Shown: one piece after another, positions 1 through 64,000 of the stretch
How the letters are laid out: each line of letters opens with the position of its first letter
Position numbering within the stretch: position 1 is the first letter of the stretch
DNA from: Marsupella aquatica
Taxonomy: Eukaryota; Plantae; Marchantiophyta
DNA length: 64,000 nt
Assembly: GCA_973895155.1 (NCBI GenBank)
Contig: OZ316891.1
Coordinates: 24,613,899-24,677,898, forward strand
Reading direction: 5' to 3'
Position numbers and translations under genes: made by a program
The notes under the pieces: generated by a model
Seen by the model: the letters and a program-made list of their open reading frames with translations, nothing else
What the model was told of the DNA's origin: nothing
Database searches by the model: none

Positions 1-3000
1 ATGGGAACCCGAGACCAATTGCACGAGGATATATGGGAAGGATTTCTATCTTACTCCCAAGGTAATTGCCGAAGTGTTTGGCTTGCCGATAGGCAATAAG
101 ACCAAAGTTGATACCAGGAAGACCTTGCCTGACAAGGAGTTCCGGTCGTTCCCCGGGCCATCAACGAAGAATGGCTTCTTCCGGAACACCTGCACCAACC
201 CGCACATAGGAGAGATGATCGACTTCTTGCGGGTGACCATGCATTGTAACTTGCCGAGGGCAGAGATCGGCAAGGCACAGGTCTATCTGGCAGAAAGGCC
301 AGACCCAAGCCGGGACTACAACGGGTACCTCCTCAACCAATTGAAGAAGATCTTAAAGGAGGAGCAGCAGGTAATCGGCATGGGGAGCGTGTCGCGGCTT
401 GGCTATCACATGCCGCTGTTGTGCCGGTATGCCAGAGGTCAGACTTTTGCCCCGGTACTTCCCCTGCAGGTAAGGGCACCCGAGGAAGCTCCAACGCCGA
501 GGCCGTTGGCTGAGAAGCCTCAACCACCTGTTAGTCCTACGATCGAGCAGGTGTTTAGGCCCAGGAAGGAAGACTTGCCGATGCAGCAACCAGGCATGCA
601 GAGTCTGCTGAAACTACTGGAGAAAGAAAAGAAATCGGCATCGGCAACAACAACGGCAACGGCAACAATGCAGGACACTACTACAGAGGTAGGCCTACAC
701 CGGCTCACAAGAGAAAACCCCTTTGCTGGAGACAAGGAGAGAATCAGGCCGGAATCCAAGCCAGGTGTTCGAATGTACGTGGGAACCTCAAGCTCCGAAT
801 CTGAGGCAGAATTGCCTGAAGCTCCTACCGACGAAGAGGAGAGGGAGAAGCCGGACGTCCAAGAGGTAGAGGAGGCAGTGGAGGACTGCAGCCATGATAA
901 TTCCGGCTATGGGTCGGACCATCACGTTCCAGGAGTAAGGACCTGTGGCCGGTTTGTCCCCACACTTCCAAGGGTAGTGCGAGGGGACCCCAACCAGCAG
1001 AGTAGCCCTGAGTCTCCCCCACCAGATGTTGCTCCCCCGAGCTTCGACGGCATAAAACAGATGGTGCAGGAATTTCAGGAGCGAATCAAGCAGGAGGAAG
1101 AGGCCGCCCTAGCTAAGGAAAAGGATTTACCAGGAGGAGATTGGCCGGAGGACATCAGGCGGCTAGCCGAAAAAGGAAGCAAACCTCTAGCCACGATTGA
1201 AGAGATCCGCAGGACGGCTTGGGAGCAGAGGCCACGATGGGCGATGCCGATCACTTCTACTTACTCCACCTACGCTAAGAATAGAGCCATGGAGTATGGT
1301 GAGATGTGTGGGGAACTTGCGCTCGGCATCTTTGGAGAGGAGTTGGAGGTAGGACCCTTTTTCCATAGGGAGCAGTTGGAGAAGCACCAATTAGAAGAAG
1401 CGGTGGCTTTAGAGAGAAGCAAGAAGGACGAGGTCATTCGGCGGCTTAGGAGGATGGAAGCCGAGATTGAAGATCTAAGGGCGGCCAAGAAAGCCCAAGA
1501 TGAACTGCGGATTAAACGACATGAGCTGAACATCATGCAGGGGCAGTTGGACACCGCGCAGGCTGATAATCAGAATATCAAGGATAAACTGACTCAGACG
1601 CAGGAAGAGTTGGCCGACACGATCAAAGAGAGGGAGAAGTGGAAGCAAGAGCTGAAGAATACAGAGGAGGCCCACATAACAGCCAATAGCCGGGCCATGG
1701 CGGAGACCCAAAGAAAGGAATGGGCGTTGAAAGGGGAGCTCGAGAAAATCCGCGGAGCCCTTGAACAGAAGGAGGTCGAGTTAGGGAAATCCTATCAAGG
1801 GATTATGGCGCTGCAGCAGGAGCTTGCGTCCCTGACGGCCAGCTTCAAGGCCGACCTAAGGGAGAAGGACGAGATGCTCGAACAGACTTACGCCAAGATG
1901 AACCAGATGGAGTCTGTCATCATTGCAGAGCTCGACAAGGAGCTAAGAGCAACCCAGGAGGAGAGGGCTACCTTGAAGAAGGAATTGGAGGAAGCCCACA
2001 GGGAGCAGGAGGAGGCCAAAAACGAGCTGGAGGGGGCACGTAAGGACCTGGATGAAACCCAAGAGGAGTTGGAGGAAATCATGAGGAAGATGGAGAACCT
2101 ACAGCGGCGGGCCGACAACCAAACAGAGCGGCTGAAGAAACAAGCCACAGTATTTAAATGCTTAGCTGCAGCAGGTCCATCTCCCGTTGGGACAAACCAG
2201 TTACCAGGGGTGGTAATTGCCGAAGGACAAGCCGCGCCAACTGCACCAGTGCCGGAAGTAAGTGGGAAGGGGAAGGGACCAGCTGCCGAGCCACCAACGA
2301 AGAAGAAGCGGAAACCTTCAGGGTCAAGGAGTAATACGACTTCACAGGCCGTGGTGATCAAGGAGGTAGACCCAGCACCGACCCCAGACAGGGTCACGGC
2401 TAAGGATCCAACTACCCTAGGGGAAGGGGAGGCCAAAGCCGTGGGAGTGGCTGAGGCCAAAGCCGTGGGTATTGCTGAGGCCGGTGTCGAGGCTGAAGCC
2501 GAAGGTGGACCCAGTCAGGCCGATGGAGAGTTGACTCGGTCAAGGGCAGGTAATCTGTCAGTAGGCGGGCCAACGGCAGTGGCTGAGGAGGAAGTGTTGG
2601 GGGCGTCCATTAAGGATCCACCACCGGTGTCGTGACGGTGCAAGGGCGCCGTTCCTTTTAGGGAGGGCGGACGTGGAGGGAGGAGGCGTGAGTGGGCAGG
2701 GCGGGCGTGGATCTCCACGTTTAGGATTAGGATCAGAACCAGGAGCGGCCCTGACACTTAGCTTAGTGGGATTGCGGTCCCACTGGTAGGAGCAACACTT
2801 GTGCTCCTGCCTTGCTGTACATAGGTAGATTCGGGCAAGTAGATTATTGTTAAGTAGATTAGGCTTACGATGCAAAGAATGGCGGATCCACTACCAGGAT
2901 AAGTACCTGGGCAGCGGGGAGCTCAGGGCCTCTTCTTTAGCAAGTTTTTAGTTTGCACCAGCCGGGCTGGGATCAAGTAGTACGAGAAGCTCTCGGTTAG

Positions 3001-3547
3001 TCATACAGTGACCCTTGTGTATATTCATGTTTCCTCATGCCTAAGAGCTGAATAGAGTTGGCCTCATGGCTTAGTTCGCAGAACTTGTGTATGAGATGTA
3101 CTGTTTGTATGGCAAGTGCATGGTATGACTCAGTCAGAATGAGTCATTTTGCTATTTGTGTGTCGCATTAACTTGTGTGAAGAGTGCCCACATCAACAGA
3201 AGGAAGGAAAGTAAGCAGGGGAGTGAGAGTTGGATGTGTCGAGCTGAGAGAGGTCTTAGCGGCTTAACCAAGCCTATTGGGGATCATTCCGGCGGCGGAA
3301 TCCAAACATACCTAACAAGAAGACAGGGGAAGACAGGGGAAGGCCTATATTAGGCCGGCTACGTATCTCATGACCCGATGAAGGATCTATCCAGTATATG
3401 TGTGTAAAATGTTAATAGTAGTAGTAGAAGGTTAGCAGCGTCCCATGCCGCTAAGCTGCGGAAACGGCCTCGCCAAGCACGAAACCTGCGGGAATCGGCT
3501 TGAGCTGGGGGGTTTCTTGGGTTTAGGGAGCCATGGGACGCACCACA
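1..3547 (+). mobile_element. Giant LTR family A, copy 1 (5'-truncated by window; 3' or solo LTR), inserted into copy 2
   Basis: Near-identical to 59627-63206. Ends in the same terminus ...GGGACGCACCACA at 3547. Followed not by a PBS but by the interrupted antisense copy 2. Confidence 0.9.
74..2635 (+). CDS. LTR-encoded protein of family A (C-terminal 853 aa, open): plant-transposon-type domain, acidic/Pro linker, long coiled coil, KKKRK putative NLS
   Basis: 853-aa ORF with heptad-rich E/K/Q segment. Same protein as 58662-62285, and has CAG where copy 4 has the stop at 61164. Confidence 0.8.
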   Translation: MFGLPIGNKTKVDTRKTLPDKEFRSFPGPSTKNGFFRNTCTNPHIGEMIDFLRVTMHCNLPRAEIGKAQVYLAERPDPSRDYNGYLLNQLKKILKEEQQVIGMGSVSRLGYHMPLLCRYARGQTFAPVLPLQVRAPEEAPTPRPLAEKPQPPVSPTIEQVFRPRKEDLPMQQPGMQSLLKLLEKEKKSASATTTATATMQDTTTEVGLHRLTRENPFAGDKERIRPESKPGVRMYVGTSSSESEAELPEAPTDEEEREKPDVQEVEEAVEDCSHDNSGYGSDHHVPGVRTCGRFVPTLPRVVRGDPNQQSSPESPPPDVAPPSFDGIKQMVQEFQERIKQEEEAALAKEKDLPGGDWPEDIRRLAEKGSKPLATIEEIRRTAWEQRPRWAMPITSTYSTYAKNRAMEYGEMCGELALGIFGEELEVGPFFHREQLEKHQLEEAVALERSKKDEVIRRLRRMEAEIEDLRAAKKAQDELRIKRHELNIMQGQLDTAQADNQNIKDKLTQTQEELADTIKEREKWKQELKNTEEAHITANSRAMAETQRKEWALKGELEKIRGALEQKEVELGKSYQGIMALQQELASLTASFKADLREKDEMLEQTYAKMNQMESVIIAELDKELRATQEERATLKKELEEAHREQEEAKNELEGARKDLDETQEELEEIMRKMENLQRRADNQTERLKKQATVFKCLAAAGPSPVGTNQLPGVVIAEGQAAPTAPVPEVSGKGKGPAAEPPTKKKRKPSGSRSNTTSQAVVIKEVDPAPTPDRVTAKDPTTLGEGEAKAVGVAEAKAVGIAEAGVEAEAEGGPSQADGELTRSRAGNLSVGGPTAVAEEEVLGASIKDPPPVS

Positions 3548-4834
3548 TGCGGGTTGGTGCAGGTGTTTCGGAAGAAGCCATTCTTCGTTGATGGCCCGGG
3601 GAACGACCGAAACTCTTTGTCAGGCAAGGTCTTCCTGGTATCAACCTTGGTCTTATTGCCTATCGGCAAGCCAAACACTTTGGCAATTACCTTGGGAGTA
3701 AGATAGAAATCCTTCCCATATATCCTCGTGCAATTGGTCTCGGGTTCCCATGACCCCACGAATTCTAATAGGTCTGAATTCGGCACCTCCGGCTTCAGCC
3801 ATGGTAATCTTACAAAGGCCTCTAAGCCGGATCCGGCCATGAAGCCTTGGTACTTCTTGGTCTGCATGGCCGTAAAGCATGCATCCTCCTCCCGTGCAAA
3901 ATGTAGTTGCACCTCCACCGGTAGAGTTGCCGCCCAACCCTTCCAGGTGTCATCCCTGGTTGGAATGGCATTAATGGGATCGACCTCCTCCACTTTGGCT
4001 TCTCCCTGCCTCCTGCTCTGCTGCTCGGCTGGCTTCGTTGGTGCCGCCAACCTCGTTCTTTTGGCCGGGGTGGCTTCATCGTTGATGGCTCCCTTCCTCT
4101 TCATCTTGGTTGCCGTGGAGGTTTCTCCTAGCACTGTTGCCTGGGTCCACCTTTCCGTGCTACCCTTCAATTCCCAGTGTATGTCGTTGCAGTTCTTGAT
4201 GGCCTCTCGAATGCCGATGATTCTGTCTTCGCAAAACAGAAGATCGTCGAGCTGATTGGAAGTAGGAGTCCACAAGAACTCGGCCTTGATGAGTTCGCCT
4301 CCTAAGAAAGCCGTTTTCTGCAGCTCCCACAATCGAGCGAGCTCCTGTCGTTCTCGAGCTGCCCTTTTTGATTCTTCGTCCTCGTAAGTCTTGATGTACT
4401 CAGTTGCCCGTTTGAACAGGCATCCCCAGAAATGTGCCGCTTGATTGACGTTGCTCATACCCTCCTTAGGTCGATTGTCAGTATCTACTCTCTCCCCGAG
4501 TGCTTGCCTAAGCAGCTGACAGTAGTTGGCCTCCCGTAGTCGTCTGCCTAGTTCGTGCTCGCAAATGAGCCACCATCTCCTACAAGCGCTCCTTACCCCT
4601 CTCCTCTTCCGGTCCTTCCTCCCGTTGATCCTTCCTAGCCGCCGACGCTTAGCGTGCCCTAACCCTAATCGAGTTTTCACCCCCAGCGTCCTTACCTCCG
4701 GCCTCGGCCCGGGTTCCATAGTCGCCCCTAATTGTTTATATTTTCCTTGTTTTGTCCCTATACTAAGGTGTTTCCAGGGTGCATTCCTGCTTTACCTACT
4801 TAACTGGCCGAGTGATTCCTGGCTAGGCATCACA
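3548..4834 (-). mobile_element. Giant LTR family A, copy 2 (first ~1.29 kb of LTR, antisense), inserted into copy 3
   Basis: Reverse complement begins TGTGATGCCTAGCCAGGAATCACTCGGCC at 4834, matching the LTR start at 58547. Carries the open N-terminus of the LTR ORF (ATG 4719). Confidence 0.9.
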
Positions 4835-7800
4835 TGCATGCTTTACGGCCATGCAGACCAAGAAGTACCAAGGATTCATGGCCGGATCTGGCTTGGAAGC
4901 CTTTGTAAGATTACCATGGCTGAAGCCGGAGGTGCCGGACTCAGACTTATTAGAATTCGTGGGATCATGGGAACCCGAGACCAATTTCACGAGGGTGTAT
5001 GGGAAGGATTTCTATCTCACTCCCCGGGTGATTGCTGAGGTGTTTGGCTTGCCGATGGGTAATAAGACCAAGGTTGATACCAGGAAGACCTTACTTGACA
5101 AGGAGTTCTGGTCGTTCCCAAGACCATCAACAAAGAATGGCTTCTTCCGGAACACCTTCACCAACTCGCACATTGGAGAGATGATCGATTTCTTGCGGGT
5201 GACCATGAACTGTACTTGCCGAGGGCAGAGATCGGCAAGGCTCAGGTCTACCTGGCAGAAAGGCCAGACCCAAGCCGGGATTACAACGGGTACCTCCTCA
5301 ACCAACTGAAGAAGATCTTGAAGGAGGAACAGCAGGTGATTTGCGTGGGAAGCGTGTCCCGGCTTGGCTATCACATGCCGCTGTTGTGCCGGTATGCCAA
5401 AAGTCAAATCTTTGCCCCAGTACTTCCCCTATTGGCAAGGGCACCAGAGGAGGTTCCAGAGCAGGGGCCGGCACCAGAGAAGCCCAACCAGCCCGACAGT
5501 CCGATGATTGAGTAGGTGTTTCGGACAAGGAAAGAAGACTTGCCGATGCAGCAACCAGGCATGCAAAATCTGCTGAAATTGCTGAAGGAAAAGAGAACGG
5601 TTCCGGCAACGGCAACAGTTCCGGCAATGGCAACGGCAACGGCACCGATACAGGACGCTCCCCCAGAGGTTGGCCTAAGCCGACTCAGAAGGGAAGACCC
5701 CTTTATCGGAGCCAAGGAGAGAAGGAGGCCAGAACACAAGCCGGGAGTGTGAATGTATATGGGAGCCTCAAGCCCCGAATCAGAGGCAGAGCAGCCTAAG
5801 GCTCCTTCCCGCGGAGAGCAGAGGGAGACGACAGCCTGGAAACCAGAGGAACCAGAGGCCATTTTCATGACTGGACCAGGGGAACAAAGGGAGAAGCCGG
5901 GAGTCCAAGTAGTGGAGGAGGCGGTGGAGGACTACAGCAATGATAACTCTAGCTATGGGTCGGATCATCATGTTCCAGGAGTAAGGACCTATGGCCAATT
6001 TATCCCCACGCTTCCAAGAGTAGTTCGAGGGGACCCCACCCAACAGAGTAGCCCCGAGTCTCCCCCACCAGAGATTGCTCCCCCAAGCTTTGACGGCATA
6101 AAGCAGACGGCACAAGAATTTCAGGAGCGACTTAGGGAGGAAGAGAAAGCAGCCCTGGCTAGGGAGAAGGATTTACCAGGAGGAGATTGGCCGGAGGACA
6201 TCAAGCGGCTTGCCAAAAAAAGAAACAACCCTCTTGCCACCATAGAAGAAATCCGCAAGGCGGCTTGGGAGCAAAGGCCGCGGTGGTTGATGCCGATGAC
6301 TTCTAGTTACTCCATCTATGCTAAGGGTAGAGCCATGGAGTACGGGGAGATGTGTGGGGACCTGGCGCTCAGCATCTTTGGGGAGGAGTTGGAGCAGGGA
6401 CCCTTTTTCCAGAGGGAGATGTTGGAAAAGCACCGATTAGAAGAAGCGGTGGCTTTGGAGAGAAGCAAGAAGGACGAGGTCATCCGGCGGCTTAGGGAGA
6501 AGGAAGCCAAGGTGGAAGTCCTGCAGGTGGCCAAGAAAGCCCAAGATGAGCTACGGATTAAGCGGCATGAGCTAAACATCATGCAGGGGCAGTTGGATAC
6601 CGCTCAGTCTGACAATCAGATTATCAAAGATAAACTAACTCGGACCCAAGGAGAGTTGGCCGGCGCAGTCAAAGAAAGAGAGAAATGGAAGCGGGAGCTA
6701 AGGGATGCAGAGGAGGCCCACTTAGCAACCAACAATTGGGCAATGGTAGAGAACCAGAGAATGGAGAGGGCGTTGAAAGGAGAGCTCAAAGATATCCGCG
6801 GAGCCCTTGAGCAGAAGGAAGCAGAGTTAGGGAAATCCTATCAAGGGATTATTGCGCTGTAGCAGGAGCTTGCATCCCTAACGGCCAGCTTCAAGGCTCA
6901 CCTGCATGAAAAGGACGACCAGCTCGACCAGACTTATGCCAAGATGAATAAGATGGAGTCTGTGGTCGTAGCAGAGCTCGACAAGGAGCTAAGAGCAACC
7001 CAGGAGGAGAGGGCTACCTTAAAGAAAGAATTGGAGGAAGCCAACAAGGAGCTGGAGGAGGCTTGCAAGGACCTGGACGAGACCCAAGAGGAGTTGGAGG
7101 AAATCACAAGGAAGATGGAGAACCTACAGCGGCGGGCCGACAACCAAACGGAGCGGCTGAAGACACAAGCCGCAGTATTTAAATGCTTGGCTTCATCAGG
7201 TCCAACTCCAATTGGGGGAACCCAGTTACCAGGGGTAGTATTGGCCGCAGGACAAGCCGAAACACTCACCCCGGTGGCGAAGGTAAGTGGCAAAGGGAAG
7301 GAACCGGCTGTCAAAATAGGGAAGAAGAAGAAGCAGAAACCTTCTAGGTCTGGGAGTTATACGGCTTCTCAAGCCGTTGTGACCAAGAAGATAAACCCAA
7401 CACCAATCTTCGGCATTGGCACGGCGATGGATCCACCAGTCCTAGGAAGTGGAGATGGCAAGGCTGAGGTCGGGAGAACCAGTAATGATGTCGATGTACC
7501 GGATCCTCCACTAGAACATGCCGGGGAGGCCGTAGTTGTATCGGAGGCCGTGACCAATGCTGAGGCCAAAGCCAAGGGTGGACCCAGTCAGGCCAATGAA
7601 GAGTTGACTCGGTCAAGGGCAGGTAATCTGTCAGAAGACGGACCAATGACAGTGGCTACGGAGGAAGCGTTGGGGGCGTCCATTGAGAACCAGCCACCGG
7701 TGTCGTGACGGTGTAAGGGCGCCGTCCCTTTTAGGGAAGGCGGACGTGGAGGTAGGAGGCGTGAGTGAGCAGGGCGGGCGCTGATCTCCAAGTTTAGACT

Positions 7801-8620
7801 TAGGATCAGGACCAGGAGACGGCCCTGACATTTAGATTAGTGGGATTTTGGATCCACGGGTGAGGGCAACACTTGTGCTCCTGCCTCGCTGTACATAGGT
7901 AGATTACAGTCAGGTAGATTACAGTAGGTAGATTAGGCTTACGCTGCAAGGAATCAGGCGGATCCACGACCAGGATAAGTACTTGGGCTACGGGGAGTTT
8001 AGGGCCTCTTCTTTAGCAAGTTTTTAGTTGCACCAGCAGGGCTGGGATCAAGTAGTAAGAGAAGCTCTTGGTTAGTTATACAGTGACTCTTGTGTATATT
8101 CATGTTTCCTCATACCTAAGAACTGAATAGAGTTGGCCTCATGGCTTAGTTCGCAGAGCTTGTGTATGAGATGTACTATTTGTATTGCAAGTGCATGGTA
8201 TAACTCAGTCAAAAGGAGTCATTTTGCTATTTGTGTGTTGCATTAACTTGTGTGAAGAGTGCCCACACCAACAAGTAGAAGGGAAGTAAGCAAGGGAGTG
8301 AGAGTTGGATGTGTCGAGCTGAGAGAGGTCTTAGTGGCTTAACCAAACCAATTGGGGATCATTCCGGCGGCAGAATCCAAATATACCTGACCAACAGGAG
8401 GGAAAGACAAGAGAAGGTCTAGATTAGGCCAACTGCATATCTCATGACCCGATGAAGAATCTATCCAGTATATGTGTGTAAAATGTTAATAGTAGTAGTA
8501 GGAAGTTAGTAGCATCCCATGTCGCTAAACCGCGGAAATGGCCTCGCCGAGCACAAAACCTGCGGGAATCGGCTTGTGCGGGGGGTTTCTTGGGTTTGGG
8601 GAGCCATGGGAAGCACCACA
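4835..8620 (+). mobile_element. Giant LTR family A, copy 3 (older, diverged, 5' part displaced); ORF pseudogenised
   Basis: Homologous to 59495-63206 with many substitutions, a frameshift near 5215 and stops at 5513, 5750 and 6860. Ends ...GGGAAGCACCACA at 8620, abutting transposase-like sequence. Confidence 0.88.
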
Positions 8621-9256
8621 ATATCTATGTGACATTTGCTCACGAAGATGTTGTGCTCGCTTTTCTTCAATTTCAGCACGTTCTTTTTTCCTTCTTTCTC
8701 GCATCAAACTGTCTTTGTATTCACAACAAAGAGTACACTTGGCAAATGCACCATCTTTATGAAAACTGAAGTTTGCAAATGAGTTGCTCCAGATCTTGTA
8801 GAGAGTATTCTCTGTGACAGGAGGAAGCCCTTCTTCCTTCATCTTTGTTCTCACATCTTCCAGAATCTCTAGCTTCTTGTAACACGCCGGAAGATGGTAC
8901 TCAATAGAGTCTGTCCCATGTGCCCCTCCTAAGGCATATGAGGCATGGGCTCTGCATTTCAAGTCAAAAAAACCTCCAACAGAGCTCGTGCATGCAAAGT
9001 ATTTGCCCTTGTTTTCATCAAGCCCGTATTGCCATGGAACCCAATTTTGCATCCCTCCACATATCTCCTTTTGTAATCATAATATTTGGTGTGGCTAAAA
9101 CCGTGGATAATTGCAATGCATGTCTGCATACGACCATACCCTTAAGAACATGGTGTCCCTTATCACAAACATCATCCTCTCTATAGTGAAAGAGGTTGAA
9201 AATGTGTAACGTTTTTGACTCGCTTGACATCCCATGAAATTCCATCCTAATATCTT

Positions 9257-11579
9257 TGTGACGCCGCCGGTACGGCGGTTAATGAGTGATTCAGTCTAAC
9301 TGCGCTCGGCACGCGCGTTAGGTGGGTCTTAGGCCGCTATTATTAGCATAACGACAGTATTTAGGTAATCATTAGGGGTAGGACATCATTAGGCAATAAG
9401 GGGGACTTCAGGTTCGGGCTGGCGGCGGGTCGCTATTCGCACACCCGGGTTACGAGCGTGGATGGGCCCCTCCCTCGGGTCCGTATAACGAACTTAAGGA
9501 AGCGGCCACTGACACACGCTGACTCAGACCGGCGGAGTGGCCGGTACACCACAAGCGTGAGCGGTTCAACCTATGGGCGTCGAGGAGACGTCGGGGGTCG
9601 ACAAGCCCTCAAAGTATAAAAGGGGAGCCAACCCTTTGTAGTGCACCAGTCCAGTGGACACGCCAGCTTCACCCACCCCACCTCCACAAATAGCTGTAAT
9701 CGTAACCGAGGAGGCGCCGGAGGGGTCGGTCGTCGCAACCGTTGATGCGACCCAACTAGCCGGGCTAAGTACAGAAGTTGGTACGGCAGAGGTCTTACCC
9801 GAACCCGGGTCTCCCAAGGACCCGCCGGTGGCAATTCCGGAGAACCGGACATCGCTGCAGGAGGACACTCCAGCCCCTTCCAACGTTATGTCCCCAGGGC
9901 TGGACGTCACTGCCCCGGCCCCTGCGCGTGTTGATGTCTGCCCGTGCCCAAATCCGGACAGGCACAACTTGGACCACCCGAAACTCTTCGTACAGGGTAC
10001 GTTTCTGAACAGGCTTCTGGGAGATTTCTCTCATCAAATTGCCCGGGATACCGGGGAGTTCATGGCCCGAAAGGTAGCCTGTTTCTTCAATCAGGAGTTG
10101 GTTGCCGCCGTAAAGGCAGGTCGGGCCCAGTCGGAGGCCCTTCAGAGGATAGAGCGGTACCAGGTGGAGTCCGTGTACCTAAAGAACGAAGTGGCGGCTC
10201 AAGAGGCTGAGCTTCTGCAACTACGACCCAAGGTTGCAGCCGCCGATGAGTTGTTAGCAAAGGCATACGCTCTTACCGCCCTAGCCGAACAGGCCAAAGC
10301 TGGGAACGAGGCCGAGATTACACTACTCCGGAACCAGATTGACAGTTTGAAGAAACAAGCTGTCACCTGGCAGAAAGACCTGGAGGAGGCCGAGGAGCGA
10401 GCCCAGCGGGACGCGACGGAGATAGCCACGCTGCAGGCCAAGATGGCATGGCTCCAAACCGAGGCCGAGAAGCAGGACCAGCTGGCGGGTAAACTGACGA
10501 GCGACGCCCAGCAGCTGGAGGAGGCATGTCAGGAGGCAGCAGAGGAGACGGACGCGGCGAGGCGAGAGAACGAATCTCTGCTGGACCAGGTCCAGCTCCT
10601 CAAAGCGGACAATGACAGGCTTCGAAGGCAGCGGGATGGCCGTTCCCATTCGGGCGGCTCTGGCAAGCATGCCAGGCATTAGCGGCGGAGTAGGAATAGA
10701 TTAGGATTAGGATTGGCTTAGTCAGGCTCTTGGGACAGGCACCTGCCTTAGGTACAGCAGCGCTGCCCTGCTGTCCAGCCTGCGTAAATTAGGATCTTCT
10801 AATAAGACACAGCCGTTTTCCGGCCTGACTGTCAGCTTAGTTAGGACCTTAGTCAGTGAATCTTCGGCGAGAGGACACCCCGTTCCTCGGCTCTTAGTAT
10901 TTAGTGCACCCCTCGGTAGAGGCAGGGGGGTTTTTAGTTTCAGAGTCGGACATCCGCGGGACATGCGGGGAGTCCCGACCTCTGGGAATGACAGAGTACC
11001 AAGGGGAGGGGGTAGGACTAAGCTCGCCGGGCGAGTGCGGAGCCGGGCTCCGTTGTAGTGTGCACCCTCGGCCTTGAACCTGTGCATTCCAGGGCTGTCG
11101 TGTCAACTAAGTGTACGCATATGTTCCCTTTGTAGTAAAATCCTTTCCCATCATTTTTCCTTCATGTAAATCGAGATTGTATGCATGTGTGCGCATATGT
11201 GTGTGGGTTTCTCGTATATGGGTGGCAGCGCCGGGCCAAACACACTACCCGAGACGTGCACAGGGTGCAGCCTGCGGGTAAGTGGTTGCGAGCATGGGTT
11301 GAGGACCTGTATCATCGAATCCGGATCGAAGGCGGACAGCACGAAGGCTTAGAAGCCCTTAAGCCGGGGTCGATCCTGCTATCGACTAAGGTACGTTCCG
11401 GCGGCGGAACACAAACCATACCTAGGAGGTGTCCGTATTTAGCAGTATGCGCACTTAGCGCTAGTTTACGAGAATAAGGTGCATTACGTGCTTCCCTTCC
11501 TGCCCGAACCCTCAGATTTACGAGGGATGTGCCCGTCTAAGCTGAAGTCTGAGTTAAGGCCGAAGCCTACGACGTGACA
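9257..11579 (+). mobile_element. Solo LTR of family B (2323 bp, internally deleted) with 5-bp TSD ATCTT
   Basis: TGTGACG...CGTGACA termini. ATCTT at 9252-9256 and 11580-11584. Homologous to 36162-40279 (-). Confidence 0.93.
9654..10682 (+). CDS. Coiled-coil C-terminal remnant of the family B LTR-encoded protein
   Basis: 342-aa open frame with Pro-rich then heptad-rich region. Homologous to frameshifted pieces at 37220-38251 (-). Confidence 0.6.
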   Translation: MDTPASPTPPPQIAVIVTEEAPEGSVVATVDATQLAGLSTEVGTAEVLPEPGSPKDPPVAIPENRTSLQEDTPAPSNVMSPGLDVTAPAPARVDVCPCPNPDRHNLDHPKLFVQGTFLNRLLGDFSHQIARDTGEFMARKVACFFNQELVAAVKAGRAQSEALQRIERYQVESVYLKNEVAAQEAELLQLRPKVAAADELLAKAYALTALAEQAKAGNEAEITLLRNQIDSLKKQAVTWQKDLEEAEERAQRDATEIATLQAKMAWLQTEAEKQDQLAGKLTSDAQQLEEACQEAAEETDAARRENESLLDQVQLLKADNDRLRRQRDGRSHSGGSGKHARH

Positions 11580-12894
11580 ATCTTCGATGTGTTCCCTTGG
11601 CATAATGAGACAACATTTTTGCTTGCAACAATTTTCTCTTTTCACGTCATCAATTGATGCCTCTGTTGTTTTTGAAATTGCCTTGGTTTCCAACAACCTC
11701 CTCTTCTTTTCATTCGGATCTACTTGATTCCTCTTGTTAAAATTGTACGGCCTTGAACGCAGTACTCCTCTATCACTTACATCTGCATTGAGTTCATCCC
11801 TATCCATTGAGTCCATCCTCTCAGAACCTTCCACCAAAATGTCTGACAAAATTTTTCCATTTGCAACTAGTTTTGTTGAATCAATCCGCCATCAAATCAA
11901 ACTCACGACTCCCTTGTGGATGTTGGGAAAGTATTGTGCTGCCACGACATCTTTCACAGCAATCCCAACATGGTCATCACCAAGAATTTCATCATCAACT
12001 ACTGCCGTCACTTGAGGGACAGTGATCGTTCCAGTGGCAACCATTTTGGTTTGATCCAAACCAGTGTAGAGTTCAACCAACTCTGACATCCAGTTTTCCC
12101 GATGAAAATAGTCACACTTAGTGTCCGTGGTGTTCGCCAAACAAGACTGTGAAACAAAATTTGCCTTGTCCTTTTGCTTCTTAGAGGAAAATTTGTTGCT
12201 CCCATCGATATCAACATTCCATACTTTAATGTGGACGTCAACCACATCCCATAGAACCCAGGAGCCCTTTGCCTCTTCAATTGTTGCAGCTCCACCATGT
12301 GCGTAAGGTAAAGTCTTACTACCATGAATCACATCTGTGATTTTTACACTAACCCGAGACTCACCGAGTAATATGTTATGACATCTCTCCATTGGATCGA
12401 TCTTGAAAACAACTCCAAAGGCCACACAATGGCCAGAGATAAACATTTCAACCTCATCGCCTGGCCTTAGGTTGGTCGAAGCATCCTCCTCTACATTTGC
12501 AACATTATGGATGTTGTTATCTTTTTGAGTCGAACAACTACCAATACTGATGCGTTTTTGAGTAATCTTATTTGTAGATCGATATGCACATGACATATCC
12601 CAAATGACACATGAGTCAATGGCATCATGAAGATTTTCCGCCCTAGGCATTGGAAAAGGGAGCTTCCTGGTCTCACCAAAGGCCTTCTCGATGACCCCAA
12701 TTTGATTCTCTCCCAGCACAATATTTTGAACACTCTCTCGTGGATCTGTCTTTTGAACTGTCCCATTTCCAACGTTGTAACCATCCATTGTCAAGGTCAC
12801 ATCATCGCCCCTAGAAAACCTTTGAGACATCCTTTTCCTATTATCCTCCACACTGAAAAAAATGGATTAAAACCAAACTCATGCAAATATCCTC

Positions 12895-13930
12895 CAATTC
12901 CGGATTTGGACTAGGACCATCCGAGTCTGGATTTGGACCGGGACCATCCAAGTCCGGATTTGGACTGCAATCCTTCGGGTCTGGATTTGGACTACGATCC
13001 TTCGATTCTAGATTTGGACTGGGACCATCCGAGTCCGGATTTGGAACGGGACCATCCAAGTCCGGATTTGGACTACAATCCTCCGAGTCTGGATTTGGAC
13101 TACGATCCTCCGATTCTAGATTTGGACTAGGACCATCCAAGTCCGGATTTGGACCGGGACCATCCAAGTCCGGATTTGGACTGCAATCCTCCGAGTCTGG
13201 ATTTGGACTACGATCCTTTGATTCTGGATTTGGACTAGGACCATCCGAGTCCAGATTTGGACTGGGACCATCCAAGTCTGGATTTGGACTGCAATCCTCT
13301 GAGTCCGGATTTGGACTACGATCCTCCGAGTCTGGATTTGGACCGGGACCATCCAAGTCCGGATTTGGATTGCAATCCTTTGAGTCTGGATTTGGACTAC
13401 GATCCTTCAATTTTGGATTTGGACTGGGACCATCCCAGTCCAAAGTTGGAATTGGACCATCCCAATCCAAACTAGGACTCGGACCATTCCAATCCAAACT
13501 AGGACTCGGGCCAACCCAATCCAAACTAGGACTCGGGCCATCCCAATCCAAACTAGGACTTGGGCCAACCCAATCCGAACTAGGACTTGGGCCATCTCAA
13601 TCCAAACTTGGATTGGGACCATCCAAGTCCAAACTTGGACTCGGACCATCCCAATCCAAACTTGGACTCGGACCATCCAAGTTCAAACTTGGACTCGGAT
13701 GATCCCAATCCAAACTTGGACTCGGACCATCCTAATCCAAAGTTGGACTCGGACCATCCCAATCCAAACTAGGACTTGGACCATCCAAGTTCAAACTTGG
13801 ACTCGGATGATCCCAATCCAAAGTTGGACTCGGATGATCCCAATGCAAAGTTGGACTCGGATGATCCTAATCCAAACTTGGACTAGGACCATCTGAATCC
13901 AAACTTGGACTAGGACCATCCTAGACCAAT
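12895..13930. repeat. Tandem array of ~38 x 27-bp palindromic units (TTTGGACTGGGA-CCA-TCCCAGTCCAAA type)
   Basis: 9-aa periodicity in all translated frames. Perfect inverted repeat with 3-nt spacer at 13418-13444. Confidence 0.92.
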
Positions 13931-14924
13931 CCATGATGTAATGGGAGATAAACTTCAAACATCTTAAGCTAAGAAAAATCCAAATTTATGAAGACTCCGT
14001 ATTTTACGGATCTCCCTATATGGTGTAGCCTAAAGTTTGCGTGGTCTTAAGGCAGACCCTAATGTCTGCATACAATTTCATGAAATAATGGAACCTTGTA
14101 TTTGAATGCATTAACCTTATACTCACCTTAGTATTAAGATCTGGTAGAAGATGAATATCACATCCAAGGGGTATACATTGTTGTTTGTAGATTGGTAAAA
14201 ACTTCCCAAAACCTTGAAATACAAGCTATATGCCACTAAATCTTGGGAGTAAAAAACAAACTGAACCCTAAACCACACATGTCTGTAAAAGATAAACTGA
14301 GAGGACTCCAAAAGTCAAGAAGCTGGCTAAGCTGACCCATTGAAGGTAAGTGGCTCAATACATAACACATTAAGAGAAACTCCGGATTACATGGAGCTTA
14401 GATTTGGGAAACTAGAACAAGAATGAGCTCCGAAATGGGCGTCTCCCAAATTATACCCTTCGCTTGAGTCGGCTCAACCGGAAATTGCATGAAGATAAGG
14501 GTTGAGTATGCGTTCACCCTAGCTTGCGGACACTCCTTATCTTCACGAGCCTAATTGCGCGGGGACTACCATGCAAGGCTGTTAGGTAGGCAGAACATCA
14601 AGAAAGGAGGTCCGTATGCAAGGTGAGGGCAACGGGCCGTACGCAGGAGCAGGCCGTATGCAGGAGAAGGAGGCAACCGGCCGTACGCAGGCTGGGGTGA
14701 GGCAGGAGGGGGTAAAGGGACGGAGAGGTCCAGCCAGGACCTCATTCTCATTCTCTCACTCCGAGACTCCTTGCTCTCTCGCTCTCCTCTCGCTCTCCGC
14801 TCTCTCTCTGCTCTCTGCTCTCTCTCTGCTCTTCGCTCTCTCTCCGCCTCCTCGCCTCCGCCTGCCTCCGCCTTCCGCCTCCACCTCCATTCTTTTTTTT
14901 GCCCTAGATCGGACGCTTGCTAAG

Positions 14925-17900
14925 ATGCCACATGTCATGCTGCCACGTGTTAGAAAGATGGAAGCAAATCGCGTCCTTGTGAAGTCCTACGTGGAAGAAA
15001 CAGAGGAGTTTGACCTCTCCTTTATGAGCGACAGTGTAGAACTGGTACTCAAAGACTCCAGACAATTTCAATCACGAATCCCTAGTAAGTATCCATTACC
15101 TATCCTCCCTAAGTCTTAGAGGACTGGGACCATCCGGGTCCAAAGTTGGACTCGGACCATCCCAATCCAAACTTGGACTCGGATAAGTTGGACTCGGACC
15201 ATCCCAATCCAAAGTTGGACTCGGATGATCCTAATCCATCCAGGAGATTGAATCCCGATTGTAGGAGCAAGTCTAAAACCATCTCAAGTTGGACTAGGAC
15301 CATCCTAATCCAACAAGAGTTATTCAAATGTTTTAAAGATTTTAAGTCTAACATGGATGATGTTTATGATGCAGGGAGCAATCTTGTTGGTTTCAAACCT
15401 GCGATTGCACCGACCCACTGCCTAGACGGATTCTTACTAGATGAGAGATCCCCACGCTTCCGATGGGGGCTTGAGTTCTCAAGAACCCCGCTTAATAATT
15501 AAGTGCCATCAAGCACGATTGAACCTGTTTTGACCTTAAAGTGCAGAGAAAATGATAGCCTGACTTTTGTTTGCGGACCTGTGGTCTCTGTTGGCATTGG
15601 AGGGAGAGGGATGAATTTGGTCATTCTGGAGATGCACGATAGGTCTTGTTGGGTTAAAGTTAACCTTCTGTCAAAGGCATACTCCTTTGAATTCAATGTT
15701 GAATGGCACGCAAGTGGGGAATTGAGCATTTTGTCAATGGGATTTTTCCCAAAGACCTATGACACAAAGAAGTTGGTCGCCGGGGTAACTGGTATGCTTC
15801 CAGTCAACATTATGTATGGGTTTCAATATTTGAAACTCAACATGATGAAGCACCAAGGCAATTTTTCTTTTGCAACTACGTGGATGTTAAGCAATTTACT
15901 TGAGAAAGCTGGATTGTTATCGTTGGAGTCGGAGGAGCCTGGTGTTTTAATTGATAAGGATGTTGCATTTGCTCCCAAGTTTGATTTAGTCAAAGCAAAG
16001 CAATGGATAGAATCTTTGTCCAAGACAAGAAAGCTTCCAGCGGTGAATACAAACCCTGTGCCCGAGCAAGTGCCAGAGAAAGCTCCAGAACCTACAACAG
16101 AGACCGCGGGAACTACAACAGCGACCTCTCAAAGAGCAGTGGGAAAACAAAAACAAAGCCAAAGGAAACCTCCGGTTGAGAAGAAACTTCCAGTTGAGAA
16201 GCCAGTTGAGAAGCCAATTGAGAAGCCGAGTACAAGAAGCCAAGTTGAGAAGCCAATTGAGAAGAAACGTCCGGTTGGGAAGCCGAGTGCAAGTGAAAAG
16301 AGGCCAAGACAGAAGAAGAAACAGAAAATTGACAGTGCCATCATGGATGACACTACAGAAAACCTAACAGTGCATTCACAAGATGTGGACGAGCAGTTGG
16401 ACGCTCCTGAGGAGAAGAAGGTCTTAGAAGGTAGTGAGGTACTACAACAAATGGAGCAATATTATACGTTTGGGATCAATTCGATATTTTCTATTCCCGT
16501 AGAGAGTATTTTCCCTACGTTGGCAAAACTCTGTTACAGAATGTTGAATGCAGACCATGTAAAGGATGTGGCCAATTCCATGATAAGAAATTCGGGGCAT
16601 GAACCACACATAGCAGACTTGATTCCTTACACTGCAAAACATAGAAACCTAATGTAGTATGACAACACGGAATCAGATAGGAGGGACTTTGTAGCAGCCG
16701 TGAAAAAGGGCGAGGTTCAATTCCTTGCCATTAGCGGTCAACATTCGGCCAGAGCAGCCGGATGGATTCAAGAATGGGCAAACAAGGATGCCAAGCTAAC
16801 AACATTGGAAAAAAAGCTGGAATTTTGAAAGTCAAGAATATTATCTCATCGAACACCATCATCAATATTAGTTGAGCATTCAATGCAATCTAATGCGATC
16901 AATAGCACGATGGTGTTTCAGTCATGCTTCAAAAATACAGTCGTTCATGCTAGGCGAGAATTTGTGGAATGTGGAAGACCTGGCCGGCCAAAACATGGGG
17001 ACAACAAAAAAGGCTCAAGACAATCAAAAATTTCAGGTATGAAGTGTTACCGCTTGATGGGTACAATACCGTAGATTCATGCACATTCAATAGAATATTT
17101 CCACTAATATCGCCTAGTTTTGCATTGGATTGGGATGGTCCCAGTCCAAATGGATTCATGCACATTCAATAGACTATTTCCACTGATATCGTCTAGTTTT
17201 GTGTTGGACTATGATGGTCCCAATCCAAATGGATTCATGCACATTCAGTAGAATATTTCCACTGATATCGCCTAGTTTTGCGTTGGACTGGGATGGTCCC
17301 AGTCCAAATGGATTCATACACATTCAATAGATTATTTTTCCATTGATATCGTCTAGTTTTGTTCTAGACTGGGATGGTCCCAGTCCAAACTAAATCATGC
17401 ACATTCAATTAAATATTTCCACTGATACTGTCTAAATCTGTGTTGGACTGGGATGGTCTCAGTCCGCACCTGAGTGCTTTCAAACAATTGAGTTATGGAG
17501 AACTAACAGACTTTCCTTTGCAATTGTAGGATTGGTTGGCTCTTGCAAGAATGACCATGGGAAGGAAAGATTGTCGAAATGTTTACTGGTAACTATTTGC
17601 GGACAATGCTCTTTTTGAGTTATGGAGTTTGGTATGCCAGTTGTGGTTGGATGGGAAACTTCCCGATGGAGCTGGGGTAGAAGGAAATGAGAAGTCTGAA
17701 AAAGCAATTACTGTTGCCATGTTTCGTTGTTTTGATGGTGAGTTGATCTCACAATGAGACATCACAAGAATACTGACGCGGGTGAAGTCAAGAAAGGTAT
17801 TGCTAAAGAAAGATGCCTCTAATAAGTCAGACATGCCATCTATAGAGGAGTTGGCCAAAGATGTGAAGATCGTGCGGAAACTGAAATCCCTTATTGAAGA

Positions 17901-19898
17901 CTACTATTGCACCAAGGATGCAGTGAATTTCCTGGAAAATACTAATTGGGGGAAAGTAGTTGAGGTTCTTCCTACGCTAGCAATTGATTTAGAGTGTTCA
18001 GCAGGTGTCAAAGAGCCGCTGGCGAGGTCTATCTTGCCAACCTTTTAAAGCCAAATCATACGCGGGAGAGCGCAATCTTGCCGACGGCATTGACATTCCG
18101 CCTAGATGATATATACTGCCAGAAATTTGGCGAAGGATCACGTTCTCGGACCCTACCATGGGTTGCATTTTTAGCGACAATGTCATGAAGACCATTGATC
18201 CAGAGTCATTGCAAGAAGCTCCTTTGACCTGCCCTCTTGCCATTGTTGATTTTAGCCGGCTTCCGCAAAAACAATGGACTGAAGCAGAGATTCTTGTTCT
18301 CTTTGAATATATTGTGGAGCTTCCACAAAATCCCACGATTGTTGTGACGATAACAGTTCATCCTGGACAACTTGCATTGAATGTCCATGGTGCCCTTCGT
18401 AAATTGGGACAAGAGAAAGCTTTGACCATTCACATTGAGTATGGGAGTTATTCTCGAGATGATCAACTGCACCCTCATGACTCATGTTGGGGTGGGGGGA
18501 TTGAAGAAGTTATCTTTGCAAGGATTTCTCGAGATGAAGACGTCAATTGGAATGAAGTTTTCAAGCCCAACTATCCAAAGCCAAAATTCTTGTATACTTC
18601 AAAGGATGTTGATTACGAAGTATGCAAGATTGACAAGGGAAAGGGGAAGGCTAAGGAATCAGATGAGGGGACACAAAACGACGACCTAAAAGTGGTTTTG
18701 GACCCGGAAGAGGCCGTCAAGATTATGAATCCCTCAATTTGAGATAGTTGGCAGTCGCGGAGGGTGGGTTAATCCTCATGCCAAACCCATGTGGATGATT
18801 TGAAGGATTATTGAATCCTTGTCAGAATCGGGAGATTTGGTTCTAGATTTTTTCTCCGGTGGCCAAGTCATGAAGACATCATTTTTTTGCGATAGGGAAT
18901 GCTTTGTTTATTGTGACTCTCACTCTGAGAGGCATTTTGTGGAAGCTTTTGCTTCCTACCTTTGCGAGAGAGTTCCCTCACTTAAAGCCCATTGTGAATC
19001 ACTTGCTGAAAATTCTCAACAATGGGCTACCATTGTTGCGGCTGTAGCTATTGCTGTTGAATCTGATGGTTCTGAGTCTGAAGATGTTGCTGACAAAGTG
19101 GCTAAAGGCGTAGAGGCATCAGAGGAGGCATATGTCAAGAATTTGGATGATCGTGTTGGTCAAGGTGAGCCTTACGATGTAGATGATGATATTGGACTTG
19201 CACCAAACCGTTCATCTGGTTTAGATGACATCCCTTTGGGGCCCAATGAAGTTCAAGTTGATGATAACTTGGACAAGGATGATCCCAATCCAACAACGCC
19301 GGGAGGACAAATGGAGCAACTGGACGGAGCAAGGGTTGATACGTTTGATCATCTTTCTTCAACCAATCTGATCAATGAAGGCGCAACGAGGCTTGGAGAT
19401 TCAAATGAAGTTGAAACTAAAGAATTGACTCTGGGGGAGACTGGCGGATTGCCTGACATTCCCATCAATCCAGGAGGAAATGCATCAACGGCTGCTGACA
19501 ACCAGGCAGGTGCTTCAACTTGTCTTGACACACTCTTTTCAGCTTTTGATGACAAATTGGTGTTTGTTCATTCACACTCGGGGAGTCCTATTGTCCTTCC
19601 GCTCTAAAAAAAGAAAGGAAATAGAGTTGGATCAACTAGATGGAGGTCATTGGAACGCGACGCACGATGTTACGTGTGGAAAAGTGGATCAAATTGAGGC
19701 CAAGAAATATCATTGGATGCTGCTCCTTCAATTCTCAATAAGGAGGAGTATAAGAGGGGAGAATTGGGGTTGATAACTCCTATTTGGACTTCACCTTATT
19801 GGGTAGAACAAAGTACTTCAGATGTCAATTTTAAAATCCAACAGGAACTTGGTGCTGACATGATTATTGATGAATACGGATCTCTTATTTCGGAATGA
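14925..19898 (+). pseudogene. Spliced, decayed gene encoding ParB-like domain plus beta-class N4C/N6A DNA methyltransferase-like domain (transposon 1 cargo)
   Basis: ParB-like YRMLNADHVKDVANSM...FLAISGQHSARAA (about 16530-16760). Motif-IV position CPLAIVDFSR (about 18230). Motif X/I NPHAKPMWMI*RIIESLSESGDLVLDFFSGG (18771-18863). GT-AG introns near 15085-15375 and 17037-17529. Several in-frame stops. Confidence 0.7.
17074..17470. repeat. Intronic tandem repeat, ~5 x 79 bp, each with the same palindrome (TTGGACTGGGA-TGG-TCCCAGTCCAA)
   Basis: Units start at 17074, 17153, 17232, 17311 and about 17393, inside a predicted intron. Confidence 0.88.
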
Positions 19899-20382
19899 AA
19901 TTCAACCTTTGACTTTCTATTTATTCACATCAATCTAAAATACTTCTCGGTCTCATAGAATGCGCTCACCAATTAAAGTCTCCATATACGTCTATAGATT
20001 GTGAGGCTTCTAAAAACGGTAAGTAGGTTAATTTTCTTTTTTGTCAGCCATTGTCTTGTATTTTTGGACTGAGACAATCCTAATCCAAAGTTCACTTTTG
20101 GTCTTTTCTCTCCCGGGGTCCTCACTTCTTTTCTTCCAACCCATCACGCGCGAATAAGTATAGGGTTTTTTTATTGGGTTTAGTGAAATACTTTTAAATT
20201 TTTGTTGAAAAACATTAGGGTTATTTTAATCCAATTTTCAGAATGATAAGAATCATAGGGTTTTTTAAAATCAAATATGGGAATATTCTTGGAATATTCC
20301 ATTAAGTTAGGGGTAAAACAATTCCTAAAAAAAACTTTATTGACTTAACTTTTAGGGTGTTTATTCCCCCAAAACTTCGAGC

Positions 20383-21135
20383 GTGATATGGGACACCCCT
20401 TGGATTGAGGCCCCCAAGTTTTCTCTGAGAATGGTGTTTGGTGCACTTGCAGAATCGAGACCTGGTCCCGTCAAGCGGAAGTTGTTGATTTTGGACCTTA
20501 ATAAAATACTTTGGGATTCTATTGAATTCCAAAGCAAGGGCACATCCAGGAATATTGTCACCTCAAGTGGAGTGCATTGGGATAGAAAAAATGATATTAG
20601 TCGCATGTATACAGAACGACCAGGGCTCCATGAGTTTCTAAAGTTGGTTTTTGACAAATTTGACGTTGCAAGTTGGACATGTGCTGGGATACCGCGAACA
20701 ATAAAAATGTTGAACATGATGTTCACTGATGAGGAGAGGTCAAAACTCCAGTTTGTATTCACACACGTGGAAGCTTTTGACACAGGCATTCAAAGGCGTG
20801 ACATTACAAACGGAAAGGCAAATGTGCTACTGAAGGATTTTCAGGTGGTATGGAATGCATTTGGAGATCTATATGATGAAACCAACACCCTCCTTGTGGA
20901 TGACTCCCCCTTTAAGGCATTTGCCAACCCAGACATGACCGGATTATTTCCAGTGCCCTACACGCATGCCAATCATGGAGATAATTTTCTTCTAGCAATT
21001 CTTTGGCCATGTCTTGAGAAATTATCACCTCGGGGGTTTCACTTCCACAAAAATGGCATATCACGTGCGACGAAGGATAGGGTCATTTTATTGGTTCTAA
21101 GGAAAGACTTAAGAATTTTTGTAGAAGAACAATAG
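20383..21135 (+). CDS. FCP1/NIF-family HAD phosphatase-like protein (probably transposon cargo; exon limits uncertain)
   Basis: KLLILDLNKIL (motif I variant), ERPGLHEFLKLVFDKFDVASWT, LLKDFQVVW, NTLLVDDSPFKAFANP. Confidence 0.75.
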   Translation: MIWDTPWIEAPKFSLRMVFGALAESRPGPVKRKLLILDLNKILWDSIEFQSKGTSRNIVTSSGVHWDRKNDISRMYTERPGLHEFLKLVFDKFDVASWTCAGIPRTIKMLNMMFTDEERSKLQFVFTHVEAFDTGIQRRDITNGKANVLLKDFQVVWNAFGDLYDETNTLLVDDSPFKAFANPDMTGLFPVPYTHANHGDNFLLAILWPCLEKLSPRGFHFHKNGISRATKDRVILLVLRKDLRIFVEEQ

Positions 21136-22654
21136 GGTCTTTTAAATTCAATTTTGAGACTTATAAGAACATTAGCATCTTTTTAATCCAATTTTTAGAA
21201 TATTCCAAGAATATTCCAACTTTATAGGGGTTAAAAAATAATTTTTTTTCTTACATTTTAGGGGGTCTAAGGCCTAAAAACGTTGCAGGCAATGGGAGGT
21301 CCCCATATAGTGAGACCCCCGAGACTATCACATGCAAGTGACATTCGATGTTATCTTCTTCTCAACTCTCCAAAGTGGTCTCTTTTGCACATGAAGAGAG
21401 ACAAGGCAAAAAATGAGATTACTTATGATCAACTTAGCAAGAGATTTGCAGCAAAAATTTGGAAGTCACAGTTGACGCATAGTGTGTTGGACCTCAATAG
21501 CAATGAGATCCCTTGGAATGTAAAGCACCGTATATGTAGTTTACGTCATGAGGCGGAACTTGACAATGCACTTGTCAACTCACTTGCTAAATCATTTTTA
21601 GGAAAGGACTATTCATGTCTATATAGAGAAAATCCCAGACACTTTTTGCGGGAGATTATAGCCATTAGGAACAACATTTAGTTTGACATGGGTACATTTA
21701 GTTCCGTGTCGGTAATCACACATCAAAATGTGGTAATATACCGAGAGTGTGCATAACTAAAACAGGCTTCTGCGCTATCACACCTGTCTCCTAGGACTCA
21801 ATTTGATTGGGTATCCTCCTTTTACCTTGGGGGTAAGGGTTTCATACATTATACCCTTATCAGGTTCAGCTCTCTCATGCCTGCACAATAAATCGAGCCA
21901 AGAACACTTAATAATGTCAAAATTGAAACCATGGAATTTATACTTGGGTGGTAAGTTGCAAGGGTTTTTCACATATTACTACTAATTAGCAAACAGAAGT
22001 CAAGCTAGAGTTGGGTCTAGGCTTCTAGAGTGAAACCTCTAGACTCTAACTCTAGGGCCCCACCAAATGTATGCTTATGGAGAGCAGAATTGAGAATCTA
22101 ATGTATGGTACATCAAAATGGATCATGCATGTTGATTTTTGTTATCATTCTATTGCCATTCAAAGAATGAGCATTCAGGCTCGTCATTCAATTCAAAAGA
22201 CAGACATGTTGTGCAGTCTCATTGGTAGAGAGTATCCTGAGTTAGGTTCCTCATTTCTTTGAGGGCTAGCTATAGTCCCCAAGGGTTCACAGGCCATGCC
22301 CCCCTAGAGTAAGCAGGCAAGTGAATATTGAGAAACATATGCTGGGGACTAGATCCTGACACGAACACAAAGATTTAAATCAGGGAATCCCGAGCCAGGT
22401 TTGGAGCCAGCTTTGTGAGGGGCTTGTGTCGCATAACCTTTAATGAAAATACAAACTAAGGTCACAAGAAAGGTTAGAGGACATGGATGGATGCAAATCA
22501 ATCTCAAGTTCTAGATGTCATTCGGCAAGTCTGTCGACTCCCTTCGCTCGAATTCTTCAGACTGGGCTGGATAAGAGGCTCCATTCCAAAGGCAAATGCA
22601 CGGACTAGCTGTACCAAACTCTGTCAAATTAAGGTCAAGTATATGGGTACTTAC

Positions 22655-25600
22655 ATGTAAGTCGTAGTGAGATGATGAACGCAGATGCACGAAATCAGCT
22701 TGGCCATTTCAATCCCCGGACAAATATGAGGCCCAGAACTGAATGGCATGTAACTGTATGGTTTCGGAGTCACCTGCAGAAGTTTCCCAAATCGAAAGAG
22801 GTCGATCAATTCTACTGAGTGAAAGTCTTCAGGCCGGTCAGGTACACCAACTCATTGAGGAAAACAAATTAAATCTGTGATCGTTTAGTTGTCAGTAACA
22901 TCATATCTTTCAATCAAAACCTGACTGAGGACGAAGGTAGTAGTACAGTACTCACATCGAACCGATCGGGGTTGAAACTAACATCGGGATAATTGCCAGG
23001 ATCCGTGTGAATGAAATTAGTCAACGGGGTCACGCTCCAGCCCTTTGGTATTAGATGACCTGCATGAATCAATAGACTTTTATGATCTTAATATGTGAAC
23101 GTGGCACGAGTTTCTTCTCGAACGTATAATTTCATGACTCGCTCATAGAGCTACTACATGTTTTTGTCGAAGAATCAGCTTATATTTCTTGAGAAGCGTG
23201 TGCTGGCAAAGGCCTTTAGAGCTTGATTAATCTGAACGTACCTACATTGAATCCGAACCTAGATATGCATGAAGCTGACAAATTTTGCTGGCTGGGTGCG
23301 TGGGAACTCAAACGCTATGCATTAGCAATTAATCCCATTCAAGAACAACACGCGTAGCTTGCAATAGTAGGATCAGTCACCTTCAAGCTCAAATCACTCA
23401 CCCTCAAACTTAACGTCTTCGGTTGCCTCCTTAAAAAGAACAGGGAGGAGTGTAGTGGTTCTGTGGACTTCGTTGAAGAACTGCATCCGGTAGTTCAGAA
23501 GTAATTATTTAAGTATGCCAATCGCTTGAACTTTCTAGAGTTCTGGTCAACTATGCATCTAATTCTATGTAGGATTGTAGCGGAATTTACCTGCCTACCA
23601 TGCGCAAGCATGGACCCGGTCTCTAGATAGCTTCATATTCGACCAAAGCCCAGTATAATGGCAATCCACTTCGTTTATAACTTCTAACACCCGCAAGCAT
23701 GGACCCGGTTTCTAAATAGCTTCATATTCGACCAATGGCAATCCACTTCGTTTATGACTTCATATTAGACTAGTGTTCATTATATTTTCAGTACACTAGG
23801 GAATCAACTTTGTTTGGTTGTCCAGGGATAATCATGCATGTTACCTTACGAGTGTAAACCATTTTTCTCATATCGTCCCAAGTAAGCCTGGGCCCTTCTA
23901 CGGAAGGGTCCTTGTTTTTGAGAATCTGTTGGTGCTCAGCCTGCTCACATAGTATGAGGGTTAGTATTGTAGAAGATCTGAGAAGAATAGAAGAGATAAA
24001 AGCTGAGAACGACATTGTGCTATAATATTTCAACAAAATACCATTTATGACGTTCAAATATTCTACTGCCATTTCAAGCTCCAGACCTCTAGATATCCAG
24101 GCCATGCCAGATTCAAACCGAGAAGCAAAGCATGCTCCGTACCTGGCAACGGCGAAAGACCTCCGGATAGTCAATCAGATACTTAAGGATCCATACAAGA
24201 GTCGTCGTGGTAGTGTCAGAAGCAGCGAAGTTTATCAAAAACATGTTCTCGGCAAGCGTGAAATCATCGAGATGCTTCAGCTCTTCTAGCCCTTCAGGGT
24301 CATCCCGAGCTGCCAGTAGAGCTCCGAAGAAAACGCCCTCGAAAGTCTTCTGGCCCTTCGTCGACTCAATCAGAGTTTGGAAGTATGCTACCAAATTTGC
24401 CCGTGCCTGATGAAGACAACAACCAATCAATCAAATGAGGTGTTGAGGACAACACAAATGCACAGATTCGTTCCCGTCCAAAATTATCATTCTCGACCTC
24501 GCTTTCGAATACTCCGGGAATGATTTCAGATTTGACAAAGTCTTCGTTGTTGAAATCTATCTACCTGTATCTGACTTAGCCTTCAGTTGGCCGAGCAGTG
24601 TTCAAGAGCCTCCGGCAAGATCTCAACTTCAAGTCCAAACTTAGCCTCCGGCAGGATTCAATTCCAAGTCCAAACTGCTGGCCAAGCATCCGACAGTTTT
24701 CGTACCTTCATGCCTGTGCTAAACGTCGTTCCTGGAAGATTCACTGGCATTGCTGTCAATGTCCGCGAGGCCTTATTAAAGTCTTCCAAATTCTTCCTTC
24801 CTTGTGGTGAGCTACTACTGTTCCTATCTCCGAATAGGACCCAGTTGGCAGCATCCCACGTAAGCTGCCAGTTGACATAAACGTCACATCAGTGCCAAAG
24901 TGAAATTTCAAGAATCTTAAGAGAATAAAATTAAGACGGGAGAGTTAATTTGAAGAATACCGCAGACGAATTGAACAAGAAGAGAAATCGCACAGAAGTA
25001 CTAAGCACTCGAAAAAGAAAACGAATGCGCTGAAGAATTATAACGAAAATGAATTGAACAGAGTGATTAAAGAAAGAAAGCTCTAGTAAGGATTGAAAAT
25101 GAACGGCCCACTTTTTGCACTGCACCACGTGCAACAACAGTCCCAGCGCGCACCCACGAGGCCATGTGTTCGAGAAGAATGCTCTCAAAACTATGGACCT
25201 GATCCCGGAGACCTTCTGGACCAACAGATTTCAGGATCAACTTCTTGACAGACATATGCCGTGGACCCTCCTGGAGCATAAACGTCTCGGGTCCAATGCT
25301 TCGCTTGAAGCTTTCGGGGTATGCCCGTTTGAAGAGGTGAGGGTTCGTATTGACGAATTTGACGAAATCCGGAGTTGTTCCACATATCGTTGGCCGTAGA
25401 AATACGTTCGTTTTAAACGTATTTCCATACCTGCATTCATCAAGTCACAACTTTCAGCCAAGTGCTGAAGATGTTCTAAACATCCCCACTTGCTACCAGT
25501 TCCTTTGTAATTTGCAATTGAATCGCTGCCCCCCAATAGTCTGACATCAACCCGAGCTGTTGACCATTCGAAGCCGTGGCGCTTAGATATTTCAGACTAG

Positions 25601-26250
25601 TCCACTTAAATATGTCAGACTAGTCTTTGAACGGGGGACATGCATCCTCCTACATAGGGACATTGCCCACCAAAATTTCTTCCTTCACTTTCGCTAGTGA
25701 ACTGGACGCATTTCTCCCGACTGGGAGAGAGTGAGTGACAAGCTAGAAAGCGAGATGACAAGCCACAAAGCAAGATGCCGAAGGGACATATTGCAGGAAT
25801 GATTGAGTTGCTAGCTAGCTTGCCCTTGTCTAAGTGCCCACGTACCATTTTAGGCAAGGAGAGATCCATAATGATAATGATGGGACATCATTGAGCAGGC
25901 GCCAAGCCAAAATCATTACATGAACAAGAGATCTACCTGCAGAAGCCAATTCAAGACCATGACTGTTCAATTCATGAATAAGAGATTAATTACCTGCTGA
26001 CGCGAGAATAAGCAAATTCTTTTGGATCACGGAGCAAGTCGAATGATTCCCCAACGATAGGCCAGCCCAGCGAGCCTTTGGGCAGCACGGCATCGGTCCT
26101 TCGCAATGAGTACAGAGTGTACGATCGCTGCGCCCACAGCAGAATAGCCCCGCCCAGCACCACGGCCAGCACTATCGATAATGATGTCGACAGCCCTGAG
26201 TCCCCCATCTCTGCGTATCTCCAAAATGTGGACAGCACCGACTCCCCCAT
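22655..26250 (-). CDS. Cytochrome P450, CYP85 clan, CYP707-like; at least 8 exons (about 26250-25994, 25430-25112, 24864-24706, 24406-24143, 23940-23845, 23480-23402, 23059-22956, 22773-22655; last exon unresolved)
   Basis: N-terminal membrane anchor, LPKGSLGWPIVGES, I-helix FAASDTT, ExxR (EVHR), PDRF and heme motif FSSGPHICPG. Canonical GT-AG introns keep the frame open. Confidence 0.9.
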
Positions 26251-27607
26251 CGCTGTGACTGTCTCAAGCTTGAGAACTTAGACTCGCCACAGGTGCTGGA
26301 CTAAGTCAGTGAGATGTGTGTGCAATTTTTAAATCCACAGTTCTTGTAGCTTGAATGTACTCTGGAAGCACAATCCTTGAAACAGAATTCTCGTGTGCTC
26401 TTCTTCAGATGTGAATTGTTTTCAGTGTTTTATCTCCCACCGACGTCGCAGGACCCAGAGCTCTCTGGTGTCACACCGAAGAAGAAAAAGCCGCTAACAC
26501 CTTACCTAAGCCCCTTTGTCATTGGTCACCCACGCATCCACAATCGCACTATTTGACTAACCTTCATGCTGGTCGCATAATTGCACCGGTCATTACCAAC
26601 CCATAATCAAACGCAACAATTGCATTGACATTATGTTGTCGATTCCGCCAGACCTCGTTTGTCGGTACTCATTTGTAAGAAAATGATGCTCCCTTGGACC
26701 CTGATTTGTAAGAAAACGAGGTTCCCTTGGACCTAAAGGTTGGTCTTTTGAAACCACATGGAACACGTTTCTAATTGTAATAACTTCATGCTCATAAATT
26801 CAATATTTTTTTGTTTTGAGCATGTGCTAGAGGGGTAGGTAAGCTACAATTCCATGAAAGTGACCTTGAATTTTTGGTTTGGTTGAAGTATTCATCATTG
26901 AATGCCAAGGGGTAAATTATATTATATTAATTTTCATTGTGTTAATATGAAATATTAGGGCTTATGTTTTGTTTTGTCTCCTCCTTCTCTAGTTGCCCTT
27001 GCAGATGAAAACTAAAAATAATTTTAAGATTTATAATCATCAAGATACAAGCCCAAAATTCCCAGGGACCACCAAAATGTGGCCCATGGGAGCACTATGT
27101 CTAACATGGTGGTCCATCCAGGCTTCACTTTCGATTTGCATTCATTGTAACCATTATTCTGTAGGTAAGAATTTAAAGTCATTGTTTTGTGCATAATTGA
27201 CATCATGAGCTAGCCAGGAATGATGGAATGACATCAATAGGAATGATTACTCATGGTTCTTTCCGTTTGCAAATTTTGGGCAAATTTTGGTGGGACCTAG
27301 AGTCACTGTCTAGAGGTCTCACTGTAGAAGCCTGGGCCTCAACTCTAGCTTATGTTGACAATTTATTAGTAAGATTTTCCAGTCATGTTATAGTTGCCTC
27401 TCATCACGTACTATGTTCCTTAAATAACTTTGTACATTTGGGCACTTACATACACACTTTTGGACATAAGAATTGTATATTCGGGTGAAGAAAAATGAAC
27501 ATTTGTGTTGCATAAAATGTAGGTTTGGGCCTAGAAATTTGTAAATTTTGGCAAAGAAAATATTAATTTGGATAATTTGGTCTCATGGCACTCACTCAGA
27601 GGCTTTA

Positions 27608-27954
27608 CACCGTGCTAGGAAACAGGAAACAGATTTACTGTTATGAGCAAAACTTTACTGTTACGAACAAAAATAAAATATAAAAAATGTCTCAATAAAA
27701 ACTTAAATTTTTCAAAATATTTTAAAAAACGATCATTTTTGACTAGCGCCAGGCGCTACTATTACTAGTAGTAGTAGTAGCCTAGGCGCTACTATTACTA
27801 CTAGTAATAGTAGTAATAGGGGCGCTAGTAAAAAAATGTCAAAAATACAAACCAAAAAAAATTAAAAAATTCCAAAAAAACAATTCTCAAAAAATTCTCA
27901 TCCATTTGCTCTTTATTGTTTGCTATTTCCCTTTTCCTGTTTCCTAGCATGGTG
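27608..27954. mobile_element. Putative MITE with ~22-bp terminal inverted repeats
   Basis: CACCGTGCTAGGAAACAGGAAA...TTTCCTGTTTCCTAGCATGGTG, AT-rich interior with internal palindromes. No clean TSD. Confidence 0.6.
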
Positions 27955-30688
27955 ATTATACCCCTCACTCACCTGGCCAGTGAAAGGATGTTTGAAATAC
28001 CACATTGAACTTACATTCAAAGTGGGGCTTTTAGGCTCAAACATTTCAGTTTTGAACTAGAGCCACATTTCAGCTTTGAACTACATTCAGGATTAGTGTT
28101 TCAACAAATGACTCACATTCCAAATTTAAGAGTCAAGTTTTAACTCACATAAATCATTCGCAAGGTAACACCCCAATTCTCTGTTGCAATAGAGATCCCC
28201 AAAACGGGATTGTCATTGCCTTAGTATTATACTGCAACAAACAGGTAGGAACTAGTTGTTGGTTGCCGTTTAGGATGATTTTTTGGTTGGTGTTGTCGTC
28301 GGTAGTCTAAACAACAATCAAATGCTTCAACTTCCACTTTCAGTCGCTCCACATACAGTTCAAGTACTACAGGAGTCATTCCTGAAACAGATTTTGTGAC
28401 AGAAAGAGAGCGCGATGTCCTCCTCGGTAGTTCAGAGCGACCGCATTCAGATCGATATACTCACATTCACAGTCCCTCCATTGATTTTTCATACTCTTGG
28501 GTTCATTGGAGGCTTGAGACGCCCTTGACGAAGGTTTTTTTTAAACATTCATTTTCAGACAGTGTTGTAGACTCTCTGCCTAACTACATTCGATTTGTCC
28601 CTCCCTCAGTACACTTCAGAATTCCCCCAGATTCTGCATTCAAGTTGAAAAGCCAAGTCTTTGTCCGACCCTTACTGTCCTCCTTCGGGGTCTATATATA
28701 CTGAGGCTCCCGAGAATAGCTACTCCTTGCATACAGCATCCTAGTTAATCAGATTATAGAATAATTAAGGACCATGTCATCAGCGTCACAGTTGGGTTAG
28801 TTCTACATAGCAGCGTGACTGTGCTTTTGGGGGGTTTGGTATGGAATGAAGAGAGAAGGGTGGGGTACTCTGCTTGGAGAACTCTATACACAGTTTGGGA
28901 ACTCTATACACAGTTTGGGTTCGATTTCCCACTATAGGCTTTGATCCCATTACCTTAAATAGAACTATGGCAACAACTCAGATTCATTAAAAGTGTGCAT
29001 AGCTAAAGCATGGCAGGATCAGATTCAAAGTAGTGTGCATACCAGCTATAGCATCTGCAAAATATTTTGGCTGAGTTGCATGTTATTCAATAAAGAGTGC
29101 AATCTGCTGTCCTAGAGAACATGTTTTGGCTACGAGTTGTGGCAGTGTGCAAGTTTTGAGCCTTCTTTCACTACTGTTTTGCAACTGATGGCTTGGAATT
29201 TTTTTAGACATTGCTAATCCTTGGCCAAAATATAAACTTTAATACTTTCAAAAGGGGAAATATGTTCAGCATCCAGAAGATCTAATTTTTTTGACTAATG
29301 GGATGTGGAAACCATTCTTATCACATTTTTGGGAGAAATGTCTATTGCAAAACCTCATTAAAAACTTAATTTGTCTAAAAACAATTTGACAGAGAAAATT
29401 GTAAAATTTGTGGTTTGCCATTTAGCATTGTTGGAAAAATAGCAATGTCGGAACAATGTCTAATATCTGTTCTCCTATTTTTGTTACTTTTTCATTTCAA
29501 AAATAATGCATACATTGCAAAGTCAGTGTTTATATCAGAATGTTCACAACATTCTTAAATTTGCATCACAAAATCAGTTGATGTTCATAAGCACCCTGAA
29601 ATTTTTTGTTAGTCAGGTATAAAATAGGATTAATTATAATTCAAAAAGTAAGTGAATTGGTTACAAGTCAGATTGAGGTTTAAATTTTGCCCTTACTCTT
29701 TGTTATTTGACATGTTATTTTTTAATTTTCTCAAGCTTTTACCATTCCTGGGTCTAACCATTTTTTGGGTGTTGCAACATACACAAACAGCCATGCGTAA
29801 TTGTTGCCATAAACGTCATCATTTGTGCTTGTGACAAAAACTGCTGAAATGGTGCAACCGTAGGCCAGGAATTTGGAATGGACTTATCATGGGGGTCCAT
29901 AAAGCTAATTAGCTCAAATACCAGTGCTTACAAAGAGGAATTCGCAGGGCTCCCTGCACCCACCTGGATTCCTCTTCATGTCTCTTCTCACAAGCATAGT
30001 CTAAATATCAACCAAAAAATGACATGCGGTTCACTTGCCTGAGTAGGTCATGACCGGTAGACTTTGATCGCAAATTATACTATAGATAGAAAATGAACAC
30101 CAAGTTTTGATGCATAGTCTTCTCCAGTATGACTGCTCTGATCTGTTTGGCATCTCAGAATATCTTTGGAAGGATAGGCCTTAAATAGGAATGGAACATA
30201 GCTACTTTCCATTGACTGAAATGTTGAGCTACAAACTTTTGCCAGAAAACAGCAAAATTCTGTTACATGTTACCCAAAGTGTTCACTCTCTCAGATTCAG
30301 GAAAACCGTGTCTATTCATCACTATGAATGGTGCAGACACTGGAAAGTGTAGCTTCCTTGTGCAAGGCACACACGTGCATGTGCAGACGAACAATGATGA
30401 AGCTATTGAGCTTTTATTTAAAAATGACTTTGAAATGAATGAAAACAATACAAGCACATAGAGCCCCCTGGTCGCTATGTTCTCTCGAAGAACCTCGTTC
30501 TAGGAGGCAAAGCTAATTAAAACCTGCCCAGTGAGAGATTCTTCAGCAATTTTGGCCTGATCTATAAGCTACGAGTTCAGTTCTATTTAGTGAATACTTT
30601 AGATAGTAGACACTATTTAGCCAACACTTACAATTAATCATGTCTTACAGGGGGTGGGGGTCTATGCTAACGTAGAGTTTTATGGGCT

Positions 30689-31771
30689 TCAGAAATATTC
30701 GCCATGATACCAATCACCCAGGAGCTCCTTGAAGCGGTAGCGGCTTCCACCAAGGTGCCAGCTGATGTATCCCTGGTAATACTGCTGAATTTTTTTCTTC
30801 CATTCTAGAGAGCCACTCTCTTCAATGATGGCCATGACGCGAATCCGTTGGTCCACCAAGTAGTCTGCTACATCCCTCAGGGCGTCCAGACGGCTCAGCT
30901 TTTTCACCTTGGCATTGATGAGAATAGCGATGGCGGTCTCCCCGTCCTGCACCTCCTTGTAGAACGACAGCACGTCGTTGATGAGGTTGAAGCCTTCGAC
31001 CATCTCCGGCACCAGCGGGTAGAGGTAGTTGTAGTAGAAACGATCGTCCGTCTTCTGCGAGGTATTGCTACCGCTGGTGTCCATGATGACGTAGCTCGCG
31101 TAGGCTTCCGAAATCCCCGACTTATAGCGGAGGAAGTTGCAGAAGAGGCGCATCTCTGGCATGTAGTTTATGGGGTTCTCGTGGTAGTGTACCTCCAACA
31201 GGTTGCCCTGCAGAAAGTCTAAGGTGGATTTCACCAGAATGCTCAGCGTGCGAGGATGTGCCGGGAAGAAGGGATTCTGCTCCGTCCGCAGGTAGTGCAT
31301 GAGGTCCATAAGCACCGGGTGCAGATCTCCTCGACCGGGGTAGGCTGCGGCATACCCTTGCGGGTCACACATCTTCATCTGAAACAACGCAAGGTCCTTC
31401 ACGAACACATCCTTAGCTTCGCCGGTGAGGCTCTGCGACAAGTCGTCGATTGTTATCGTCAGAGCCGTGAGGTGCGCGAGAGTCACCTGCACGTCCACGG
31501 GGTGGAGCTTGATGACGAGCCCCGGAAAGCCGGAGCTAACTCTGATCACTTCAGGATCTATGTAGGACCCGCAAAGGGCGGTGACCGCGGCACCGACTTG
31601 GAGGCAGCTATCGGGTCTGCAGGCGTCTGCAGAGTTGTCGAAGCACATTCGGTCCAGGAAGTCCAGGTAGATGGAGCGCAGTTCATCAGTGAAGGGCCCT
31701 GCATCCGGCTGGCTAACAAGAGAGTTGTGAGTTTCACTTTGAGGAGAAGCCATGGCTACGTACGCACTCAC
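30689..31771 (-). CDS. Microbial terpene synthase-like protein (MTPSL), fungal trichodiene synthase (TRI5)-type class I terpene cyclase; intronless
   Basis: 360-aa intact ORF. Asp-rich IDDLSQ, LRYKSGISEAY, NSE motif NDVLSFYKE and C-terminal WH...RYR. Confidence 0.9.
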   Translation of the reverse strand: MSAYVAMASPQSETHNSLVSQPDAGPFTDELRSIYLDFLDRMCFDNSADACRPDSCLQVGAAVTALCGSYIDPEVIRVSSGFPGLVIKLHPVDVQVTLAHLTALTITIDDLSQSLTGEAKDVFVKDLALFQMKMCDPQGYAAAYPGRGDLHPVLMDLMHYLRTEQNPFFPAHPRTLSILVKSTLDFLQGNLLEVHYHENPINYMPEMRLFCNFLRYKSGISEAYASYVIMDTSGSNTSQKTDDRFYYNYLYPLVPEMVEGFNLINDVLSFYKEVQDGETAIAILINAKVKKLSRLDALRDVADYLVDQRIRVMAIIEESGSLEWKKKIQQYYQGYISWHLGGSRYRFKELLGDWYHGEYF

Positions 31772-32259
31772 AAGTGCTGGAATCTTGTTGCAAGCTCAAA
31801 AACCAACGGAGAGCCTGGCAGGCTGGAGATCAAACACAATGAGAACTGGTTGCGAATGACTGGTGGCCGCAACCGAGGGCTTTTCAATTGAGGGACCTTA
31901 CAGAACGAGAACAAAAGTTGTCAGGTCACTCATGTTTAGATCTTACTACACTCAGGACATATACCTAACCCACAAGTCCATTTAAAGTGTCTCCTGACAA
32001 AAAAGGTGGTCAGGTCATGAATATAATGACAAAAAAGTGGCCAGGTAATGAATATAATGAAGTCTAAATTTTGGCCAAACTACCGCATGTGCATTTTGTC
32101 CTTTCAAAACATCACCCCCATAGATGAACTAAACTTTGGCCAAAACTACCACATAAGTATTTTGGGGACCCAACTTTGTCCAAAATGAACACAAGTATTT
32201 GGGGGAACCACACCAGCCCAAGTAGGGTTCCGAGAAGTCCGGTGCACAAGTGATCTGAT

Positions 32260-32620
32260 TGGGAGAAGTCCAGTACACAAGTGATCTGATTGGGGCCCTT
32301 CCCCCTTTTTCCTTCCCTTCATTAGGTTGCTTTGCCATTGGGATCATGTTTCCCGGTTCGGCATTTTTTGCCCTTGGGCAGTGTGATATATAGTACACAA
32401 GTGATCTCTCAATTTCATGTGAAGCCCATAAGTGGTCTCTTAATTTCTCTCTTAATTTCATGTAAAGCCAAAGTGGAGTACAAAAGAGATCTCTCAATGT
32501 CATGTGAAGCCGACAAGTGGTCTCTTAATTTCATGTAAAGCCAAAGTGGAGTACACAAGTGATCTCTCAATTTCATGTGGAGCCCACAAGTGGTCTCTTA
32601 ATTTCATGTAAAGCCAAGGT
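32260..32620. repeat. Imperfect tandem repeat (~73-85 bp, ~3 copies) upstream of the terpene synthase
   Basis: GTACACAAGTGATCTCTCAATTTCATGTG...AAGTGGTCTCTTAATTTCATGTAAAGCCAA recurs at about 32393, 32478 and 32551. Confidence 0.7.
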
Positions 32621-32734
32621 GGACTGGTCACTTTGATGTGAATGGGTGTTGGGTGTTGCGATTGAAGTAGACTGGTCACTTTGATACGAATGGTTGTTAT
32701 GATGAAATCTAAATGCACCTTGGTTTCTATCACT

Positions 32735-33250
32735 TGTGGTGCGTCTGCGCTCCCCTTCAGAAGTTTTGGGGCTCGATTGTCATCCAATTTGGTGGCCTAC
32801 TCCGACAAGCAAAATCCCGAGCTTCCCGAGCATCAGTCATAATGACAGGCCTCAACAGAACGTCCAGGTACTGGTGATGCGGATCTGGCAGTCCGGGGGA
32901 AGCAACTATTTTTCGTCACCAGCCTGCTCTTCAACCCATGCGGTTTAGACCGATCACAGCATTTTTAGGCCACCAAATTAGAAGAGTCTTCTCTGCGGAC
33001 ATTCCCTCACCTCCAACAATTGGAAGTGTTATTGGGGCATTAATACCGACGACTTGGGCAGGGAAAGGTTCATAATTTCAGTTCCTACCCGTGTGTTGAT
33101 GGCTACCTTCTCACCAGTCCAGATCGATGTCAACTCTTTTACTTCTGAAGGGTTGGTGGCCCTAGTTGATATTGACAATCCCTTCTCAGCCCGTGGGTGG
33201 GTCCGAGGGTGAGTGCCGCTCGGCATTTTGTTAGTGGCCAAAATTTGTCA
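32735..33250 (-). mobile_element. Putative 3' LTR of the decayed Ty3 element
   Basis: On the minus strand, purine tract GGGGGAGGTGGAA (33253-33265) precedes TG. Ends ...GGGAGCGCAGACGCACCACA at 32735, like the family A terminus. Start uncertain. Confidence 0.45.
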
Positions 33251-33644
33251 AATTCCACCTCCCCCAAAAGTGGCTAGCTTTAGCCACTTTTGGCTAAAAT
33301 TCATTCATATTTTTCTGTCTCATTAGCCAGTGTCCCACCCACAGGCAGACTCAATTAACTAGAATCTAAGTGTCCCACCTAATCACAGGTAGGCCCAATT
33401 AACTAGAATCTAACGGTCATCCTTAAATCTAGGGAGATTTTAGAGGCCCCATTAGCCAAAATCTAACTGTCATCCTTAAATTTGTCATCCTTAAATCTAG
33501 GGAGATAGGAAAATAATCAAAATATTCTGAGCATCTTCTCTTTCACACACCGAACATTCAGGCAAAAAAGTAAAAACCTTAAGAAATATGCTGGTGCCAC
33601 TAGCTGTTATCTTGATTACCGGTAATTCGGCTTCCTGTAGTCTC

Positions 33645-36161
33645 CTATTTCCGTTCATGATTGTCTTCTTCTATGCTTTCAGTGTGGACTTCAAACTCAA
33701 CAGGCACCAACGAATGTTGGCCGAACACGAGAAAGTACGGGCTGTGACTCGTAGTAGTCTTGTAAGCCAGATTATACAAATACACTGCTGCGTACAACTT
33801 GTCATCCCAATCCGTTTTGTGTGCGGCTACTGTCTTGTTGAGGATCTTCCCGATGATACCATTGGCTCTTTTTGTCAGCCCATTAGCTTTAGGATGATAC
33901 GAGGTAGTCTTGCGGTGCTTGACTAGGTAACGCTCCGTAAGCTGGGCTATGGTATCATTGAGGAAGTGTGTTCCACGGTTGCTTACTAACTCCAAGGGCG
34001 GCCCAAACCGGGTGAAGATCTGCTCGTATAAGAACTTGGCGGTGGTTACAACGTCGTCCTTTACCGTAGCCGTGCTTTGACCCACTTGGTGGAGTAATCT
34101 ATAGCTAGCAGAATGTACTTGCATCTTCGTCGTCGGGTAACGGGAGTGAACGGTCTGATATAATCGATACCCCACTTTTCAAAAGGTGCCAAGGGGAGCA
34201 CGGACGTGAGAGGGTGATGATGAGATTGTCGTGGGGCCCCAGCCCGCTGACACAGGTCACAGCCCTTGATGAAACGTTGTATATCCCAATGCAACATAGG
34301 CCACCAATACCCTGAATCCAGAATCTTTTGGGCTATCGTGATAGCCGCAAAATGGGCTCCAGCTTCTTCTTCATGCAAGGCCCGCATAACAATGAGCGTC
34401 TCCTTGTACTCTAAACAGCGTCGTAGCTTCCCATTAACGCCTTCCTTATGTAGGTGACCCTGTATCATAGCATACGGCCCGGCCTTCCGTAAAAACACAA
34501 CGGCGGCCTCCTGATTGATGTCGTCGGGGATGCGGCCTGTTAAGAGGAAGGTGATTATTGAGTCGTACCACGTAGGCGCTCCCGCCCCTACGTGGAATAA
34601 CTCCTCGTCCGGAAAAGTATCATTGATTGGCTGATCGACTGGTACGCCGTCCAACCTTGAAAAGAAGTCGGCATTGAGATGTGCTTTTCCTGGCCAATCC
34701 TGAACTTCATAGTTAAATTCTTGGAGAAGTAGCACTCACTGGGCTATCCGTCCTATCACATCCGCTTTGTTGACCATGTACTTTAGGCTATCATGATCCG
34801 TGTGGAATATGACCTTGTATCCAAGCAGGTAGTGTTGGAACTTCTTGCATGAGTAGATTATTCCTAGAGTTTCTCGATCAGTGGGAGAATAATTTTTTTG
34901 GCTGTGAATAGTTGACGGCTAGAAAAGTAGATGGGGTGGTCACGTCCATCCTCATCAAGCTGACTGAGTACGGACCCAATACAGAACCCTGACATATCGA
35001 CGTACACATGGAACTCCTTATTCTAGTCCGGGGTGACCATGATAGGTGCAGTTGTGAGTCGTTTACGGAGTTCTTTGAAAGCAATCCATCTCCTGGGAGT
35101 CTCCTCGATCACTGCGTCCTTCTTCATCATCTTAGTTAAGGGTAACGCAGTTTTAGCAAAATCTTTGATGAACCGACGATAATACCCTACACAGCCCCAA
35201 AAGGATTGTACCGCTTTTTGATCTACGGGAAACACCACCGCCATCCAAGCCGCGAACTTCTCTTGGTCCACCTCGATACCCTGTTTGGACACACGATGCC
35301 CGAGTAACACTCCTTCCTCTACCCCAAAAAAACATTTGGCGGGATGTAGCTTGAGGTTAACCTCTCAGCATTGTTGTAGCGTACACCGTAGATGTTTGGG
35401 GTGCATGGCGACAGTTCCAAAGATGGCAAAGTTGTCGATAAATATTTCCAGAAATTCCCATAAGAAACCGTGGAAGATATTCATCATGAGCCGCTGAAAC
35501 ATGGCCGGGGCGTTACACAGCCTGAACGGCATTCCCCAAAATGCAAATGTCCCCCATTTCGTAGTGAACGTTGTTTTGAGCTGATCCGAGAGGCGGATCC
35601 AGATTTGATTATAACCCGAATACTCGTCAAGGAATGTATAAATTTTGTTTTGGGCTACCATATCAAGAACCATATCCGTGAATGGTAACGGGTAATGGTC
35701 TTTCCGGGTTGCGTCGTTCAGCTTACGATAGTCCTGACAGATCCGGATCTTAGGTTTTCCGTCCGTACCTCCCTTCTTTGGTACAATGACAATGGGAGAA
35801 ACCCAGTCGCTCGCCATTACCGGGTAGATGATATGTGCGGCAAGGAGGTGATCAATTTCCTCCTTCACTAAGATGGAGTACCTTGGGTTCATGCAACATT
35901 GTCGCTGTCGTACTGCATGGGCCCCAAGGTTCAAATCGATCGTGTGTTCTCCCAACTTGGGGGAGACTCCCGTCAAATTGTGATGGCTCATGCAAACACA
36001 TCTTCATATTCCTTGAGCTTGGATTTTTCCGCCTCCCTCGTCAGAGCGTGTCCCAGGTTAAAAGACTTATCCATCCCAATGGTGTACTTCTGGTAGTGCT
36101 CCTTTCTTATGACTTCCACCTGGTTCCGCAAGCTCGGGTCTAGGCTTGCATCTAGCTCCGC
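33645..36161 (-). pseudogene. pol: Decayed Ty3/gypsy (non-chromovirus-like) pol: RT - RNase H - integrase
   Basis: RT DYRKLNDATRKDHYPLPF...FIDNF, RNase H fragments, integrase zinc-finger remnant (YWWP..CDLCQ) and core WGIDY / SNRGTHF / YHPKANG. Order RT-RH-IN, with frameshifts. Confidence 0.9.
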
Positions 36162-36382
36162 TGTCACGTCGTCAGCCTTGGCCTTACTCCGGGCTTCGGC
36201 TTAAATAGGGACATACTTTGTCAAAATGAGGGTTCGGGCAGGGAGGGAGGCACGGAATGCACCCAACTTACATAAAATAGCGCTAAGTGCGCATATTGTC
36301 ATATACAAACACCTCCTAGGTATGATTTGTGTTCCGCCACCAGAACGTACCTCAATCAATAGCAGGATTGACCCTGGCTTAA

Positions 36383-36538
36383 ACCACCACTGTCCATATA
36401 AAAGGAGAAGTGTCCAAGACTTCTCACTTTTTCACAATTGTCTCCTCTAGGGTGAGACTTTGCTCCACAATTTCAGGAAAATGGTTCTAAAAATGGTGAA
36501 ACCTGGTGGATCCAGGTTTTGTCATGGACAATGGGGAT
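36383..36538. mobile_element. 156-bp MITE inserted at a TTAA site in the family B LTR
   Basis: Absent from the solo copy. TTAA on both sides. Imperfect TIR ACCACCACTGTCCAT / ATGGACAATGGGGAT. Confidence 0.8.
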
Positions 36539-37219
36539 TTAAGGGCTTCTAAGCCTTTGTATTGTCCGCCTTTGATCCGGATTTTGGTGGTATGGGTGCT
36601 CAACCCGGGCTTGCAACCACGTATACGCAAGCTGCACCCCGTGCACTACTTGGGTAGTGCATTCGGCCAAGCGTTGGCGCCTATACACGAGATTCACACA
36701 CATACATACGCACAAGCATAAAATCTCAATTTATACGAAGGAAATAACGGGCAGGGATTTTACTCCATAAGAGACATATGCGTACACTTAGTTGACCCGA
36801 ATGCTCCGGAGTGAACAGGTCCAAGGCCAAGGGTGTACATTACAACGGAGCCCGGCTCCGCACTCGCCCAACGAGCTTAGTCTTACATCCTCCCCTTGGT
36901 ACTCTTCCACTCCCAGAGGTCGGGACTCCCCGCACATACCGCAGATGTCCAATACTGAGACTAAAAACCCCCTGCCTCTACCGAGGGCTGCACTAAATAC
37001 TAAGGGCCGAGGAATGGAGTGTCCTCCCGCCCGAAGATTTGCTGACTTAGGTCCTAACTAATCTGACTGTCAGGCCAAAAAATGGCTGTGTCTTATTAGA
37101 AGATCCTAACCTACGCAGGCTGGACAGCATGGCGGTGCTGCTCTAACTAGGGCAGGTTCCTATCCCCATGGCCTGATTTAGCTATTCCTAACTCTATTCT
37201 GTTCCTACTCCGCCGCTAA

Positions 37220-39811
37220 TGCCTGGCACGCTTGCCAGAGCCGCCCGAGTGGGAGCATCCATCCCGTTGCTTACGTAGTCTGTTGTTGTCCGCCTTAAGG
37301 AGCTGGACCTGGTCCAACAGAGATTCGTTCTCTCGCTTTGCCGCGTCCGTCTCCTCTGCTGCCTCCTGGCATGCCTCCTCCAGCTACTGGGCGTCGCTCG
37401 TCAGCTTGCCCGCCAGCTGGCCCTATTTCTCGGCTTCGGTTTGGAGCCGCGCCACTTTGGCCTGTAGCGTGGCTATCTCCGCAGTGTCCATCTGGGCCCA
37501 TTCTTCGGCCTCCTCCAGGTCTTTCTGCCGGATGACAGTTTGATTCTTCAAACTGTCAATCTGGTTCCGGAGTTGTGCAATCTCGGCCTCGTTCCCAGCT
37601 TTGGCCTGTTCGGCTAGGGTGATAAGGGCGTGCGCCTTCGCTAACAACTCATCGGCGGCTGCAAATTTGGGTCATAGTTGCAGAAGCTCAGCCTCTTGAG
37701 CCGCAACTTTGTTCTTTAAGTATACGGACTCCACCCGGTACCACTCGATCCTCTGAAGGGCCTCTGATTGGGCCCAACCTGCCTTTACTGCGGCAACCAA
37801 CTCCTGATTGAAGAAACAGACTACCTTCCGAGCCATGAACTCCCCGATATCCCGAGCAATTTGATGAGAGAAATCTCCTAGAAGCCCGTTAGAAATGTAC
37901 CCGGTACAAAGAGTTCCGGGTGGTCCAGGTTGTGCTTGTCTAGAGTTGGGCACGGGCAGTGACATCCAGCCCTGGGGACGTAGTGTTGGAAGGGGTTGGA
38001 GTGTCCTCCTGCAGCAATGTCCGGTTTTCCGGAATAGCCACCGGTGGGTCTTTGGGAGACCCGGGCTTGAGTAAGGCCTCCGCTGTACCGATTTCTGTAC
38101 TTGGCTCGGCCTGTTGGATTGCATCTACGGTTGCGATTACCAACCCATCCAATACCTCCTCGGTCACGACTACAGCTACTTGTGGAGGTGGGGTGGGTGA
38201 AGCCTGCATGTCCGCTGGACTTCGGGCCTCGGGTTGGGGCCGTCTCTCCAAGGCCGGGAAAACTCACTTAGCTGGGACCAGCTTTGTAACGTTGACACGG
38301 GGAAGGGTTCGTCGATCAAACCAAGTGTACCACTCAAGAATGATCTCGATGTGGCTAGCAAAATACGCCTTCCCGCCAATGTATAGCGTCTTTCTTTGCC
38401 GCTCCATCTCTTCGTGGAATTTCTTAGCAAAGTACGATGCCCACTTCCTAGGTCGATAGTTCTCGACGTGGATAACCTGGGCAGCGGAGATCTCCCCCCG
38501 GGGTTCCATCAGGTGGAGGGCGTACCTTTGGAACTCCAATCGCTCAGCTATCTTGGGAATGAGACAGGTCCTCATCACGAACCCGTTGTCCACTGCTCCC
38601 TTTGAGAGAAAACTCGAGGATTGGTACTTGGCTCCCTTGCCCCCGGGAGCCCGTGATTTGACTCGATGGTCACCTTCGGGTAACCCAAAGATCATCTTGA
38701 GCCGTTCTTCCGTGAGGGACATATTTCTTCCCCGCAGCCGAGTAAGTTGACGTGCGTCATCATAATTCTTGACAAATTCCGTCATGTCCTCCCCATAGTA
38801 CCTGCAAGTGTTCCAGGGGAGAGAGGCGAGGTGCTCGAATCCCTGAGTCTTCAGGTACACCGCATGTTTGGGATGGAGGATATTTTTATGCACGTTTTCC
38901 CCCATGCGATGCATCATCACCTTGGCCGCGGCTACCGTGGCCAATGGTAACCTGGATACAGCGGTGGGTTCCTTCCTCTTCTTCCCTCGTGACTGGCTCG
39001 GGGAGGGTGACACCTCCCCATCCTCTTGATTGGGCATAGGTAGTGCTACCGCCGTTAGTATTGGGCCCGGGGCGGCCACGGTCACCGTGTTGTCTGCTGG
39101 AGCCGCTCCTTGGGTCCGAGCATGGGGAGGGGACAATGTAGTGTCGGCCCCCTGAGTGTTTGCTCCTCTGGGCCGCCTGAGCAAGGATGGGGTAGCCTCG
39201 TCGTCGTTGCTAAGGTCCACAGCATTGATGACGGAGTGTACTTGTACTGGCGGGGCGGTCGACAGTGGGGGTTGGCTAGGCTGAAGCTGAGCTTGAGTCT
39301 GCATTGGTGCGAGTATGGGTATGGGGTCGACTGGGCCGGCGCCGGCGGTTGAGGGTCTAGTTCCCATGAAGCTCTACAGGTGCTGGTAGAAGTTCTTCGA
39401 AGCAAGTGCAGACGGCCTTGTCGAACGGGTAGTGCTGGACTCACTGTTGATGATAGCCCAAACCTGAGCAGGGATGTGGTCGAAGTGATGTCGTTGCAAG
39501 TCGATCGTGCCCAGGATATTGAAGACCTTGTCCGGAAGCCAAAGCAATGCTTCCCAAAAACCGATATATTTGCCTCCATTGAAGAAGTACCCAGATACCT
39601 CAGCTGGCGGGTAAAGCTCGCTCTGAGACGGGTAGTCAAAGTTAAGGATATAGTGGTGTCGTCCTGCTAGGCGGATGGCTCTCTCGTACTCGCGTTCAAT
39701 TTTGTATCGGCGCGGGTTGGCGTGTTTCAATGAGTCGGCCAAGTGTCTTCCGATAGATAGGAACTGCATCCAGAATCGAATGGCCAAACTGGAGAGGATT
39801 GTGTGCAACAT
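37220..39811 (-). pseudogene. Family B LTR-encoded protein (plant-transposon-type domain plus coiled coil), frameshifted
   Basis: 38264-39367 LPWN...EFVKNYD...TRLRGRNMSLT..LKMIFGLPEG...NGF aligns with family A LPWL...EFVGSWE...TRIYGKDFYLT..IAEVFGLPMG...NGF. Confidence 0.75.
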
Positions 39812-41318
39812 TCAGAGGAGATAGCAGTGGCGACTAAGAGAGAACGAGAGAGTTGGGGTCAAAGCTGGCGCGTGGACTGATGGACTGGTGCACTACAAAG
39901 GGTCAGCTCCCTTTTTATACCCTGAGGGCTTGTCGATCACCCAACGTCTCCTTGTTGCCCATAGGATGAACCGTTCACGCTTGTAGTGTACTGGCCACTC
40001 CGCCGGTCTGAGTCAGCGCATGTTAGTGGCCGCTTCCCTAAGTTTGTTATACGGACCCGAGGAAGGGGCCCCTCCACGCTTGCAACCCGGGCGTGCGAAT
40101 GGCGACACGCCGCCAGTCCAAACATGAATTCCCCTTATTGACTAATGATTTCTTACTTCATAATGGTTACCTAAATACTATTGTTATGCTAATAAGAGCA
40201 GCCTAAGATACCCCTAACACGCGTGCTAAGCGCGGTCCAGACTGAATTACTGATTACTCGCCGTACCGGCAGCGTCACACGGGCTCCTCGGCCTCAAGTC
40301 ACACTTTGTGAGTGCCTCTTGCTCCTCCCTAACCTCTCTATTCCTTTCAGAGTTGTGCAATGCAAGTGAATGACATCCCCGAATGTTCTTGCTGTTGTGC
40401 ATGCTTGCTTGGTTACTAGTTTAGGGCAACTCTGACACTTAGAATTTTTGGCAAATTTTTAAAAACTCTCGGGAACACAGTTTGCGAAGGTGTTGCGATG
40501 CGCATTTGTTCGCAAACCCCTCGCAAAGTCTATCATGGACTTTTTCCATTTCAATTTTCCGATGCCTTTGCGAACAAATGCGCATCGCAAACTCCATCGC
40601 AACGCCTTTGCAAAAAAATGGTTTGCAAGTTGCCATGCTTATAGGTTCGCAAATTTGAATTTTAAATTTTTTTTGGGTCGTGTTTAGTAGTTGAGGATTT
40701 AGGCGTCACTTGTGGCTATAGGGTATGCTTAAGGGCAAATTTAACCAATTTTAATTGGTTTTATGCATGGCAGTATCGGAGGTACAAAAGGAAGATATCA
40801 AAAAAGCATATTGAGGTGGCAATAGAGCATGGACGAAAGTAGCTCTTTGCGATGGTAGATGCCGAGTTGGCTACTGTAAGTGTCTAAGTGTGAACCATAT
40901 GATTAGCATGCAAACATTGTGAGTGACCCTTTATGTCTTGCGGAAACTAATGATATGTAATGGATGCAGGATTTGGATGAGCCTGAGGGGTCGGGTGCTG
41001 ATGTGAGCAGTAGTGATGATGATGAGGGGGCTACTCCTGGTACTAGTGGTGCTCGGGGGGGGGAGTAGTCGTGAGGTAGGTTCTTCCCACCGTGGTAGTG
41101 GTGGTAGTCGTGTGTCATCAGCACACGTTGATGACCAGGGGGAGGAGGAGGACCCTGAGGATGAGGAGGAGGAGTAGGAGGGGCAGGAGGAGCCAGAGGA
41201 GCAGGAGCGCCAATGGCCATCACGCACCCGTCACCAATAGGATCCCCGGAAGGATAAGGGCAAGAAGCCAGCCAAAAAGCCAACCAAGAGGAGCCGCAAG
41301 AGCCCATTCTAGTTATTT

Positions 41319-41766
41319 TGTAGAGATACATGCATGAGAGTGACTTGTCATGCCGGTGTTGAGCATAGACGATATTCACAACGGCAAGCCCATGAACCAT
41401 CCAACGCACAATAGTCGACACAGAGAGATACGTGGTTCACCTCCACATGAGGCTACATCCACGGGAACACACCAGAGCTTTACTGCACTCTAGGCCGACC
41501 GGCCATACCAAGCATCCACAGCACAAGCTCTCCCTATCTCTCAACTAGCTCCGAAACAATGAGCCTAAGTTCCACCAGGGTCTGGCATCAGCCCTGGCTA
41601 TATGCACAACAGCACTACCGCTAACCTTAGCTAGGTCCTAACTTGAGTTAGCCTAACTGTGGTTAGCACAAGAGTCACGAGACTAGAGCAATATCTAACA
41701 AATCTCTTGTCTTGGGGACTAGACTAAATGCTACCATATGGAATCCTCAGCGGGAAGTTCTAGACA
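41319..41766 (-). mobile_element. Putative 3' LTR of the copia element
   Basis: TG...CA bounded segment downstream of pol, with an AGGGGGAG purine tract nearby (about 41782-41789). Boundaries tentative. Confidence 0.45.
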
Positions 41767-41897
41767 ATCACCAAACCAGGTCTCCCCCTAAAAACCACAA
41801 GGGTTAACTAAGGGTTAACTAGAACTAAGCCGTAGCCAAACAGGAATGAGTAATCCATATACAAATAGTCACACATTGTTAAATAACTCTACTTGCA

Positions 41898-44446
41898 CTA
41901 TAACTGCAAAACCTGCAAAGTAGCACGATGTCTTGAGAAACTCTCCAAAGGAATCACTTTGGTAAAGGCATCAGCGAGATTAAGCTTTCCATCAATCTTG
42001 ACTAGCTCAAAAGTTTTATCAGACACTGCTTGCCTGATAAAATGGTACCTGATATCAATGTGCTTCACCCTGCTATCCATCACCTGGTTAGCAGCCAAGT
42101 GAAGAGCACTATGACTATCATAGTTTAGAGTCATTTTACCATGCTCTAAACCCATCTTCGCGATCAACTTATCCAACCAAATTGCTTCCTTTGCTGCTTC
42201 TGCTGCTGCAACATACTCTGCTTCTGTAGTAGACTGAGATATGCACTTCTGCAAGGTAGATTTCCAACTGATACATCCTCCTCCAAGAGTGTATACAAAC
42301 CCAATTGTAGACCTCCTTGTATCCAGACAGCCTCCATAGTCAGAATCTACATAGCCAACTATCGTTCTATCTGATCTGTTATCAAATAGTAATCCATAGT
42401 CCTGTGTTCCCCTCATATACCTAAGAATCCATTTCACAGCTTCCCAATGTACCTTCCTTGGATTTGACATGAATCTGCTGACCTTGCCCATCGCTAGGGC
42501 CAAGTTAGGCCTAGTACAAGTCATCAAATACATCAGACTGCCTACTGCCTTCTCATAAGGAATTTTAGCCATCAGACCTTTCTCCACAGCATCCGTAGGA
42601 GAGAAAGCCGATGATAATTTGAAATGTGAAGCTAAAGGAATACTCACTGGCTTACAGTTCTCCATGTTGAATCGTGCAAGTACTTTCCTCGCATACTGGC
42701 CTTGACTCAAGCACAACTGTCCAGTCTCAGAGTTCCTAAAAATCTCCATCCCTAAGATCCTCTTGGCCTTACCAAGATCCTTCATCCTAAATTCAGCACT
42801 CAATTTCGCCTTGAGACTGTCAACCTCAGATTGATCTTTAGCCACAATCAACATGTCATCCACATAGATCACCAGAATGATGAAACCAAATACATCATTC
42901 TTGACTGATTTTGTATATACACAAGGATCATACACCATCCTTGTAAAACCTTGAGCAAGCATGAAATCATCAAACCGCTTGTTCCACTGTCTGGGAGACT
43001 GCTTCAATCCATATAAGGACTTGAGCAATCTACAAACTAAGTTCTCTTGGCCCTTCTTCATAAAGCCTAGTGGTTGTCTCATGAAGATCATCTCTTCCAA
43101 GTTGCCATAGAGAAAAGCAGTAACAACATCCATCTGATCCATCACCAGACCAAAAAACACAACAAGCTGACACAAGATCCGAATTGTGGAATACTTAGCA
43201 ACCGGTGAAAAGACCTCATTGTAATCCACTCCTTTCTCCTGAGTGAATCCCTTGGCAACAAGCCTTGCCTTGTAGATCTTGTCTCCACCCTCTGAAGGAC
43301 TATCCTTCAACTTGTAAATCCACTTGCTGTCCACTACTTGCTGACCTCTTGGAAGCTCCACCAGCTCCCATGTCTTGTTGTCACTCAAAGATTGCAACTC
43401 CCTCTGCATTGCTGCATTCCACTCATGCTTCTGCTCTGAAGCACAAGCCTCACTATACGAAGAAGGCTCTCCTTCTTCCAAGATCAAAGCCATATCATCT
43501 TCATCAGGTGCAATGTCAATATCATCTAGCTTAGATGAGTCTGCCCATTGACCATACCTGGTAGGAGCTCTAGTAGAACGACTGGAAGTTCTTCTAGTAG
43601 ATGACTCAGGCTGATCTGCTGTTGCTGTTGGTTGAATTTGAGGTACCCCAGCAACAATCTGCTCCTCTTGTTCCATCACAGGAACCAGCTCCAAGCCCGG
43701 AGCGTCTCCATCTCTCCTGTCATGAACATCATCATGACTAATCTCCCCCTCAACCTCGTCCGGAATGGGAGATTTCCCCTTGTCAGTATGGGAGTCCTGA
43801 GAACTCTCCCCCTCCTTTGATGATCTAGATTCATTAAAGGACACATCTCTACTGACAATTAGCTTACAGGTTACTGGATCCCATAACCTATAACCCTTCA
43901 CACCTTTCTGATAACCAAGGAAAATGCACTTCTTTGACTTGGACTCCAGCTTGGATCAAAGCTGGGAAGGTGTAAGCACATAAGCATTCACATCCAAAAA
44001 ATTTCAGATGTGAGTAATCTGTTGGACGCCCGTACCTCATTTCAAATGGCGTCTTGAATCCAATAGAACTGGATGGAGAAAAATTTACCAAAGAAGCTGC
44101 AGTGTTGACAACTTCAGCCCAAAACTCATGTGGTAAGCATGATTGACTCAACATACTCCTCGAGCGGTCCAATAGTGTTCGGTTAAGTCTCTCAGAAACA
44201 CCATTCTACTGAGGAGTATAACTTGTTGTGAGATGGCGGGTAATCCCCTGCTCCTTACAATACGTTCCAAATTCCCCGAAATTGTATTCACCATCGTTAT
44301 CCGATCGAAGATATCTCACCTTATTACTAGTCTGATTCTCAACTTGGGCTTTCCACTCCTTAAAAGTGACAAAAACATCAGACTTATTGTGTAGAAAGTA
44401 TATCCACACATACCTTGAGTAATCGTCTATGAACGTGACATAGTAT
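41898..44446 (-). pseudogene. pol: Ty1/copia pol (integrase core - RT - RNase H), 5'-truncated by a DNA transposon insertion
   Basis: YYVTFIDDYSR, LRSDNDGEY, KARLVAKGF, QMDVVTAFL, SLYGLKQSPRQW, YVDDMLI, GYVDSDY, KHIDIRYHFIR, in IN-RT-RH order. Confidence 0.95.
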
Positions 44447-45078
44447 AGGGGTCGTGTACTTCATCAGTTATCAATGAGTTTCATCAGTGACTGATATCAG
44501 TCCAACACCGGAACTCAGCGAATTAGCTGAGATCAATTCTTCTGGGGCACAACCCAATCCACAACCCAATCGCAGTCCGCGCCATTGTCGGCGCCTCTTT
44601 GAGGTTGGATCGGGTACTTTACTTTGACCATTTCTTATGTCAACTGCCTCTCTGACATTAAAGGAGAATATAAAGTTTCAATCTTGGCGGCCTCTCTGAG
44701 ATTTCCTCGAAGTTCAGTTGAATCTCAGCGAGCCCTGCCGAGATTCAACTGAAATTTGAGGAAAAAAAACTTCTCACACAGGGTCTTCGATATATCATGG
44801 GGTGTCGCTACTAAATCTCAAATAGGATCCATACAACACATCGTACAACAGAGTCCATACAACACGTCCCTTTCAAAGACTCATCTCAAAGACCCTCACC
44901 GACTTATCCAAGAGAGCTCGACATGACATTGAAAAACAACACGGGGTCCAGCGTAGAAAGTACAGGACAAGAACATAACCTTTGGAGGAAATTTTTATTT
45001 TACTTTGTATACAACATGTTGCTCTGTTGTGAAATATTCACAAATTGAATTCACAAAGGCAATCCATCAATCCTCTAT

Positions 45079-45903
45079 CTACAAACTGATCATCTGGCAG
45101 ATTAGGTCTACAATAATCTTTTGTCGTATAAGCAGTACATGTTTAGGGTCAACCGCCAATACAGAGTCGCTAGAAAGACGCTCCATGTACATTATGACAT
45201 ATACTCCACAATTGTAACTATCGGGTTGGGCTGGAATAACGTTGCGGACGATGCGTTGCCATTGTAATGACGATAAGTGGGGACAACTGCGCAAGCGGGA
45301 CAGGTCATGGAGAAACCGACCAAAATTCACCAAATCGTCGCATTCCGATGCTTCGCCTCCAATGGGATCGAGCAAATGTAGTTGCTGCAAAGTAAAATCG
45401 ACCACAGCTAGTACCCAATGTTTTGGCCTGTGGATGGGGATTAGAATGAGGTCGAATGAAAAGACTTCAATGCCCTTCACAAATGCCAACGCTGCGTTGA
45501 AGCTGTATGCAAGATGCGTCAAGACATTGTAAAAATGTGTGGGCAAAAGCATGCATTTGGGTTTTGCAATGACCTCTGCTCTACGCTCCAATAGAGGAAT
45601 GTAAGCATTGATGATGTCACAAGTGAGCCATTTTTTTGCCCTCAAGCATTTGAAATCTTTTCTCCTCAATTTTAAGTCGCCGAGGCTGACTAGGACTTCA
45701 TCTTGGTCCCTGATGGAGTCCAATGCTTCTTTGACTATGGTCGCAAGTATGGCGGGTTGATGTTGTTGTGCAGGCACCCCCTGATTCGGTCGTTGGTGTA
45801 TAGGCACCCCCTGATTGACTCCTTGTTGGGCAGTCACTACCTCGTCGACTGGTTGTTGTGGCTCAGTTTGCTTCTGAGCTGCAATGAAGGTTAATTCACC
45901 CAA
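45079..45903 (-). CDS. ULP1-like (peptidase C48) SUMO protease domain
   Basis: WLTCDIINAY, LILIPIHRPKHWVLAVVD, LLDP and QPDSYNCGVY; His/Asp/Gln/Cys catalytic residues present. Confidence 0.88.
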   Translation of the reverse strand: MGELTFIAAQKQTEPQQPVDEVVTAQQGVNQGVPIHQRPNQGVPAQQHQPAILATIVKEALDSIRDQDEVLVSLGDLKLRRKDFKCLRAKKWLTCDIINAYIPLLERRAEVIAKPKCMLLPTHFYNVLTHLAYSFNAALAFVKGIEVFSFDLILIPIHRPKHWVLAVVDFTLQQLHLLDPIGGEASECDDLVNFGRFLHDLSRLRSCPHLSSLQWQRIVRNVIPAQPDSYNCGVYVIMYMERLSSDSVLAVDPKHVLLIRQKIIVDLICQMISL

Positions 45904-46439
45904 AAATTACTCTTCGGAATTGGAGCTTGACAAACTTATGCTTGCATGGTGAGTTTGGGGACTATCACTATCACTTCCTACCGAGCTACTCTCATCCGAT
46001 TCAGCCTCTTCTGCCCTATCATCGACAAATTTGAGAGTCTTCCTTGTTCTCTCTTTCACAAAATGAGCAACTCTTTCTTCATGATATGTATCAGCGTAGC
46101 ACGGTAGGCTTGACTTATCCGGAGAGAATAATGTTGAAGCTTCCTCCCAAGCGAGCTTCACAAGTCGTCTGTCCTGTGTGTCCCATTCCTCGGTTGCCGA
46201 CTTGGTGGTCCTGTCGGGAACTGCTACTAAGTTATACTTAAATCAAATCATGTATTGCGCCGAAATAGACGGATCACAAGAACAAATTTGAGGCAAGTGA
46301 GCCCATGTGGACACCCCAGATAATCCATTGAGTTGCCTTTCGAGATAGATCTCAGAGAGGCTAGCCAAGATGTATTTTTGTCCCTCCAGACGCATCTAAG
46401 GCCCTACGTGGACTTGCCAGTAGAAGTTGACGTGGCCAG

Positions 46440-46810
46440 GCCACCTGGGATTCATCTGGGCGAGGCCCGCCGACATGCATCTCAGAGAGGCCTGCTGAGA
46501 TGGACTTGCATGGAAATCTGAATATGCTCGGGCCAGATGCGATTCCTCTCGGCGAGGCCCGCCAACATGCATCTCGGAGAGGCCAGCCGAGATGGACTTG
46601 CCTGGAAATCTGAATATGCCCGGGCCAGATGCGATTCCTCTCGGCGAGGCCCGTCGACATGCATCTCGGAGAGGCCAGCCGAGATGGACTTGCCTGGAAA
46701 TCTGAATATGCCCGGGCCAGATGCGATTCCTCTCGGTGAGGCCCGCCGACATGCATCTCGGAGAGGTCAGCCAAGATGGATTTGCCCAGATGGAGAGCCA
46801 TCTCGGATAG
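46440..46810. repeat. Tandem repeat, ~4 x 92 bp, two CTCGG(A/C)GAG...CCGA palindromes per unit
   Basis: CATGCATCTC at 46474, 46566, 46658 and 46750. Confidence 0.9.
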
Positions 46811-46841
46811 TCCGCTGAAATACTATGGGACAATATTAAAA

Positions 46842-49800
46842 TCATTGAAGGGAAACGGTAGTAAACTCACATGAAGGCTTTTTCTTCTTGCGCTTTTCTG
46901 GATTGGATTTTTGACGATCCACTGCCTCCTCTTGCTCCGTTAGAGGCACTCCAATGAACTCTGTCATCGTGTGTTCCGCATAAGATTTGAAGTACGGATA
47001 GGATTCGGTCCCAACGACCATCCGCCCACAATTCTCACCAGCCTTAAAGATAGCCCCAAAGTGTGCATTGAACATGACAACAGTTCCCCCTGGCTTAGTT
47101 GTATATTCTATTATACATTGGAGTGTAGCTAGAGACAAGGTGCCACCAAAATCATCAATGGTCTCATTCTGACCCGTTGTATAGTTAGTTAGCCCGTTCC
47201 TCAACTTCATATCAAGCTCGACACTGATTGGCTTCACGTCATCCTTTGGGCATACCTCGGCAGATGATTTAAATCCCCAAAGGTCCAGCTTGAGATATTC
47301 ACTCTGGACGTACAGAACAAAGTCAGTGATGAGTCTTTTTGAGTACAAGTCACCGAAAGAACATAAGACAAGAATGGAGTTAAATCTATAAGACTTACCC
47401 GCTTTTGAGTTGTGAAGTTGAAGGTGGGTGTGGCGTTCCAGATGAAAAAGGTGTCTTTCAGCACCCAATTGGTCTCTTCGTAATTGAGACTGTCACAAAG
47501 TACTGTGGAGTGGGCAATCGAAGCACTGTGCACTATGCCAAACAATCCCTCATCATCGAGGAAAACTCGCGCAAAATCCTCAACCCGACTGAGGTCGTCT
47601 GGCCGGAACAAATTCCACAATGGGATGTTCCCATCCACGTGCATGCGGGTGTCTGATCCCATTTGAATCAGAATCAGATTTGCACCAGACCTTGCAGGCT
47701 TCCCGTTCTTTAGCCAGCCTTCTGCAGCCAAACCACCCCGCCTAAGCTTTCTGCACCAGTCTCTAAAACGGAGTACCACAGCCGATTCTTTACTGTCATT
47801 GGCAGCGTCAAAGTAAGTTTTGAAAAGATACGGAGACCATTTAAAATAACAATGCCTGGGCGGGGAAGAAAAGTTATCGGCGCTTGAACGCCAAACTCCA
47901 ACCACCTCTGTGCCATCCGACTCTGGTTTGCCTTCAACGTCCTCTTCGTAATTTGGGCCATCCGTTGGGGCCTCATGTTGGATTGTCGTGGGCGGAACCT
48001 CTATTGGGCTGGGCGGGGGTTATGGTATGGTGCTAGGCGGGGGTTGCTCTATGGGGCTGGGCGGAATGTCTTCAAGCTCAGTGTCACGTGCTTTTGCACG
48101 GCGAGGTTTGGGCCTCGTTGTTTTGGTCTTTTTTGCAGCCTTTGTCTTTGGCCTTGAGGATAATGGCATCCGTTTTGGCGCCGGAGTATCAGACTCACGC
48201 CCCTCTTGTTCGTCTTCTCCTTCGTCCTCTACCCGTTTGTCTTCTCCTTTGTCCTCTACCCGTTCATCTTCTCCTTCGTTATCTACCCGTACGTCGTCTG
48301 AATGATCCCCTCCTTGGGTTGCGTTCTCTCCCTGGGATGCGTCATGCTCTTGTTGCTGCTCGCTTTGTTGGTCTAGAGGCTGGTCTACCATTGGCTCTGT
48401 CGAAGGCTACACGCTTTGTTGCTCCACTTGCTGGTTGCCTTGTTGTAGTGTAGCCGGCTCTATCGTTGGTTCTGCAGTTGGTTCTATAGCCGACTCTATT
48501 GTTGGCTGTGGAGCCTTCTCTATAATTGGCTTTGAAGCCACTTCTACAGCCTTGCTTTTTACAGAACCTGGTTCCTCCGGTATCTCCTTCATACCTGGAT
48601 AGATTGCAAAGCAATGGGGTTATTGATCCTAAGCTTCTCTGCGAGCCTCGCCGACATGACATCCAAACACTTGACATTATACTTCATCTGCAAAGGTCCG
48701 GACGACATTTGGCTGTTCTTCTCAACGAGCCTCGCCGAGATGAGATCCAAGGGTTCGAACGAGATGCGACTGAAACTTGTTTGTTCTTAGCGAGCCTCGC
48801 CAAGATGAGATGCAGTCTATCTCAACAACCCCAAAATTGGTTCAGTACTATGTTAGCAAACCCAGCCAAGATGTAGTTCCAAATGAAACCACTATGCAGT
48901 GCGAAAGGAATCGAGTAATACCTGATGTTTTTCTTGGACTGGTTAGCGAGTCAGACTTACTGATGTCGCTCAATGGTTCCTTCTCAACCTTCCGTTCACC
49001 TTCTTTTCTGGCCTTCTTCCTGTCATAGGCAGGGTCAGTTGGGATAAGGGTCTCCACCTCTGTTGCCTCCGTTACTGAGTCTGACAGTTGTCGCAACTTT
49101 GTTATATCGTAGTAATTACTAGGTTCCTGTGCTTCTTTGAGCAGGTCTGCACTATCCTTCTCGGCAACCTCAAGAAAATTGTTCCAATTGTCATACTCCA
49201 TGTACCATGGGCAGTTCCTCCGTTCCCAATCCGAGAATACTCTGCCATGAGGCATGCGACCATCACATGGATACATGCTAAGGCTACCTGTAGCCTCCAT
49301 CCAAGATCTAATCGCCAATGGTAGTTGTTTCAACATCGTTGCATTCATGTTCTCCTGATGTATGAGAAATCTTGTCACGCACCGCTTTGTTCGCTTAATC
49401 CACGCTTCCCGAAACGCCAATTTGGTATTCCCTTCATTCCAAATGGCACCGCCTACTTTTAAGGATTTCTCTTGCACATAAGATCGGTAAAGCTTTCTAT
49501 AAAGCTTAGCAAAATTCCTCTCGCGTTCCGCTAAAATTGCCAGGCTGGTAGGCCTTCTCAGCAAAATTGGTCAACAAGATACAACCAACGTAGTCGATGT
49601 AACACCACATTGACCACATTGCTAGCCATGATCTAACTGCTGAATCACTATTGCTACGTGGATGGTGATACCTACTCCTATCTTCCTCCATTCCAAAATG
49701 AGCCTTCAAGAGTTTTAATCTGCACTCTGCAGTTAACCAAGCCCCAGAAAACAAGCAGATCCTGTCCAATCCAACCTGCACATTCATGACACCCTGCTTG

Positions 49801-50944
49801 GCCTCCTTTGCCAGCTTGTGATAGAGCTGTCGACATGCCGGGATGAATTCCAAACCATTGGCTGAATTCACGCAGGCCGCGAGCTTGGGGAACTTAGCGT
49901 CCCAGCTCTTGCACGCAGCAGTAATCATTGCCTCAGTCTCATGCTCAAGTCTCTTGGCATTCCACGGGTGCCCACGACCTGCGTCTTGTGCCATTTCCTT
50001 TGAAATATTGATTCGCCCCGCTTCAATGTTTGACCAGCTCATGATGTACACAGCTGCCTCTTTTGTCATGTTCTTGGAGTACCAAGTCTTCCCGTGGCCA
50101 CGATTTTGAGCCTTGAGGAAACCATCCAGCGTCTCCTTGGACATAAGCAAACTGTACTCCTCCAATGGAGTGTTTAACAGCTTCGCCACCCGATCGGCGT
50201 CATTGAACCATGACGTCCTCATGACAGTCGCGCTTATCCCGGACACGGCAAAGAATGTTCTTAGGTCTAACATTCAAACAGGGCAATCTTTGACAGATTG
50301 CCAATAGGGTATTCACACAAGGGAAACAATATTGTATACCTGTTGTTGCAAAATGTGAGTTACTTACGAGTTCAGAGCGTGCATTGCTTGCTCAACCTTC
50401 TTGAATCCGTCCTTTCCAGCGTTCAAAAGAGAGAATCTGACACACGGATGGTACTACGGTTGATCTAGAAACTCCTCCGCAACTGTAGACCAAGCTGTGT
50501 ACCTATGGTTTCCGTCAAAAACCCAAAACATCTTGTGCTTGAGCATTTTGAAGTCCTCTGACGCATCGCACTCTTGCTCAAACTGCTCATTGATTTCAGT
50601 CCACAGCAAGTCCCAATAGGGCTTGAACTCTGCCACTGTCCTCGTCTCCCCTGCTTCATTGAACTCAGTGATGTGGAACTCGCTGAGCTTACAACATAGC
50701 CGCTCTCTCTGAATCCTTTTTTTAGTTTGACCACTGACTCATCATGAAGATTCTTGACGGCCTCCATTGGCATGAGCCGGCATAAGGGGATCCGGGGAGG
50801 ATCTTTTTCAAACTTCATCTCATACTTGGAGACGATTGACTCCCAAGCTCCCTTCTCTACAATATTTGCTAATTCCGCTGCTCCTATTGGCTCGAACGAT
50901 ATTTGCTTTGGCTCAAACTTCCTCCTTGAGTCCACTGACTCCAC
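46842..50944 (-). pseudogene. Spliced, decayed gene encoding ParB-like domain plus degenerate beta-class DNA methyltransferase-like domain (transposon 2 cargo)
   Basis: ParB-like RIPLCRLMPMEAVKNLHDESVVKLKKGFRESGY...FWVFDGNHRYTAW (50454-50800). C-terminal ANLILIQMG, ARVFLDDEG and LQCIIEYTTKPGGTVVMFNAHFGAIFKAGENCGRMVVGTE. Confidence 0.65.
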
Positions 50945-51984
50945 AAGGGGACCACCTTGTGAGCGTGTTAGTCAAGATGTCACTGGCGAAGGGGACAAAG
51001 ACCATTGTTTCTTACTCCGCTGAGAAGTTCCGCTATCAACAGGTCCAGCGACAGAACCAGCCGAGTCTTTTCTCTTCACCATTGTGATCTAAGATTACAT
51101 GAGAAAACATTCAAGAATTACTTCACAATAACCATACATCTCGGCGAGCCCCGCCGAGCAAAATTTTTGACATGTCGAGCTTGCAACATACATTCAAATC
51201 GTGTAGACAGTCATGCAGTGAACAAAATTTCCAACCTCGGAGATGGGTGAAGCGCCGCGCTTGAAACTACAACCCGCTGAGAGTGATTCGACCACCGCCG
51301 ATTGAGACCTTCAAATCAGCCTTTGTAGCACAAAGCTTGAAACTTTGAGAGTCAACCGCTGCCGAGCTCAAACCAAACTGAGACCTTCAAATCACCTTTG
51401 CCAACCAGCACAGAGCTTGAAACTACGAGACTCGACAACCGCCAAGGTGAAGCCTTCAAAACACCTTCGCAAACCAGGGCACACGGCCACACTTGCCGAG
51501 AATAAGTGGAAGAGAGGAAAGCCAATGTGATTGGAAGACTGGGACAAAGAGCGGAGGGGACCTAGGAAGAGCGAGGATGCGTGAGGAATAACGGGGAGTG
51601 AATGAGACGGGGAGTGAATGATGAAGAGTGAGGAAGCACAGGGATAAGTGAGAACAACGTTGAAAGCCCTAACAAAGCGTGAAGAGCAAGAGTGACGAGG
51701 AAGAGTAAGGAAGAAGGACCCTCGTACCGCACATACCGCACCGGTGACAAGGAAGAGTAAGGAAGGACCCTCGTACCGCACATACCGCACCGCACGGAAG
51801 TACGCCATGGATACAAGAGATCCCCGGTACCGCACCGCACACAAGTACATGGATACGGGAGATCCGAACTATACTAGAGAACGTACATGTTGTTAATTAA
51901 CGGGCCAAACAAGAAAGTACGCGACCAAACAAGAAAGTACGTAGGTTCTAGGGTTTACGGCCCAGTACGGGGTATGAGATTTAG

Positions 51985-52240
51985 GGTCCAAATCTCAAAG
52001 ACCCTCGCCAACAATTAATTGCGGCCCATACTGAGACGTGTCAACATCTCAGAGCCTCGTCCCAAAGAGGAATGGGGGCCCACAATACGAGTCCAAATCT
52101 CAAAGACCCTCGCCGAGAATGGATAGCGGGCCAATACTGAGACATGTCAACATCTCGGAGCCTCGTCCCAAAGAGGGAATGGGGGCCCACAATACGAGTC
52201 CAAATCTCAAAGACCCTCGCCGAGAATGGATAGCGGGATT
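51985..52240. repeat. Tandem repeat, ~2.5-3 x 105 bp
   Basis: GTCCAAATCTCAAAGACCCTCGCC at 51987, 52091 and 52198. Confidence 0.85.
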
Positions 52241-53079
52241 GACAAAGACCTCTAAACCCTAAACCTATATACCCTTGGGTGGGGTATACAAAGCTGCAAT
52301 GAGACAGCACCGAGACAGGTATAGATCTCGGAGACCCTCTCCGAGATGGCGTGGTGTGCCACATCTGGCAGTCATCCTGTTTTGAGACACTCGCAAAAGA
52401 GGATTGTGGACAAGGAAGTTGACAATCTAAATCCAAAAGACCCCTGCTCCATGTCAAAGACCCTCACCAACATAGAAAGGCGTGCCCCAAATGTCTTCAC
52501 TTTATCTAGGAGATGAAGAACTTCAGACACCTTGTACTCTCGGAGACCCTCTTTGAGAAGGAGTAGTGTGCATGAAGTGGCAATGCCTCTAAACTCTTGG
52601 ACCATATCACGGGAGGAAAGGTAAGGCAGATCAGGCATCGTGTCTCTCGGAGATCCTCTCCGAGATGGAATTGAGAGGCACTAGTCCCCCGCCGTGGGAC
52701 CCAAGATGTCGGAGACCCTCGCCGAAATGGGACTATGGAACTAGAAACACTTCTCCGTACCATAAATCCATAAACTTTTTACAATTATCTGTACAAAACG
52801 ACTCGGCAACTCCAAATTGGGCGTTTTTTCCTCTACAATGCTCGAATATATCTCGGAGACCCTCGCCCAAATGGGATTATGGAACTAGAAATGCTTCTCC
52901 GTACCATGAATCCAATTTTTTTGCAAATATCCGTACAAACCGGAGTTTTCTCTCTTTTATAATGCTCGAATATATCTCAGAGAGGCTCGCCGAGTATGAT
53001 ATGCACTCCAAACAACCGACACCAAACTCTGAAGTAGACCTGCGCCAAGGAGGCAATCTGGGAATCCTACATCCAAATC

Positions 53080-54050
53080 CATCTCAGAGACCCTCACCGA
53101 GTAAGAGATGGAATCAAAAGTCGATGATGCTCCAACTCGGAGAGTCGATGTTGAACAGTCAATGTTGCAAAAACAACAAATCTCCTACTGAGAAACTCTC
53201 GCTTGCACAAGAGTGTGGGCCCCAAGAGTCCCGAATAGATCTCAGAGACCCTCGCCGAGTAGGAGTAGGGATAAAAAGTTGATGATGCTCCGACTTGGAG
53301 AGTCAATGTTGAACAATCAATGTTGAAAAGTCAACAAATTTCCTACTGTGAAACTTAGGAGTGTGGGCCCCATGAGTCCCGAATAGATCTCAGAGACCCT
53401 CGCCGAGTAGGAGTAGGGATAAAAAGTCGATGATGCTCTGACTCAGAGAGTCAATGTTGAACAGTCAATGTTGCAAAAACAACAAATCTCCTACTGAGAA
53501 ACTCTTGCTTGCATAGGAGTGTGGGCCCTAGGAGTCCCAAATAGATCTCAGAGACCCTCGCCGAGTAGGAGTAGGGATAAAAAGTCGATGATGCTCCAAC
53601 TTGGAGAGTCAATGTTGAACAATCAATGTTGAAAAGTCAACAAATTTCCTACTGTGAAACTCAGGAGTGTGGGCCCCTGGAGTCCCGAATAGATCTCAGA
53701 GACCCTCGCCAAGTAGGAGTAGGGATAAAAAGTCGATGATGCTCCGACTCGGAGAGTCAATGTTGAACAGTCAATGTTGCAAAAACAACAAATCTCCTAC
53801 TGAGAAACTCTCGCTTGCACAGGAGTGTGGGCCCCAGGTGTCCCGAATAGATCTCAGAGACCCTCGCCGAGTAGGAGTAGGGATAAAAAGTTGATGATGC
53901 TCCGACTCGGAGAGTCGATGTTGAACAGTCAATGTTGAAAAGTCAACAAATTTCCTACTGTGAAACTTGAGCTTGCACAGGAGTGTGGGCCCCAAGAGTC
54001 CCGAATAGATCTCACAGACCCTCGTCGAGTAGTAGGGATAAAAAGTTGAT
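53080..54050. repeat. Tandem repeat, ~6.5 units of 147-159 bp, with ATCTCAGAGACCCTCGCCGAG palindrome
   Basis: AATAGATCTCA at about 53233, 53381, 53540, 53687, 53845 and 54003. Confidence 0.9.
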
Positions 54051-54330
54051 GTAGGGCAAAGAGGGGATCGGGCCCGCATGATGGGACTTTCAAGACCACG
54101 ACGTGCAGAATGTACCACATCCACACATTGCAGAAATGTACCTTCTTGGCGGCTGCTGGCAATTAGGTACCTTCTTTGCGGTACAATTCTCGTTATAAGT
54201 ATGTTGCGGGTCATACGCTCGTTCTACGCACGTTGTATCATTATAAGTATCATTCCGGGTCATACAATTTCTCTATGCACGTTGTCCGGAACGGTATTCT
54301 TGGCCGTAACTGGTACGTACAGGTGCGTTA

Positions 54331-57300
54331 ATGCTGAGCCTCAAAGTTTGTCATTTTAAGGGATGTCAAATCATTCCCTATGTGGATTTGGGAAACATGG
54401 CCTCTCTTGTGATTATCACATCTTTAACGGGGGATGTAGTTGTTTTTCGTAATTCTAACGTTGACATTGTCCGAGTGACTAAGGAACATGAAGTAGCGAG
54501 CCGTTTTGGTTTGAAGGTAGGGGATTTCATGATTTATGAGGAGAGCAAAGACGGGTTGTCCACGTCTGCTGAATCCAAAGGAGATGGAGATGAGCGAGAG
54601 TGGTACCTGAAGTATGGCGCGTCTTATATTCTCTGCAGAAAGACGGGGTGCATACCAAGTGCACACCATGTCAAAGAGGGTCTCCAACATGAAGAACCTT
54701 CTCAGACGAGTACCCCTCGGTCGAATTCATTTCGAATGTGGGAGGATCTCGGAGATGGTGATACTCCACCAAAGGAGACACCTCGATCCAATGGGATTCA
54801 TGTCAGAGGGGGTCTTCGAGATGGTGAACCTTCACCAATGAATACACCTCAGTTAAACACATCCCAATTATGGGAGGATCGTGGAGCTTGTTATCGTCAA
54901 CCAAAGGAGACACCTCGTTCAAAGGCATCCATCCTCCGCGAGGGTCTCCAAGATGGTGATTTGGTATGGAAGGATGAGTTCCTTGTCAGTGTTGTTCATG
55001 CCATGTTGCACGGAAAAGGGACCTCTTGTTGTGTACAAGCTGCTCGTAAGATTTTGAGCATGAAATTGCCCGAGAGAGTTCTGCGATTGCCAGAATTCTA
55101 TGATGGAGACCATATTTTTGAGTTGCCACCCTTTACTGGTCCATACTCTAAGGGTTGTTTCTTCTTTGGAATGGAGCGCAAGAACGATTGTTACATGTGG
55201 AGCCGGTTAATTGAGACGGGAGCAAACATTGGCCCAAAGCTGAACAACAATAGTCACTCGTACAAGATCCAAAGCGTCAAGTGTTTGGGTTCTCTGCGAT
55301 GTCTGCATGAGGATTGTGAAAATTTTCAACAGCAACAAGAGCACAATTCTTCAAAGTGGACCTGAGATCGAGCAGGCACAAATGAGCTACCTTTCCCTGT
55401 TGGATGCGATGTTCCCCCGTCGAGTGTAATTTGTACGTACTGCAAGAGGCCTCCCAGGTGTATAGCTCGATGCCCAAGTGAGATGTACTATATCACTCCA
55501 ACCAAGGATGACGTGAATTATTGTCACAAGTCTCGTGTTGCGATGCATATAGGAAATCACACCCATCCTGCAATGTTCACGCATAACAAGGATCAACAAT
55601 CAGTTGTGCGCAATCTTGTGGAGGTGGAGCTGAAGAGGAGTCCGACTGCTATGCCGTCTGTTATCAAGGGCGAGGCAATACAGAAACTTAAAGATATCCT
55701 TGAAGACCCAGTGGCTAAAATGGTGACATCTGAGGAGGCAAGAGACCTTAATGAAATGTTGTCCATCCTCGGTGATGAATCCATTTTTTGCTCTATGATC
55801 AAGAGCATCAAGAAGTACAGTCATGTGTCGTCTGATCTTAACATGATACTGGAGATGCGGAAGGTGACTGCCTTTCTGTTTATCCAAAGTGTTTTGTTCC
55901 CATCCCAGAACGTGGGAACAGACGAGCGACCGCACATTTTTTAAATGAGTACGGAAGGTCCTGGTTCCGGGGTGGACCTTGTTCGAAGAATGCAGCCAGG
56001 CGGGGATCTTGAGCATTCATGGGTGATGTCTGATGTGATGCATCGTATACTTGACAACAAATGGTGCACCATGTCAGCACACGTGTATGACCATTTCTAT
56101 CGGGGCCTGTGCACAATCTTTGTTTGTGAGCTGGTTTCAGAAGATAGTGCGGCATTACAAACTGCATGGAAGGTCATGAGGAGGGTGTGTGGAGAACATG
56201 GGCTTATCAATGTTGAATTTTGTGGCTTTATGGCTGATAATGCTGCTGCTGGGTGGAATGCAATCCACAATGAATTTTGGGATGGAAAGGTAAATACCCA
56301 TAGAGAGAGGTCTGATGCGTTTCACTGGGCCCAATCAGTGGAGAGGGTGCAGAAGCACATTGTCCCACAAAAGAGTTTGAGCATAAGGAAATTCTAGATT
56401 CGCTTCAACATGCCGGCAACATAGTTCTTGCATTTCGAGTTTTTGAGAAGCTTAAGACGTGGTGGAGCGAGGGCAACGCGCTACCTGGAAAAGCGAAGGA
56501 GCTCACAACGTGGATGTCTTGGTGGATTGTTCGGTTTTCTCAATGGGGAAATTTTCTGAGACTTGTAAGTGTCTAACGCTTTTCCTCTATATGCATGAAA
56601 TCCGTCAAATCTTGGCGAAGCTCGCTGACATGGGGTCAGTTGAAGGGATGTTCAATTGGACGACCTCTGTCTGTAACGCTTTCTGTCAAATATCGGCGGC
56701 GGTCGCCGAGATATGTTTCCAATTGTATTGACATTCTTCTTGGAAATTGTAGGAGATGGACAGAGAAAAGGCTGCGCTGATGCCTAACCACAGCGGGGCA
56801 GAGTCGGTGCATGCGGTCATGCGGAAATGGTCCTCTAATAGAAAGGTTGGGTTAGTACAGTCCTGTAACTTAGATGCAACTTGAGCATTGAGCCAGGTTG
56901 CATCTTTGGAGCACTACCAACACAGTGGGAGGAAAGGGCGGGGACCGAGCCTATTTGAACTCCGACTTTGAGACGCTACTGCTGTTGGGAATGTGGAATC
57001 TTTCTTTTCAAAATTGAACACATTTATAACTCAACCAGAATTGCGTAAGTTCTTGTCGGCGGACCCACTTAGCGGAGATGTAGAAACGGTTTCTATGAAG
57101 CGCGGGAAGGCCATTTCTGGCGCTCATGTGGTAGTAGAAGATTCACACAGGCCTGACATTGTTCTGGTAACGAGACCAAAGAAGAGGAAGTTCAAGGGGG
57201 TTGCAAACAGGGACGCAACCTTAAAAAGCACAGATCCTGAAGTTGTGGATTTGTCTTCTGATGGCGGTAGTGGCTCGGGCGAGCCTGAAGTTGTCATTGT

Positions 57301-57545
57301 GGAACCTCTCCAACGGACGACAAGGTCAACCCCATGTCCGGAGCCCGTCAGAAGACATGTTCAGGAAACTGATTTGGTGCCAGGGACGTTATTTCTGGCC
57401 CGCATCTCAACATGTGGTAAGAGTCCCGGTTGTAGAGGTGCGTTCAAAGGCAAGGAATGGGGATTATGTGCTTGATTTATTAGAGAGGCAGGATTGAAAG
57501 TGAGCGGATTGGGTGTTGTTGGTATTTGTTGGCTGGCGGTGTCTT
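54331..57545 (+). pseudogene. Mutator-like (MULE) DDE transposase with GCM-like Zn domain; several stops
   Basis: KCLGSLRC...CTYC...C...HIGNHTHP, then WVMSDVMHR, GFMADNAAAGWNAI, DAFHWAQSV, WWI and AESVH. In-frame stops at 55363 and 55942. Confidence 0.72.
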
Positions 57546-58546
57546 GAGGATAAGCAAAGAGGTGGGAAAAGAGGCTCAAGGGACACGCAGGGTGTATGGC
57601 TGCTTGAGATAGGAAACGGTTGCAAACAAGATAAAGTAGACCCTAAGCACTTTCTTTCATCCATGTCATCACAAGCAAGCAAGCAAGCAAGCATGCTTTC
57701 AAAACTCAAGCCATTTACATACTCATATCCAATCACAATCAAAATAACTAGCTCAAGCTTCCCAATGTAATCCTCACAAGTCTAAGCCCAACATTCAATT
57801 GGTCACCATTCCTTTTCCAACACTTGATTGCACACAATCCCTTGCAACCTTCTAAGGTACACAAGTTCATGTGTACATTCAATGTGGTCAAGTTAAGGGT
57901 CACTCTTGGTTGTGGCTAAGACAAGTGGGACATCCAAAGGTATGCAAGGCATCTCTATGCACCATTCAAACATCCAACTTTTGAAACATGGGAAACTACT
58001 TTCGAAAAGTGACCTAGGGTTGGTCAACAAACTCCTTAACAAACATGGAATTGACCTTAGTCCCTTCCTCTAGTAGAACCACCAAGTATAATCCACAAAC
58101 AACCCATTCCATCAATAGAAAATGCCTTTACTCTTTACTCTTGCAACTTCCCTCATGCATAATAACTACTTTTGAAAGTACCTTCATTCAACCTATCTAC
58201 TTTCAAAAACACCTTCAAGCTCACAACAACATTCAAAAATGTCATGAAGACATTCATTCTAACCATTCCATCACTCATAGCCAAAGCAAGGCATCAACAC
58301 ACATCTCAAAAACGAGGATCATACCTCTCCTCTAAATGCATAGCAAGAAGGCACATGTAGCATCATGGCCTCCAAGTAAAAACATGGGTCACAAGCAAGA
58401 CCCTCCTAGCAAAAATGAATCATCACCAAGTCTAATCATCAACCAAGCATTCAAAATCCCTCCATAGCCTATCCAAGCTTCAAAACCCTAGTCTCCTTCT
58501 CTCATACTTCCTTCTATCAACCAAATCTACTTTCGAAGCTTCAAGT

Positions 58547-61500
58547 TGTGATGCCTAGACAGGAATCACTCGGCCGGTTAAGTGGGTAAAGCAGGAAGGC
58601 ACCCTAGGAACACCTTAGTATAGTGACAAAACAAGGAAAATATAAACAATTAGGGGCAACCATGGAACCCGGGCAGAGGCCGGAGGTAAGGCTGAGGGTG
58701 AAAACCCGATTAGGGTTAGGGCGCGTTAAGCATCGGCGGCTAGGAAGGATCAACGGGAAGAAGGACCGGCAGAGGAGAGGGGTAAGGAGCGCTTGCAGGA
58801 GATGGTGGCTCATTTGCGAGCACGAACTAGGCAGACGACTACGGGAGGCCAACTACTGTCAGCTGCTTAGGCAAGCACTCGGGGAGAGAGTAGATACCGA
58901 CGATCGACCTAAGGAGGGTATGAGCAACGTCAATCAAGCGGCACATTTCTAGGGATGCCTGTTCGAACGGGCAACTGAGTACATCAAGACTTACGAGGAC
59001 GAGGAGTCAGAAAGGGCAGCTCGAGAACGGCAGGAGCTCGCTCGATTGTGGGAGCTGCAGAAGACGGCTTTCTTAGGAGGCGAACTCATCAAGGACGAGT
59101 TCCTGTGGACGCCTACTTCCAATCAACTCGACGATCTTCTGTTTTGCAAAGACAGCGTCGTCGGCATCCGAGAGGCCATCAAGAACTGCAACGACATACA
59201 CTGGGAATTAAAGGGTAGCACGGAAAGGTGGACCCGGGCAACGGTGCTAGGAGAAACCTCCACGGCAGCAGAGATGAAGAGGAAGGGGGCCGTCAATGAT
59301 GAAGCCACCCCGGCAAAAAGAACGAGGTCGGCGGCACCAAAGAAGCCAGCCGAGCAGCAGAGCAGGAGGCAGGGAGAAGCCGAAGAGGAGGAGGTCGATC
59401 CCATCAAGGCCATTCCAACCAGGGATGACACCTGGAAGGTCTGGGCGGCAACCCTACCGGTGGAGGTGCAACTACATTTTGCACGGGAGGAGGATGCATG
59501 CTTTACGGCCATGCAGACCAAGAAGTACCAAGGCTTCATGGCCGGATCCAGCTTGGAGGCCTTTGTAAGATTACCATGGCTGAAGTCGGAGGTACCGGAG
59601 TCAGACCTATTAGAATTCGTGGGGTCATGGGAACCCGAGACCAATTGCACGAGGATATATGGGAAGGATTTCTATCTTACTCCCAAGGTGATTGCCGAAG
59701 TGTTTGGCTTGCCGATGGGCAATAAGACCAAAGTTGATACCAGGAAGACCTTGCCTGACAAGGAGTTCCGGTCGTTCCCCGGGCCATCAACGAAGAATGG
59801 CTTCTTCCGGAACACCTGCACCAACCCGCACATAGGAGAGATGATCGACTTCTTGCGGGTGACCATGCATTGTAACTTACCGAGGGCAGAGATCGGCAAG
59901 GCACAGGTCTATCTGGCAGAAAGGCCAGACCCAAGCCGGGACTACAACGGGTACCTCCTCAACCAATTGAAGAAGATCTTAAAGGAGGAGCAGCAGGTAA
60001 TCGGCATGGGGAGCGTGTCGCGGCTTGGCTATCACATGCCGCTGTTGTGCCGGTATGCCAGAGGTCAGACTTTTGCCCCGGTACTTCCCCTGCAGGTAAG
60101 GGCACCCGAGGAAGCTCCAACGCCGAGGCCGTTGGCTGAGAAGCCTCAACCACCTGTTAGTCCTACGATCGAGCAGGTGTTTAGGCCCAGGAAGGAAGAC
60201 TTGCCGATGCAGCAACCAGGCATGCAGAGTCTGCTGAAACTACTGGAGAAAGAAAAGAAATCGGCATCGGCAACAACAATGGCAACGGCAACAATGCAGG
60301 ACACTACTACAGAGGTAGGCCTACACCGGCTCACAAGAGAAAACCCCTTTGCTGGAGACAAGAAGAGAATCAGGCCAGAATCCAAGCCAGGTGTTCGAAT
60401 GTACGTGGGAACCTCAAGCTCCGAATCTGAGGCAGAATTGCCTGAAGCTCCTACCGAGGAAGAGGAGAGGGAGAAACCGGACGTCCAAGAGGTAGAGGAG
60501 GCAGTGGAGGACTGCAGCCATGATAATTCCGGCTATGGGTCGGACCATCACGTTCCAGGAGTAAGGACCTATGGCCGGTTTGTCCCCACACTTCCAAGGG
60601 TAGTGCGAGGGGACCCCAACCAGCAGAGTAGCCCTGAGTCTCCCCCACCAGATGTCGCTCCCCCGAGCTTCGACGGCATAAAACAGACGGTGCAGGAATT
60701 TCAGGAGCGAATCAAGCAGGAGAAAGAGGCCGCCCTGGCTAAGGAAAAGGATTTACCAGGAGGAGATTGGCCGGAGGACATCAGGCGGCTAGCCGAAAAA
60801 GGAAGCAAACCTCTAGCCACGATTGAAGAGATCCGCAGGACGGCGTGGGAGCAGAGGCCACGATGGGCGATGCCGATCACTTCTACTTACTCCACCTACG
60901 CTAAGAATAGAGCCATGGAGTATGGTGAGATGTGTGGGGAACTTGCGCTTGGCATCTTTGGAGAGGAGTTGGAGGTAGGACCCTTTTTTCACAGGGAGCA
61001 GTTGGAGAAGCACCAATTAGAAGAAGCGGTGGCTTTAGAGAGAAGCAAGAAGGACGAGGTCATTCGGCGGCTTAGGAGGATGGAAGCCGAGATTGAAAAT
61101 CTAAGGGCGGCCAAGAAAGCCCAAGATGAACTGCGGATTAAACGACATGAGCTGAACATCATGTAGGGGCAGTTGGACGCTGCGCAGGCTGATAATCAGA
61201 ATATCAAGGATAAACTGACTCAGACGCAGGAAGAGTTGGCCAACACGATCAAAGAGAGGGAGAAGTGGAAGCAAGAGCTGAAGAATACAGAGGAGGCCCA
61301 CATAACAGCCAACAACCGGGCCATGGCGGAGACCCAAAGAAAGGAATGGGCGTTGAAAGGGGAGCTCGAGAAAATCCGCGGAGCCCTTGAGCAGAAGGAG
61401 GTCGAGTTAGGGAAATCCTATCAAGGGATTATGGCGCTGCAGCAGGAGCTTGCGTCCCTGACGGCCAGCTTCAAGGCCGACCTAAGGGAGAAGGACGAGA

Positions 61501-63206
61501 TGCTCGAACAGACTTACGCCAAGATGAACCAGATGGAGTCTGTCATCATTGCAGAGCTCGACAAGGAGCTAAGAGCAACCCAAGAGGAGAGGGCTACCTT
61601 GAAGAAGGAATTGGAGGAAGCCCACAGGGAGCAGGAGGAGGCCAAAAACGAGCTGGAGGGGGCACGTAAGGACCTGGATGAAACCCAAGAGGAGTTGGAG
61701 GAAATCACGAGGAAGATGGAGAACCTACAGCGGTGGGCCGACAACCAAACAGAGCGGCTGAAGAAACAAGCCGCAGTATTTAAATGCTTAGCTGCAGCAG
61801 GTCCATCTCCCGTTGGGACAAACCAGTTACCAGGGGTGGTAATTGCCGAAGGACAAGCCGCGTCAACTGCACCAGTGCCGGAAGTAAGTGGGAAGGGGAA
61901 GGGACCAGCTGCCGAGCCACCAACGAAGAAGAAGCGGAAACCTCCAGGGTCAAGGAGTAATACGACTTCACAGGCCGTGGTGATCAAGGAGGTAGACCCA
62001 GCATCGACCCCAGACAGGGTCACGGCTAAGGATCCAACTACCCTAGGGGAAGGGGAGGCCGAAGCCGAGGGAGTGGCTGAAGCCGAAGCCGTGGGAGTGG
62101 CTGAGGCCGAAGCCGTGGGTATTGCCGAGGCCGGTGTCGAGGCTGAAGCCGAAGGTGGACCCAGTCAGGCCGATGGAGAGTTGACTCGGTCAAGGGCAGG
62201 TAATCTGTCAGTAGGCGGGCCAACGGCAGTGGCTGAGGAGGAAGTGTTGGGGGCGTCCATTGAGGATCCACCACCGGTGTCGTGACGGTGCAAGGGCGCC
62301 GTTCCTTTTAGGGAGGGCGGACGTGGAGGGAGGAGGCGTGAGTGGGCAGGGCGGGCACGGATCTCCACGTTTAGGATTAGGATCAGAACCAGGAGCGGCC
62401 CTGACACTTAGCTTAGTGGGATTGCGGTTCCACTGGTAGGAGCAACACTTGTGCTCCTGCCTTGCTGTACATAGGTAGATTCGGGCAAGTAGATTACTGT
62501 CAGGTAGATTAGGCTTACGATGCAAAGAATGGCGGATCCACTACCAGGATAAGTACCTGGGCAGCGGGGAGCTCAGGGCCTCTTCTTTAGCAAGTTTTTA
62601 GTTTGCACCAGCCGGGCTGGGATCAAGTAGTACGAGAAGCTCTCGGTTAGTCATACAGTGACCCTTGTGTATATTCATGTTTCCTCATGCCTAAGAGCTG
62701 AATAGAGTTGGCCTCACGGCTTAGTTCGCAGAACTTGTGTATGAGATGTACTGTTTGTATGGCAAGTGCATGGTATGACTCAGTCAGAATGAGTCATTTT
62801 GCTATTTGTGTGTCGCATTAACTTGTGTGAAGAGTGCCCACATCAACAGAAGGAAGGAAAGTAAGCAGGGGAGTGATAGTTGGATGTGTCGAGCTGAGAG
62901 AGGTCTTAGCGGCTTAACCAAGCCTATTGGGGATCATTCCGGCGGCGGAATCCAAACATACCTAACAAGACGGAGGGGAAGACAGGGGAAGACAAGGGAA
63001 GGCCTATATTAGGCCGGCTACGTATCTCATGACCTGATGAAGGATCTGTCCAGTATATGTGTGTAAAATGTTAATAGTAGTAGTAGAAGGTTAGCAGCGT
63101 CCCATGCCGCTAAGCCGCGGAAACGGCCTCGCCAAGCACGAAACCTACGGGAATCGGCTTGAGCTGGGGGGTTTCTTGGGTTTAGGGAGCCATGGGACGC
63201 ACCACA
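58547..63206 (+). mobile_element. Giant LTR family A, copy 4: complete 4660-bp 5' LTR of a Ty3/gypsy element
   Basis: TGTGATGC...GCACCACA inverted termini; both ends confirmed by the other copies. Followed by PBS and gag. Confidence 0.93.
58662..62285 (+). pseudogene. ~1207-codon single-frame ORF wholly inside the LTR, with two premature TAG codons
   Basis: ORFs 58623, 59046 and 61173 are in one frame. The stops at 58950 and 61164 are TGG and CAG in copies 2 and 1. TATAAA at 58641. Confidence 0.85.
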
Positions 63207-63210
63207 TTTT

Positions 63211-63228
63211 TGGCGCTAGATGGAGGGG
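63211..63228 (+). promoter_or_regulatory. Primer binding site, probably tRNA-Asn
   Basis: TGGCGCTAGATGGAGGGG 4 nt after the LTR. Resembles the complement of the plant tRNA-Asn 3' end as recalled (1 mismatch). Confidence 0.75.
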
Positions 63229-63275
63229 GCATTTCTTAAGCCGTGAGATATGAAGTTAGAACGGAAGCGTAGGTA

Positions 63276-64000
63276 ATGACTGACCTTACGCCGAGGGAAG
63301 AAAGAGTGATTCAACGGGAGAGAGCTCGACTGCAGCAGCTCGCCGGGTGGCATGATACACAGCGACTGAGAGGGGCAGAAAGAGCTGGTAGCTCCGAAAC
63401 TGGAAGTGGCGTCGAAGAAGACATACCAGAAGAAGAGTCGGTAAGGAGAAGTGAGTCTCCAACCGACATGGGGGAACCAGAGGCACAGCCAGACGAGAGG
63501 CCAGGGACCAGATTGAGCCAGCGGTCGCGCATACATTACAAGGCATTTCATGGGAGAGGAGATGAGGATCCGGACGAATGGTTGGATGATTTCGAGGGAA
63601 CCGCTGCAGCAAATGGAGAATCGGCCATCAAGATGCAGATTCTTCCCGGCCTGTTCAAGGGTGAGGCTAGGCCTTGGTACAGAGCATTAGATGTGGAAGA
63701 TCAAGCCATCTGGGATATCTTCAAAACACTCTTTGTTAAGGAGTTTCGACCCATTGGAACTTCAGAACTAGCAGTGCTGAAGTTGGGACAACTTCGGTTC
63801 AAGGAGAACAAATCCTTCAGGAAGTTCTTGCAACGCTTTCAGAAACTGGTAAGACGTACAAAGACCAATGCATCTGAAGGTATGCAACTTCAATGGTTGG
63901 TGAATGCTTTGCCACAGAAGATGAGTTTTGCAATTAGAAAGGAGAACCCGGAGACTTTAGCCGAAGCAATTAAGGATATTCAATTATACATTAATGCAGA
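63276..64000 (+). CDS. gag: Ty3/gypsy Gag (partial, runs off window)
   Basis: Open frame reading FHGRGDEDPDEWLDDFE...LFKGEARPWY...WDIFKTLFVKEF...LQWLVNALP...NPETLAEAI. Confidence 0.88.
   Translation, partial: MTDLTPREERVIQRERARLQQLAGWHDTQRLRGAERAGSSETGSGVEEDIPEEESVRRSESPTDMGEPEAQPDERPGTRLSQRSRIHYKAFHGRGDEDPDEWLDDFEGTAAANGESAIKMQILPGLFKGEARPWYRALDVEDQAIWDIFKTLFVKEFRPIGTSELAVLKLGQLRFKENKSFRKFLQRFQKLVRRTKTNASEGMQLQWLVNALPQKMSFAIRKENPETLAEAIKDIQLYINA

What the first reader, a model, noticed from the sequence alone, without database searches (positions are those of the whole stretch)
12895..20090. Transposon 1 is studded with a 27-bp palindrome confined to non-coding parts (parS-like?)
Seen: TTTGGACTGGGA-CCA-TCCCAGTCCAAA (perfect at 13418-13444) forms ~38 tandem units in a predicted intron upstream of the transposase exon. 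It recurs in the ParB-MTase introns (15120-15310; once per 79-bp unit at 17074-17470) and at about 20062. The same motif sits in repeat units of different length, which suggests selection on the motif itself. Known: ParB dimers load at palindromic parS sites; Arabidopsis VANDAL elements amplify VANC-binding motifs in tandem repeats for anti-silencing. Inference: cognate binding sites for an element-encoded protein.
Basis: partly seen in the sequence, partly recalled or inferred. Interest (0 to 1): 0.8.

Follow-up and report, generated by a model that had tools for sequence, protein, structure and literature searches.

The report
Liverwort transposon's private ParB docking sites
A broken jumping gene, likely from a liverwort, carries 50 copies of its own short DNA palindrome, nearly all outside predicted coding DNA, on which a bacterial-style DNA-binding protein encoded by the element likely docks to recognise, and probably shield, its own family; the same idea has been proposed, untested, for seaweed transposons.

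Summary
There are 38 tandem 27-bp units (12905-13930) plus 12 dispersed copies, none elsewhere in 64 kb. Only 2 of 50 cores are perfect palindromes, and one copy (19271) lies in an ORF. The conserved unit is a 9-3-9 core, GGAYTNGGA-nnn-TCCNARTCC; similarity falls to background a few bases outside it. The arms show no compensatory pairing, and the array is not coding. A second, unrelated element in the window carries its own 9-3-9 palindrome (37 copies). The accessory gene has a ParB fold (model of a Riccia homologue, Z 9.9), but the CTP-binding arginine is serine in 52 of 56 rows and the methylase-like domain lacks motif IV. Best reading (0.55): family-specific docking sites for this likely non-catalytic protein, VANC-like in logic. 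The transposase as binder is the main rival (0.2). Binding is untested, and close copies showed no motif-over-flank conservation. ParB cargo with inverted-repeat arrays is in print for red-algal Plavaka elements, ParB-methylase cargo for Ectocarpus Sola1-1; my searches found no land-plant report. This scan has noted the same design many times, in this genome and others.

The parts
12905..13930 (.). 38 tandem 27-bp units, each with one 9-3-9 palindromic core; left sub-array of 19 units, perfect unit at 13418-13444, right sub-array of 18 units
12853..14126 (-). Predicted 5' (likely UTR) intron of the transposase-like gene; holds the array
   Evidence: donor and acceptor signals; no RNA or homology support
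11580..12852 (-). Transposase-like gene, N-terminal part (broken); superfamily not established
   Evidence: only a sub-threshold Pfam Transposase_23 hit, E 0.036-0.063; other copies join 11580 to 9251
8396..9251 (-). Transposase-like gene, continuation with Cys/His clusters; cut off at about 8395 by an LTR-type repeat, and no catalytic DDE region seen in the window
   Evidence: no Pfam hit
9252..11579 (.). 2.3-kb nested insertion inside the transposase-like gene, absent from other copies
   Evidence: joint 9251 to 11580 in 4 of 4 runs; inverted copy at 36162-40279
14925..15084 (+). Accessory (ParB-methylase-like) gene, predicted exon 1, head to head with the transposase-like gene
   Evidence: ATG and donor signal; in-frame splice to exon 2
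15085..15374 (+). Predicted intron 1 with 5 motif copies (15121, 15148, 15190, 15217, 15291)
15375..17036 (+). Exon 2: conserved N-terminal domain, low-complexity linker, ParB/Srx-fold domain (about 16421-17036, ISGQHS motif); 3 in-frame stops
17037..17529 (+). Intron 2 with five 79-bp units, one motif each (17127, 17206, 17285, 17366, 17445); spacer reads in the opposite orientation to most units of the main array
17530..18045 (+). Exon 3, helical domain after ParB-N; candidate DNA-recognition domain
   Evidence: 45% to Calypogeia P0014; the region aligns with KorB and pNOB8 ParB in the longer model; no match when folded alone
18050..19103 (+). Amino-methyltransferase-like domain in beta order; motif I-like DFFSGG present, no [DNS]PP[YFW]; broken by stops and frame changes
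19271..19291 (.). Single motif copy inside the acidic C-terminal ORF (the exception to 'non-coding')
   Evidence: other copies continue with a different motif-like sequence here (loose end at 19273)
20066..20086 (.). Single motif copy in non-coding DNA upstream of a NIF phosphatase-like ORF
20356..21132 (+). NIF/HAD phosphatase-like ORF; linked to the element in other copies
   Evidence: Pfam NIF E 1e-13; joints 20102 to 20424 and 21020 to 21324
44722..56712 (.). Second element with its own 9-3-9 palindrome (TCTCRGMGA-nnn-TCKCYGAGA), 37 copies, 32 non-coding; internal control

Best explanation
The palindrome is a family-specific 9-3-9 motif repeated 50 times inside one broken, multi-copy DNA transposon, and it is likely the docking site of the element's own ParB-fold accessory protein, which is predicted to bind as a non-catalytic dimer and would keep the family recognisable and likely active. 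Steps. SHOWN: the motif is restricted to the element within the window; it is kept across unrelated flanks; it is concentrated next to the divergent promoter region and in introns; it is amplified by tandem duplication (27- and 79-bp units). PREDICTED from structure models of a homologue: ParB N-domain followed by a helical domain in the place of the ParB DNA-binding domain, then an amino-methylase-like fold. INFERRED: a dimer reads the two half-sites (GGAYTNGGA); site density gives family specificity; because the CTP arginine and methylase motif IV are both missing, the protein acts by occupancy or recruitment rather than as a CTP clamp or a methyl writer. LEAST SUPPORTED: the outcome is anti-silencing or activation of the shared promoter, by analogy with VANC.
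For: 50 of 50 copies lie in 12905-20087, none elsewhere in 64 kb. Similarity across 6 unrelated contexts is 0.84 in the arms and 0.28 at 5-25 bases out. Contigs of diverged subfamilies begin to match only at 17119 and 17125, right at the first intron-2 motif (17127), with unrelated sequence before. A third coded organism keeps the motif units in intron 2 (run X5). Arm pairs are complementary no more often than independent variation gives, as expected for half-site readout in duplex DNA. The AlphaFold2 model of Riccia homologue P0065 matches ParB/Noc best: Foldseek E 2.4e-4; VIA Z 9.9, rmsd 2.1, 93 aligned to Myxococcus ParB; Z 7.5, rmsd 5.0, 189 aligned to KorB across N-domain and next domain. 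A second element with a different transposase type (by eye) has its own palindrome of the same 9-3-9 geometry and the same inner GA-nnn-TC, in 22 unrelated contexts, 18 non-coding (p=4e-5); neither motif occurs in the other element. The layout matches VANC sites (introns, intergenic, tandem-amplified; PMC5735166 passages) and F sopC (one inverted repeat per tandem unit; PMC3177203 passages).
Against: No binding data. The helical exon folded alone gave no HTH or ParB match (it lacks the helix encoded before the intron). Among close family copies, variants are not depleted in the motif (8 of 37 against 9.9 expected, p=0.31; 40 of 58 rows were shown). The spacer is also conserved (0.78), which fits copying from one source. 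High arm identity is partly built in, as copies were picked by similarity. One copy here and 5 of 37 in element 2 are in coding DNA. Element 2's ParB-like region is not significantly matched by the element-1 profile (hhalign probability 0.7%, inside the range of 20 shuffles), so its ParB label rests on a GNHR motif seen by eye. CpG depletion in the element (o/e 0.42-0.77) is like that of its neighbours, so no protection from methylation is visible in this copy. Transposases and TnpA also bind clustered family motifs.
Confidence: 0.55

Rival explanations
1. The sites are bound by the transposase (or a splice product of its gene), as TnpA binds clustered motifs in Spm elements; the ParB gene is a bystander.
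For: 38 of 50 copies lie in the predicted 5' intron of the transposase-like gene. A 2026 preprint shows TnpA binding dense family-specific motif clusters and activating its own family (10.64898/2026.08.24.746577, passages); its abstract says the same for AtMu1 transposase.
Against: TnpA binds at the termini; here the sites are internal and fill both introns of the accessory gene. Two elements with unlike transposases share the 9-3-9 geometry and inner GA-nnn-TC, and what they appear to share is the accessory gene. The element's true ends are not in view, so the terminal test is incomplete.
Confidence: 0.2
2. The accessory protein binds the sites and is an active amino-methylase that writes 6mA or 4mC on its own element.
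For: A motif I-like DFFSGG is shared with two Riccia homologues. Sub-threshold N6_N4_Mtase hits occur in three proteins (E 0.048, 0.0039, 0.023), and 9 of 10 structure neighbours of P0062 are N6_N4_Mtase clusters, all under the tool's bar. The A at core position 3 is present in 50 of 50 copies. The Ectocarpus paper proposes self-modification.
Against: No [DNS]PP[YFW], strict or relaxed, in any frame of 17530-19607 or in the three Riccia homologues checked; beta-class enzymes use DPPY or SPPY there (PMC10406627 passages). This copy is broken and those gene models may be incomplete.
Confidence: 0.1
3. A neutral palindromic minisatellite seed that was spread inside the element by slippage, template switching and gene conversion.
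For: Spacer conservation, reversed orientation in intron 2, few independent contexts (6), and no motif-over-flank conservation among close copies.
Against: Neutral copying should carry variable flanks; identity drops to background within about 4 bases in both elements (6 and 22 contexts). Two elements each have their own motif and not the other's. The metagenome scan gave only 4 single unrelated matches.
Confidence: 0.08
4. The motif is selected as a hairpin or cruciform, or as an RNA stem in the introns.
For: The perfect unit and one intron-2 copy fold at -12.3 and -11.8 kcal/mol, z about -5.8.
Against: Only 2 of 50 cores are perfect; 3 of the 6 copies folded are no better than shuffles (z -1.3 to +0.5); no pair shows clear compensation, e.g. 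positions 6/16 pair in 0.16 against 0.27 expected.
Confidence: 0.03
5. The sites are for a host transcription factor that the element exploits.
For: The densest cluster is beside the divergent promoter region (12905-15311).
Against: A 21-bp bipartite site private to each family, and absent from the host genes in the window, is unusual for a host factor. No whole genome was held, so genome-wide occurrence was not tested.
Confidence: 0.04

Closest known systems
Plavaka PAG3 with adjacent inverted-repeat arrays, red alga Bostrychia moritziana (bioRxiv 10.1101/2025.02.11.637652; passages seen; supplements not seen)
   Same: A giant DNA transposon with a ParB-homologous accessory gene and tandem arrays of inverted repeats; the authors suggest the protein binds and modifies its own element, untested in the passages seen.
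   Different: PAG3 pairs ParB with a 2OG oxygenase, and the adenine methylase is on a separate gene (PAG2). Arrays are described as adjacent to the gene. Here ParB is fused to a methylase-like fold, the motif fills introns and unrelated contexts, and the host is likely a liverwort.
Sola1-1_Ec32 accessory gene, Ectocarpus (PMC12477816; passages and supplement rows seen)
   Same: A ParB-like plus N4C/N6A methyltransferase gene on the strand opposite the transposase; proposed to bind and modify its own element.
   Different: No palindromes are mentioned in the passages seen. The enzyme is predicted active there; motif IV is absent here. Brown alga. The transposase superfamily here is not established.
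VANDAL/VANC anti-silencing, Arabidopsis (PMC5735166; passages seen)
   Same: Family-specific motifs in introns, intergenic and terminal non-coding DNA, amplified by tandem repeats, bound by an element-encoded accessory protein.
   Different: VANC motifs are 8-9 bp and arrayed in one orientation; this is a 21-bp bipartite palindrome. The protein here is ParB-fold. Binding and demethylation are shown for VANC, not here.
Bacterial ParB/parS, SopB/sopC, Noc, KorB (PMC3177203 and PMC12704722, passages seen)
   Same: ParB fold. One inverted repeat per tandem unit as in sopC (16 bp in 43-bp units). The centre of this motif, TGGGACCATCCCA, resembles the sopC site TGGGACCACGGTCCCA given (resemblance only).
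   Different: The GxxR arginine needed for NTP binding is serine; the site is 21 bp with a 3-bp spacer; no ParA seen; no segregation role is evident.

Membership tests
ParB-CTPase / parS system | N-terminal ParB/Srx fold | tested here: met
   Model of homologue P0065, pLDDT mostly above 90 over residues 101-250; Z 9.9, rmsd 2.1, 93 aligned to ParB 7bnk; Foldseek top hits Noc/ParB. Tested on a Riccia homologue aligned with the window's protein, not on the window's own chain.
ParB-CTPase / parS system | Box II GxxR arginine for CTP/NTP binding (R to A abolishes binding; PMC12704722) | tested here: not met
   The motif reads GQHS; serine at the arginine position in 52 of 56 rows, arginine in none.
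ParB-CTPase / parS system | Central HTH DNA-binding domain | tested here: inconclusive
   The longer model aligns through this region to KorB (189 aligned, rmsd 5.0) and pNOB8 ParB (209 aligned, rmsd 5.5); the exon folded alone gave no match.
ParB-CTPase / parS system | Palindromic cognate site near the gene | tested here: met
   50 copies of a 9-3-9 inverted repeat in and beside the gene; geometry differs from 16-bp parS.
ParB-CTPase / parS system | Specific binding of the protein to the site | not testable with these tools
   Needs EMSA, DAP-seq or ChIP.
ParB-CTPase / parS system | Partner ParA ATPase | tested here: inconclusive
   None among the window ORFs scanned against Pfam; the element's left end is not in the window.
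Beta-class N4C/N6A DNA methyltransferase | SAM-binding motif I, C-terminal to motif IV | tested here: inconclusive
   DFFSGG at about 18840, shared with two Riccia homologues; Pfam hits below the cut-off.
Beta-class N4C/N6A DNA methyltransferase | Catalytic motif IV (D/N/S)PP(Y/F/W) | tested here: not met
   Absent in all three frames of 17530-19607 and in P0062, P0065, P0079.
VANC-type anti-silencing system | Family-specific motif at high density in non-coding DNA, amplified by tandem repeats | tested here: met
   49 of 50 copies non-coding; 27- and 79-bp units; none outside the element in 64 kb. Genome-wide specificity not tested.
VANC-type anti-silencing system | Homology to VANC proteins | not tested
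   No VANC sequence was compared; the fold found is ParB.
VANC-type anti-silencing system | Protein-induced loss of DNA methylation and activation of cognate copies | not testable with these tools
   No methylome; CpG o/e is like that of neighbouring repeats.
Sola-type ParB-methylase transposon (Sola1-1_Ec32) | ParB-methylase gene on the strand opposite the transposase | tested here: met
   Head-to-head layout.
Sola-type ParB-methylase transposon (Sola1-1_Ec32) | Sola DDD transposase, terminal inverted repeats, 4-bp target duplication | tested here: inconclusive
   The gene is cut at about 8395; no catalytic region or left end in the window; no Pfam hit above cut-off.

The most novel reading that the evidence does not exclude
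Bryophyte DNA transposons of unrelated superfamilies have domesticated a bacterial ParB-methylase, disarmed both active sites, and turned it into a reprogrammable self-recognition factor: each family writes its own parS-like 9-3-9 code into its introns and promoter, protein and code co-evolve, and the complex counters host silencing - a convergent, ParB-based VANC system.
Probability: 0.3. Interest if true: 0.8.

Novelty: new variant of a known kind. Interest (0 to 1): 0.55.

Why it matters
Algal genome papers proposed that ParB-type cargo proteins bind their own transposons, but gave no tested site. This window gives two defined protein-motif pairs with the same geometry and different sequence, so a reciprocal binding test is straightforward. 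If it holds, a bacterial centromere-binding module serves as a transposon identity reader in land plants, independently of VANC and TnpA, and offers orthogonal DNA-binding pairs usable in liverwort models. The missing CTP arginine and motif IV would mean the module was kept for recognition, not chemistry.

Tried and rejected
Coding repeat: the left sub-array has two stop-free frames, but two is the commonest outcome in 500 simulations and variant alleles fall 6/5/5 across codon positions; the right sub-array has stops in all six frames. Rejected. Hairpin selection: no compensation. Disfavoured. Whole-genome scan: no genome held. Related loci: none confirmed in metagenome or viral contigs. Motif scan of metagenomes: 4 single matches with no similarity to the window or the protein; treated as chance. 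RNA: no RNA holder listed. Homologue searches with the transposase piece and the helical exon among longer proteins found nothing (weak evidence). Sequence searches of solved structures were blank. Pfam, PHROGs and NCBIfam gave no ParB hit for this family. The helical exon folded alone gave no clear fold match. Linking element 2's ParB-like region to element 1's family by profile failed. Element 2's transposase had no Pfam hit. Motif-versus-flank conservation in close copies: no signal. Literature searches for a land-plant report returned none relevant; the library lacks most subscription papers, Iyer et al. 2011 was not read, and the Bostrychia supplements (Fig. 13, Table 6) were not seen and may describe their repeats. 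Iyer 2016 (PMC4738411, passages) and a 2026 preprint on retrotransposon DAMs (passages) describe other methylase fusions, not this one.
Full report
Observation. The perfect 27-mer is at 13418-13444, with 14 matches at up to 3 mismatches against 0.00 expected. Laid in register, 38 units run from 12905 to 13930: 19 left units, the perfect unit, 18 right units. A symmetrised matrix from these units finds 12 more copies (five in 15121-15311, five in 17127-17465, one at 19271, one at 20066), all above the highest score of 30 shuffled windows, and nothing else in 64 kb. The conserved part is a 9-3-9 core, GGAYTNGGA-nnn-TCCNARTCC, usually with TT/AA outside. Only 2 of 50 cores are perfect palindromes. 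49 of 50 are outside predicted coding DNA; 19271 lies in the C-terminal ORF. As independent contexts the bias is modest: 5 of 6, p=0.039; 4 of 5 clusters, p=0.084.

Setting. A transposase-like gene on the minus strand (12852 down to about 8396) faces an accessory gene on the plus strand (from 14925). The first is split by a 2.3-kb insert that other copies lack (joint 9251 to 11580 in 4 of 4 runs) and is cut off by an LTR-type repeat; no catalytic region is in view and its superfamily is not established. Contigs of four runs (two studies, two coded organisms) cover all 30 bins of 8300-22000 with many variant contigs, so this is a multi-copy family (summed depth is not a copy number). The copy is dead: seven internal stops and several frame changes in the accessory gene. 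Named homologues are from Calypogeia fissa and Riccia sorocarpa, and a microbial-type terpene synthase gene lies nearby, so the host is likely a liverwort (inference). Introns: signals for all three; intron 1 splices in frame; intron 2 is backed by a Calypogeia gene model that matches from the first residue of exon 3 (45% over 155 aa) and by 28 of 48 homologous ORFs that run out shortly after the same point (rough pattern count). The 5' intron holding the main array rests on signals alone.

Is the motif itself selected? Across six unrelated contexts, pairwise identity is 0.84 in the arms, 0.78 in the spacer, 0.64 in the three flanking bases and 0.28 beyond; the arm value is partly built in, the sharp fall is not. 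In read data, two contigs of other subfamilies carry unrelated sequence up to 17119 and 17125 and match from the motif on, and a third coded organism keeps the units in intron 2. Against this, variants among close copies are not depleted in the motif: 8 of 37 against 9.9 expected, p=0.31, from 40 of 58 rows shown, with one contig giving many of the non-motif rows. Arm pairs are complementary about as often as independent variation gives, and 3 of 6 copies folded are no better than shuffles, which argues against hairpin selection. The array is not coding. A metagenome scan gave four unrelated single matches; the genome-wide test could not be run.

Internal control. A second element (about 44650-57470; Mutator-like transposase by eye, Ulp1 protease, a GNHR-bearing ParB-like region and a methylase-like tail) carries 37 copies of another 9-3-9 palindrome, TCTCRGMGA-nnn-TCKCYGAGA, in 92-, 107- and 158-bp units and as single copies. 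In 22 unrelated contexts arm identity is 0.73 and flank identity 0.27; 18 of 22 are non-coding (p=4e-5, on my by-eye exon map). Neither motif occurs in the other element. Both share the inner GA-nnn-TC. This points to the gene type the two elements appear to share, but the element-1 profile does not significantly detect element 2's ParB-like region, so that link is weak.

The protein. The ParB-like region has 75 matches at E up to 0.001 among 1.84 billion representatives (at least one, an ankyrin protein, is spurious). An AlphaFold2 model of Riccia homologue P0065 on a 56-row alignment matches Noc and ParB best (Foldseek E 2.4e-4; PadC Z 8.0 in the wide search; ParB Z 9.9, rmsd 2.1, 93 aligned; KorB Z 7.5, rmsd 5.0, 189 aligned across the next domain). 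The helical exon alone gave no match, so an HTH is suggested, not shown. The P motif reads GQHS: serine replaces the arginine in 52 of 56 rows, and that arginine is needed for NTP binding (PMC12704722, passages). The C-terminal domain has a motif I-like DFFSGG and weak N6_N4_Mtase signals but no [DNS]PP[YFW] here or in three Riccia homologues (compare PMC10406627, passages).

Mechanism. Most likely (0.55) a dimer of this protein reads the two half-sites; tandem amplification builds dense site clusters at the shared promoter region and in introns; and, lacking both active sites, it works by occupancy or recruitment to keep its family transcribable. Motif distribution is shown, fold is predicted, binding is inferred, and anti-silencing is by analogy only; CpG depletion in this copy is like that of its neighbours. 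Rivals: transposase or TnpA-like binding (0.2), active self-methylation (0.1), neutral spread (0.08), host factor (0.04), hairpin (0.03).

Prior art. Petroll et al. report tandem inverted-repeat arrays beside a ParB-domain accessory gene in red-algal Plavaka elements and propose self-binding (passages). Ectocarpus Sola1-1_Ec32 carries a ParB-methylase gene opposite its transposase (passages and supplement rows). VANC proteins bind tandem-amplified motifs in introns and intergenic DNA (passages). F sopC has one inverted repeat per 43-bp unit (passages). Searches found no land-plant report; bioRxiv supplements were not seen. It works like ParB/parS and VANC but is not filed as a ParB-CTPase or an active methylase, since one defining motif of each is missing. 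This scan has recorded the same design before: 33 of 43 notes in this genome fit the look-up, and other genomes have it too. Those are unchecked AI notes, read after my own tests, and are not counted as support.

Verdict. Real, element-specific and probably selected. A new land-plant, likely disarmed variant of a proposed but untested kind. Interest 0.55.

Noticed in passing
window 44722-56712: Second DNA transposon with its own 9-3-9 palindrome (37 copies), a ParB-like/methylase-like gene, a Ulp1 protease ORF (45082-45906) and a Mutator-like transposase by eye; its ParB-like motif keeps the arginine (GNHR).
   Followed up: partly
window 44700-44760: Near element 2's likely end, a motif copy sits at the centre of a longer inverted repeat (arms of about 25 bases).
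   Followed up: no
window 12905-13930: The left and right sub-arrays have mirror-image arm variants (TCCGAGTCC on the right arm in the left half, GGACTCGGA on the left arm in the right half) while most spacers keep one orientation; how this arose is unexplained.
   Followed up: partly
window 20112-21330: High-copy small inserts (about 20103-20419 and 21020-21324) flank a NIF/HAD phosphatase-like ORF; other copies join across them, so the phosphatase may be cargo of element 1.
   Followed up: partly
window 15375-16000: Unnamed conserved N-terminal domain ahead of the ParB fold, shared with five homologues; no Pfam hit.
   Followed up: no
window 30692-31795 (-): Intronless microbial-type terpene synthase-like ORF (Pfam TRI5, E 1e-14).
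   Followed up: no
window 23791-26277 (-): Spliced cytochrome P450-like host gene (Pfam p450).
   Followed up: no
window 1-8395 and 58547-63207: Three related copies of a long repeat with a coiled-coil ORF and an antisense piece at 3548-4834; LTR-retrotransposon-like; two copies are 98-100% alike.
   Followed up: no
window 9252-11579 and 36162-40279: Nested insertion in the transposase-like gene with an inverted, 80-90% alike copy 25-30 kb away.
   Followed up: partly
window 41901-44205 (-): Copia-type pol fragment with much stronger CpG depletion (o/e 0.25) than its neighbours.
   Followed up: no

What the first reader, a model, noticed from the sequence alone, without database searches (positions are those of the whole stretch)
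14925..50944. Two unrelated DNA transposons each carry a ParB-like + beta-class N4C/N6A methyltransferase gene divergent from the transposase
Seen: gene 1 (14925-19898, +) has AISGQHS and NPHAKP..IIESLSESGDLVLDFFSGG; gene 2 (46842-50944, -) has VFDGNHR and IIEYTTKPGGTVV..CGRMVVGTE. Each is head-to-head with a different transposase type, has introns, and is followed by another enzyme cargo. Known: DGxHR/GxxR marks ParB/Srx folds; HPxxKP..GDxVLDPFxGSG is the C-terminal motif X/I of permuted beta-class amino-MTases; ParB-MTase fusions occur in phages; Marchantia has prokaryote-derived 4mC MTases. Inference: a transposon-borne self-recognition or self-marking module, possibly a source of plant 4mC/6mA enzymes. 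The DPPY/SPPY position looks degenerate (DFSR, IQMG), so the domains may be catalytically dead binders.
Basis: partly seen in the sequence, partly recalled or inferred. Interest (0 to 1): 0.88.

Follow-up and report, generated by a model that had tools for sequence, protein, structure and literature searches.

The report
Liverwort transposons carrying ParB pseudo-methylase genes
Two broken jumping genes, likely from a liverwort, each carry a second gene that joins a bacterial-type ParB domain to a DNA-methylase-like domain lacking the usual catalytic motif, and each is studded with its own long palindrome that this protein likely binds to keep its element active; a similar gene pair is already reported from algal transposons.

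Summary
Observation confirmed: all quoted motifs are present, and both genes are spliced, lie head-to-head with a transposase-like gene and sit in multi-copy elements. Gene 1 is well supported. Its family has 135 clusters; the named members come from Riccia, Calypogeia and Diphasiastrum. A relative folds as ParB/Srx, and four Riccia relatives share the C-terminal beta-class methyltransferase SAM-binding half. No family member has DPPY/SPPY (0 of 138), and none has ParB's GxxR arginine (0 of 65). Gene 2 has the same layout on weaker evidence and no detectable similarity to gene 1. New here: each element has a private 23-25 bp palindrome, 39 and 32 sites, mostly non-exonic and absent elsewhere in the window, recalling VANC target sites. 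Best reading: a site-specific, probably non-methylating helper protein that keeps its own element active. The architecture is already published for Ectocarpus Sola1-1_Ec32 (PMC12477816). A link to Marchantia 4mC enzymes is unsupported. Both copies here are pseudogenes.

The parts
8623..9251 (-). Element 1 transposase, continuation (HGN and KCxxC..H motifs; Sola-like by recalled motifs). Cut at about 8622 by another insertion; the catalytic part is not in the window.
   Evidence: Sequence; ORF; no library hit
9257..11579 (.). LTR-type insertion (TG..CA ends, 5-bp target duplication AAGAT) that splits transposase 1
   Evidence: other copies lack it (loose ends at 11580); inverted match to 36162-40279
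11580..12866 (-). Element 1 transposase, 5' part (weak Transposase_23-like stretch, CCKQKCC)
   Evidence: E 0.036; X2 contig depth 455 against 51 on the flank
12906..13930 (.). 27-bp tandem array holding 27 of the 39 copies of element 1's 25-bp palindrome TTGGACTNGGAYSRTCCNAGTCCAA; upstream of, or in an intron of, the transposase gene
14925..19607 (+). Gene 1 (pseudogene copy). Exons about 14925-15084, 15339-17036, 17530-19607: unknown N-terminal domain, Lys-rich linker, ParB fold, helical region, methyltransferase-like domain, acidic tail. Palindromes in both introns.
16436..17002 (+). Gene 1 ParB/Srx-fold domain (SGQHS in place of GxxR)
   Evidence: Family profile; fold of relative P0082
18230..18962 (+). 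Gene 1 beta-class amino-methyltransferase-like domain; motif X/I half at 18765-18902 (DFFSGG); no DPPY
20356..21132 (+). NIF/FCP1-like phosphatase ORF (cargo; region also shared with a more abundant repeat)
   Evidence: PF03031 E 1.3e-13; Riccia P0110 joins a ParB-family piece to NIF; depth
22013..22067 (.). Approximate right end of element 1; short high-copy hairpin-like sequence
   Evidence: Depth drop and loose ends; sequence
45082..46242 (-). Ulp1/SUMO-protease-like cargo of element 2 (HW..D and Q.D..NCG motifs present; one in-frame stop upstream of the domain)
   Evidence: PF02902 E 1.7e-20
46349..46777 (.). Cluster of 9 copies of element 2's 23-bp palindrome ATCTCGGMGAGNCTCKCCGAGAT between gene 2 and Ulp1
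46842..51082 (-). Gene 2 (pseudogene copy). Exons about 51082-50368, 50232-48922, 48594-47399, 47303-46842: ParB-like domain (DGNHR), helical middle, acidic linker, methyltransferase-like C-terminus. Three palindromes in intron 2.
51138..53873 (.). Divergent spacer of element 2 with 15 copies of the 23-bp palindrome, partly in roughly 150/306-bp repeats
54310..57480 (+). Element 2 transposase (GCM/WRKY-type Cys/His motifs and Mutator-type D..D..DxxH..E pattern, by eye and recalled)
   Evidence: multi-copy depth; no library hit

Best explanation
Each transposon carries a helper gene whose product has a ParB-type domain and a methyltransferase-like domain without the usual catalytic motif, and this protein likely binds the element's own palindromes to keep its family active, probably without methylating DNA. 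Shown: the two-gene divergent layout, multi-copy status, the conserved ParB-plus-methyltransferase fusion in the gene 1 family, missing DPPY/SPPY and GxxR in that family, and private palindromes concentrated outside exons. Inferred: a dimer reads the 23-25 bp palindrome, probably through the helical region after the ParB fold. Inferred: the pseudo-methyltransferase grips DNA or binds SAM. Inferred: occupancy blocks or reverses host cytosine methylation, or recruits activators, as VANC proteins do in Arabidopsis. Both copies in this window are dead and would depend on intact copies elsewhere.
For: ParB fold: AlphaFold model of relative P0082, pLDDT about 84-97 over residues 91-230. The top five VIA rows are all ParB/Srx-fold (SerK Z 7.4, rmsd 3.4, 92 aligned; KorB 7.3, 2.6, 90; PadC 7.1, 2.8, 92; Srx 6.4; SbnI 6.1), and the top four Foldseek rows are Noc (E 0.004-0.009). 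Fusion conserved: 4 of 139 stored proteins carry motif X/I behind the ParB domain; family profile against phage beta-class methyltransferases, probability 96%, E 4.9e-9 over 77 columns. Catalytic loss: 0 of 138 with [DSN]PP[YFW], 0 of 65 with the GxxR arginine. Palindromes: element 1, 39 sites, 1 exonic; element 2, 32 sites, 4 in my exon intervals; exons are 57% of each element; 0 cross-hits and 0 elsewhere in the window. Core motifs occur 31 and 20 times against a Markov mean of 0.4, maximum 3 in 200. Co-amplification: in run X2, contigs on transposase 1 and gene 1 have depth 364-455, those on Ulp1, gene 2 and spacer 127-172, single-copy flanks 51. Most laid depth lacks three of gene 1's frameshifts and two of element 2's stops. 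Precedent: VANC binds motifs in tandem repeats in introns and intergenic regions (PMC5735166, passages).
Against: No binding, expression or methylation data. No contig bridges transposase and helper gene, so linkage in other copies rests on matching depth, which the tool says is no copy number. The palindrome consensus was derived from the same sites, and tandem arrays inflate the counts. The methyltransferase N-half could not be aligned to the phage profile or folded (pLDDT under 50), so the position of the catalytic motif is by eye, and only about six family members cover it. The SAM-binding half (DFFSGG type) is conserved in all four relatives, which an active divergent enzyme would also show. 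P0113 (1040 aa) runs on without a methyltransferase hit. Gene 2 has no relatives in hand: its ParB scores are probability 2-4%, and the gene 1 family profiles miss it in a six-frame scan. ParB Z-scores are under 8 and Foldseek E-values above 0.001.
Confidence: 0.5

Rival explanations
1. The helper is an active but divergent amino-methyltransferase that is guided to the palindromes and writes 6mA or 4mC on its own element (self-marking).
For: The SAM-binding half (motif X/I) is conserved in gene 1 and 4 of 4 Riccia relatives that reach it. An Asp ends the candidate catalytic strand in gene 1, P0082, P0083 and P0129 (by eye). Proposed for the Ectocarpus protein (PMC12477816, passage).
Against: 0 of 138 family proteins have [DSN]PP[YFW]; SPPY to APPA abolishes activity in N4CMT (PMC8885841, passage). 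Residues after the Asp vary (FSR, LIA, LTS, FAR). Gene 2's motif I is also altered (MFNAHFG).
Confidence: 0.2
2. The helper is a structural cofactor of transposition that binds the palindromes and organises the element for the transposase, like CACTA TnpA or the Harbinger Myb protein; or the palindromes are transposase sites.
For: Two-gene divergent layout; ParB-fold proteins organise DNA (established knowledge); Harbinger elements carry a second DNA-binding ORF (PMC10741241, passage). The TnpA parallel is recalled.
Against: The sites lie internally, in introns and the divergent spacer, not clustered at the one element end I could place (about 22050). A methyltransferase-like domain points to an epigenetic role.
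Confidence: 0.2
3. The genes are captured passengers without element-specific function, and gene 2's resemblance to ParB and methyltransferase is partly chance.
For: Gene 2 scores are weak, and genes 1 and 2 show no similarity beyond shuffles (methyltransferase parts: 23 of 25 shuffles reach the score).
Against: Two separate weak signals in gene 2 fall in the same order as in gene 1, each above 25 of 25 shuffles. The gene 1 family is conserved across liverworts and a lycophyte, both elements have private palindromes, and the same layout occurs in a brown alga.
Confidence: 0.1

Closest known systems
Accessory gene of Sola1-1_Ec32, Ectocarpus (PMC12477816; passages seen, figures and supplements not seen)
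   Same: ParB-like plus N4C/N6A methyltransferase protein (1104 aa) on the strand opposite the transposase in a large DNA transposon; proposed to bind and modify its own element; similar proteins cited for green and red algae (those two papers not held).
   Different: Here a land plant, two apparently different transposase types, catalytic motif absent, and element-private palindromes, which the passages I saw do not mention. Sequence homology to the algal protein was not tested.
VANC proteins of Arabidopsis VANDAL Mutator elements (PMC5735166; passages)
   Same: Transposon-encoded accessory protein; family-specific motifs amplified as tandem repeats in introns and intergenic DNA.
   Different: VANC motifs are 8-9 bp and not long palindromes; the passages seen describe no ParB or methyltransferase domain; VANC function is shown experimentally, here only inferred.
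Phage ParB-methyltransferase fusions (M.PhiCh1-I, Wolbachia phage WO) and beta-class enzymes M.RsrI, M.MboIIA
   Same: ParB N-terminal to a permuted amino-methyltransferase; the motif X/I half aligns.
   Different: The two phage proteins are about 400 aa with DPPY and DGxHR/GHxR; the plant proteins are about 1200-1400 aa, spliced, with extra domains and without DPPY.
MpDN4MT1a/b of Marchantia (10.1101/2021.02.12.428880; passages) and rotifer N4CMT (PMC8885841; passages)
   Same: Prokaryote-type beta-class methyltransferase fold in a eukaryote; liverwort host lineage for MpDN4MT1.
   Different: These are active SPPY enzymes used by the host; MpDN4MT1 has no extra domains. No evidence of descent from this family.
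Fungal DUF3723 (PF12520), a conserved Starship cargo gene (10.1101/2021.12.13.472469; passages)
   Same: ESM Atlas features of the family's ParB region match fungal clusters at 0.95, including DUF3723 clusters (31% and 78% of members).
   Different: Feature similarity only; no Pfam DUF3723 hit among 72 members; methyltransferase fusion in DUF3723 not examined.

Membership tests
ParB/Srx superfamily (gene 1 family) | ParB/Srx fold | tested here: met
   Confident model region; top five VIA rows and top four Foldseek rows are ParB/Srx-fold; Z under 8
ParB CTPase clamps (gene 1 family) | GxxR nucleotide-binding arginine | tested here: not met
   0 of 65 aligned members; mostly SGQHS
ParB/Srx superfamily (gene 2) | Fold or significant profile match | tested here: inconclusive
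   DGNHR present; hhalign probability 2-4%, above 25 of 25 shuffles; no fold run
ParB CTPase clamps | CTP binding, loading at a palindrome and sliding | not testable with these tools
   Needs biochemistry
Beta-class amino-methyltransferases (PF01555) | C-terminal motif X/I (SAM-binding) half | tested here: met
   Gene 1 family probability 96%, E 4.9e-9; PF01555 below the gathering cut-off; gene 2 weak, E 0.006
Beta-class amino-methyltransferases (PF01555) | Catalytic (D/S/N)PP(Y/F/W) motif | tested here: not met
   0 of 138 family proteins, of which about six cover the region; absent from both window genes
Beta-class amino-methyltransferases (PF01555) | Complete Rossmann fold | tested here: inconclusive
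   pLDDT under 50 for that part; N-half not aligned
MpDN4MT1-type plant 4mC enzymes | TSPPY motif, no additional domains | tested here: not met
MpDN4MT1-type plant 4mC enzymes | Common clade in a tree | not tested
   MpDN4MT1 sequence was not returned by any search
Sola transposons (element 1) | DDD transposase, TIRs, 4-bp target duplication (PMC10741241, passage) | tested here: inconclusive
   Catalytic part and left end missing from the window; label rests on recalled motifs; no library hit
Mutator-like elements (element 2) | WRKY/GCM1-type zinc finger plus DDE core, long TIRs, 7-12 bp target duplication | tested here: inconclusive
   Motifs by eye; no Pfam or PDB hit; no TIR found, both ends cut by LTR insertions
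VANC-like anti-silencing systems | Family-specific motifs in non-coding tandem repeats | tested here: met
VANC-like anti-silencing systems | Protein binds the motif and removes methylation in trans | not testable with these tools
   No expression or methylome data

The most novel reading that the evidence does not exclude
Early land-plant DNA transposons of at least two superfamilies run private ParB/parS-like address systems. Each family pairs a ParB-fold pseudo-methyltransferase with its own 23-25 bp palindrome, loads there and spreads to shield the whole element from host methylation, convergent with VANC. The fungal Starship cargo DUF3723 is the same kind of module.
Probability: 0.25. Interest if true: 0.8.

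Novelty: new variant of a known kind. Interest (0 to 1): 0.5.

Why it matters
The ParB-methyltransferase helper was proposed for algal transposons but, in the passages I could read, not tested. These elements add named candidate target sites and two orthogonal protein-site pairs in one genome, which makes self-recognition directly testable by swap experiments. If the helper counters silencing, it is a second, bacteria-derived route to sequence-specific anti-silencing in plants and a possible epigenome-editing tool. If it methylates despite lacking DPPY, it is a new kind of active site.

Tried and rejected
No whole genome was held, so copies could not be rebuilt. Word-index searches found no relatives of gene 2's ParB part (440-1400 aa only) or gene 1's methyltransferase N-half (299-954 aa only). 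Metagenome and viral locus scans found none. The first fold, from 5 sequences, failed (pLDDT 36) and was not searched. A PDB sequence search with the family profile gave only Lys-rich noise. Pfam, PHROGs and NCBIfam name neither ParB domain; one member hits DndB at E 0.04. No RNA holder was listed. No TIR was found for element 2. No Atlas result was obtained for gene 2 or for the methyltransferase part. In some searches the first piece of gene 2's ParB model was in the wrong frame; one search corrected it and the score fell (20.7 to 18.3), and the shuffle control was not repeated. The phage set was picked partly by a DPPY-like pattern, so its DPPY count is circular and not used. CpG depletion did not clearly separate these elements from other repeats. 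Ten paper searches listed no land-plant report and also missed the Ectocarpus paper, so they are weak evidence of absence. Five look-ups (four papers) were not held. bioRxiv supplements were closed, and PMC12477816 supplements were not opened; they may describe motifs or further families. Rejected: a source of Marchantia 4mC enzymes; a recent shared origin of genes 1 and 2.
Full report
Setting. The window is repeat-dense plant DNA; no whole genome was held. The closest named relatives of gene 1 are from the liverwort Calypogeia fissa, so the host is likely a liverwort (inference).

Observation. Gene 1 (+) has exons at about 14925-15084, 15339-17036 and 17530-19607. Gene 2 (-) has exons at about 51082-50368, 50232-48922, 48594-47399 and 47303-46842 (placed by hand). 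Each lies divergent from a transposase-like gene and is followed on the same strand by a NIF-like phosphatase (E 1.3e-13) or a Ulp1 protease (E 1.7e-20). Both copies have stops and frameshifts.

Elements. Contigs of four public runs show raised depth across 11580 to about 22070 and across 44550-58546. In run X2, single-copy flank contigs have depth 51; those on transposase 1 and gene 1 have 364-455, and those on Ulp1, gene 2 and the spacer have 127-172. Three frameshifts of gene 1 (near 17008, 17994, 18167) are missing from much or all of the laid depth in most runs; run X1 shows no such difference at 17008. The stops at 50456 and 55363 read as sense codons in 4 of 4 runs. So these are decayed members of families with better-preserved copies. 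Depth is no strict copy number, and no listed contig bridges transposase and helper gene. Transposase 1 is split by an LTR-type insertion at 9257-11579 with a 5-bp duplication and cut again at about 8622. The labels Sola-like and Mutator-like are by eye and recalled; libraries gave only Transposase_23 at E 0.036.

Gene 1 family. A profile of five relatives found 135 clusters at E up to 0.001. An AlphaFold model of P0082 from 72 sequences is confident over the ParB region. The top five VIA rows are SerK, KorB, PadC, sulfiredoxin and SbnI (Z 6.1-7.4), and the top four Foldseek rows are Noc (E 0.004-0.009). None of 65 aligned members has the GxxR arginine, so CTP-dependent clamping is doubtful. 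Four of 139 stored proteins, all Riccia, carry the beta-class motif X/I half behind the ParB domain. Many others are fragments that stop at or before the conserved intron, and one 1040-aa member lacks a hit. The family profile matches 42 phage methyltransferases at probability 96% over 77 columns, and UniRef names P0122 a DNA methylase N-4/N-6 domain protein. None of 138 proteins contains [DSN]PP[YFW], though only about six cover the region, and the N-half neither aligned nor folded. Riccia P0110 joins a family fragment to a NIF domain, so that cargo link recurs. The Atlas places the ParB region near fungal clusters including DUF3723 at 0.95, a Starship cargo gene (passages); this is a lead only.

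Gene 2. No relatives were found. It keeps DGNHR. Its ParB match is weak (probability 2-4%). Its C-terminus hits phrog_3008 at E 0.006 and the phage profile above 25 of 25 shuffles at probability 14%. It is not detectably similar to gene 1, so the two helpers are deeply diverged or independent.

Palindromes. Element 1 holds 39 copies of a 25-bp palindrome (up to 4 mismatches), 38 outside exons. Element 2 holds 32 copies of a 23-bp palindrome (up to 5 mismatches), 28 outside my exon intervals. Neither occurs in the other element or elsewhere in the window. Core motifs exceed a Markov expectation of 0.4 by 31 and 20. The consensus came from the same sites, and tandem arrays inflate the counts. 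The placement in introns and spacers matches VANC target sites (PMC5735166, passages). I saw these motifs before reading earlier scan notes.

Mechanism. Most likely (0.5) the helper binds its family's palindrome as a dimer and keeps the element active without methylating it. Binding and effect are inferred. Rivals are an active divergent self-marking methylase (0.2), a transposition cofactor (0.2) and a passenger (0.1).

Prior art. Earlier scan notes pointed me to PMC12477816. Its passage describes a 1104-aa ParB-like plus N4C/N6A methyltransferase gene opposite the transposase in Ectocarpus Sola1-1_Ec32, cites similar proteins in green and red algae, and proposes self-modification. My ten paper searches had missed it. 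PMC4738411 (passages and section 8) lists eukaryotic amino-methyltransferases, including inactive ones in DIRS1 elements, but not this fusion in the parts seen. bioRxiv 10.64898/2026.05.21.726589 (passages) covers retrotransposons and does not mention ParB. MpDN4MT1 has TSPPY and no extra domains, so the link to plant 4mC is unsupported. Other papers seen as passages: PMC1702500, PMC10853773, PMC10741241. Scan notes list 16 ParB-related findings in this same genome; they are unchecked and not counted as support.

Verdict. A real feature and a new variant of a known kind: a land-plant, motif-degenerate version of the algal ParB-methyltransferase helper, on two transposase types, with private palindromes. 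Interest 0.5.

Noticed in passing
window 30692-31795 (-) and 23791-26277 (-): An intronless trichodiene-synthase-like terpene synthase (TRI5, E 1.1e-14) lies upstream of a spliced cytochrome P450 (E 3.6e-9) on the same strand, a possible terpenoid pair between the two elements.
   Followed up: partly
window 1-8622 and 58547-64000: Nested copies of an LTR-type element with a long coiled-coil ORF of no Pfam family (877 aa at 2-2632) and a gag ORF at 63273-63998; very high depth.
   Followed up: no
window 9257-11579 and 36162-40279: Two related LTR-type sequences in inverted orientation (80-91% in the listed arms) with a coiled-coil ORF inside the repeat; Gypsy-type pol fragments at 33645-36003 (by eye).
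   Followed up: partly
window 20200-21500: Depth is several- to about ten-fold above gene 1 in all four runs, and many contigs skip parts, so the NIF region is shared with a more abundant repeat.
   Followed up: partly
window 22013-22067: A 55-bp hairpin-like sequence with 56 and 43 loose-ended contigs in run X2; a possible terminus or MITE.
   Followed up: no
window 40493-40590: A 35-bp inverted repeat with a 28-bp spacer, left of the Copia-type insertion at about 41500-44450; it could belong to element 2's lost left part.
   Followed up: no
P0003 residues 265-460 (relative of window 16436-17002): Atlas features match fungal DUF3723 clusters at 0.95, suggesting that the Starship cargo DUF3723 holds a ParB fold; the Starship paper has no mention of ParB.
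   Followed up: partly
window 15347-16000 (+): A conserved N-terminal domain of about 200 aa in gene 1 relatives (WxxxGExSxxxMGFFP) with no family hit; not folded successfully.
   Followed up: partly

Follow-up and report, generated by a model that had tools for sequence, protein, structure and literature searches.

Two host-type enzyme genes, a terpene synthase (TPS) gene and a P450 gene, are the only ones recognised among the scanned ORFs of the window, the whole 64,000-nucleotide stretch of Marsupella aquatica DNA that was analysed. Both lie on the minus strand in the same orientation with intact open reading frames, and 4,438 bp separate the TPS stop from the P450 ATG, in agreement with the preliminary description, which had reported two apparently intact co-oriented genes about 4.4 kb apart among transposons. 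The features of the locus are as follows.

1-8620 and 58547-63207, kilobase repeats
20143..21740, no strand, left wall: repeat region with an NIF-domain ORF (20356-21132) between 20-nt inverted repeats
26250-21778, minus strand, P450 gene: nine exons, 1,500 nt, 499 aa, no internal stop
25994..26250, minus strand, P450 exon 1: carries the start codon, a membrane anchor predicted at residues 20-38 and a proline-rich hinge
25112..25430, minus strand, P450 exon 2: B-C region, substrate recognition site 1 (Y123, F127, M137)
24706..24864, minus strand, P450 exon 3
24143..24406, minus strand, P450 exon 4: I helix with the acid-alcohol pair D309-T310 (PF00067, E 4.6e-9)
23845..23940, minus strand, P450 exon 5
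23402..23480, minus strand, P450 exon 6, 79 nt: ExxR motif 369-372
22956..23059, minus strand, P450 exon 7, 104 nt: PERF-type motif 422-425
22655..22773, minus strand, P450 exon 8: heme-binding loop F437-G446 with the axial Cys, H-x-C-P-G type (E 8.8e-7)
21889..22338, no strand, stretch of about 450 bp in intron 8 containing a repeat of high copy number, probably inserted as a MITE-type element
21778..21880, minus strand, P450 exon 9 and stop codon, outside the range first described
26251..30688, no strand, spacer on the TPS 3′ side and P450 promoter side: 4,438 bp without a Pfam-level ORF
27608-27954, small element with 22-nt inverted ends, inside the spacer
30689..31753, minus strand, TRI5-fold fungal-type MTPSL gene, intronless, 354 aa (ATG 31753, TGA 30689)
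33648..36003, minus strand, right wall: broken LTR-retrotransposon pol pieces with weak rve (RVT_1 and Integrase_H2C2 at 34064-36003)
41901..44460, minus strand, second retrotransposon pol (rve, SH3_retrovirus, RVT_2)
45082-45906, Ulp1 protease

The pair is flanked by pol pieces, the Ulp1 protease, the NIF ORF and the kilobase repeats, and the earlier picture of an island walled by transposons is thereby confirmed. By domain usage, the right-wall pol is presumably Gypsy-type and the pol at 41901..44460 presumably Copia-type. The 82 ORFs of 33-142 aa inside the island and next to it yielded no third enzyme gene, none of them reaching the Pfam cut-off; elsewhere in the window, one of 132 ORFs (75-199 aa) did, an integrase, in a scan that genes outside the island made up only of short exons could escape. 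The definition of a plant biosynthetic gene cluster calls for three genes (PMC9298681, available text), and within the window the locus is a TPS-CYP gene pair, adjacent metabolic genes of distinct origin, below that definition; the word cluster, as used at first, was an overstatement. The left limit then given to the island (22655) is only the intron 8 donor, with exon 9 beyond it, and had to be abandoned, but the pair itself stands. Near-identical contigs cover both genes and the spacer in two publicly available DNA runs from a single study (X1 and X2), and an X1 contig across 31562-31989 differs from the window by five letters and one gap. No single contig spanning both genes was present among the contigs listed from X1 and X2.

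The synthase matches the TRI5 profile PF06330 (54.7 bits; cut-off 25.2), and a profile search gave no match in it to the plant TPS β-domain PF01397. It is a single class I α-domain with an all-helical predicted model. The metal motifs are kept (D103-D104; NSE motif at 259-267, N259-D260-x-x-S263-x-x-K266-E267), as are an R-x-K-S-G motif at 209 and an RY pair (R338-Y339), and the third Asp of the Asp motif is absent, likewise in Anthoceros MTPSL7. The AlphaFold model (pLDDT 83.8, from a 10-row alignment) aligns with SydA (Z 29.2, rmsd 2.6, 293 residues aligned) and with trichodiene synthase (Z 25.9, rmsd 3.3, 300 residues aligned), and other class I cyclases score lower (Z 22.0 or less). MTPSL genes carry few introns (0-7; PMC6779861, available text), and the single-exon coding region falls within this range. 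Acceptor-like AG sites are located upstream of the ATG, and an additional 5′ coding exon is possible.

In a quick tree of 48 rows (11 short rows, two fragments and hits P0060-P0154 being omitted), the synthase groups with Anthoceros MTPSL4, MTPSL6 and MTPSL7 and Marchantia FTPSL8 in a 12-row clade (SH-aLRT 100), whose members besides the synthase are eight named bryophyte proteins and three without names. The profile match, the predicted fold and the clade all agree with the first assignment to TRI5-type MTPSLs. In the quick tree, hornwort proteins stand closer to the synthase than those of Marchantia do, at a weak support of 86, and its best identity among full-length library proteins is 46%, with no orthologue higher. 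Among named synthases the closest come from hornworts, and the liverwort oil-body setting once suggested is not supported. By sequence, fungal TRI5 enzymes match at E 2e-10 to 5e-6; with P0001 as Atlas query, fungal TRI5 clusters are found at 0.95-0.96. The place of the synthase within the plant clade of the quick tree led us to reject fungal contamination or recent transfer. Its neighbour, an intron-bearing P450 of plant type, also indicates that the gene lies in plant DNA. Its microbial origin, also proposed at the outset, holds, and according to the tree and to the available text of PMC12890914 that origin is ancient. A metagenome scan reduced 159 pattern matches to 10 loci whose proteins are 24-34% identical to the synthase; a P450 like that of the window occurs in none of the 10 at E 0.01, and these loci are too distant to inform on the pairing.

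The S/T/R-rich, acid-poor N-terminal extension of the MTPSL6/7 type is absent from the synthase, so the enzyme is likely cytosolic and, acting on a C15 substrate, would make sesquiterpenes. For the same reason a monoterpene product appears less likely, and of the mono- or sesquiterpenoids first envisaged, the sesquiterpene part is favoured. The functional Anthoceros MTPSLs all showed sesquiterpene synthase activity, according to the available text of a review (PMC13364417).

All eight introns of the P450 gene have GT-AG ends, and the core motifs of the protein are intact, together with the predicted membrane anchor. Exon 9 was placed 774 bp past the intron 8 donor (22655). Candidates at 93, 313, 557 and 774 bp were compared, and only the last gives a typical P450 C-terminus. 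The layout of exon 9 is supported by a divergent X1 copy in which 21888 directly adjoins 22339, 59 letters of the match falling on the exon 9 side; this copy skips the stretch of about 450 bp in intron 8, to which an inverted piece at 27284-27338 is related. Compared with the 107 nt usual for the CYP85 clan, exon 7 is short by one codon.

Several divergent P450 copies are present in the X1 and X2 runs, with up to 4-6 contigs carrying another letter at one site. Relatives known as partial proteins are 69% identical over exon 2 and 89% identical over exon 4; in the latter, residues 305-312 of the I helix hold three of seven changes (p 0.026, post hoc). When contig depth was compared between exons and introns at 80% likeness in 26 of 30 bins (four repeat bins were dropped), rho was 0.72 in X1 and 0.21 (p 0.30) in X2, and contig depth cannot rank the parts of the gene.

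The best PDB matches of exon 8 are CYP90B1 (E 9e-6) and taxadiene 5-alpha hydroxylase (E 0.004), and those of exon 2 are CYP120A1, CYP90B1 and taxadiene 5-alpha hydroxylase (E 0.01-0.06), all three of which we take to be CYP85-clan enzymes; the exon 4 search gave no clan-informative match. Judged by these matches, the P450 belongs to the CYP85 clan. Its heme loop reads H-I-C-P-G, within the CYP707A-type H-x-C-P-G. In a rice P450 table searched with six H-x-C-P-G variants, five of five matching rows are CYP707A (PMC5764023 Table S1), and the place of the H is taken by R or T in every listed row of CYP85, 87, 88, 90, 722, 724, 728 and 733 (PMC5764023). A divergent CYP707-like plant P450 had been described at first, and the PDB matches and the motif table support a CYP85-clan enzyme with a CYP707A-like heme motif. 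This one table, together with motifs typical of CYP707A, suggests that the P450 likely derives from the ABA-hydroxylase (CYP707) lineage; those typical motifs were not found in the literature text searched. Membership of CYP707 is judged by identities of at least 40% (family) and at least 55% (subfamily), plus tree placement. A word-based search with exon 2 returned one partial protein from 92 candidates, not a named CYP707A, and another with overlaid exons 4 and 8 returned one partial protein from 172 candidates, both being weak evidence; the PDB searches with exons 2, 4 and 8 likewise brought up no CYP707A sequence.

Docking has identified K78, F88, F243 and L312 as the ABA-contact residues of CYP707A (PMC3598710). 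Four residues after Y123, the window P450 has Phe, as does the relative P0003. In an assumed register, the four contact residues likely correspond to F127, M137, F305 and L377, so that two of the four positions would be changed (F127, which K128 adjoins, and M137), and F305, the Phe of the I helix, and L377, the Leu that follows ExxR, would be kept. If this register is right, the ABA-binding Lys is replaced by Phe, which makes a conserved ABA 8′-hydroxylase unlikely. A shift of the register by one residue would restore a Lys (K128); the ungapped PDB alignments fix the register against CYP90B1 and CYP120A1 only.

In the proposed mechanism, the synthase would convert cytosolic farnesyl diphosphate into a sesquiterpene, which the predicted ER-anchored and likely CYP707-derived P450 would then oxidise. 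Whether the TPS and the P450 work as such a two-step pathway, with the P450 acting on the synthase product, is in our estimation evenly balanced. The fuller interpretation, in which a functional and possibly locally amplified pair unites a TPS that early land plants took over from fungi with a CYP707-derived P450 that lacks the carboxylate-binding Lys and would oxidise a sesquiterpene hydrocarbon, is put forward tentatively. A role in defence would be conjecture, drawn from what bryophyte terpenoids are known to do.

It is possible, if short of probable, that both genes work but are chance neighbours, brought together by transposon-driven dispersal of multi-copy families, the P450 tailoring some other metabolite. 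Both genes come from multi-copy families and lie in a transposon-rich region, and duplication of Marchantia fungal-type MTPSLs is tied to transposons (PMC12890914, available text). In an illustrative estimate with assumed gene counts, P450-MTPSL adjacency is expected by chance in about 5-40% of genomes. The 1.25-kb regions upstream of the TPS and the P450 share no words detectable by BLAST at E 1, a promoter motif scan revealed nothing telling, and the co-orientation of the genes means that they have no shared bidirectional promoter. In flowering plants, TPS-CYP pairs are common and are associated with MITEs, and cases are known in which adjacent genes are not co-expressed ("pseudo-BGCs"; PMC9298681, available text). 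Against chance stand the gap of just 4.4 kb in a window where no further host enzyme gene was recognised, and the finding that the solved members of the P450 clan recovered here act on terpenoids or sterols; when only P450s of this type are counted, the chance of adjacency estimated for 32 MTPSLs per genome drops from about 40% to about 10%.

Decay, with one or both genes being silent recent duplicates whose open frames reflect recent origin and not use, is improbable. The edge of a high-copy repeat is located about 40 bp past the P450 stop (loose ends 21707-21741) and may impair the P450 transcript, intron 8 carries an insertion, exon 7 falls below the length usual for the clan, and P0012 and P0013, close relatives of the synthase from the protein library, are fragmentary and have broken frames; however, 499 and 354 codons are free of stops and frameshifts, the splice sites and core motifs are retained as described above, and window-identical contigs match large parts of the P450 gene in both runs. 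Least probable of all is that the P450 is an ABA 8′-hydroxylase with no connection to the synthase, whether as a CYP707A orthologue or as a redundant paralogue: its heme motif and the two retained contact residues would fit this, and an ABA-responsive MpCYP707A exists in Marchantia (10.1101/2024.11.26.625412, available text), but the divergent copies, the two exchanged contact positions, the absence of the I-helix Phe from the close relative P0004 and, as weak evidence, the lack of a named CYP707A in the exon searches speak against it. Because divergent copies exist, the P450 does not look like a single conserved ABA hydroxylase.

Bryophytes contain a wide range of oxygenated sesquiterpenoids. 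In the available text of one preprint, bryophyte P450s that tailor sesquiterpenoids appear only as co-expression candidates (10.1101/2022.06.03.494633), and a P450 physically beside an MTPSL is a directly testable candidate for such tailoring. TPS-P450 pairs are well known, and a land-plant pair with a microbial-type synthase was not found in the literature searched, which lay outside subscription journals; preprint supplements may list Marchantia pairs. The two-step pathway, if true in its fuller interpretation, would be a first case of an MTPSL and a P450 forming a pathway unit in a land plant, with a synthase of fungal derivation and a native P450 from a hormone pathway assembled together; it would add CYP707 to the CYP85-clan families recruited to specialised metabolism and would mark a CYP707-derived subfamily of terpenoid-tailoring enzymes. 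For mining the genomes of non-seed plants, the pair also offers a simple rule. Should the pathway reading fail, the locus consists of two ordinary members of known families.

Among known enzymes, SydA, longiborneol synthase CLM1 and trichodiene synthase have the same fold as the synthase model (Z 25.0-29.2 over 293-305 residues), but fungal TRI5 synthases are only 16-21% identical in the structural alignments, so that the product cannot be inferred from them, and the window synthase falls in a plant-specific clade. Anthoceros MTPSL4, MTPSL6 and MTPSL7 and Marchantia polymorpha FTPSL8 belong to that clade (37-46% identity) and resemble the synthase in their single α-domain, Asp pair without the third Asp, NSE motif and RY pair, whereas MTPSL6 and MTPSL7 differ from it in having an N-terminal extension. 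The window P450 shares CYP85-clan matches and H-x-C-P-G with the CYP707A ABA 8′-hydroxylases, and differs from them in its several divergent copies and, by the assumed register, in the replacement of the ABA-binding Lys and Phe.

The usual partners of TPSs are CYP71 and CYP72, and CYP85 goes with oxidosqualene cyclases (PMC9298681, available text). As described in the same text, at the eudicot EAS-EAH (capsidiol) and Calohypnum momilactone loci a synthase likewise adjoins a P450, with transposons and MITEs nearby, and the latter, from a moss, demonstrates such loci in bryophytes; however, both use typical plant TPSs, in contrast to the MTPSL of the window, and the Calohypnum locus comprises a diterpene synthase, two CYPs and a dehydrogenase, whereas the window pair has two genes (PMC9298681). 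In the available account of the Dictyostelium discoideum TPS-P450 pair (discoidol to discodiene), the logic of a sesquiterpene synthase with an oxidising P450 is shared, but the host is a social amoeba, the promoter is bidirectional and the P450 is not of the plant CYP85 clan. The MpMTPSL2-MpCPT5 mini-cluster of Marchantia polymorpha, in the available text of its description (10.64898/2026.07.16.738752), is likewise a non-seed-plant case of an MTPSL lying beside a terpenoid enzyme to which it is not homologous. That enzyme supplies substrate upstream of the synthase, the two genes being arranged head-to-head across a 1,556-bp bidirectional promoter, and the plastidial, monoterpene-forming system is proven by knockouts, whereas the window pair is a candidate predicted to operate in the cytosol and ER.

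Six-frame translation of the window revealed two genes on the minus strand, separated by 4,438 bp: a single-frame gene for a TRI5-type microbial terpene synthase-like (MTPSL) protein, and a downstream cytochrome P450 gene, modeled as nine exons.

31753-30689, minus strand, synthase gene upstream of the P450 (single 1,065-nt frame, 354 aa, GC3 0.72)
26250-25994, minus strand, P450 exon 1
25430-25112, minus strand, P450 exon 2
24864-24706, minus strand, P450 exon 3
24406-24143, minus strand, P450 exon 4
23940-23845, minus strand, P450 exon 5
23480-23402, minus strand, P450 exon 6
23059-22956, minus strand, P450 exon 7
22773-22655, minus strand, P450 exon 8
21880-21778, minus strand, P450 exon 9

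All eight P450 introns (182–774 nt) have GT-AG ends, and the joined frame encodes 499 aa with a single, terminal stop. Both genes of the preliminary description are confirmed, except that it had ended the P450 at the intron 8 donor, omitting exon 9. This exon was selected among 27 acceptor candidates because its end resembles what we take to be the typical P450 C-terminus. In a divergent contig from X1 (X1 and X2 are two public DNA runs of one study), position 21888 is joined to 22339, 59 letters of the contig lying on the side of exon 9, and therefore another copy shares the exon-9 layout, minus 450 bp of intron 8. The stretch missing from that copy is a high-copy element (21889-22338), to which a 55-nt piece of the spacer (27284-27338) is 80% complementary. 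Contigs of X1 and X2 are identical or near-identical to the window across the P450, spacer, and synthase; none of those listed spans both genes. Between 22400 and 32000, depth of window-matching contigs over both genes and the spacer is 36–85 (X1) and 167–453 (X2), and that of the listed divergent P450 contigs is 12–22 and 33–81, respectively; as depth is not copy number, this gap is only a hint that there could be several near-identical copies of the whole unit, or a mixed sample.

The synthase is clearly a fungal-type MTPSL (FTPSL). Its ORF reached the cut-off in a Pfam scan of 33 long ORFs in the window (TRI5, 54.7 bits). The top word-search match is Anthoceros agrestis MTPSL7 (46% across 333 aa), and an exhaustive search yielded 262 proteins at E 0.001, seven of them at 1e-30. 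Taxon names are attached to four of the seven, namely MTPSL6 and MTPSL4 of A. punctatus, FTPSL8 of M. polymorpha, and a protein from M. paleacea. A quick tree (48 rows) puts the synthase in a 12-row clade with these proteins (SH-aLRT 100). The other 36 rows fall outside it; three of them have organism names, and all three are fungal. Its closer placement to hornwort than to Marchantia proteins is weak (support 86). One Marchantia family of fungal-type MTPSLs is reported to descend from a gene transferred to the bryophytes' last common ancestor (PMC12890914); judging by the tree, this synthase presumably stems from the same transfer. The closest structural matches of the model (pLDDT 83.8) are SydA, longiborneol synthase, and trichodiene synthase, and the Asp pair, NSE motif, and RY are retained. 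The conserved domain begins at about residue 22, without the extension of about 90 residues found in MTPSL6/7. Functional Anthoceros MTPSLs all have sesquiterpene activity according to a review (PMC13364417), and a second source classes Marchantia FTPSL2/3 as sesquiterpene enzymes (10.1101/2022.06.03.494633). The protein is thus probably a cytosolic sesquiterpene synthase, with a product not predictable at the identities found. Two library fragments (P0012, P0013), 61–65% identical to parts of the synthase and nearer to it than any named MTPSL, have apparent frame breaks, which suggests decayed copies in this or a related lineage.

The P450 is clearly a CYP85-clan gene, and CYP707-like in its heme loop. 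It has a hydrophobic anchor (residues 20–38) with a proline-rich hinge, Asp309-Thr310 in the I helix, the ExxR (369) and PERF-type (422) motifs, and the heme loop itself (437–446); PF00067 matches three of eight scanned exons, two above the cut-off. When exons 8 and 2 were searched against the PDB, CYP90B1, taxadiene 5-alpha hydroxylase, and CYP120A1 ranked on top, which places the P450 in the CYP85 clan, to which we take these proteins to belong; exon 4 returned nothing informative. The heme loop reads H-x-C-P-G, one documented CYP707 sign: in a rice P450 table (PMC5764023 Table S1), the five rows found with six H-x-C-P-G variants are all CYP707A, while R or T occupies that position in the other clan-85 rows covered. 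The P450 probably diverged from ABA catabolism. If position 74 of CYP707A is, as we assume, the aromatic residue of the [YFW]-P-x-S motif, Lys78 and Phe88 would correspond to Phe127 (adjoined by Lys128) and Met137. In a docking study, Lys78, Phe88, Phe243, and Leu312 contact ABA, and position 74 is aromatic (PMC3598710, section 7). An exon 2 relative (P0003) shares Phe and Met at these positions. Such a change would eliminate the anchor for the carboxylate and make the pocket better suited to a hydrocarbon, with Lys128 adjacent.

The preliminary description of an island walled by transposons is a fair one, given the ORFs and domain pieces below (all above the Pfam cut-off), kilobase repeats at both window ends (self-BLAST), and small inverted-end elements in the spacer and flanking the NIF ORF.

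20356-21132, NIF ORF
34064-36003 and 41901-43955, retrotransposon integrase and reverse transcriptase pieces
45082-45906, Ulp1 protease ORF

No cut-off was reached by any of 82 short ORFs within or near the island, one of 132 further ORFs (integrase) did reach it, and no third pathway gene was seen in the scanned window ORFs. The NIF/FCP1-like phosphatase ORF (Pfam NIF, E 1e-13) is flanked by 20-nt inverted repeats, which are perfect, and by 180-nt direct repeats (20143-21239), and is likely transposon-borne. Nested element copies at 1-8620 and 58547-63207 (83–98% identical) carry long coiled-coil ORFs (369, 281, 737, and 372 aa) that have no Pfam match above cut-off and may represent a retroelement ORF of an unclassified kind. 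The Ulp1 ORF and several 150–350-aa ORFs without Pfam match (45082-50273, minus; 54310-57472, plus) are likely DNA-transposon cargo. A long Gly/Ser/Pro/Phe-rich tandem repeat (12857-13930, 15120-15238) has two open frames on opposite strands, and a below-cut-off Caulimovirus DNA-binding protein family match (17758-18045, plus; E 7e-4) is probably chance.

In the proposed pathway, the synthase would ionize its putative substrate, cytosolic farnesyl diphosphate, with Mg held by the Asp and NSE motifs, an ionization established for class I enzymes (PMC9169658). The sesquiterpene would then reach the presumably ER-anchored P450, which would hydroxylate or further oxidize it using electrons from a reductase presumably encoded elsewhere. 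These two steps would fit the predicted compartments, the clan, and the putative pocket change; the previously suggested oil-body and liverwort setting is unsupported. That the two genes form a functional pair is an evenly balanced proposition, a good and cheaply testable lead but no more. That they are chance neighbors is a lesser but serious possibility: their arrangement rules out a bidirectional promoter, no shared words are detectable in their upstream regions, and a chance MTPSL–P450 neighbor is expected in ~5–40% of genomes for 7–32 MTPSLs, 30–150 P450s, and 19,000–25,000 genes, all assumed except 7 and 32 (PMC12890914). A silent copy is improbable; counting against integrity are a high-copy repeat beginning ~40 bp past the P450 stop and an X1 contig across the synthase start that differs by five letters and one gap, the sole listed X1 difference within the synthase gene (31616) being a substitution. 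Single P450 sites have other letters in up to 4–6 contigs (80% likeness), and two library fragments are 69% (exon 2) and 89% (exon 4) identical, and three of the seven changes in the latter lie within the core of the I helix (p 0.026, post hoc). Several copies per site point to paralogs, although some could come from a co-sampled relative. That the P450 is an ABA hydroxylase is very doubtful, since a lone conserved enzyme seems unlikely with several divergent copies.

The functional pair would resemble known systems in part. Flowering plants commonly have TPS–CYP pairs, which show an association with MITEs, and a conservative definition of a cluster demands three genes (PMC9298681). Within the literature covered, which excludes most subscription journals and preprint supplements, no land-plant MTPSL–P450 pair was found (further related papers: PMC6779861, PMC12513842, 10.1101/2024.11.26.625412, and PMC9953472, whose passages on the subject do not mention CYP707). 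In the moss momilactone cluster, the synthase is instead a plant-type diterpene synthase (PMC9298681), whereas Marchantia MTPSL2–CPT5 joins an MTPSL to its own substrate supplier through a bidirectional promoter, and a synthase–P450 pair is cited for Dictyostelium (10.64898/2026.07.16.738752).

What the first reader, a model, noticed from the sequence alone, without database searches (positions are those of the whole stretch)
44715..56715. Transposon 2 has its own dispersed ~23-bp palindrome with a 3-nt spacer
Seen: ATCTCGGAGA-CCC-TCTCCGAGAT is perfect at 52325-52347 and near-perfect at about 52646. Variants (CTCGG[A/C]GAG..CTCGCCGAG) occur at about 44722, in the 92-bp array, at 48640-48810, at 51140, in the 105-bp and 147-159-bp arrays, and in the transposase intron (56610-56712). 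The geometry matches transposon 1 but the sequence is unrelated. Inference: each element has a private address motif co-evolving with its ParB-MTase or transposase.
Basis: partly seen in the sequence, partly recalled or inferred. Interest (0 to 1): 0.75.

Follow-up and report, generated by a model that had tools for sequence, protein, structure and literature searches.

The report
Transposon palindrome tracks its ParB cargo
A broken plant jumping gene carries 39 copies of one 23-letter near-mirror DNA word, nearly all in introns and spacers; the same word occurs in relatives whose predicted ParB-type passenger gene is about half identical and a different word in more distant ones, so it is likely the docking site of that passenger protein, which would help the element escape silencing.

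Summary
There are 39 copies (up to 6 mismatches) at 44692-56712 and none in the other 50 kb; shuffles give 0.6. They lie in 19 flank contexts, and 36 of 39 are non-coding. Three details need correcting. Only 1 copy is a perfect palindrome. The '3-nt spacer' is G/C-constrained and often pairs (11+1+11). Transposon 1's word is 25 bp and shares a GA-CCn-TC core. The host is a broken, multi-copy, probably Mutator-like element of a likely liverwort. It carries Ulp1 and a gene for a predicted ParB/Srx-fold domain joined to a likely dead amino-methyltransferase fold. New test: 2 of 2 metagenome relatives with 47-51% ParB identity carry the same word in that gene's intron; 0 of 3 at 31-36% do, and two of those carry another palindrome with the same 6-bp half-site at 2-bp instead of 9-bp spacing. 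So the word is clade-specific, not private, and follows the ParB gene. Binding and anti-silencing are inferred. The idea is in print for algal transposons, and this scan noted the same arrangement many times on other DNA.

The parts
44448..58546 (.). Transposon 2, visible part. The left end is inserted in a Copia integrase gene; a Gypsy LTR interrupts it at 58547; the right end is outside the window
   Evidence: Contigs of the uninterrupted Copia leave the window at 44447 (runs X3, X5), contigs of the element run on unlike the window after 58546, and contigs span 57536-57981; Copia and Gypsy domains
44692..44905 (.). 4 motif copies, 245-460 bp inside the left end
45079..46260 (-). Ulp1 (Peptidase_C48) SUMO-protease gene, with an internal stop; 5' extent approximate
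   Evidence: PF02902 E 1.7e-20; frames
46349..46777 (.). 9 motif copies; 8 lie as pairs 25 bp apart in the 92-bp tandem array
46845..48600 (-). Cargo gene 3' exons: acidic linker and amino-methyltransferase-like domain with eroded catalytic and SAM motifs; intron at about 47398-47320
48635..48806 (.). 3 motif copies in cargo-gene intron 2 (about 48921-48595)
48922..50243 (-). Cargo gene middle exon, predicted all-helical; candidate DNA-reading region, unproven; frameshift near 49560
   Evidence: 37% to Calypogeia P0003, 42% to L002; low-confidence model
50355..51083 (-). Cargo gene exon 1: ParB/Srx-fold domain with DGNHR motif; broken by a stop and a frameshift
51138..51160 (.). 1 motif copy just upstream of the cargo start codon (likely 5'-UTR intron)
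51992..54031 (.). 17 motif copies between the head-to-head genes: 105/107-bp array (3), dispersed (7, including the perfect copy 52325-52347 and 52644-52666), 148/158-bp array (7); plus a half-site remnant at 52504
54331..57600 (+). Transposase, broken; Mutator-like by catalytic-core motifs read by eye; intron 56566-56752
   Evidence: no Pfam, NCBIfam or PDB hit
54668..54954 (.). 3 motif copies in a 132-bp in-frame repeat at the transposase N-terminus
56609..56712 (.). 2 motif copies in the transposase intron

Best explanation
The 23-bp near-palindrome recurs 39 times in this transposon, almost only in introns and spacers, and is likely the binding site for a predicted dimer of the element's own predicted ParB-fold, likely methylase-dead cargo protein, which would coat the element and keep it from being silenced. 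Shown: the copies, their confinement and non-coding bias, the cargo gene, and that the word is kept in relatives with about 50% identical ParB exons while other words occur with more distant ParB genes. Predicted: the ParB/Srx fold and a dead methyltransferase. Inferred: (1) two subunits each read a half-site (outward C/G-T-C-G/T-C-C-G-A-G-A-T), probably through the helical middle region; (2) sites are multiplied by tandem duplication and lost by small deletions and CpG decay, and are kept where they do not disturb coding; (3) occupancy, perhaps spreading from the sites as ParB clamps do, protects promoters and introns from host methylation, as VANC does for VANDAL; (4) new specificities arise by changing half-site sequence or spacing, together with the protein. 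This copy is dead and would depend on an intact family member in trans. My odds: cargo protein is the binder about 0.7; anti-silencing given binding about 0.65-0.7.
For: 39 copies versus 0.6 expected, 19 contexts, none outside the element. 1 of 19 contexts in coding DNA although about 57% of the element is coding, p 3e-6 with approximate exon limits. Copies lie up to 8-12 kb inside the left end and in the cargo gene's own introns. L001 (47% to P0019) has 2 copies and L002 (51%) has 1 copy in the intron after the ParB exon; shuffle means 0.005 and 0. L003 and L005 (33%, 31%) lack it and carry a 24-bp palindrome with the same 6-bp half-site 2 bp apart instead of 9. Transposon 1 has its own 44-copy word. 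In the unseeded scan only the two cargo-bearing elements show dispersed dyads above background, apart from one local low-complexity repeat. Model of close homolog P0019 (pLDDT 67.6): all 10 VIA-align rows at Z>=2 are ParB/Srx-fold proteins (family assignment of some rows recalled), top KorB Z 5.9, rmsd 3.4 over 93 residues; top Foldseek hit ParB, E 0.055. In public runs some contigs match only at the motif and have other flanks, e.g. X6 record 25 at two places. Precedent: VANC binds motifs in non-coding tandem repeats and causes demethylation (PMC5735166, passages); ParB genes beside inverted-repeat arrays were proposed to bind their own element (10.1101/2025.02.11.637652, passages).
Against: No binding or methylation data. 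The DNA-reading domain was not identified: the middle-region model has pLDDT 43. The fold scores are middling (Z<6, no Foldseek E<0.001). CTP boxes are only partly kept (GNHRYTA versus GERRXRA; Box I without its S and P), so clamp spreading is uncertain. Variation among family copies is not lower in the motif: 9 of 36 variant positions fall in 27% of the span, p 0.46, although 5 of the 9 move toward the consensus. CpG o/e in the element (0.63-0.96 in most parts) is not above young Gypsy neighbours (0.63-0.86), and 36 of 130 departures in the motif are CpG transitions, so the sites have been methylated. Co-variation rests on three word classes; L003 and L005 are one family; L004 (36%) shows no palindrome in 2 kb; the transposases of L001-L005 are unknown; the first intron of this copy lacks the word. 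Transposon 1's cargo could not be aligned to this clade.
Confidence: 0.5

Rival explanations
1. The cargo protein binds the word but for another purpose: repressing the head-to-head promoters, or bridging and compacting the >14-kb element so that its ends meet for transposition (ParB/KorB-like).
For: All the evidence for the binder applies. 17 copies sit between the two divergent genes; the top fold match is the repressor KorB; no CpG excess was seen.
Against: Copies in introns and array-borne amplification match the VANC pattern closely; a SUMO protease cargo points to chromatin (inference).
Confidence: 0.2
2. The word is the transposase's own binding site (subterminal or internal repeats), with transposase-driven activation as shown for AtMu1.
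For: 4 copies lie within 460 bp of the left end and 5 inside the transposase gene; the transposase has a Cys/His-rich N-terminal region. AtMu1c transposase binds and activates its own family (10.64898/2026.08.24.746577, section 7 read).
Against: That binding was at the TIRs, whereas 35 of 39 copies here are 1.9-12.3 kb inside the left end. The word is kept in the ParB gene's intron in diverged relatives. Transposon 1, with a weak En/Spm-type hit, shows the same design. Scan notes report the design on Sola and Helitron elements (unchecked).
Confidence: 0.14
3. The word is (or was) the target that the element's amino-methyltransferase marks with 6mA or 4mC at a GA-N3-TC-type core, as proposed for algal elements.
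For: The domain is homologous to N6/N4 methylases; a Riccia relative keeps a DPP motif; the inner GA/TC is 86-91% kept and shared with transposon 1's word.
Against: This copy and its 11 nearest homologs lack DPP at the catalytic position (QMG here); the glycine-rich SAM motif is eroded; L001's two copies have TG for GA on one side.
Confidence: 0.09
4. The word is a by-product of tandem duplication, or works as a hairpin in DNA or pre-mRNA, with no protein reader.
For: About half the copies are in arrays; variation among family copies is not lower in the motif; the middle base is G on the sense strand in all intragenic copies and decay is strand-biased.
Against: 19 unrelated flank contexts with information dropping sharply outside 23 bp; retention in introns whose other sequence has diverged; weak hairpins, median -1.9 kcal/mol.
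Confidence: 0.07

Closest known systems
Bostrychia Plavaka elements, PAG3 (10.1101/2025.02.11.637652; passages seen)
   Same: ParB-like accessory gene on a giant DNA transposon; tandem arrays of inverted repeats next to it; proposed self-binding.
   Different: PAG3 is fused to a 2OG-oxygenase (the methylase is a separate gene); red algae; En/Spm superfamily; the passages seen give no motif sequence or co-variation with the protein. Here the sites are also dispersed in introns and shared across a protein clade.
Ectocarpus Sola1-1_Ec32 accessory gene (PMC12477816; passages and reference entries seen)
   Same: ParB-like plus N4C/N6A methyltransferase fusion, transcribed opposite to the transposase; proposed to bind and modify its own element.
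   Different: Brown alga, Sola1; methylase described as active; the word 'palindrom' does not occur in its main text. Here the methylase is likely dead, the host is a land plant, and Ulp1 is present.
VANDAL/VANC anti-silencing of Arabidopsis MULEs (PMC5735166 passages; PMC10398659 abstract)
   Same: Element-encoded accessory protein; short family-specific motif in non-coding DNA, amplified by tandem repeats; motif differs between families.
   Different: VANC motifs are 8-9 bp and not palindromic as given; no ParB or methylase fold is described for VANC; binding and demethylation are proven there and only inferred here.
Bacterial ParB/parS and ParB-family regulators KorB and VirB (PMC10653881 abstract and section 8 read)
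   Same: ParB/Srx fold with a palindromic site; VirB shows that a ParB relative can act as an anti-silencer.
   Different: CTP boxes only partly kept; no ParA in the element; no HTH shown; the site is longer than parS (16 bp, recalled) and degenerate; fused to a methylase fold; eukaryotic and intron-containing.

Membership tests
ParB/Srx superfamily (cargo N-terminal domain) | ParB/Srx fold | tested here: met
   On close homolog P0019: 10 of 10 VIA-align rows are ParB/Srx-fold, best Z 5.9, rmsd 3.4, 93 aligned; Foldseek top hit ParB E 0.055. Moderate scores; no Pfam ParB hit.
Classic ParB/parS clamp system | CTP-binding Box I (ELXXSIXXXGXXXP) and Box II (GERRXRA) | tested here: inconclusive
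   KLKKGFRESGY and GNHRYTA: L, hydrophobic, G and G, R, A kept; S, P and two R changed.
Classic ParB/parS clamp system | Central helix-turn-helix DNA-binding domain | tested here: inconclusive
   Region after the ParB domain is predicted all-helical but at pLDDT 43; Atlas search of a homolog uninformative.
Classic ParB/parS clamp system | Cognate ParA ATPase | tested here: not met
   No ATPase family among the element's ORFs scanned; the right end of the element is outside the window.
Classic ParB/parS clamp system | Site-specific loading and spreading | not testable with these tools
   Needs binding assays or ChIP.
Active N6A/N4C amino-methyltransferase | Homology to the N6_N4_Mtase fold | tested here: met
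   Through P0014 (PF01555 E 3e-5, just under the cut-off): N-half E 5.4e-4, C-half E 7e-9 pairwise; only PDB hits are methylases.
Active N6A/N4C amino-methyltransferase | Catalytic DPPY-type motif and glycine-rich SAM motif (motif names recalled) | tested here: not met
   QMG at the position of P0014's DPP, and no DPP in P0001-P0011; FNAHFG versus CNLGYG.
VANDAL/VANC system | VANC-family protein | tested here: inconclusive
   No Pfam family for the cargo exons; fold is ParB plus methylase; no direct comparison with a VANC sequence was made.
VANDAL/VANC system | Family-specific motif in non-coding DNA, amplified in tandem repeats | tested here: met
VANDAL/VANC system | Protein-induced loss of methylation in trans | not testable with these tools
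   The CpG proxy was uninformative.
Mutator (MULE) superfamily | MULE DDE transposase | tested here: inconclusive
   Motifs FMADN and DAFHW fit by eye (pattern recalled); no Pfam, NCBIfam or PDB hit.
Mutator (MULE) superfamily | 8-11-bp target duplication, TIRs (PMC6446971 passages) | not testable with these tools

The most novel reading that the evidence does not exclude
Land-plant transposons have adopted a bacterial ParB/parS-type nucleotide-gated clamp as an anti-silencing address system. Each ParB clade reads its own palindrome, new addresses arise partly by re-spacing a shared half-site (9 bp here, 2 bp in the L003/L005 clade), and the clamp spreads from intronic sites over the whole element while a dead methylase fold and a SUMO protease keep host silencing off.
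Probability: 0.22. Interest if true: 0.85.

Novelty: new variant of a known kind. Interest (0 to 1): 0.55.

Why it matters
Only VANC (and recently transposases themselves) are proven sequence-specific anti-silencers, and the ParB accessory genes of algal transposons have no defined target. Here the target is spelled out, with natural cognate and non-cognate protein-word pairs. That makes the published proposal directly testable in a liverwort, and if true would give a set of orthogonal, programmable-looking chromatin openers and a eukaryotic use of the ParB fold.

Tried and rejected
No RNA holder was listed, which says nothing about expression. Word-indexed search with the middle exon found nothing among longer proteins. 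Viral contigs gave no relative and no motif match. The single prokaryotic-genome hit L006 is spurious: it lies antisense within a histidine-kinase-like ORF and was dropped. The Atlas search of P0003 residues 1-200 was uninformative. The middle-region model was too poor to search with. Pfam, NCBIfam and PDB sequence searches gave nothing for the ParB exon family or the transposase. Reduced polymorphism in the motif was not found (the 'away-from-consensus only' p of 0.047 is post hoc). CpG retention did not separate the element from young Gypsy copies. Covariation at the variable pair 8/16 is inconclusive: 17 of 39 copies, or 14 of 22 contexts, are complementary. Transposon 1's cargo did not align with this clade; its ParB/methylase label rests on motifs seen by eye and a Pfam hit at E 0.12. 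Look-alike searches in the scan's notes by sequence returned nothing. No complex prediction was sent. Paper searches found no report of this gene-plus-palindrome arrangement in land plants; Iyer et al. 2011 (cited by PMC12477816) and the journal version and supplements of the Bostrychia paper were not seen and may bear on novelty. PMC4738411 (passages) mentions only a ParB-type HTH fused to chlorophyte Dam methylases.
Full report
Setting. The window is repeat-rich eukaryotic DNA. A microbial-type terpene synthase at 30.7-31.8 kb and named homologs from Calypogeia and Riccia point to a liverwort (inference). 'Transposon 2' starts at 44448, where contigs of the uninterrupted Copia leave the window, and continues to 58546, where a Gypsy LTR is inserted; its right end, TIR and target duplication cannot be seen. 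Contigs of four public runs from three coded organisms cover it (30 of 30 bins in three runs, 28 in the fourth), many at 80-95% identity, so it is a multi-copy family. It carries Ulp1 (PF02902, E 1.7e-20), a spliced cargo gene on the minus strand and a transposase on the plus strand, head to head; all are broken in this copy.

The observation. All coordinates check out, with 52644 for 52646. There are 39 copies with up to 6 mismatches, all inside the element, against 0.6 in dinucleotide shuffles (maximum 4 of 300 shuffles), in 19 flank contexts. An independent pattern search gives 20 sites and 0 in 100 shuffles, and an unseeded dyad scan finds the same word. Information is high over 11 bases on each side of the centre and falls to background beyond (inflated inside by the selection). 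Only one copy is perfect, the mean is 6.4 of 10 pairs, and the centre is G/C-constrained and pairs in 15 of 39 copies. Predicted hairpins are weak (median -1.9 kcal/mol). 36 of 39 copies are non-coding; by context 1 of 19 is coding against about 57% coding DNA. Transposon 1 has a 25-bp word in 44 copies, all within 12906-20064, sharing a GA-CCn-TC core with this one (10 of 23 positions).

The cargo protein. Exon 1 is 74% identical to an intact unnamed protein, P0019, one of 14 family members at 46-100% identity to it, all with DGNHR. Its model (pLDDT 67.6) matches only ParB/Srx-fold structures (10 of 10 rows; best Z 5.9; Foldseek top hit ParB, E 0.055). The CTP boxes as defined in PMC10653881 are partly kept. 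Calypogeia P0003 spans the middle exon and the methylase half, showing that these are one gene. The C-terminal domain links to N6/N4 methylases through Riccia P0014, but the catalytic and SAM motifs are eroded here and the catalytic one in the 11 nearest homologs, so it is probably dead. The helical middle region is the natural candidate for reading DNA but could not be modelled.

The test of co-variation. A metagenome scan with the ParB exon gave 5 loci out of 123 candidate stretches. L001 (47% to P0019) has two copies of this word and L002 (51%) has one, each in the short intron after the ParB exon; chance is 0.005 and 0 per shuffle. L001's variant also occurs in transposon 2's own 92-bp array. 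L003, L004 and L005 (31-36%) have none. L005 has five copies (plus one that is a base shorter) of a different 24-bp palindrome in a 126-bp array upstream of the gene, and L003 has one; this word uses the same 6-bp half-site with 2 bp instead of 9 bp between the halves. L004 shows no palindrome in its 2 kb. So the word is neither private to one element nor universal: it goes with a ParB clade. The sample is small (three word classes, short contigs, transposases unknown).

Results against. Among family copies, variants are not depleted in the motif (9 of 36 positions in 27% of 52321-52740, p 0.46), though 5 of the 9 show that this dead copy has drifted from a consensus kept by others, two of them in every covering contig. 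Other copies have extra letters at 52503-52511 where this one has only a half-site, so sites are lost by small deletions. CpG content does not distinguish the element from young Gypsy neighbours, and CpG transitions are the commonest class of departure in the motif (36 of 130).

Mechanism. The best reading is a cognate site for a dimer of the cargo protein, used as in VANDAL/VANC to hold off silencing (0.5). The same binder with a repressor or end-bridging role (0.2), a transposase site (0.14), an active methylation target (0.09) and a readerless repeat or hairpin (0.07) are the rivals. Sites, gene and co-occurrence are shown; fold and inactivity are predicted; binding and function are inferred.

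Comparison and novelty. ParB-plus-methylase accessory genes on giant DNA transposons are in print for Ectocarpus, and ParB genes beside arrays of inverted repeats, with proposed self-binding, for red-algal Plavaka elements. VANC is the proven functional model. It works like VANC and is built like the algal genes, but is not shown to be a member of classic ParB/parS or an active methylase. Seven paper searches found no land-plant report. The scan has noted the same arrangement on many other elements of this genome and another (unchecked notes, which also led me to the two algal papers). What this follow-up adds is the defined word, its clade-level sharing, and the re-spaced half-site in a distant clade. 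Verdict: new variant of a known kind, interest 0.55.

Noticed in passing
window 44448-54300: Departures from the motif consensus are strand-biased: G>A 24 versus C>T 9 on the + strand, one event per context, p 0.014. The middle base is G on the sense strand in all 9 intragenic copies and in the 3 copies of L001/L002. Unexplained.
   Followed up: partly
window 57600-58546: This motif-free part is almost devoid of CpG and CHG (o/e 0.12 and 0.04) and has several-fold higher summed contig depth in two runs, yet is contiguous with the element in other copies: a shared, heavily methylated subterminal piece or an old nested repeat.
   Followed up: partly
window 54668-54954: Three motif copies, with half-sites between, have become a 44-residue in-frame repeat at the transposase N-terminus.
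   Followed up: partly
window 50282-50302: The first intron of the cargo gene, which holds the motif in L001 and L002, has here a different 21-bp palindrome (9 of 10 pairs), possibly a collapsed site.
   Followed up: no
window 11600-21800: Transposon 1: weak En/Spm-type hit, ParB-like and methylase-like motifs by eye (SGQH; VLDFFSGG), an NIF/FCP1 phosphatase gene and a 25-bp word in 27-bp and 79-bp arrays, one of them intronic.
   Followed up: partly
window 30689-31771: Intact intronless microbial-type terpene synthase (TRI5, E 1e-14) among the repeats.
   Followed up: no
window 27740-27830 and 40490-40620: Short local clusters of inverted repeats resembling CACTA subterminal repeats (resemblance recalled).
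   Followed up: no
L004 1628-2065: A 126-bp repeat in an intron of a distant ParB gene, without a clear palindrome.
   Followed up: no
window 1-11480 and 58547-64000: Three copies of one Gypsy family, two of them 98-100% identical and 59.6 kb apart, with a long coiled-coil ORF of unknown function.
   Followed up: no
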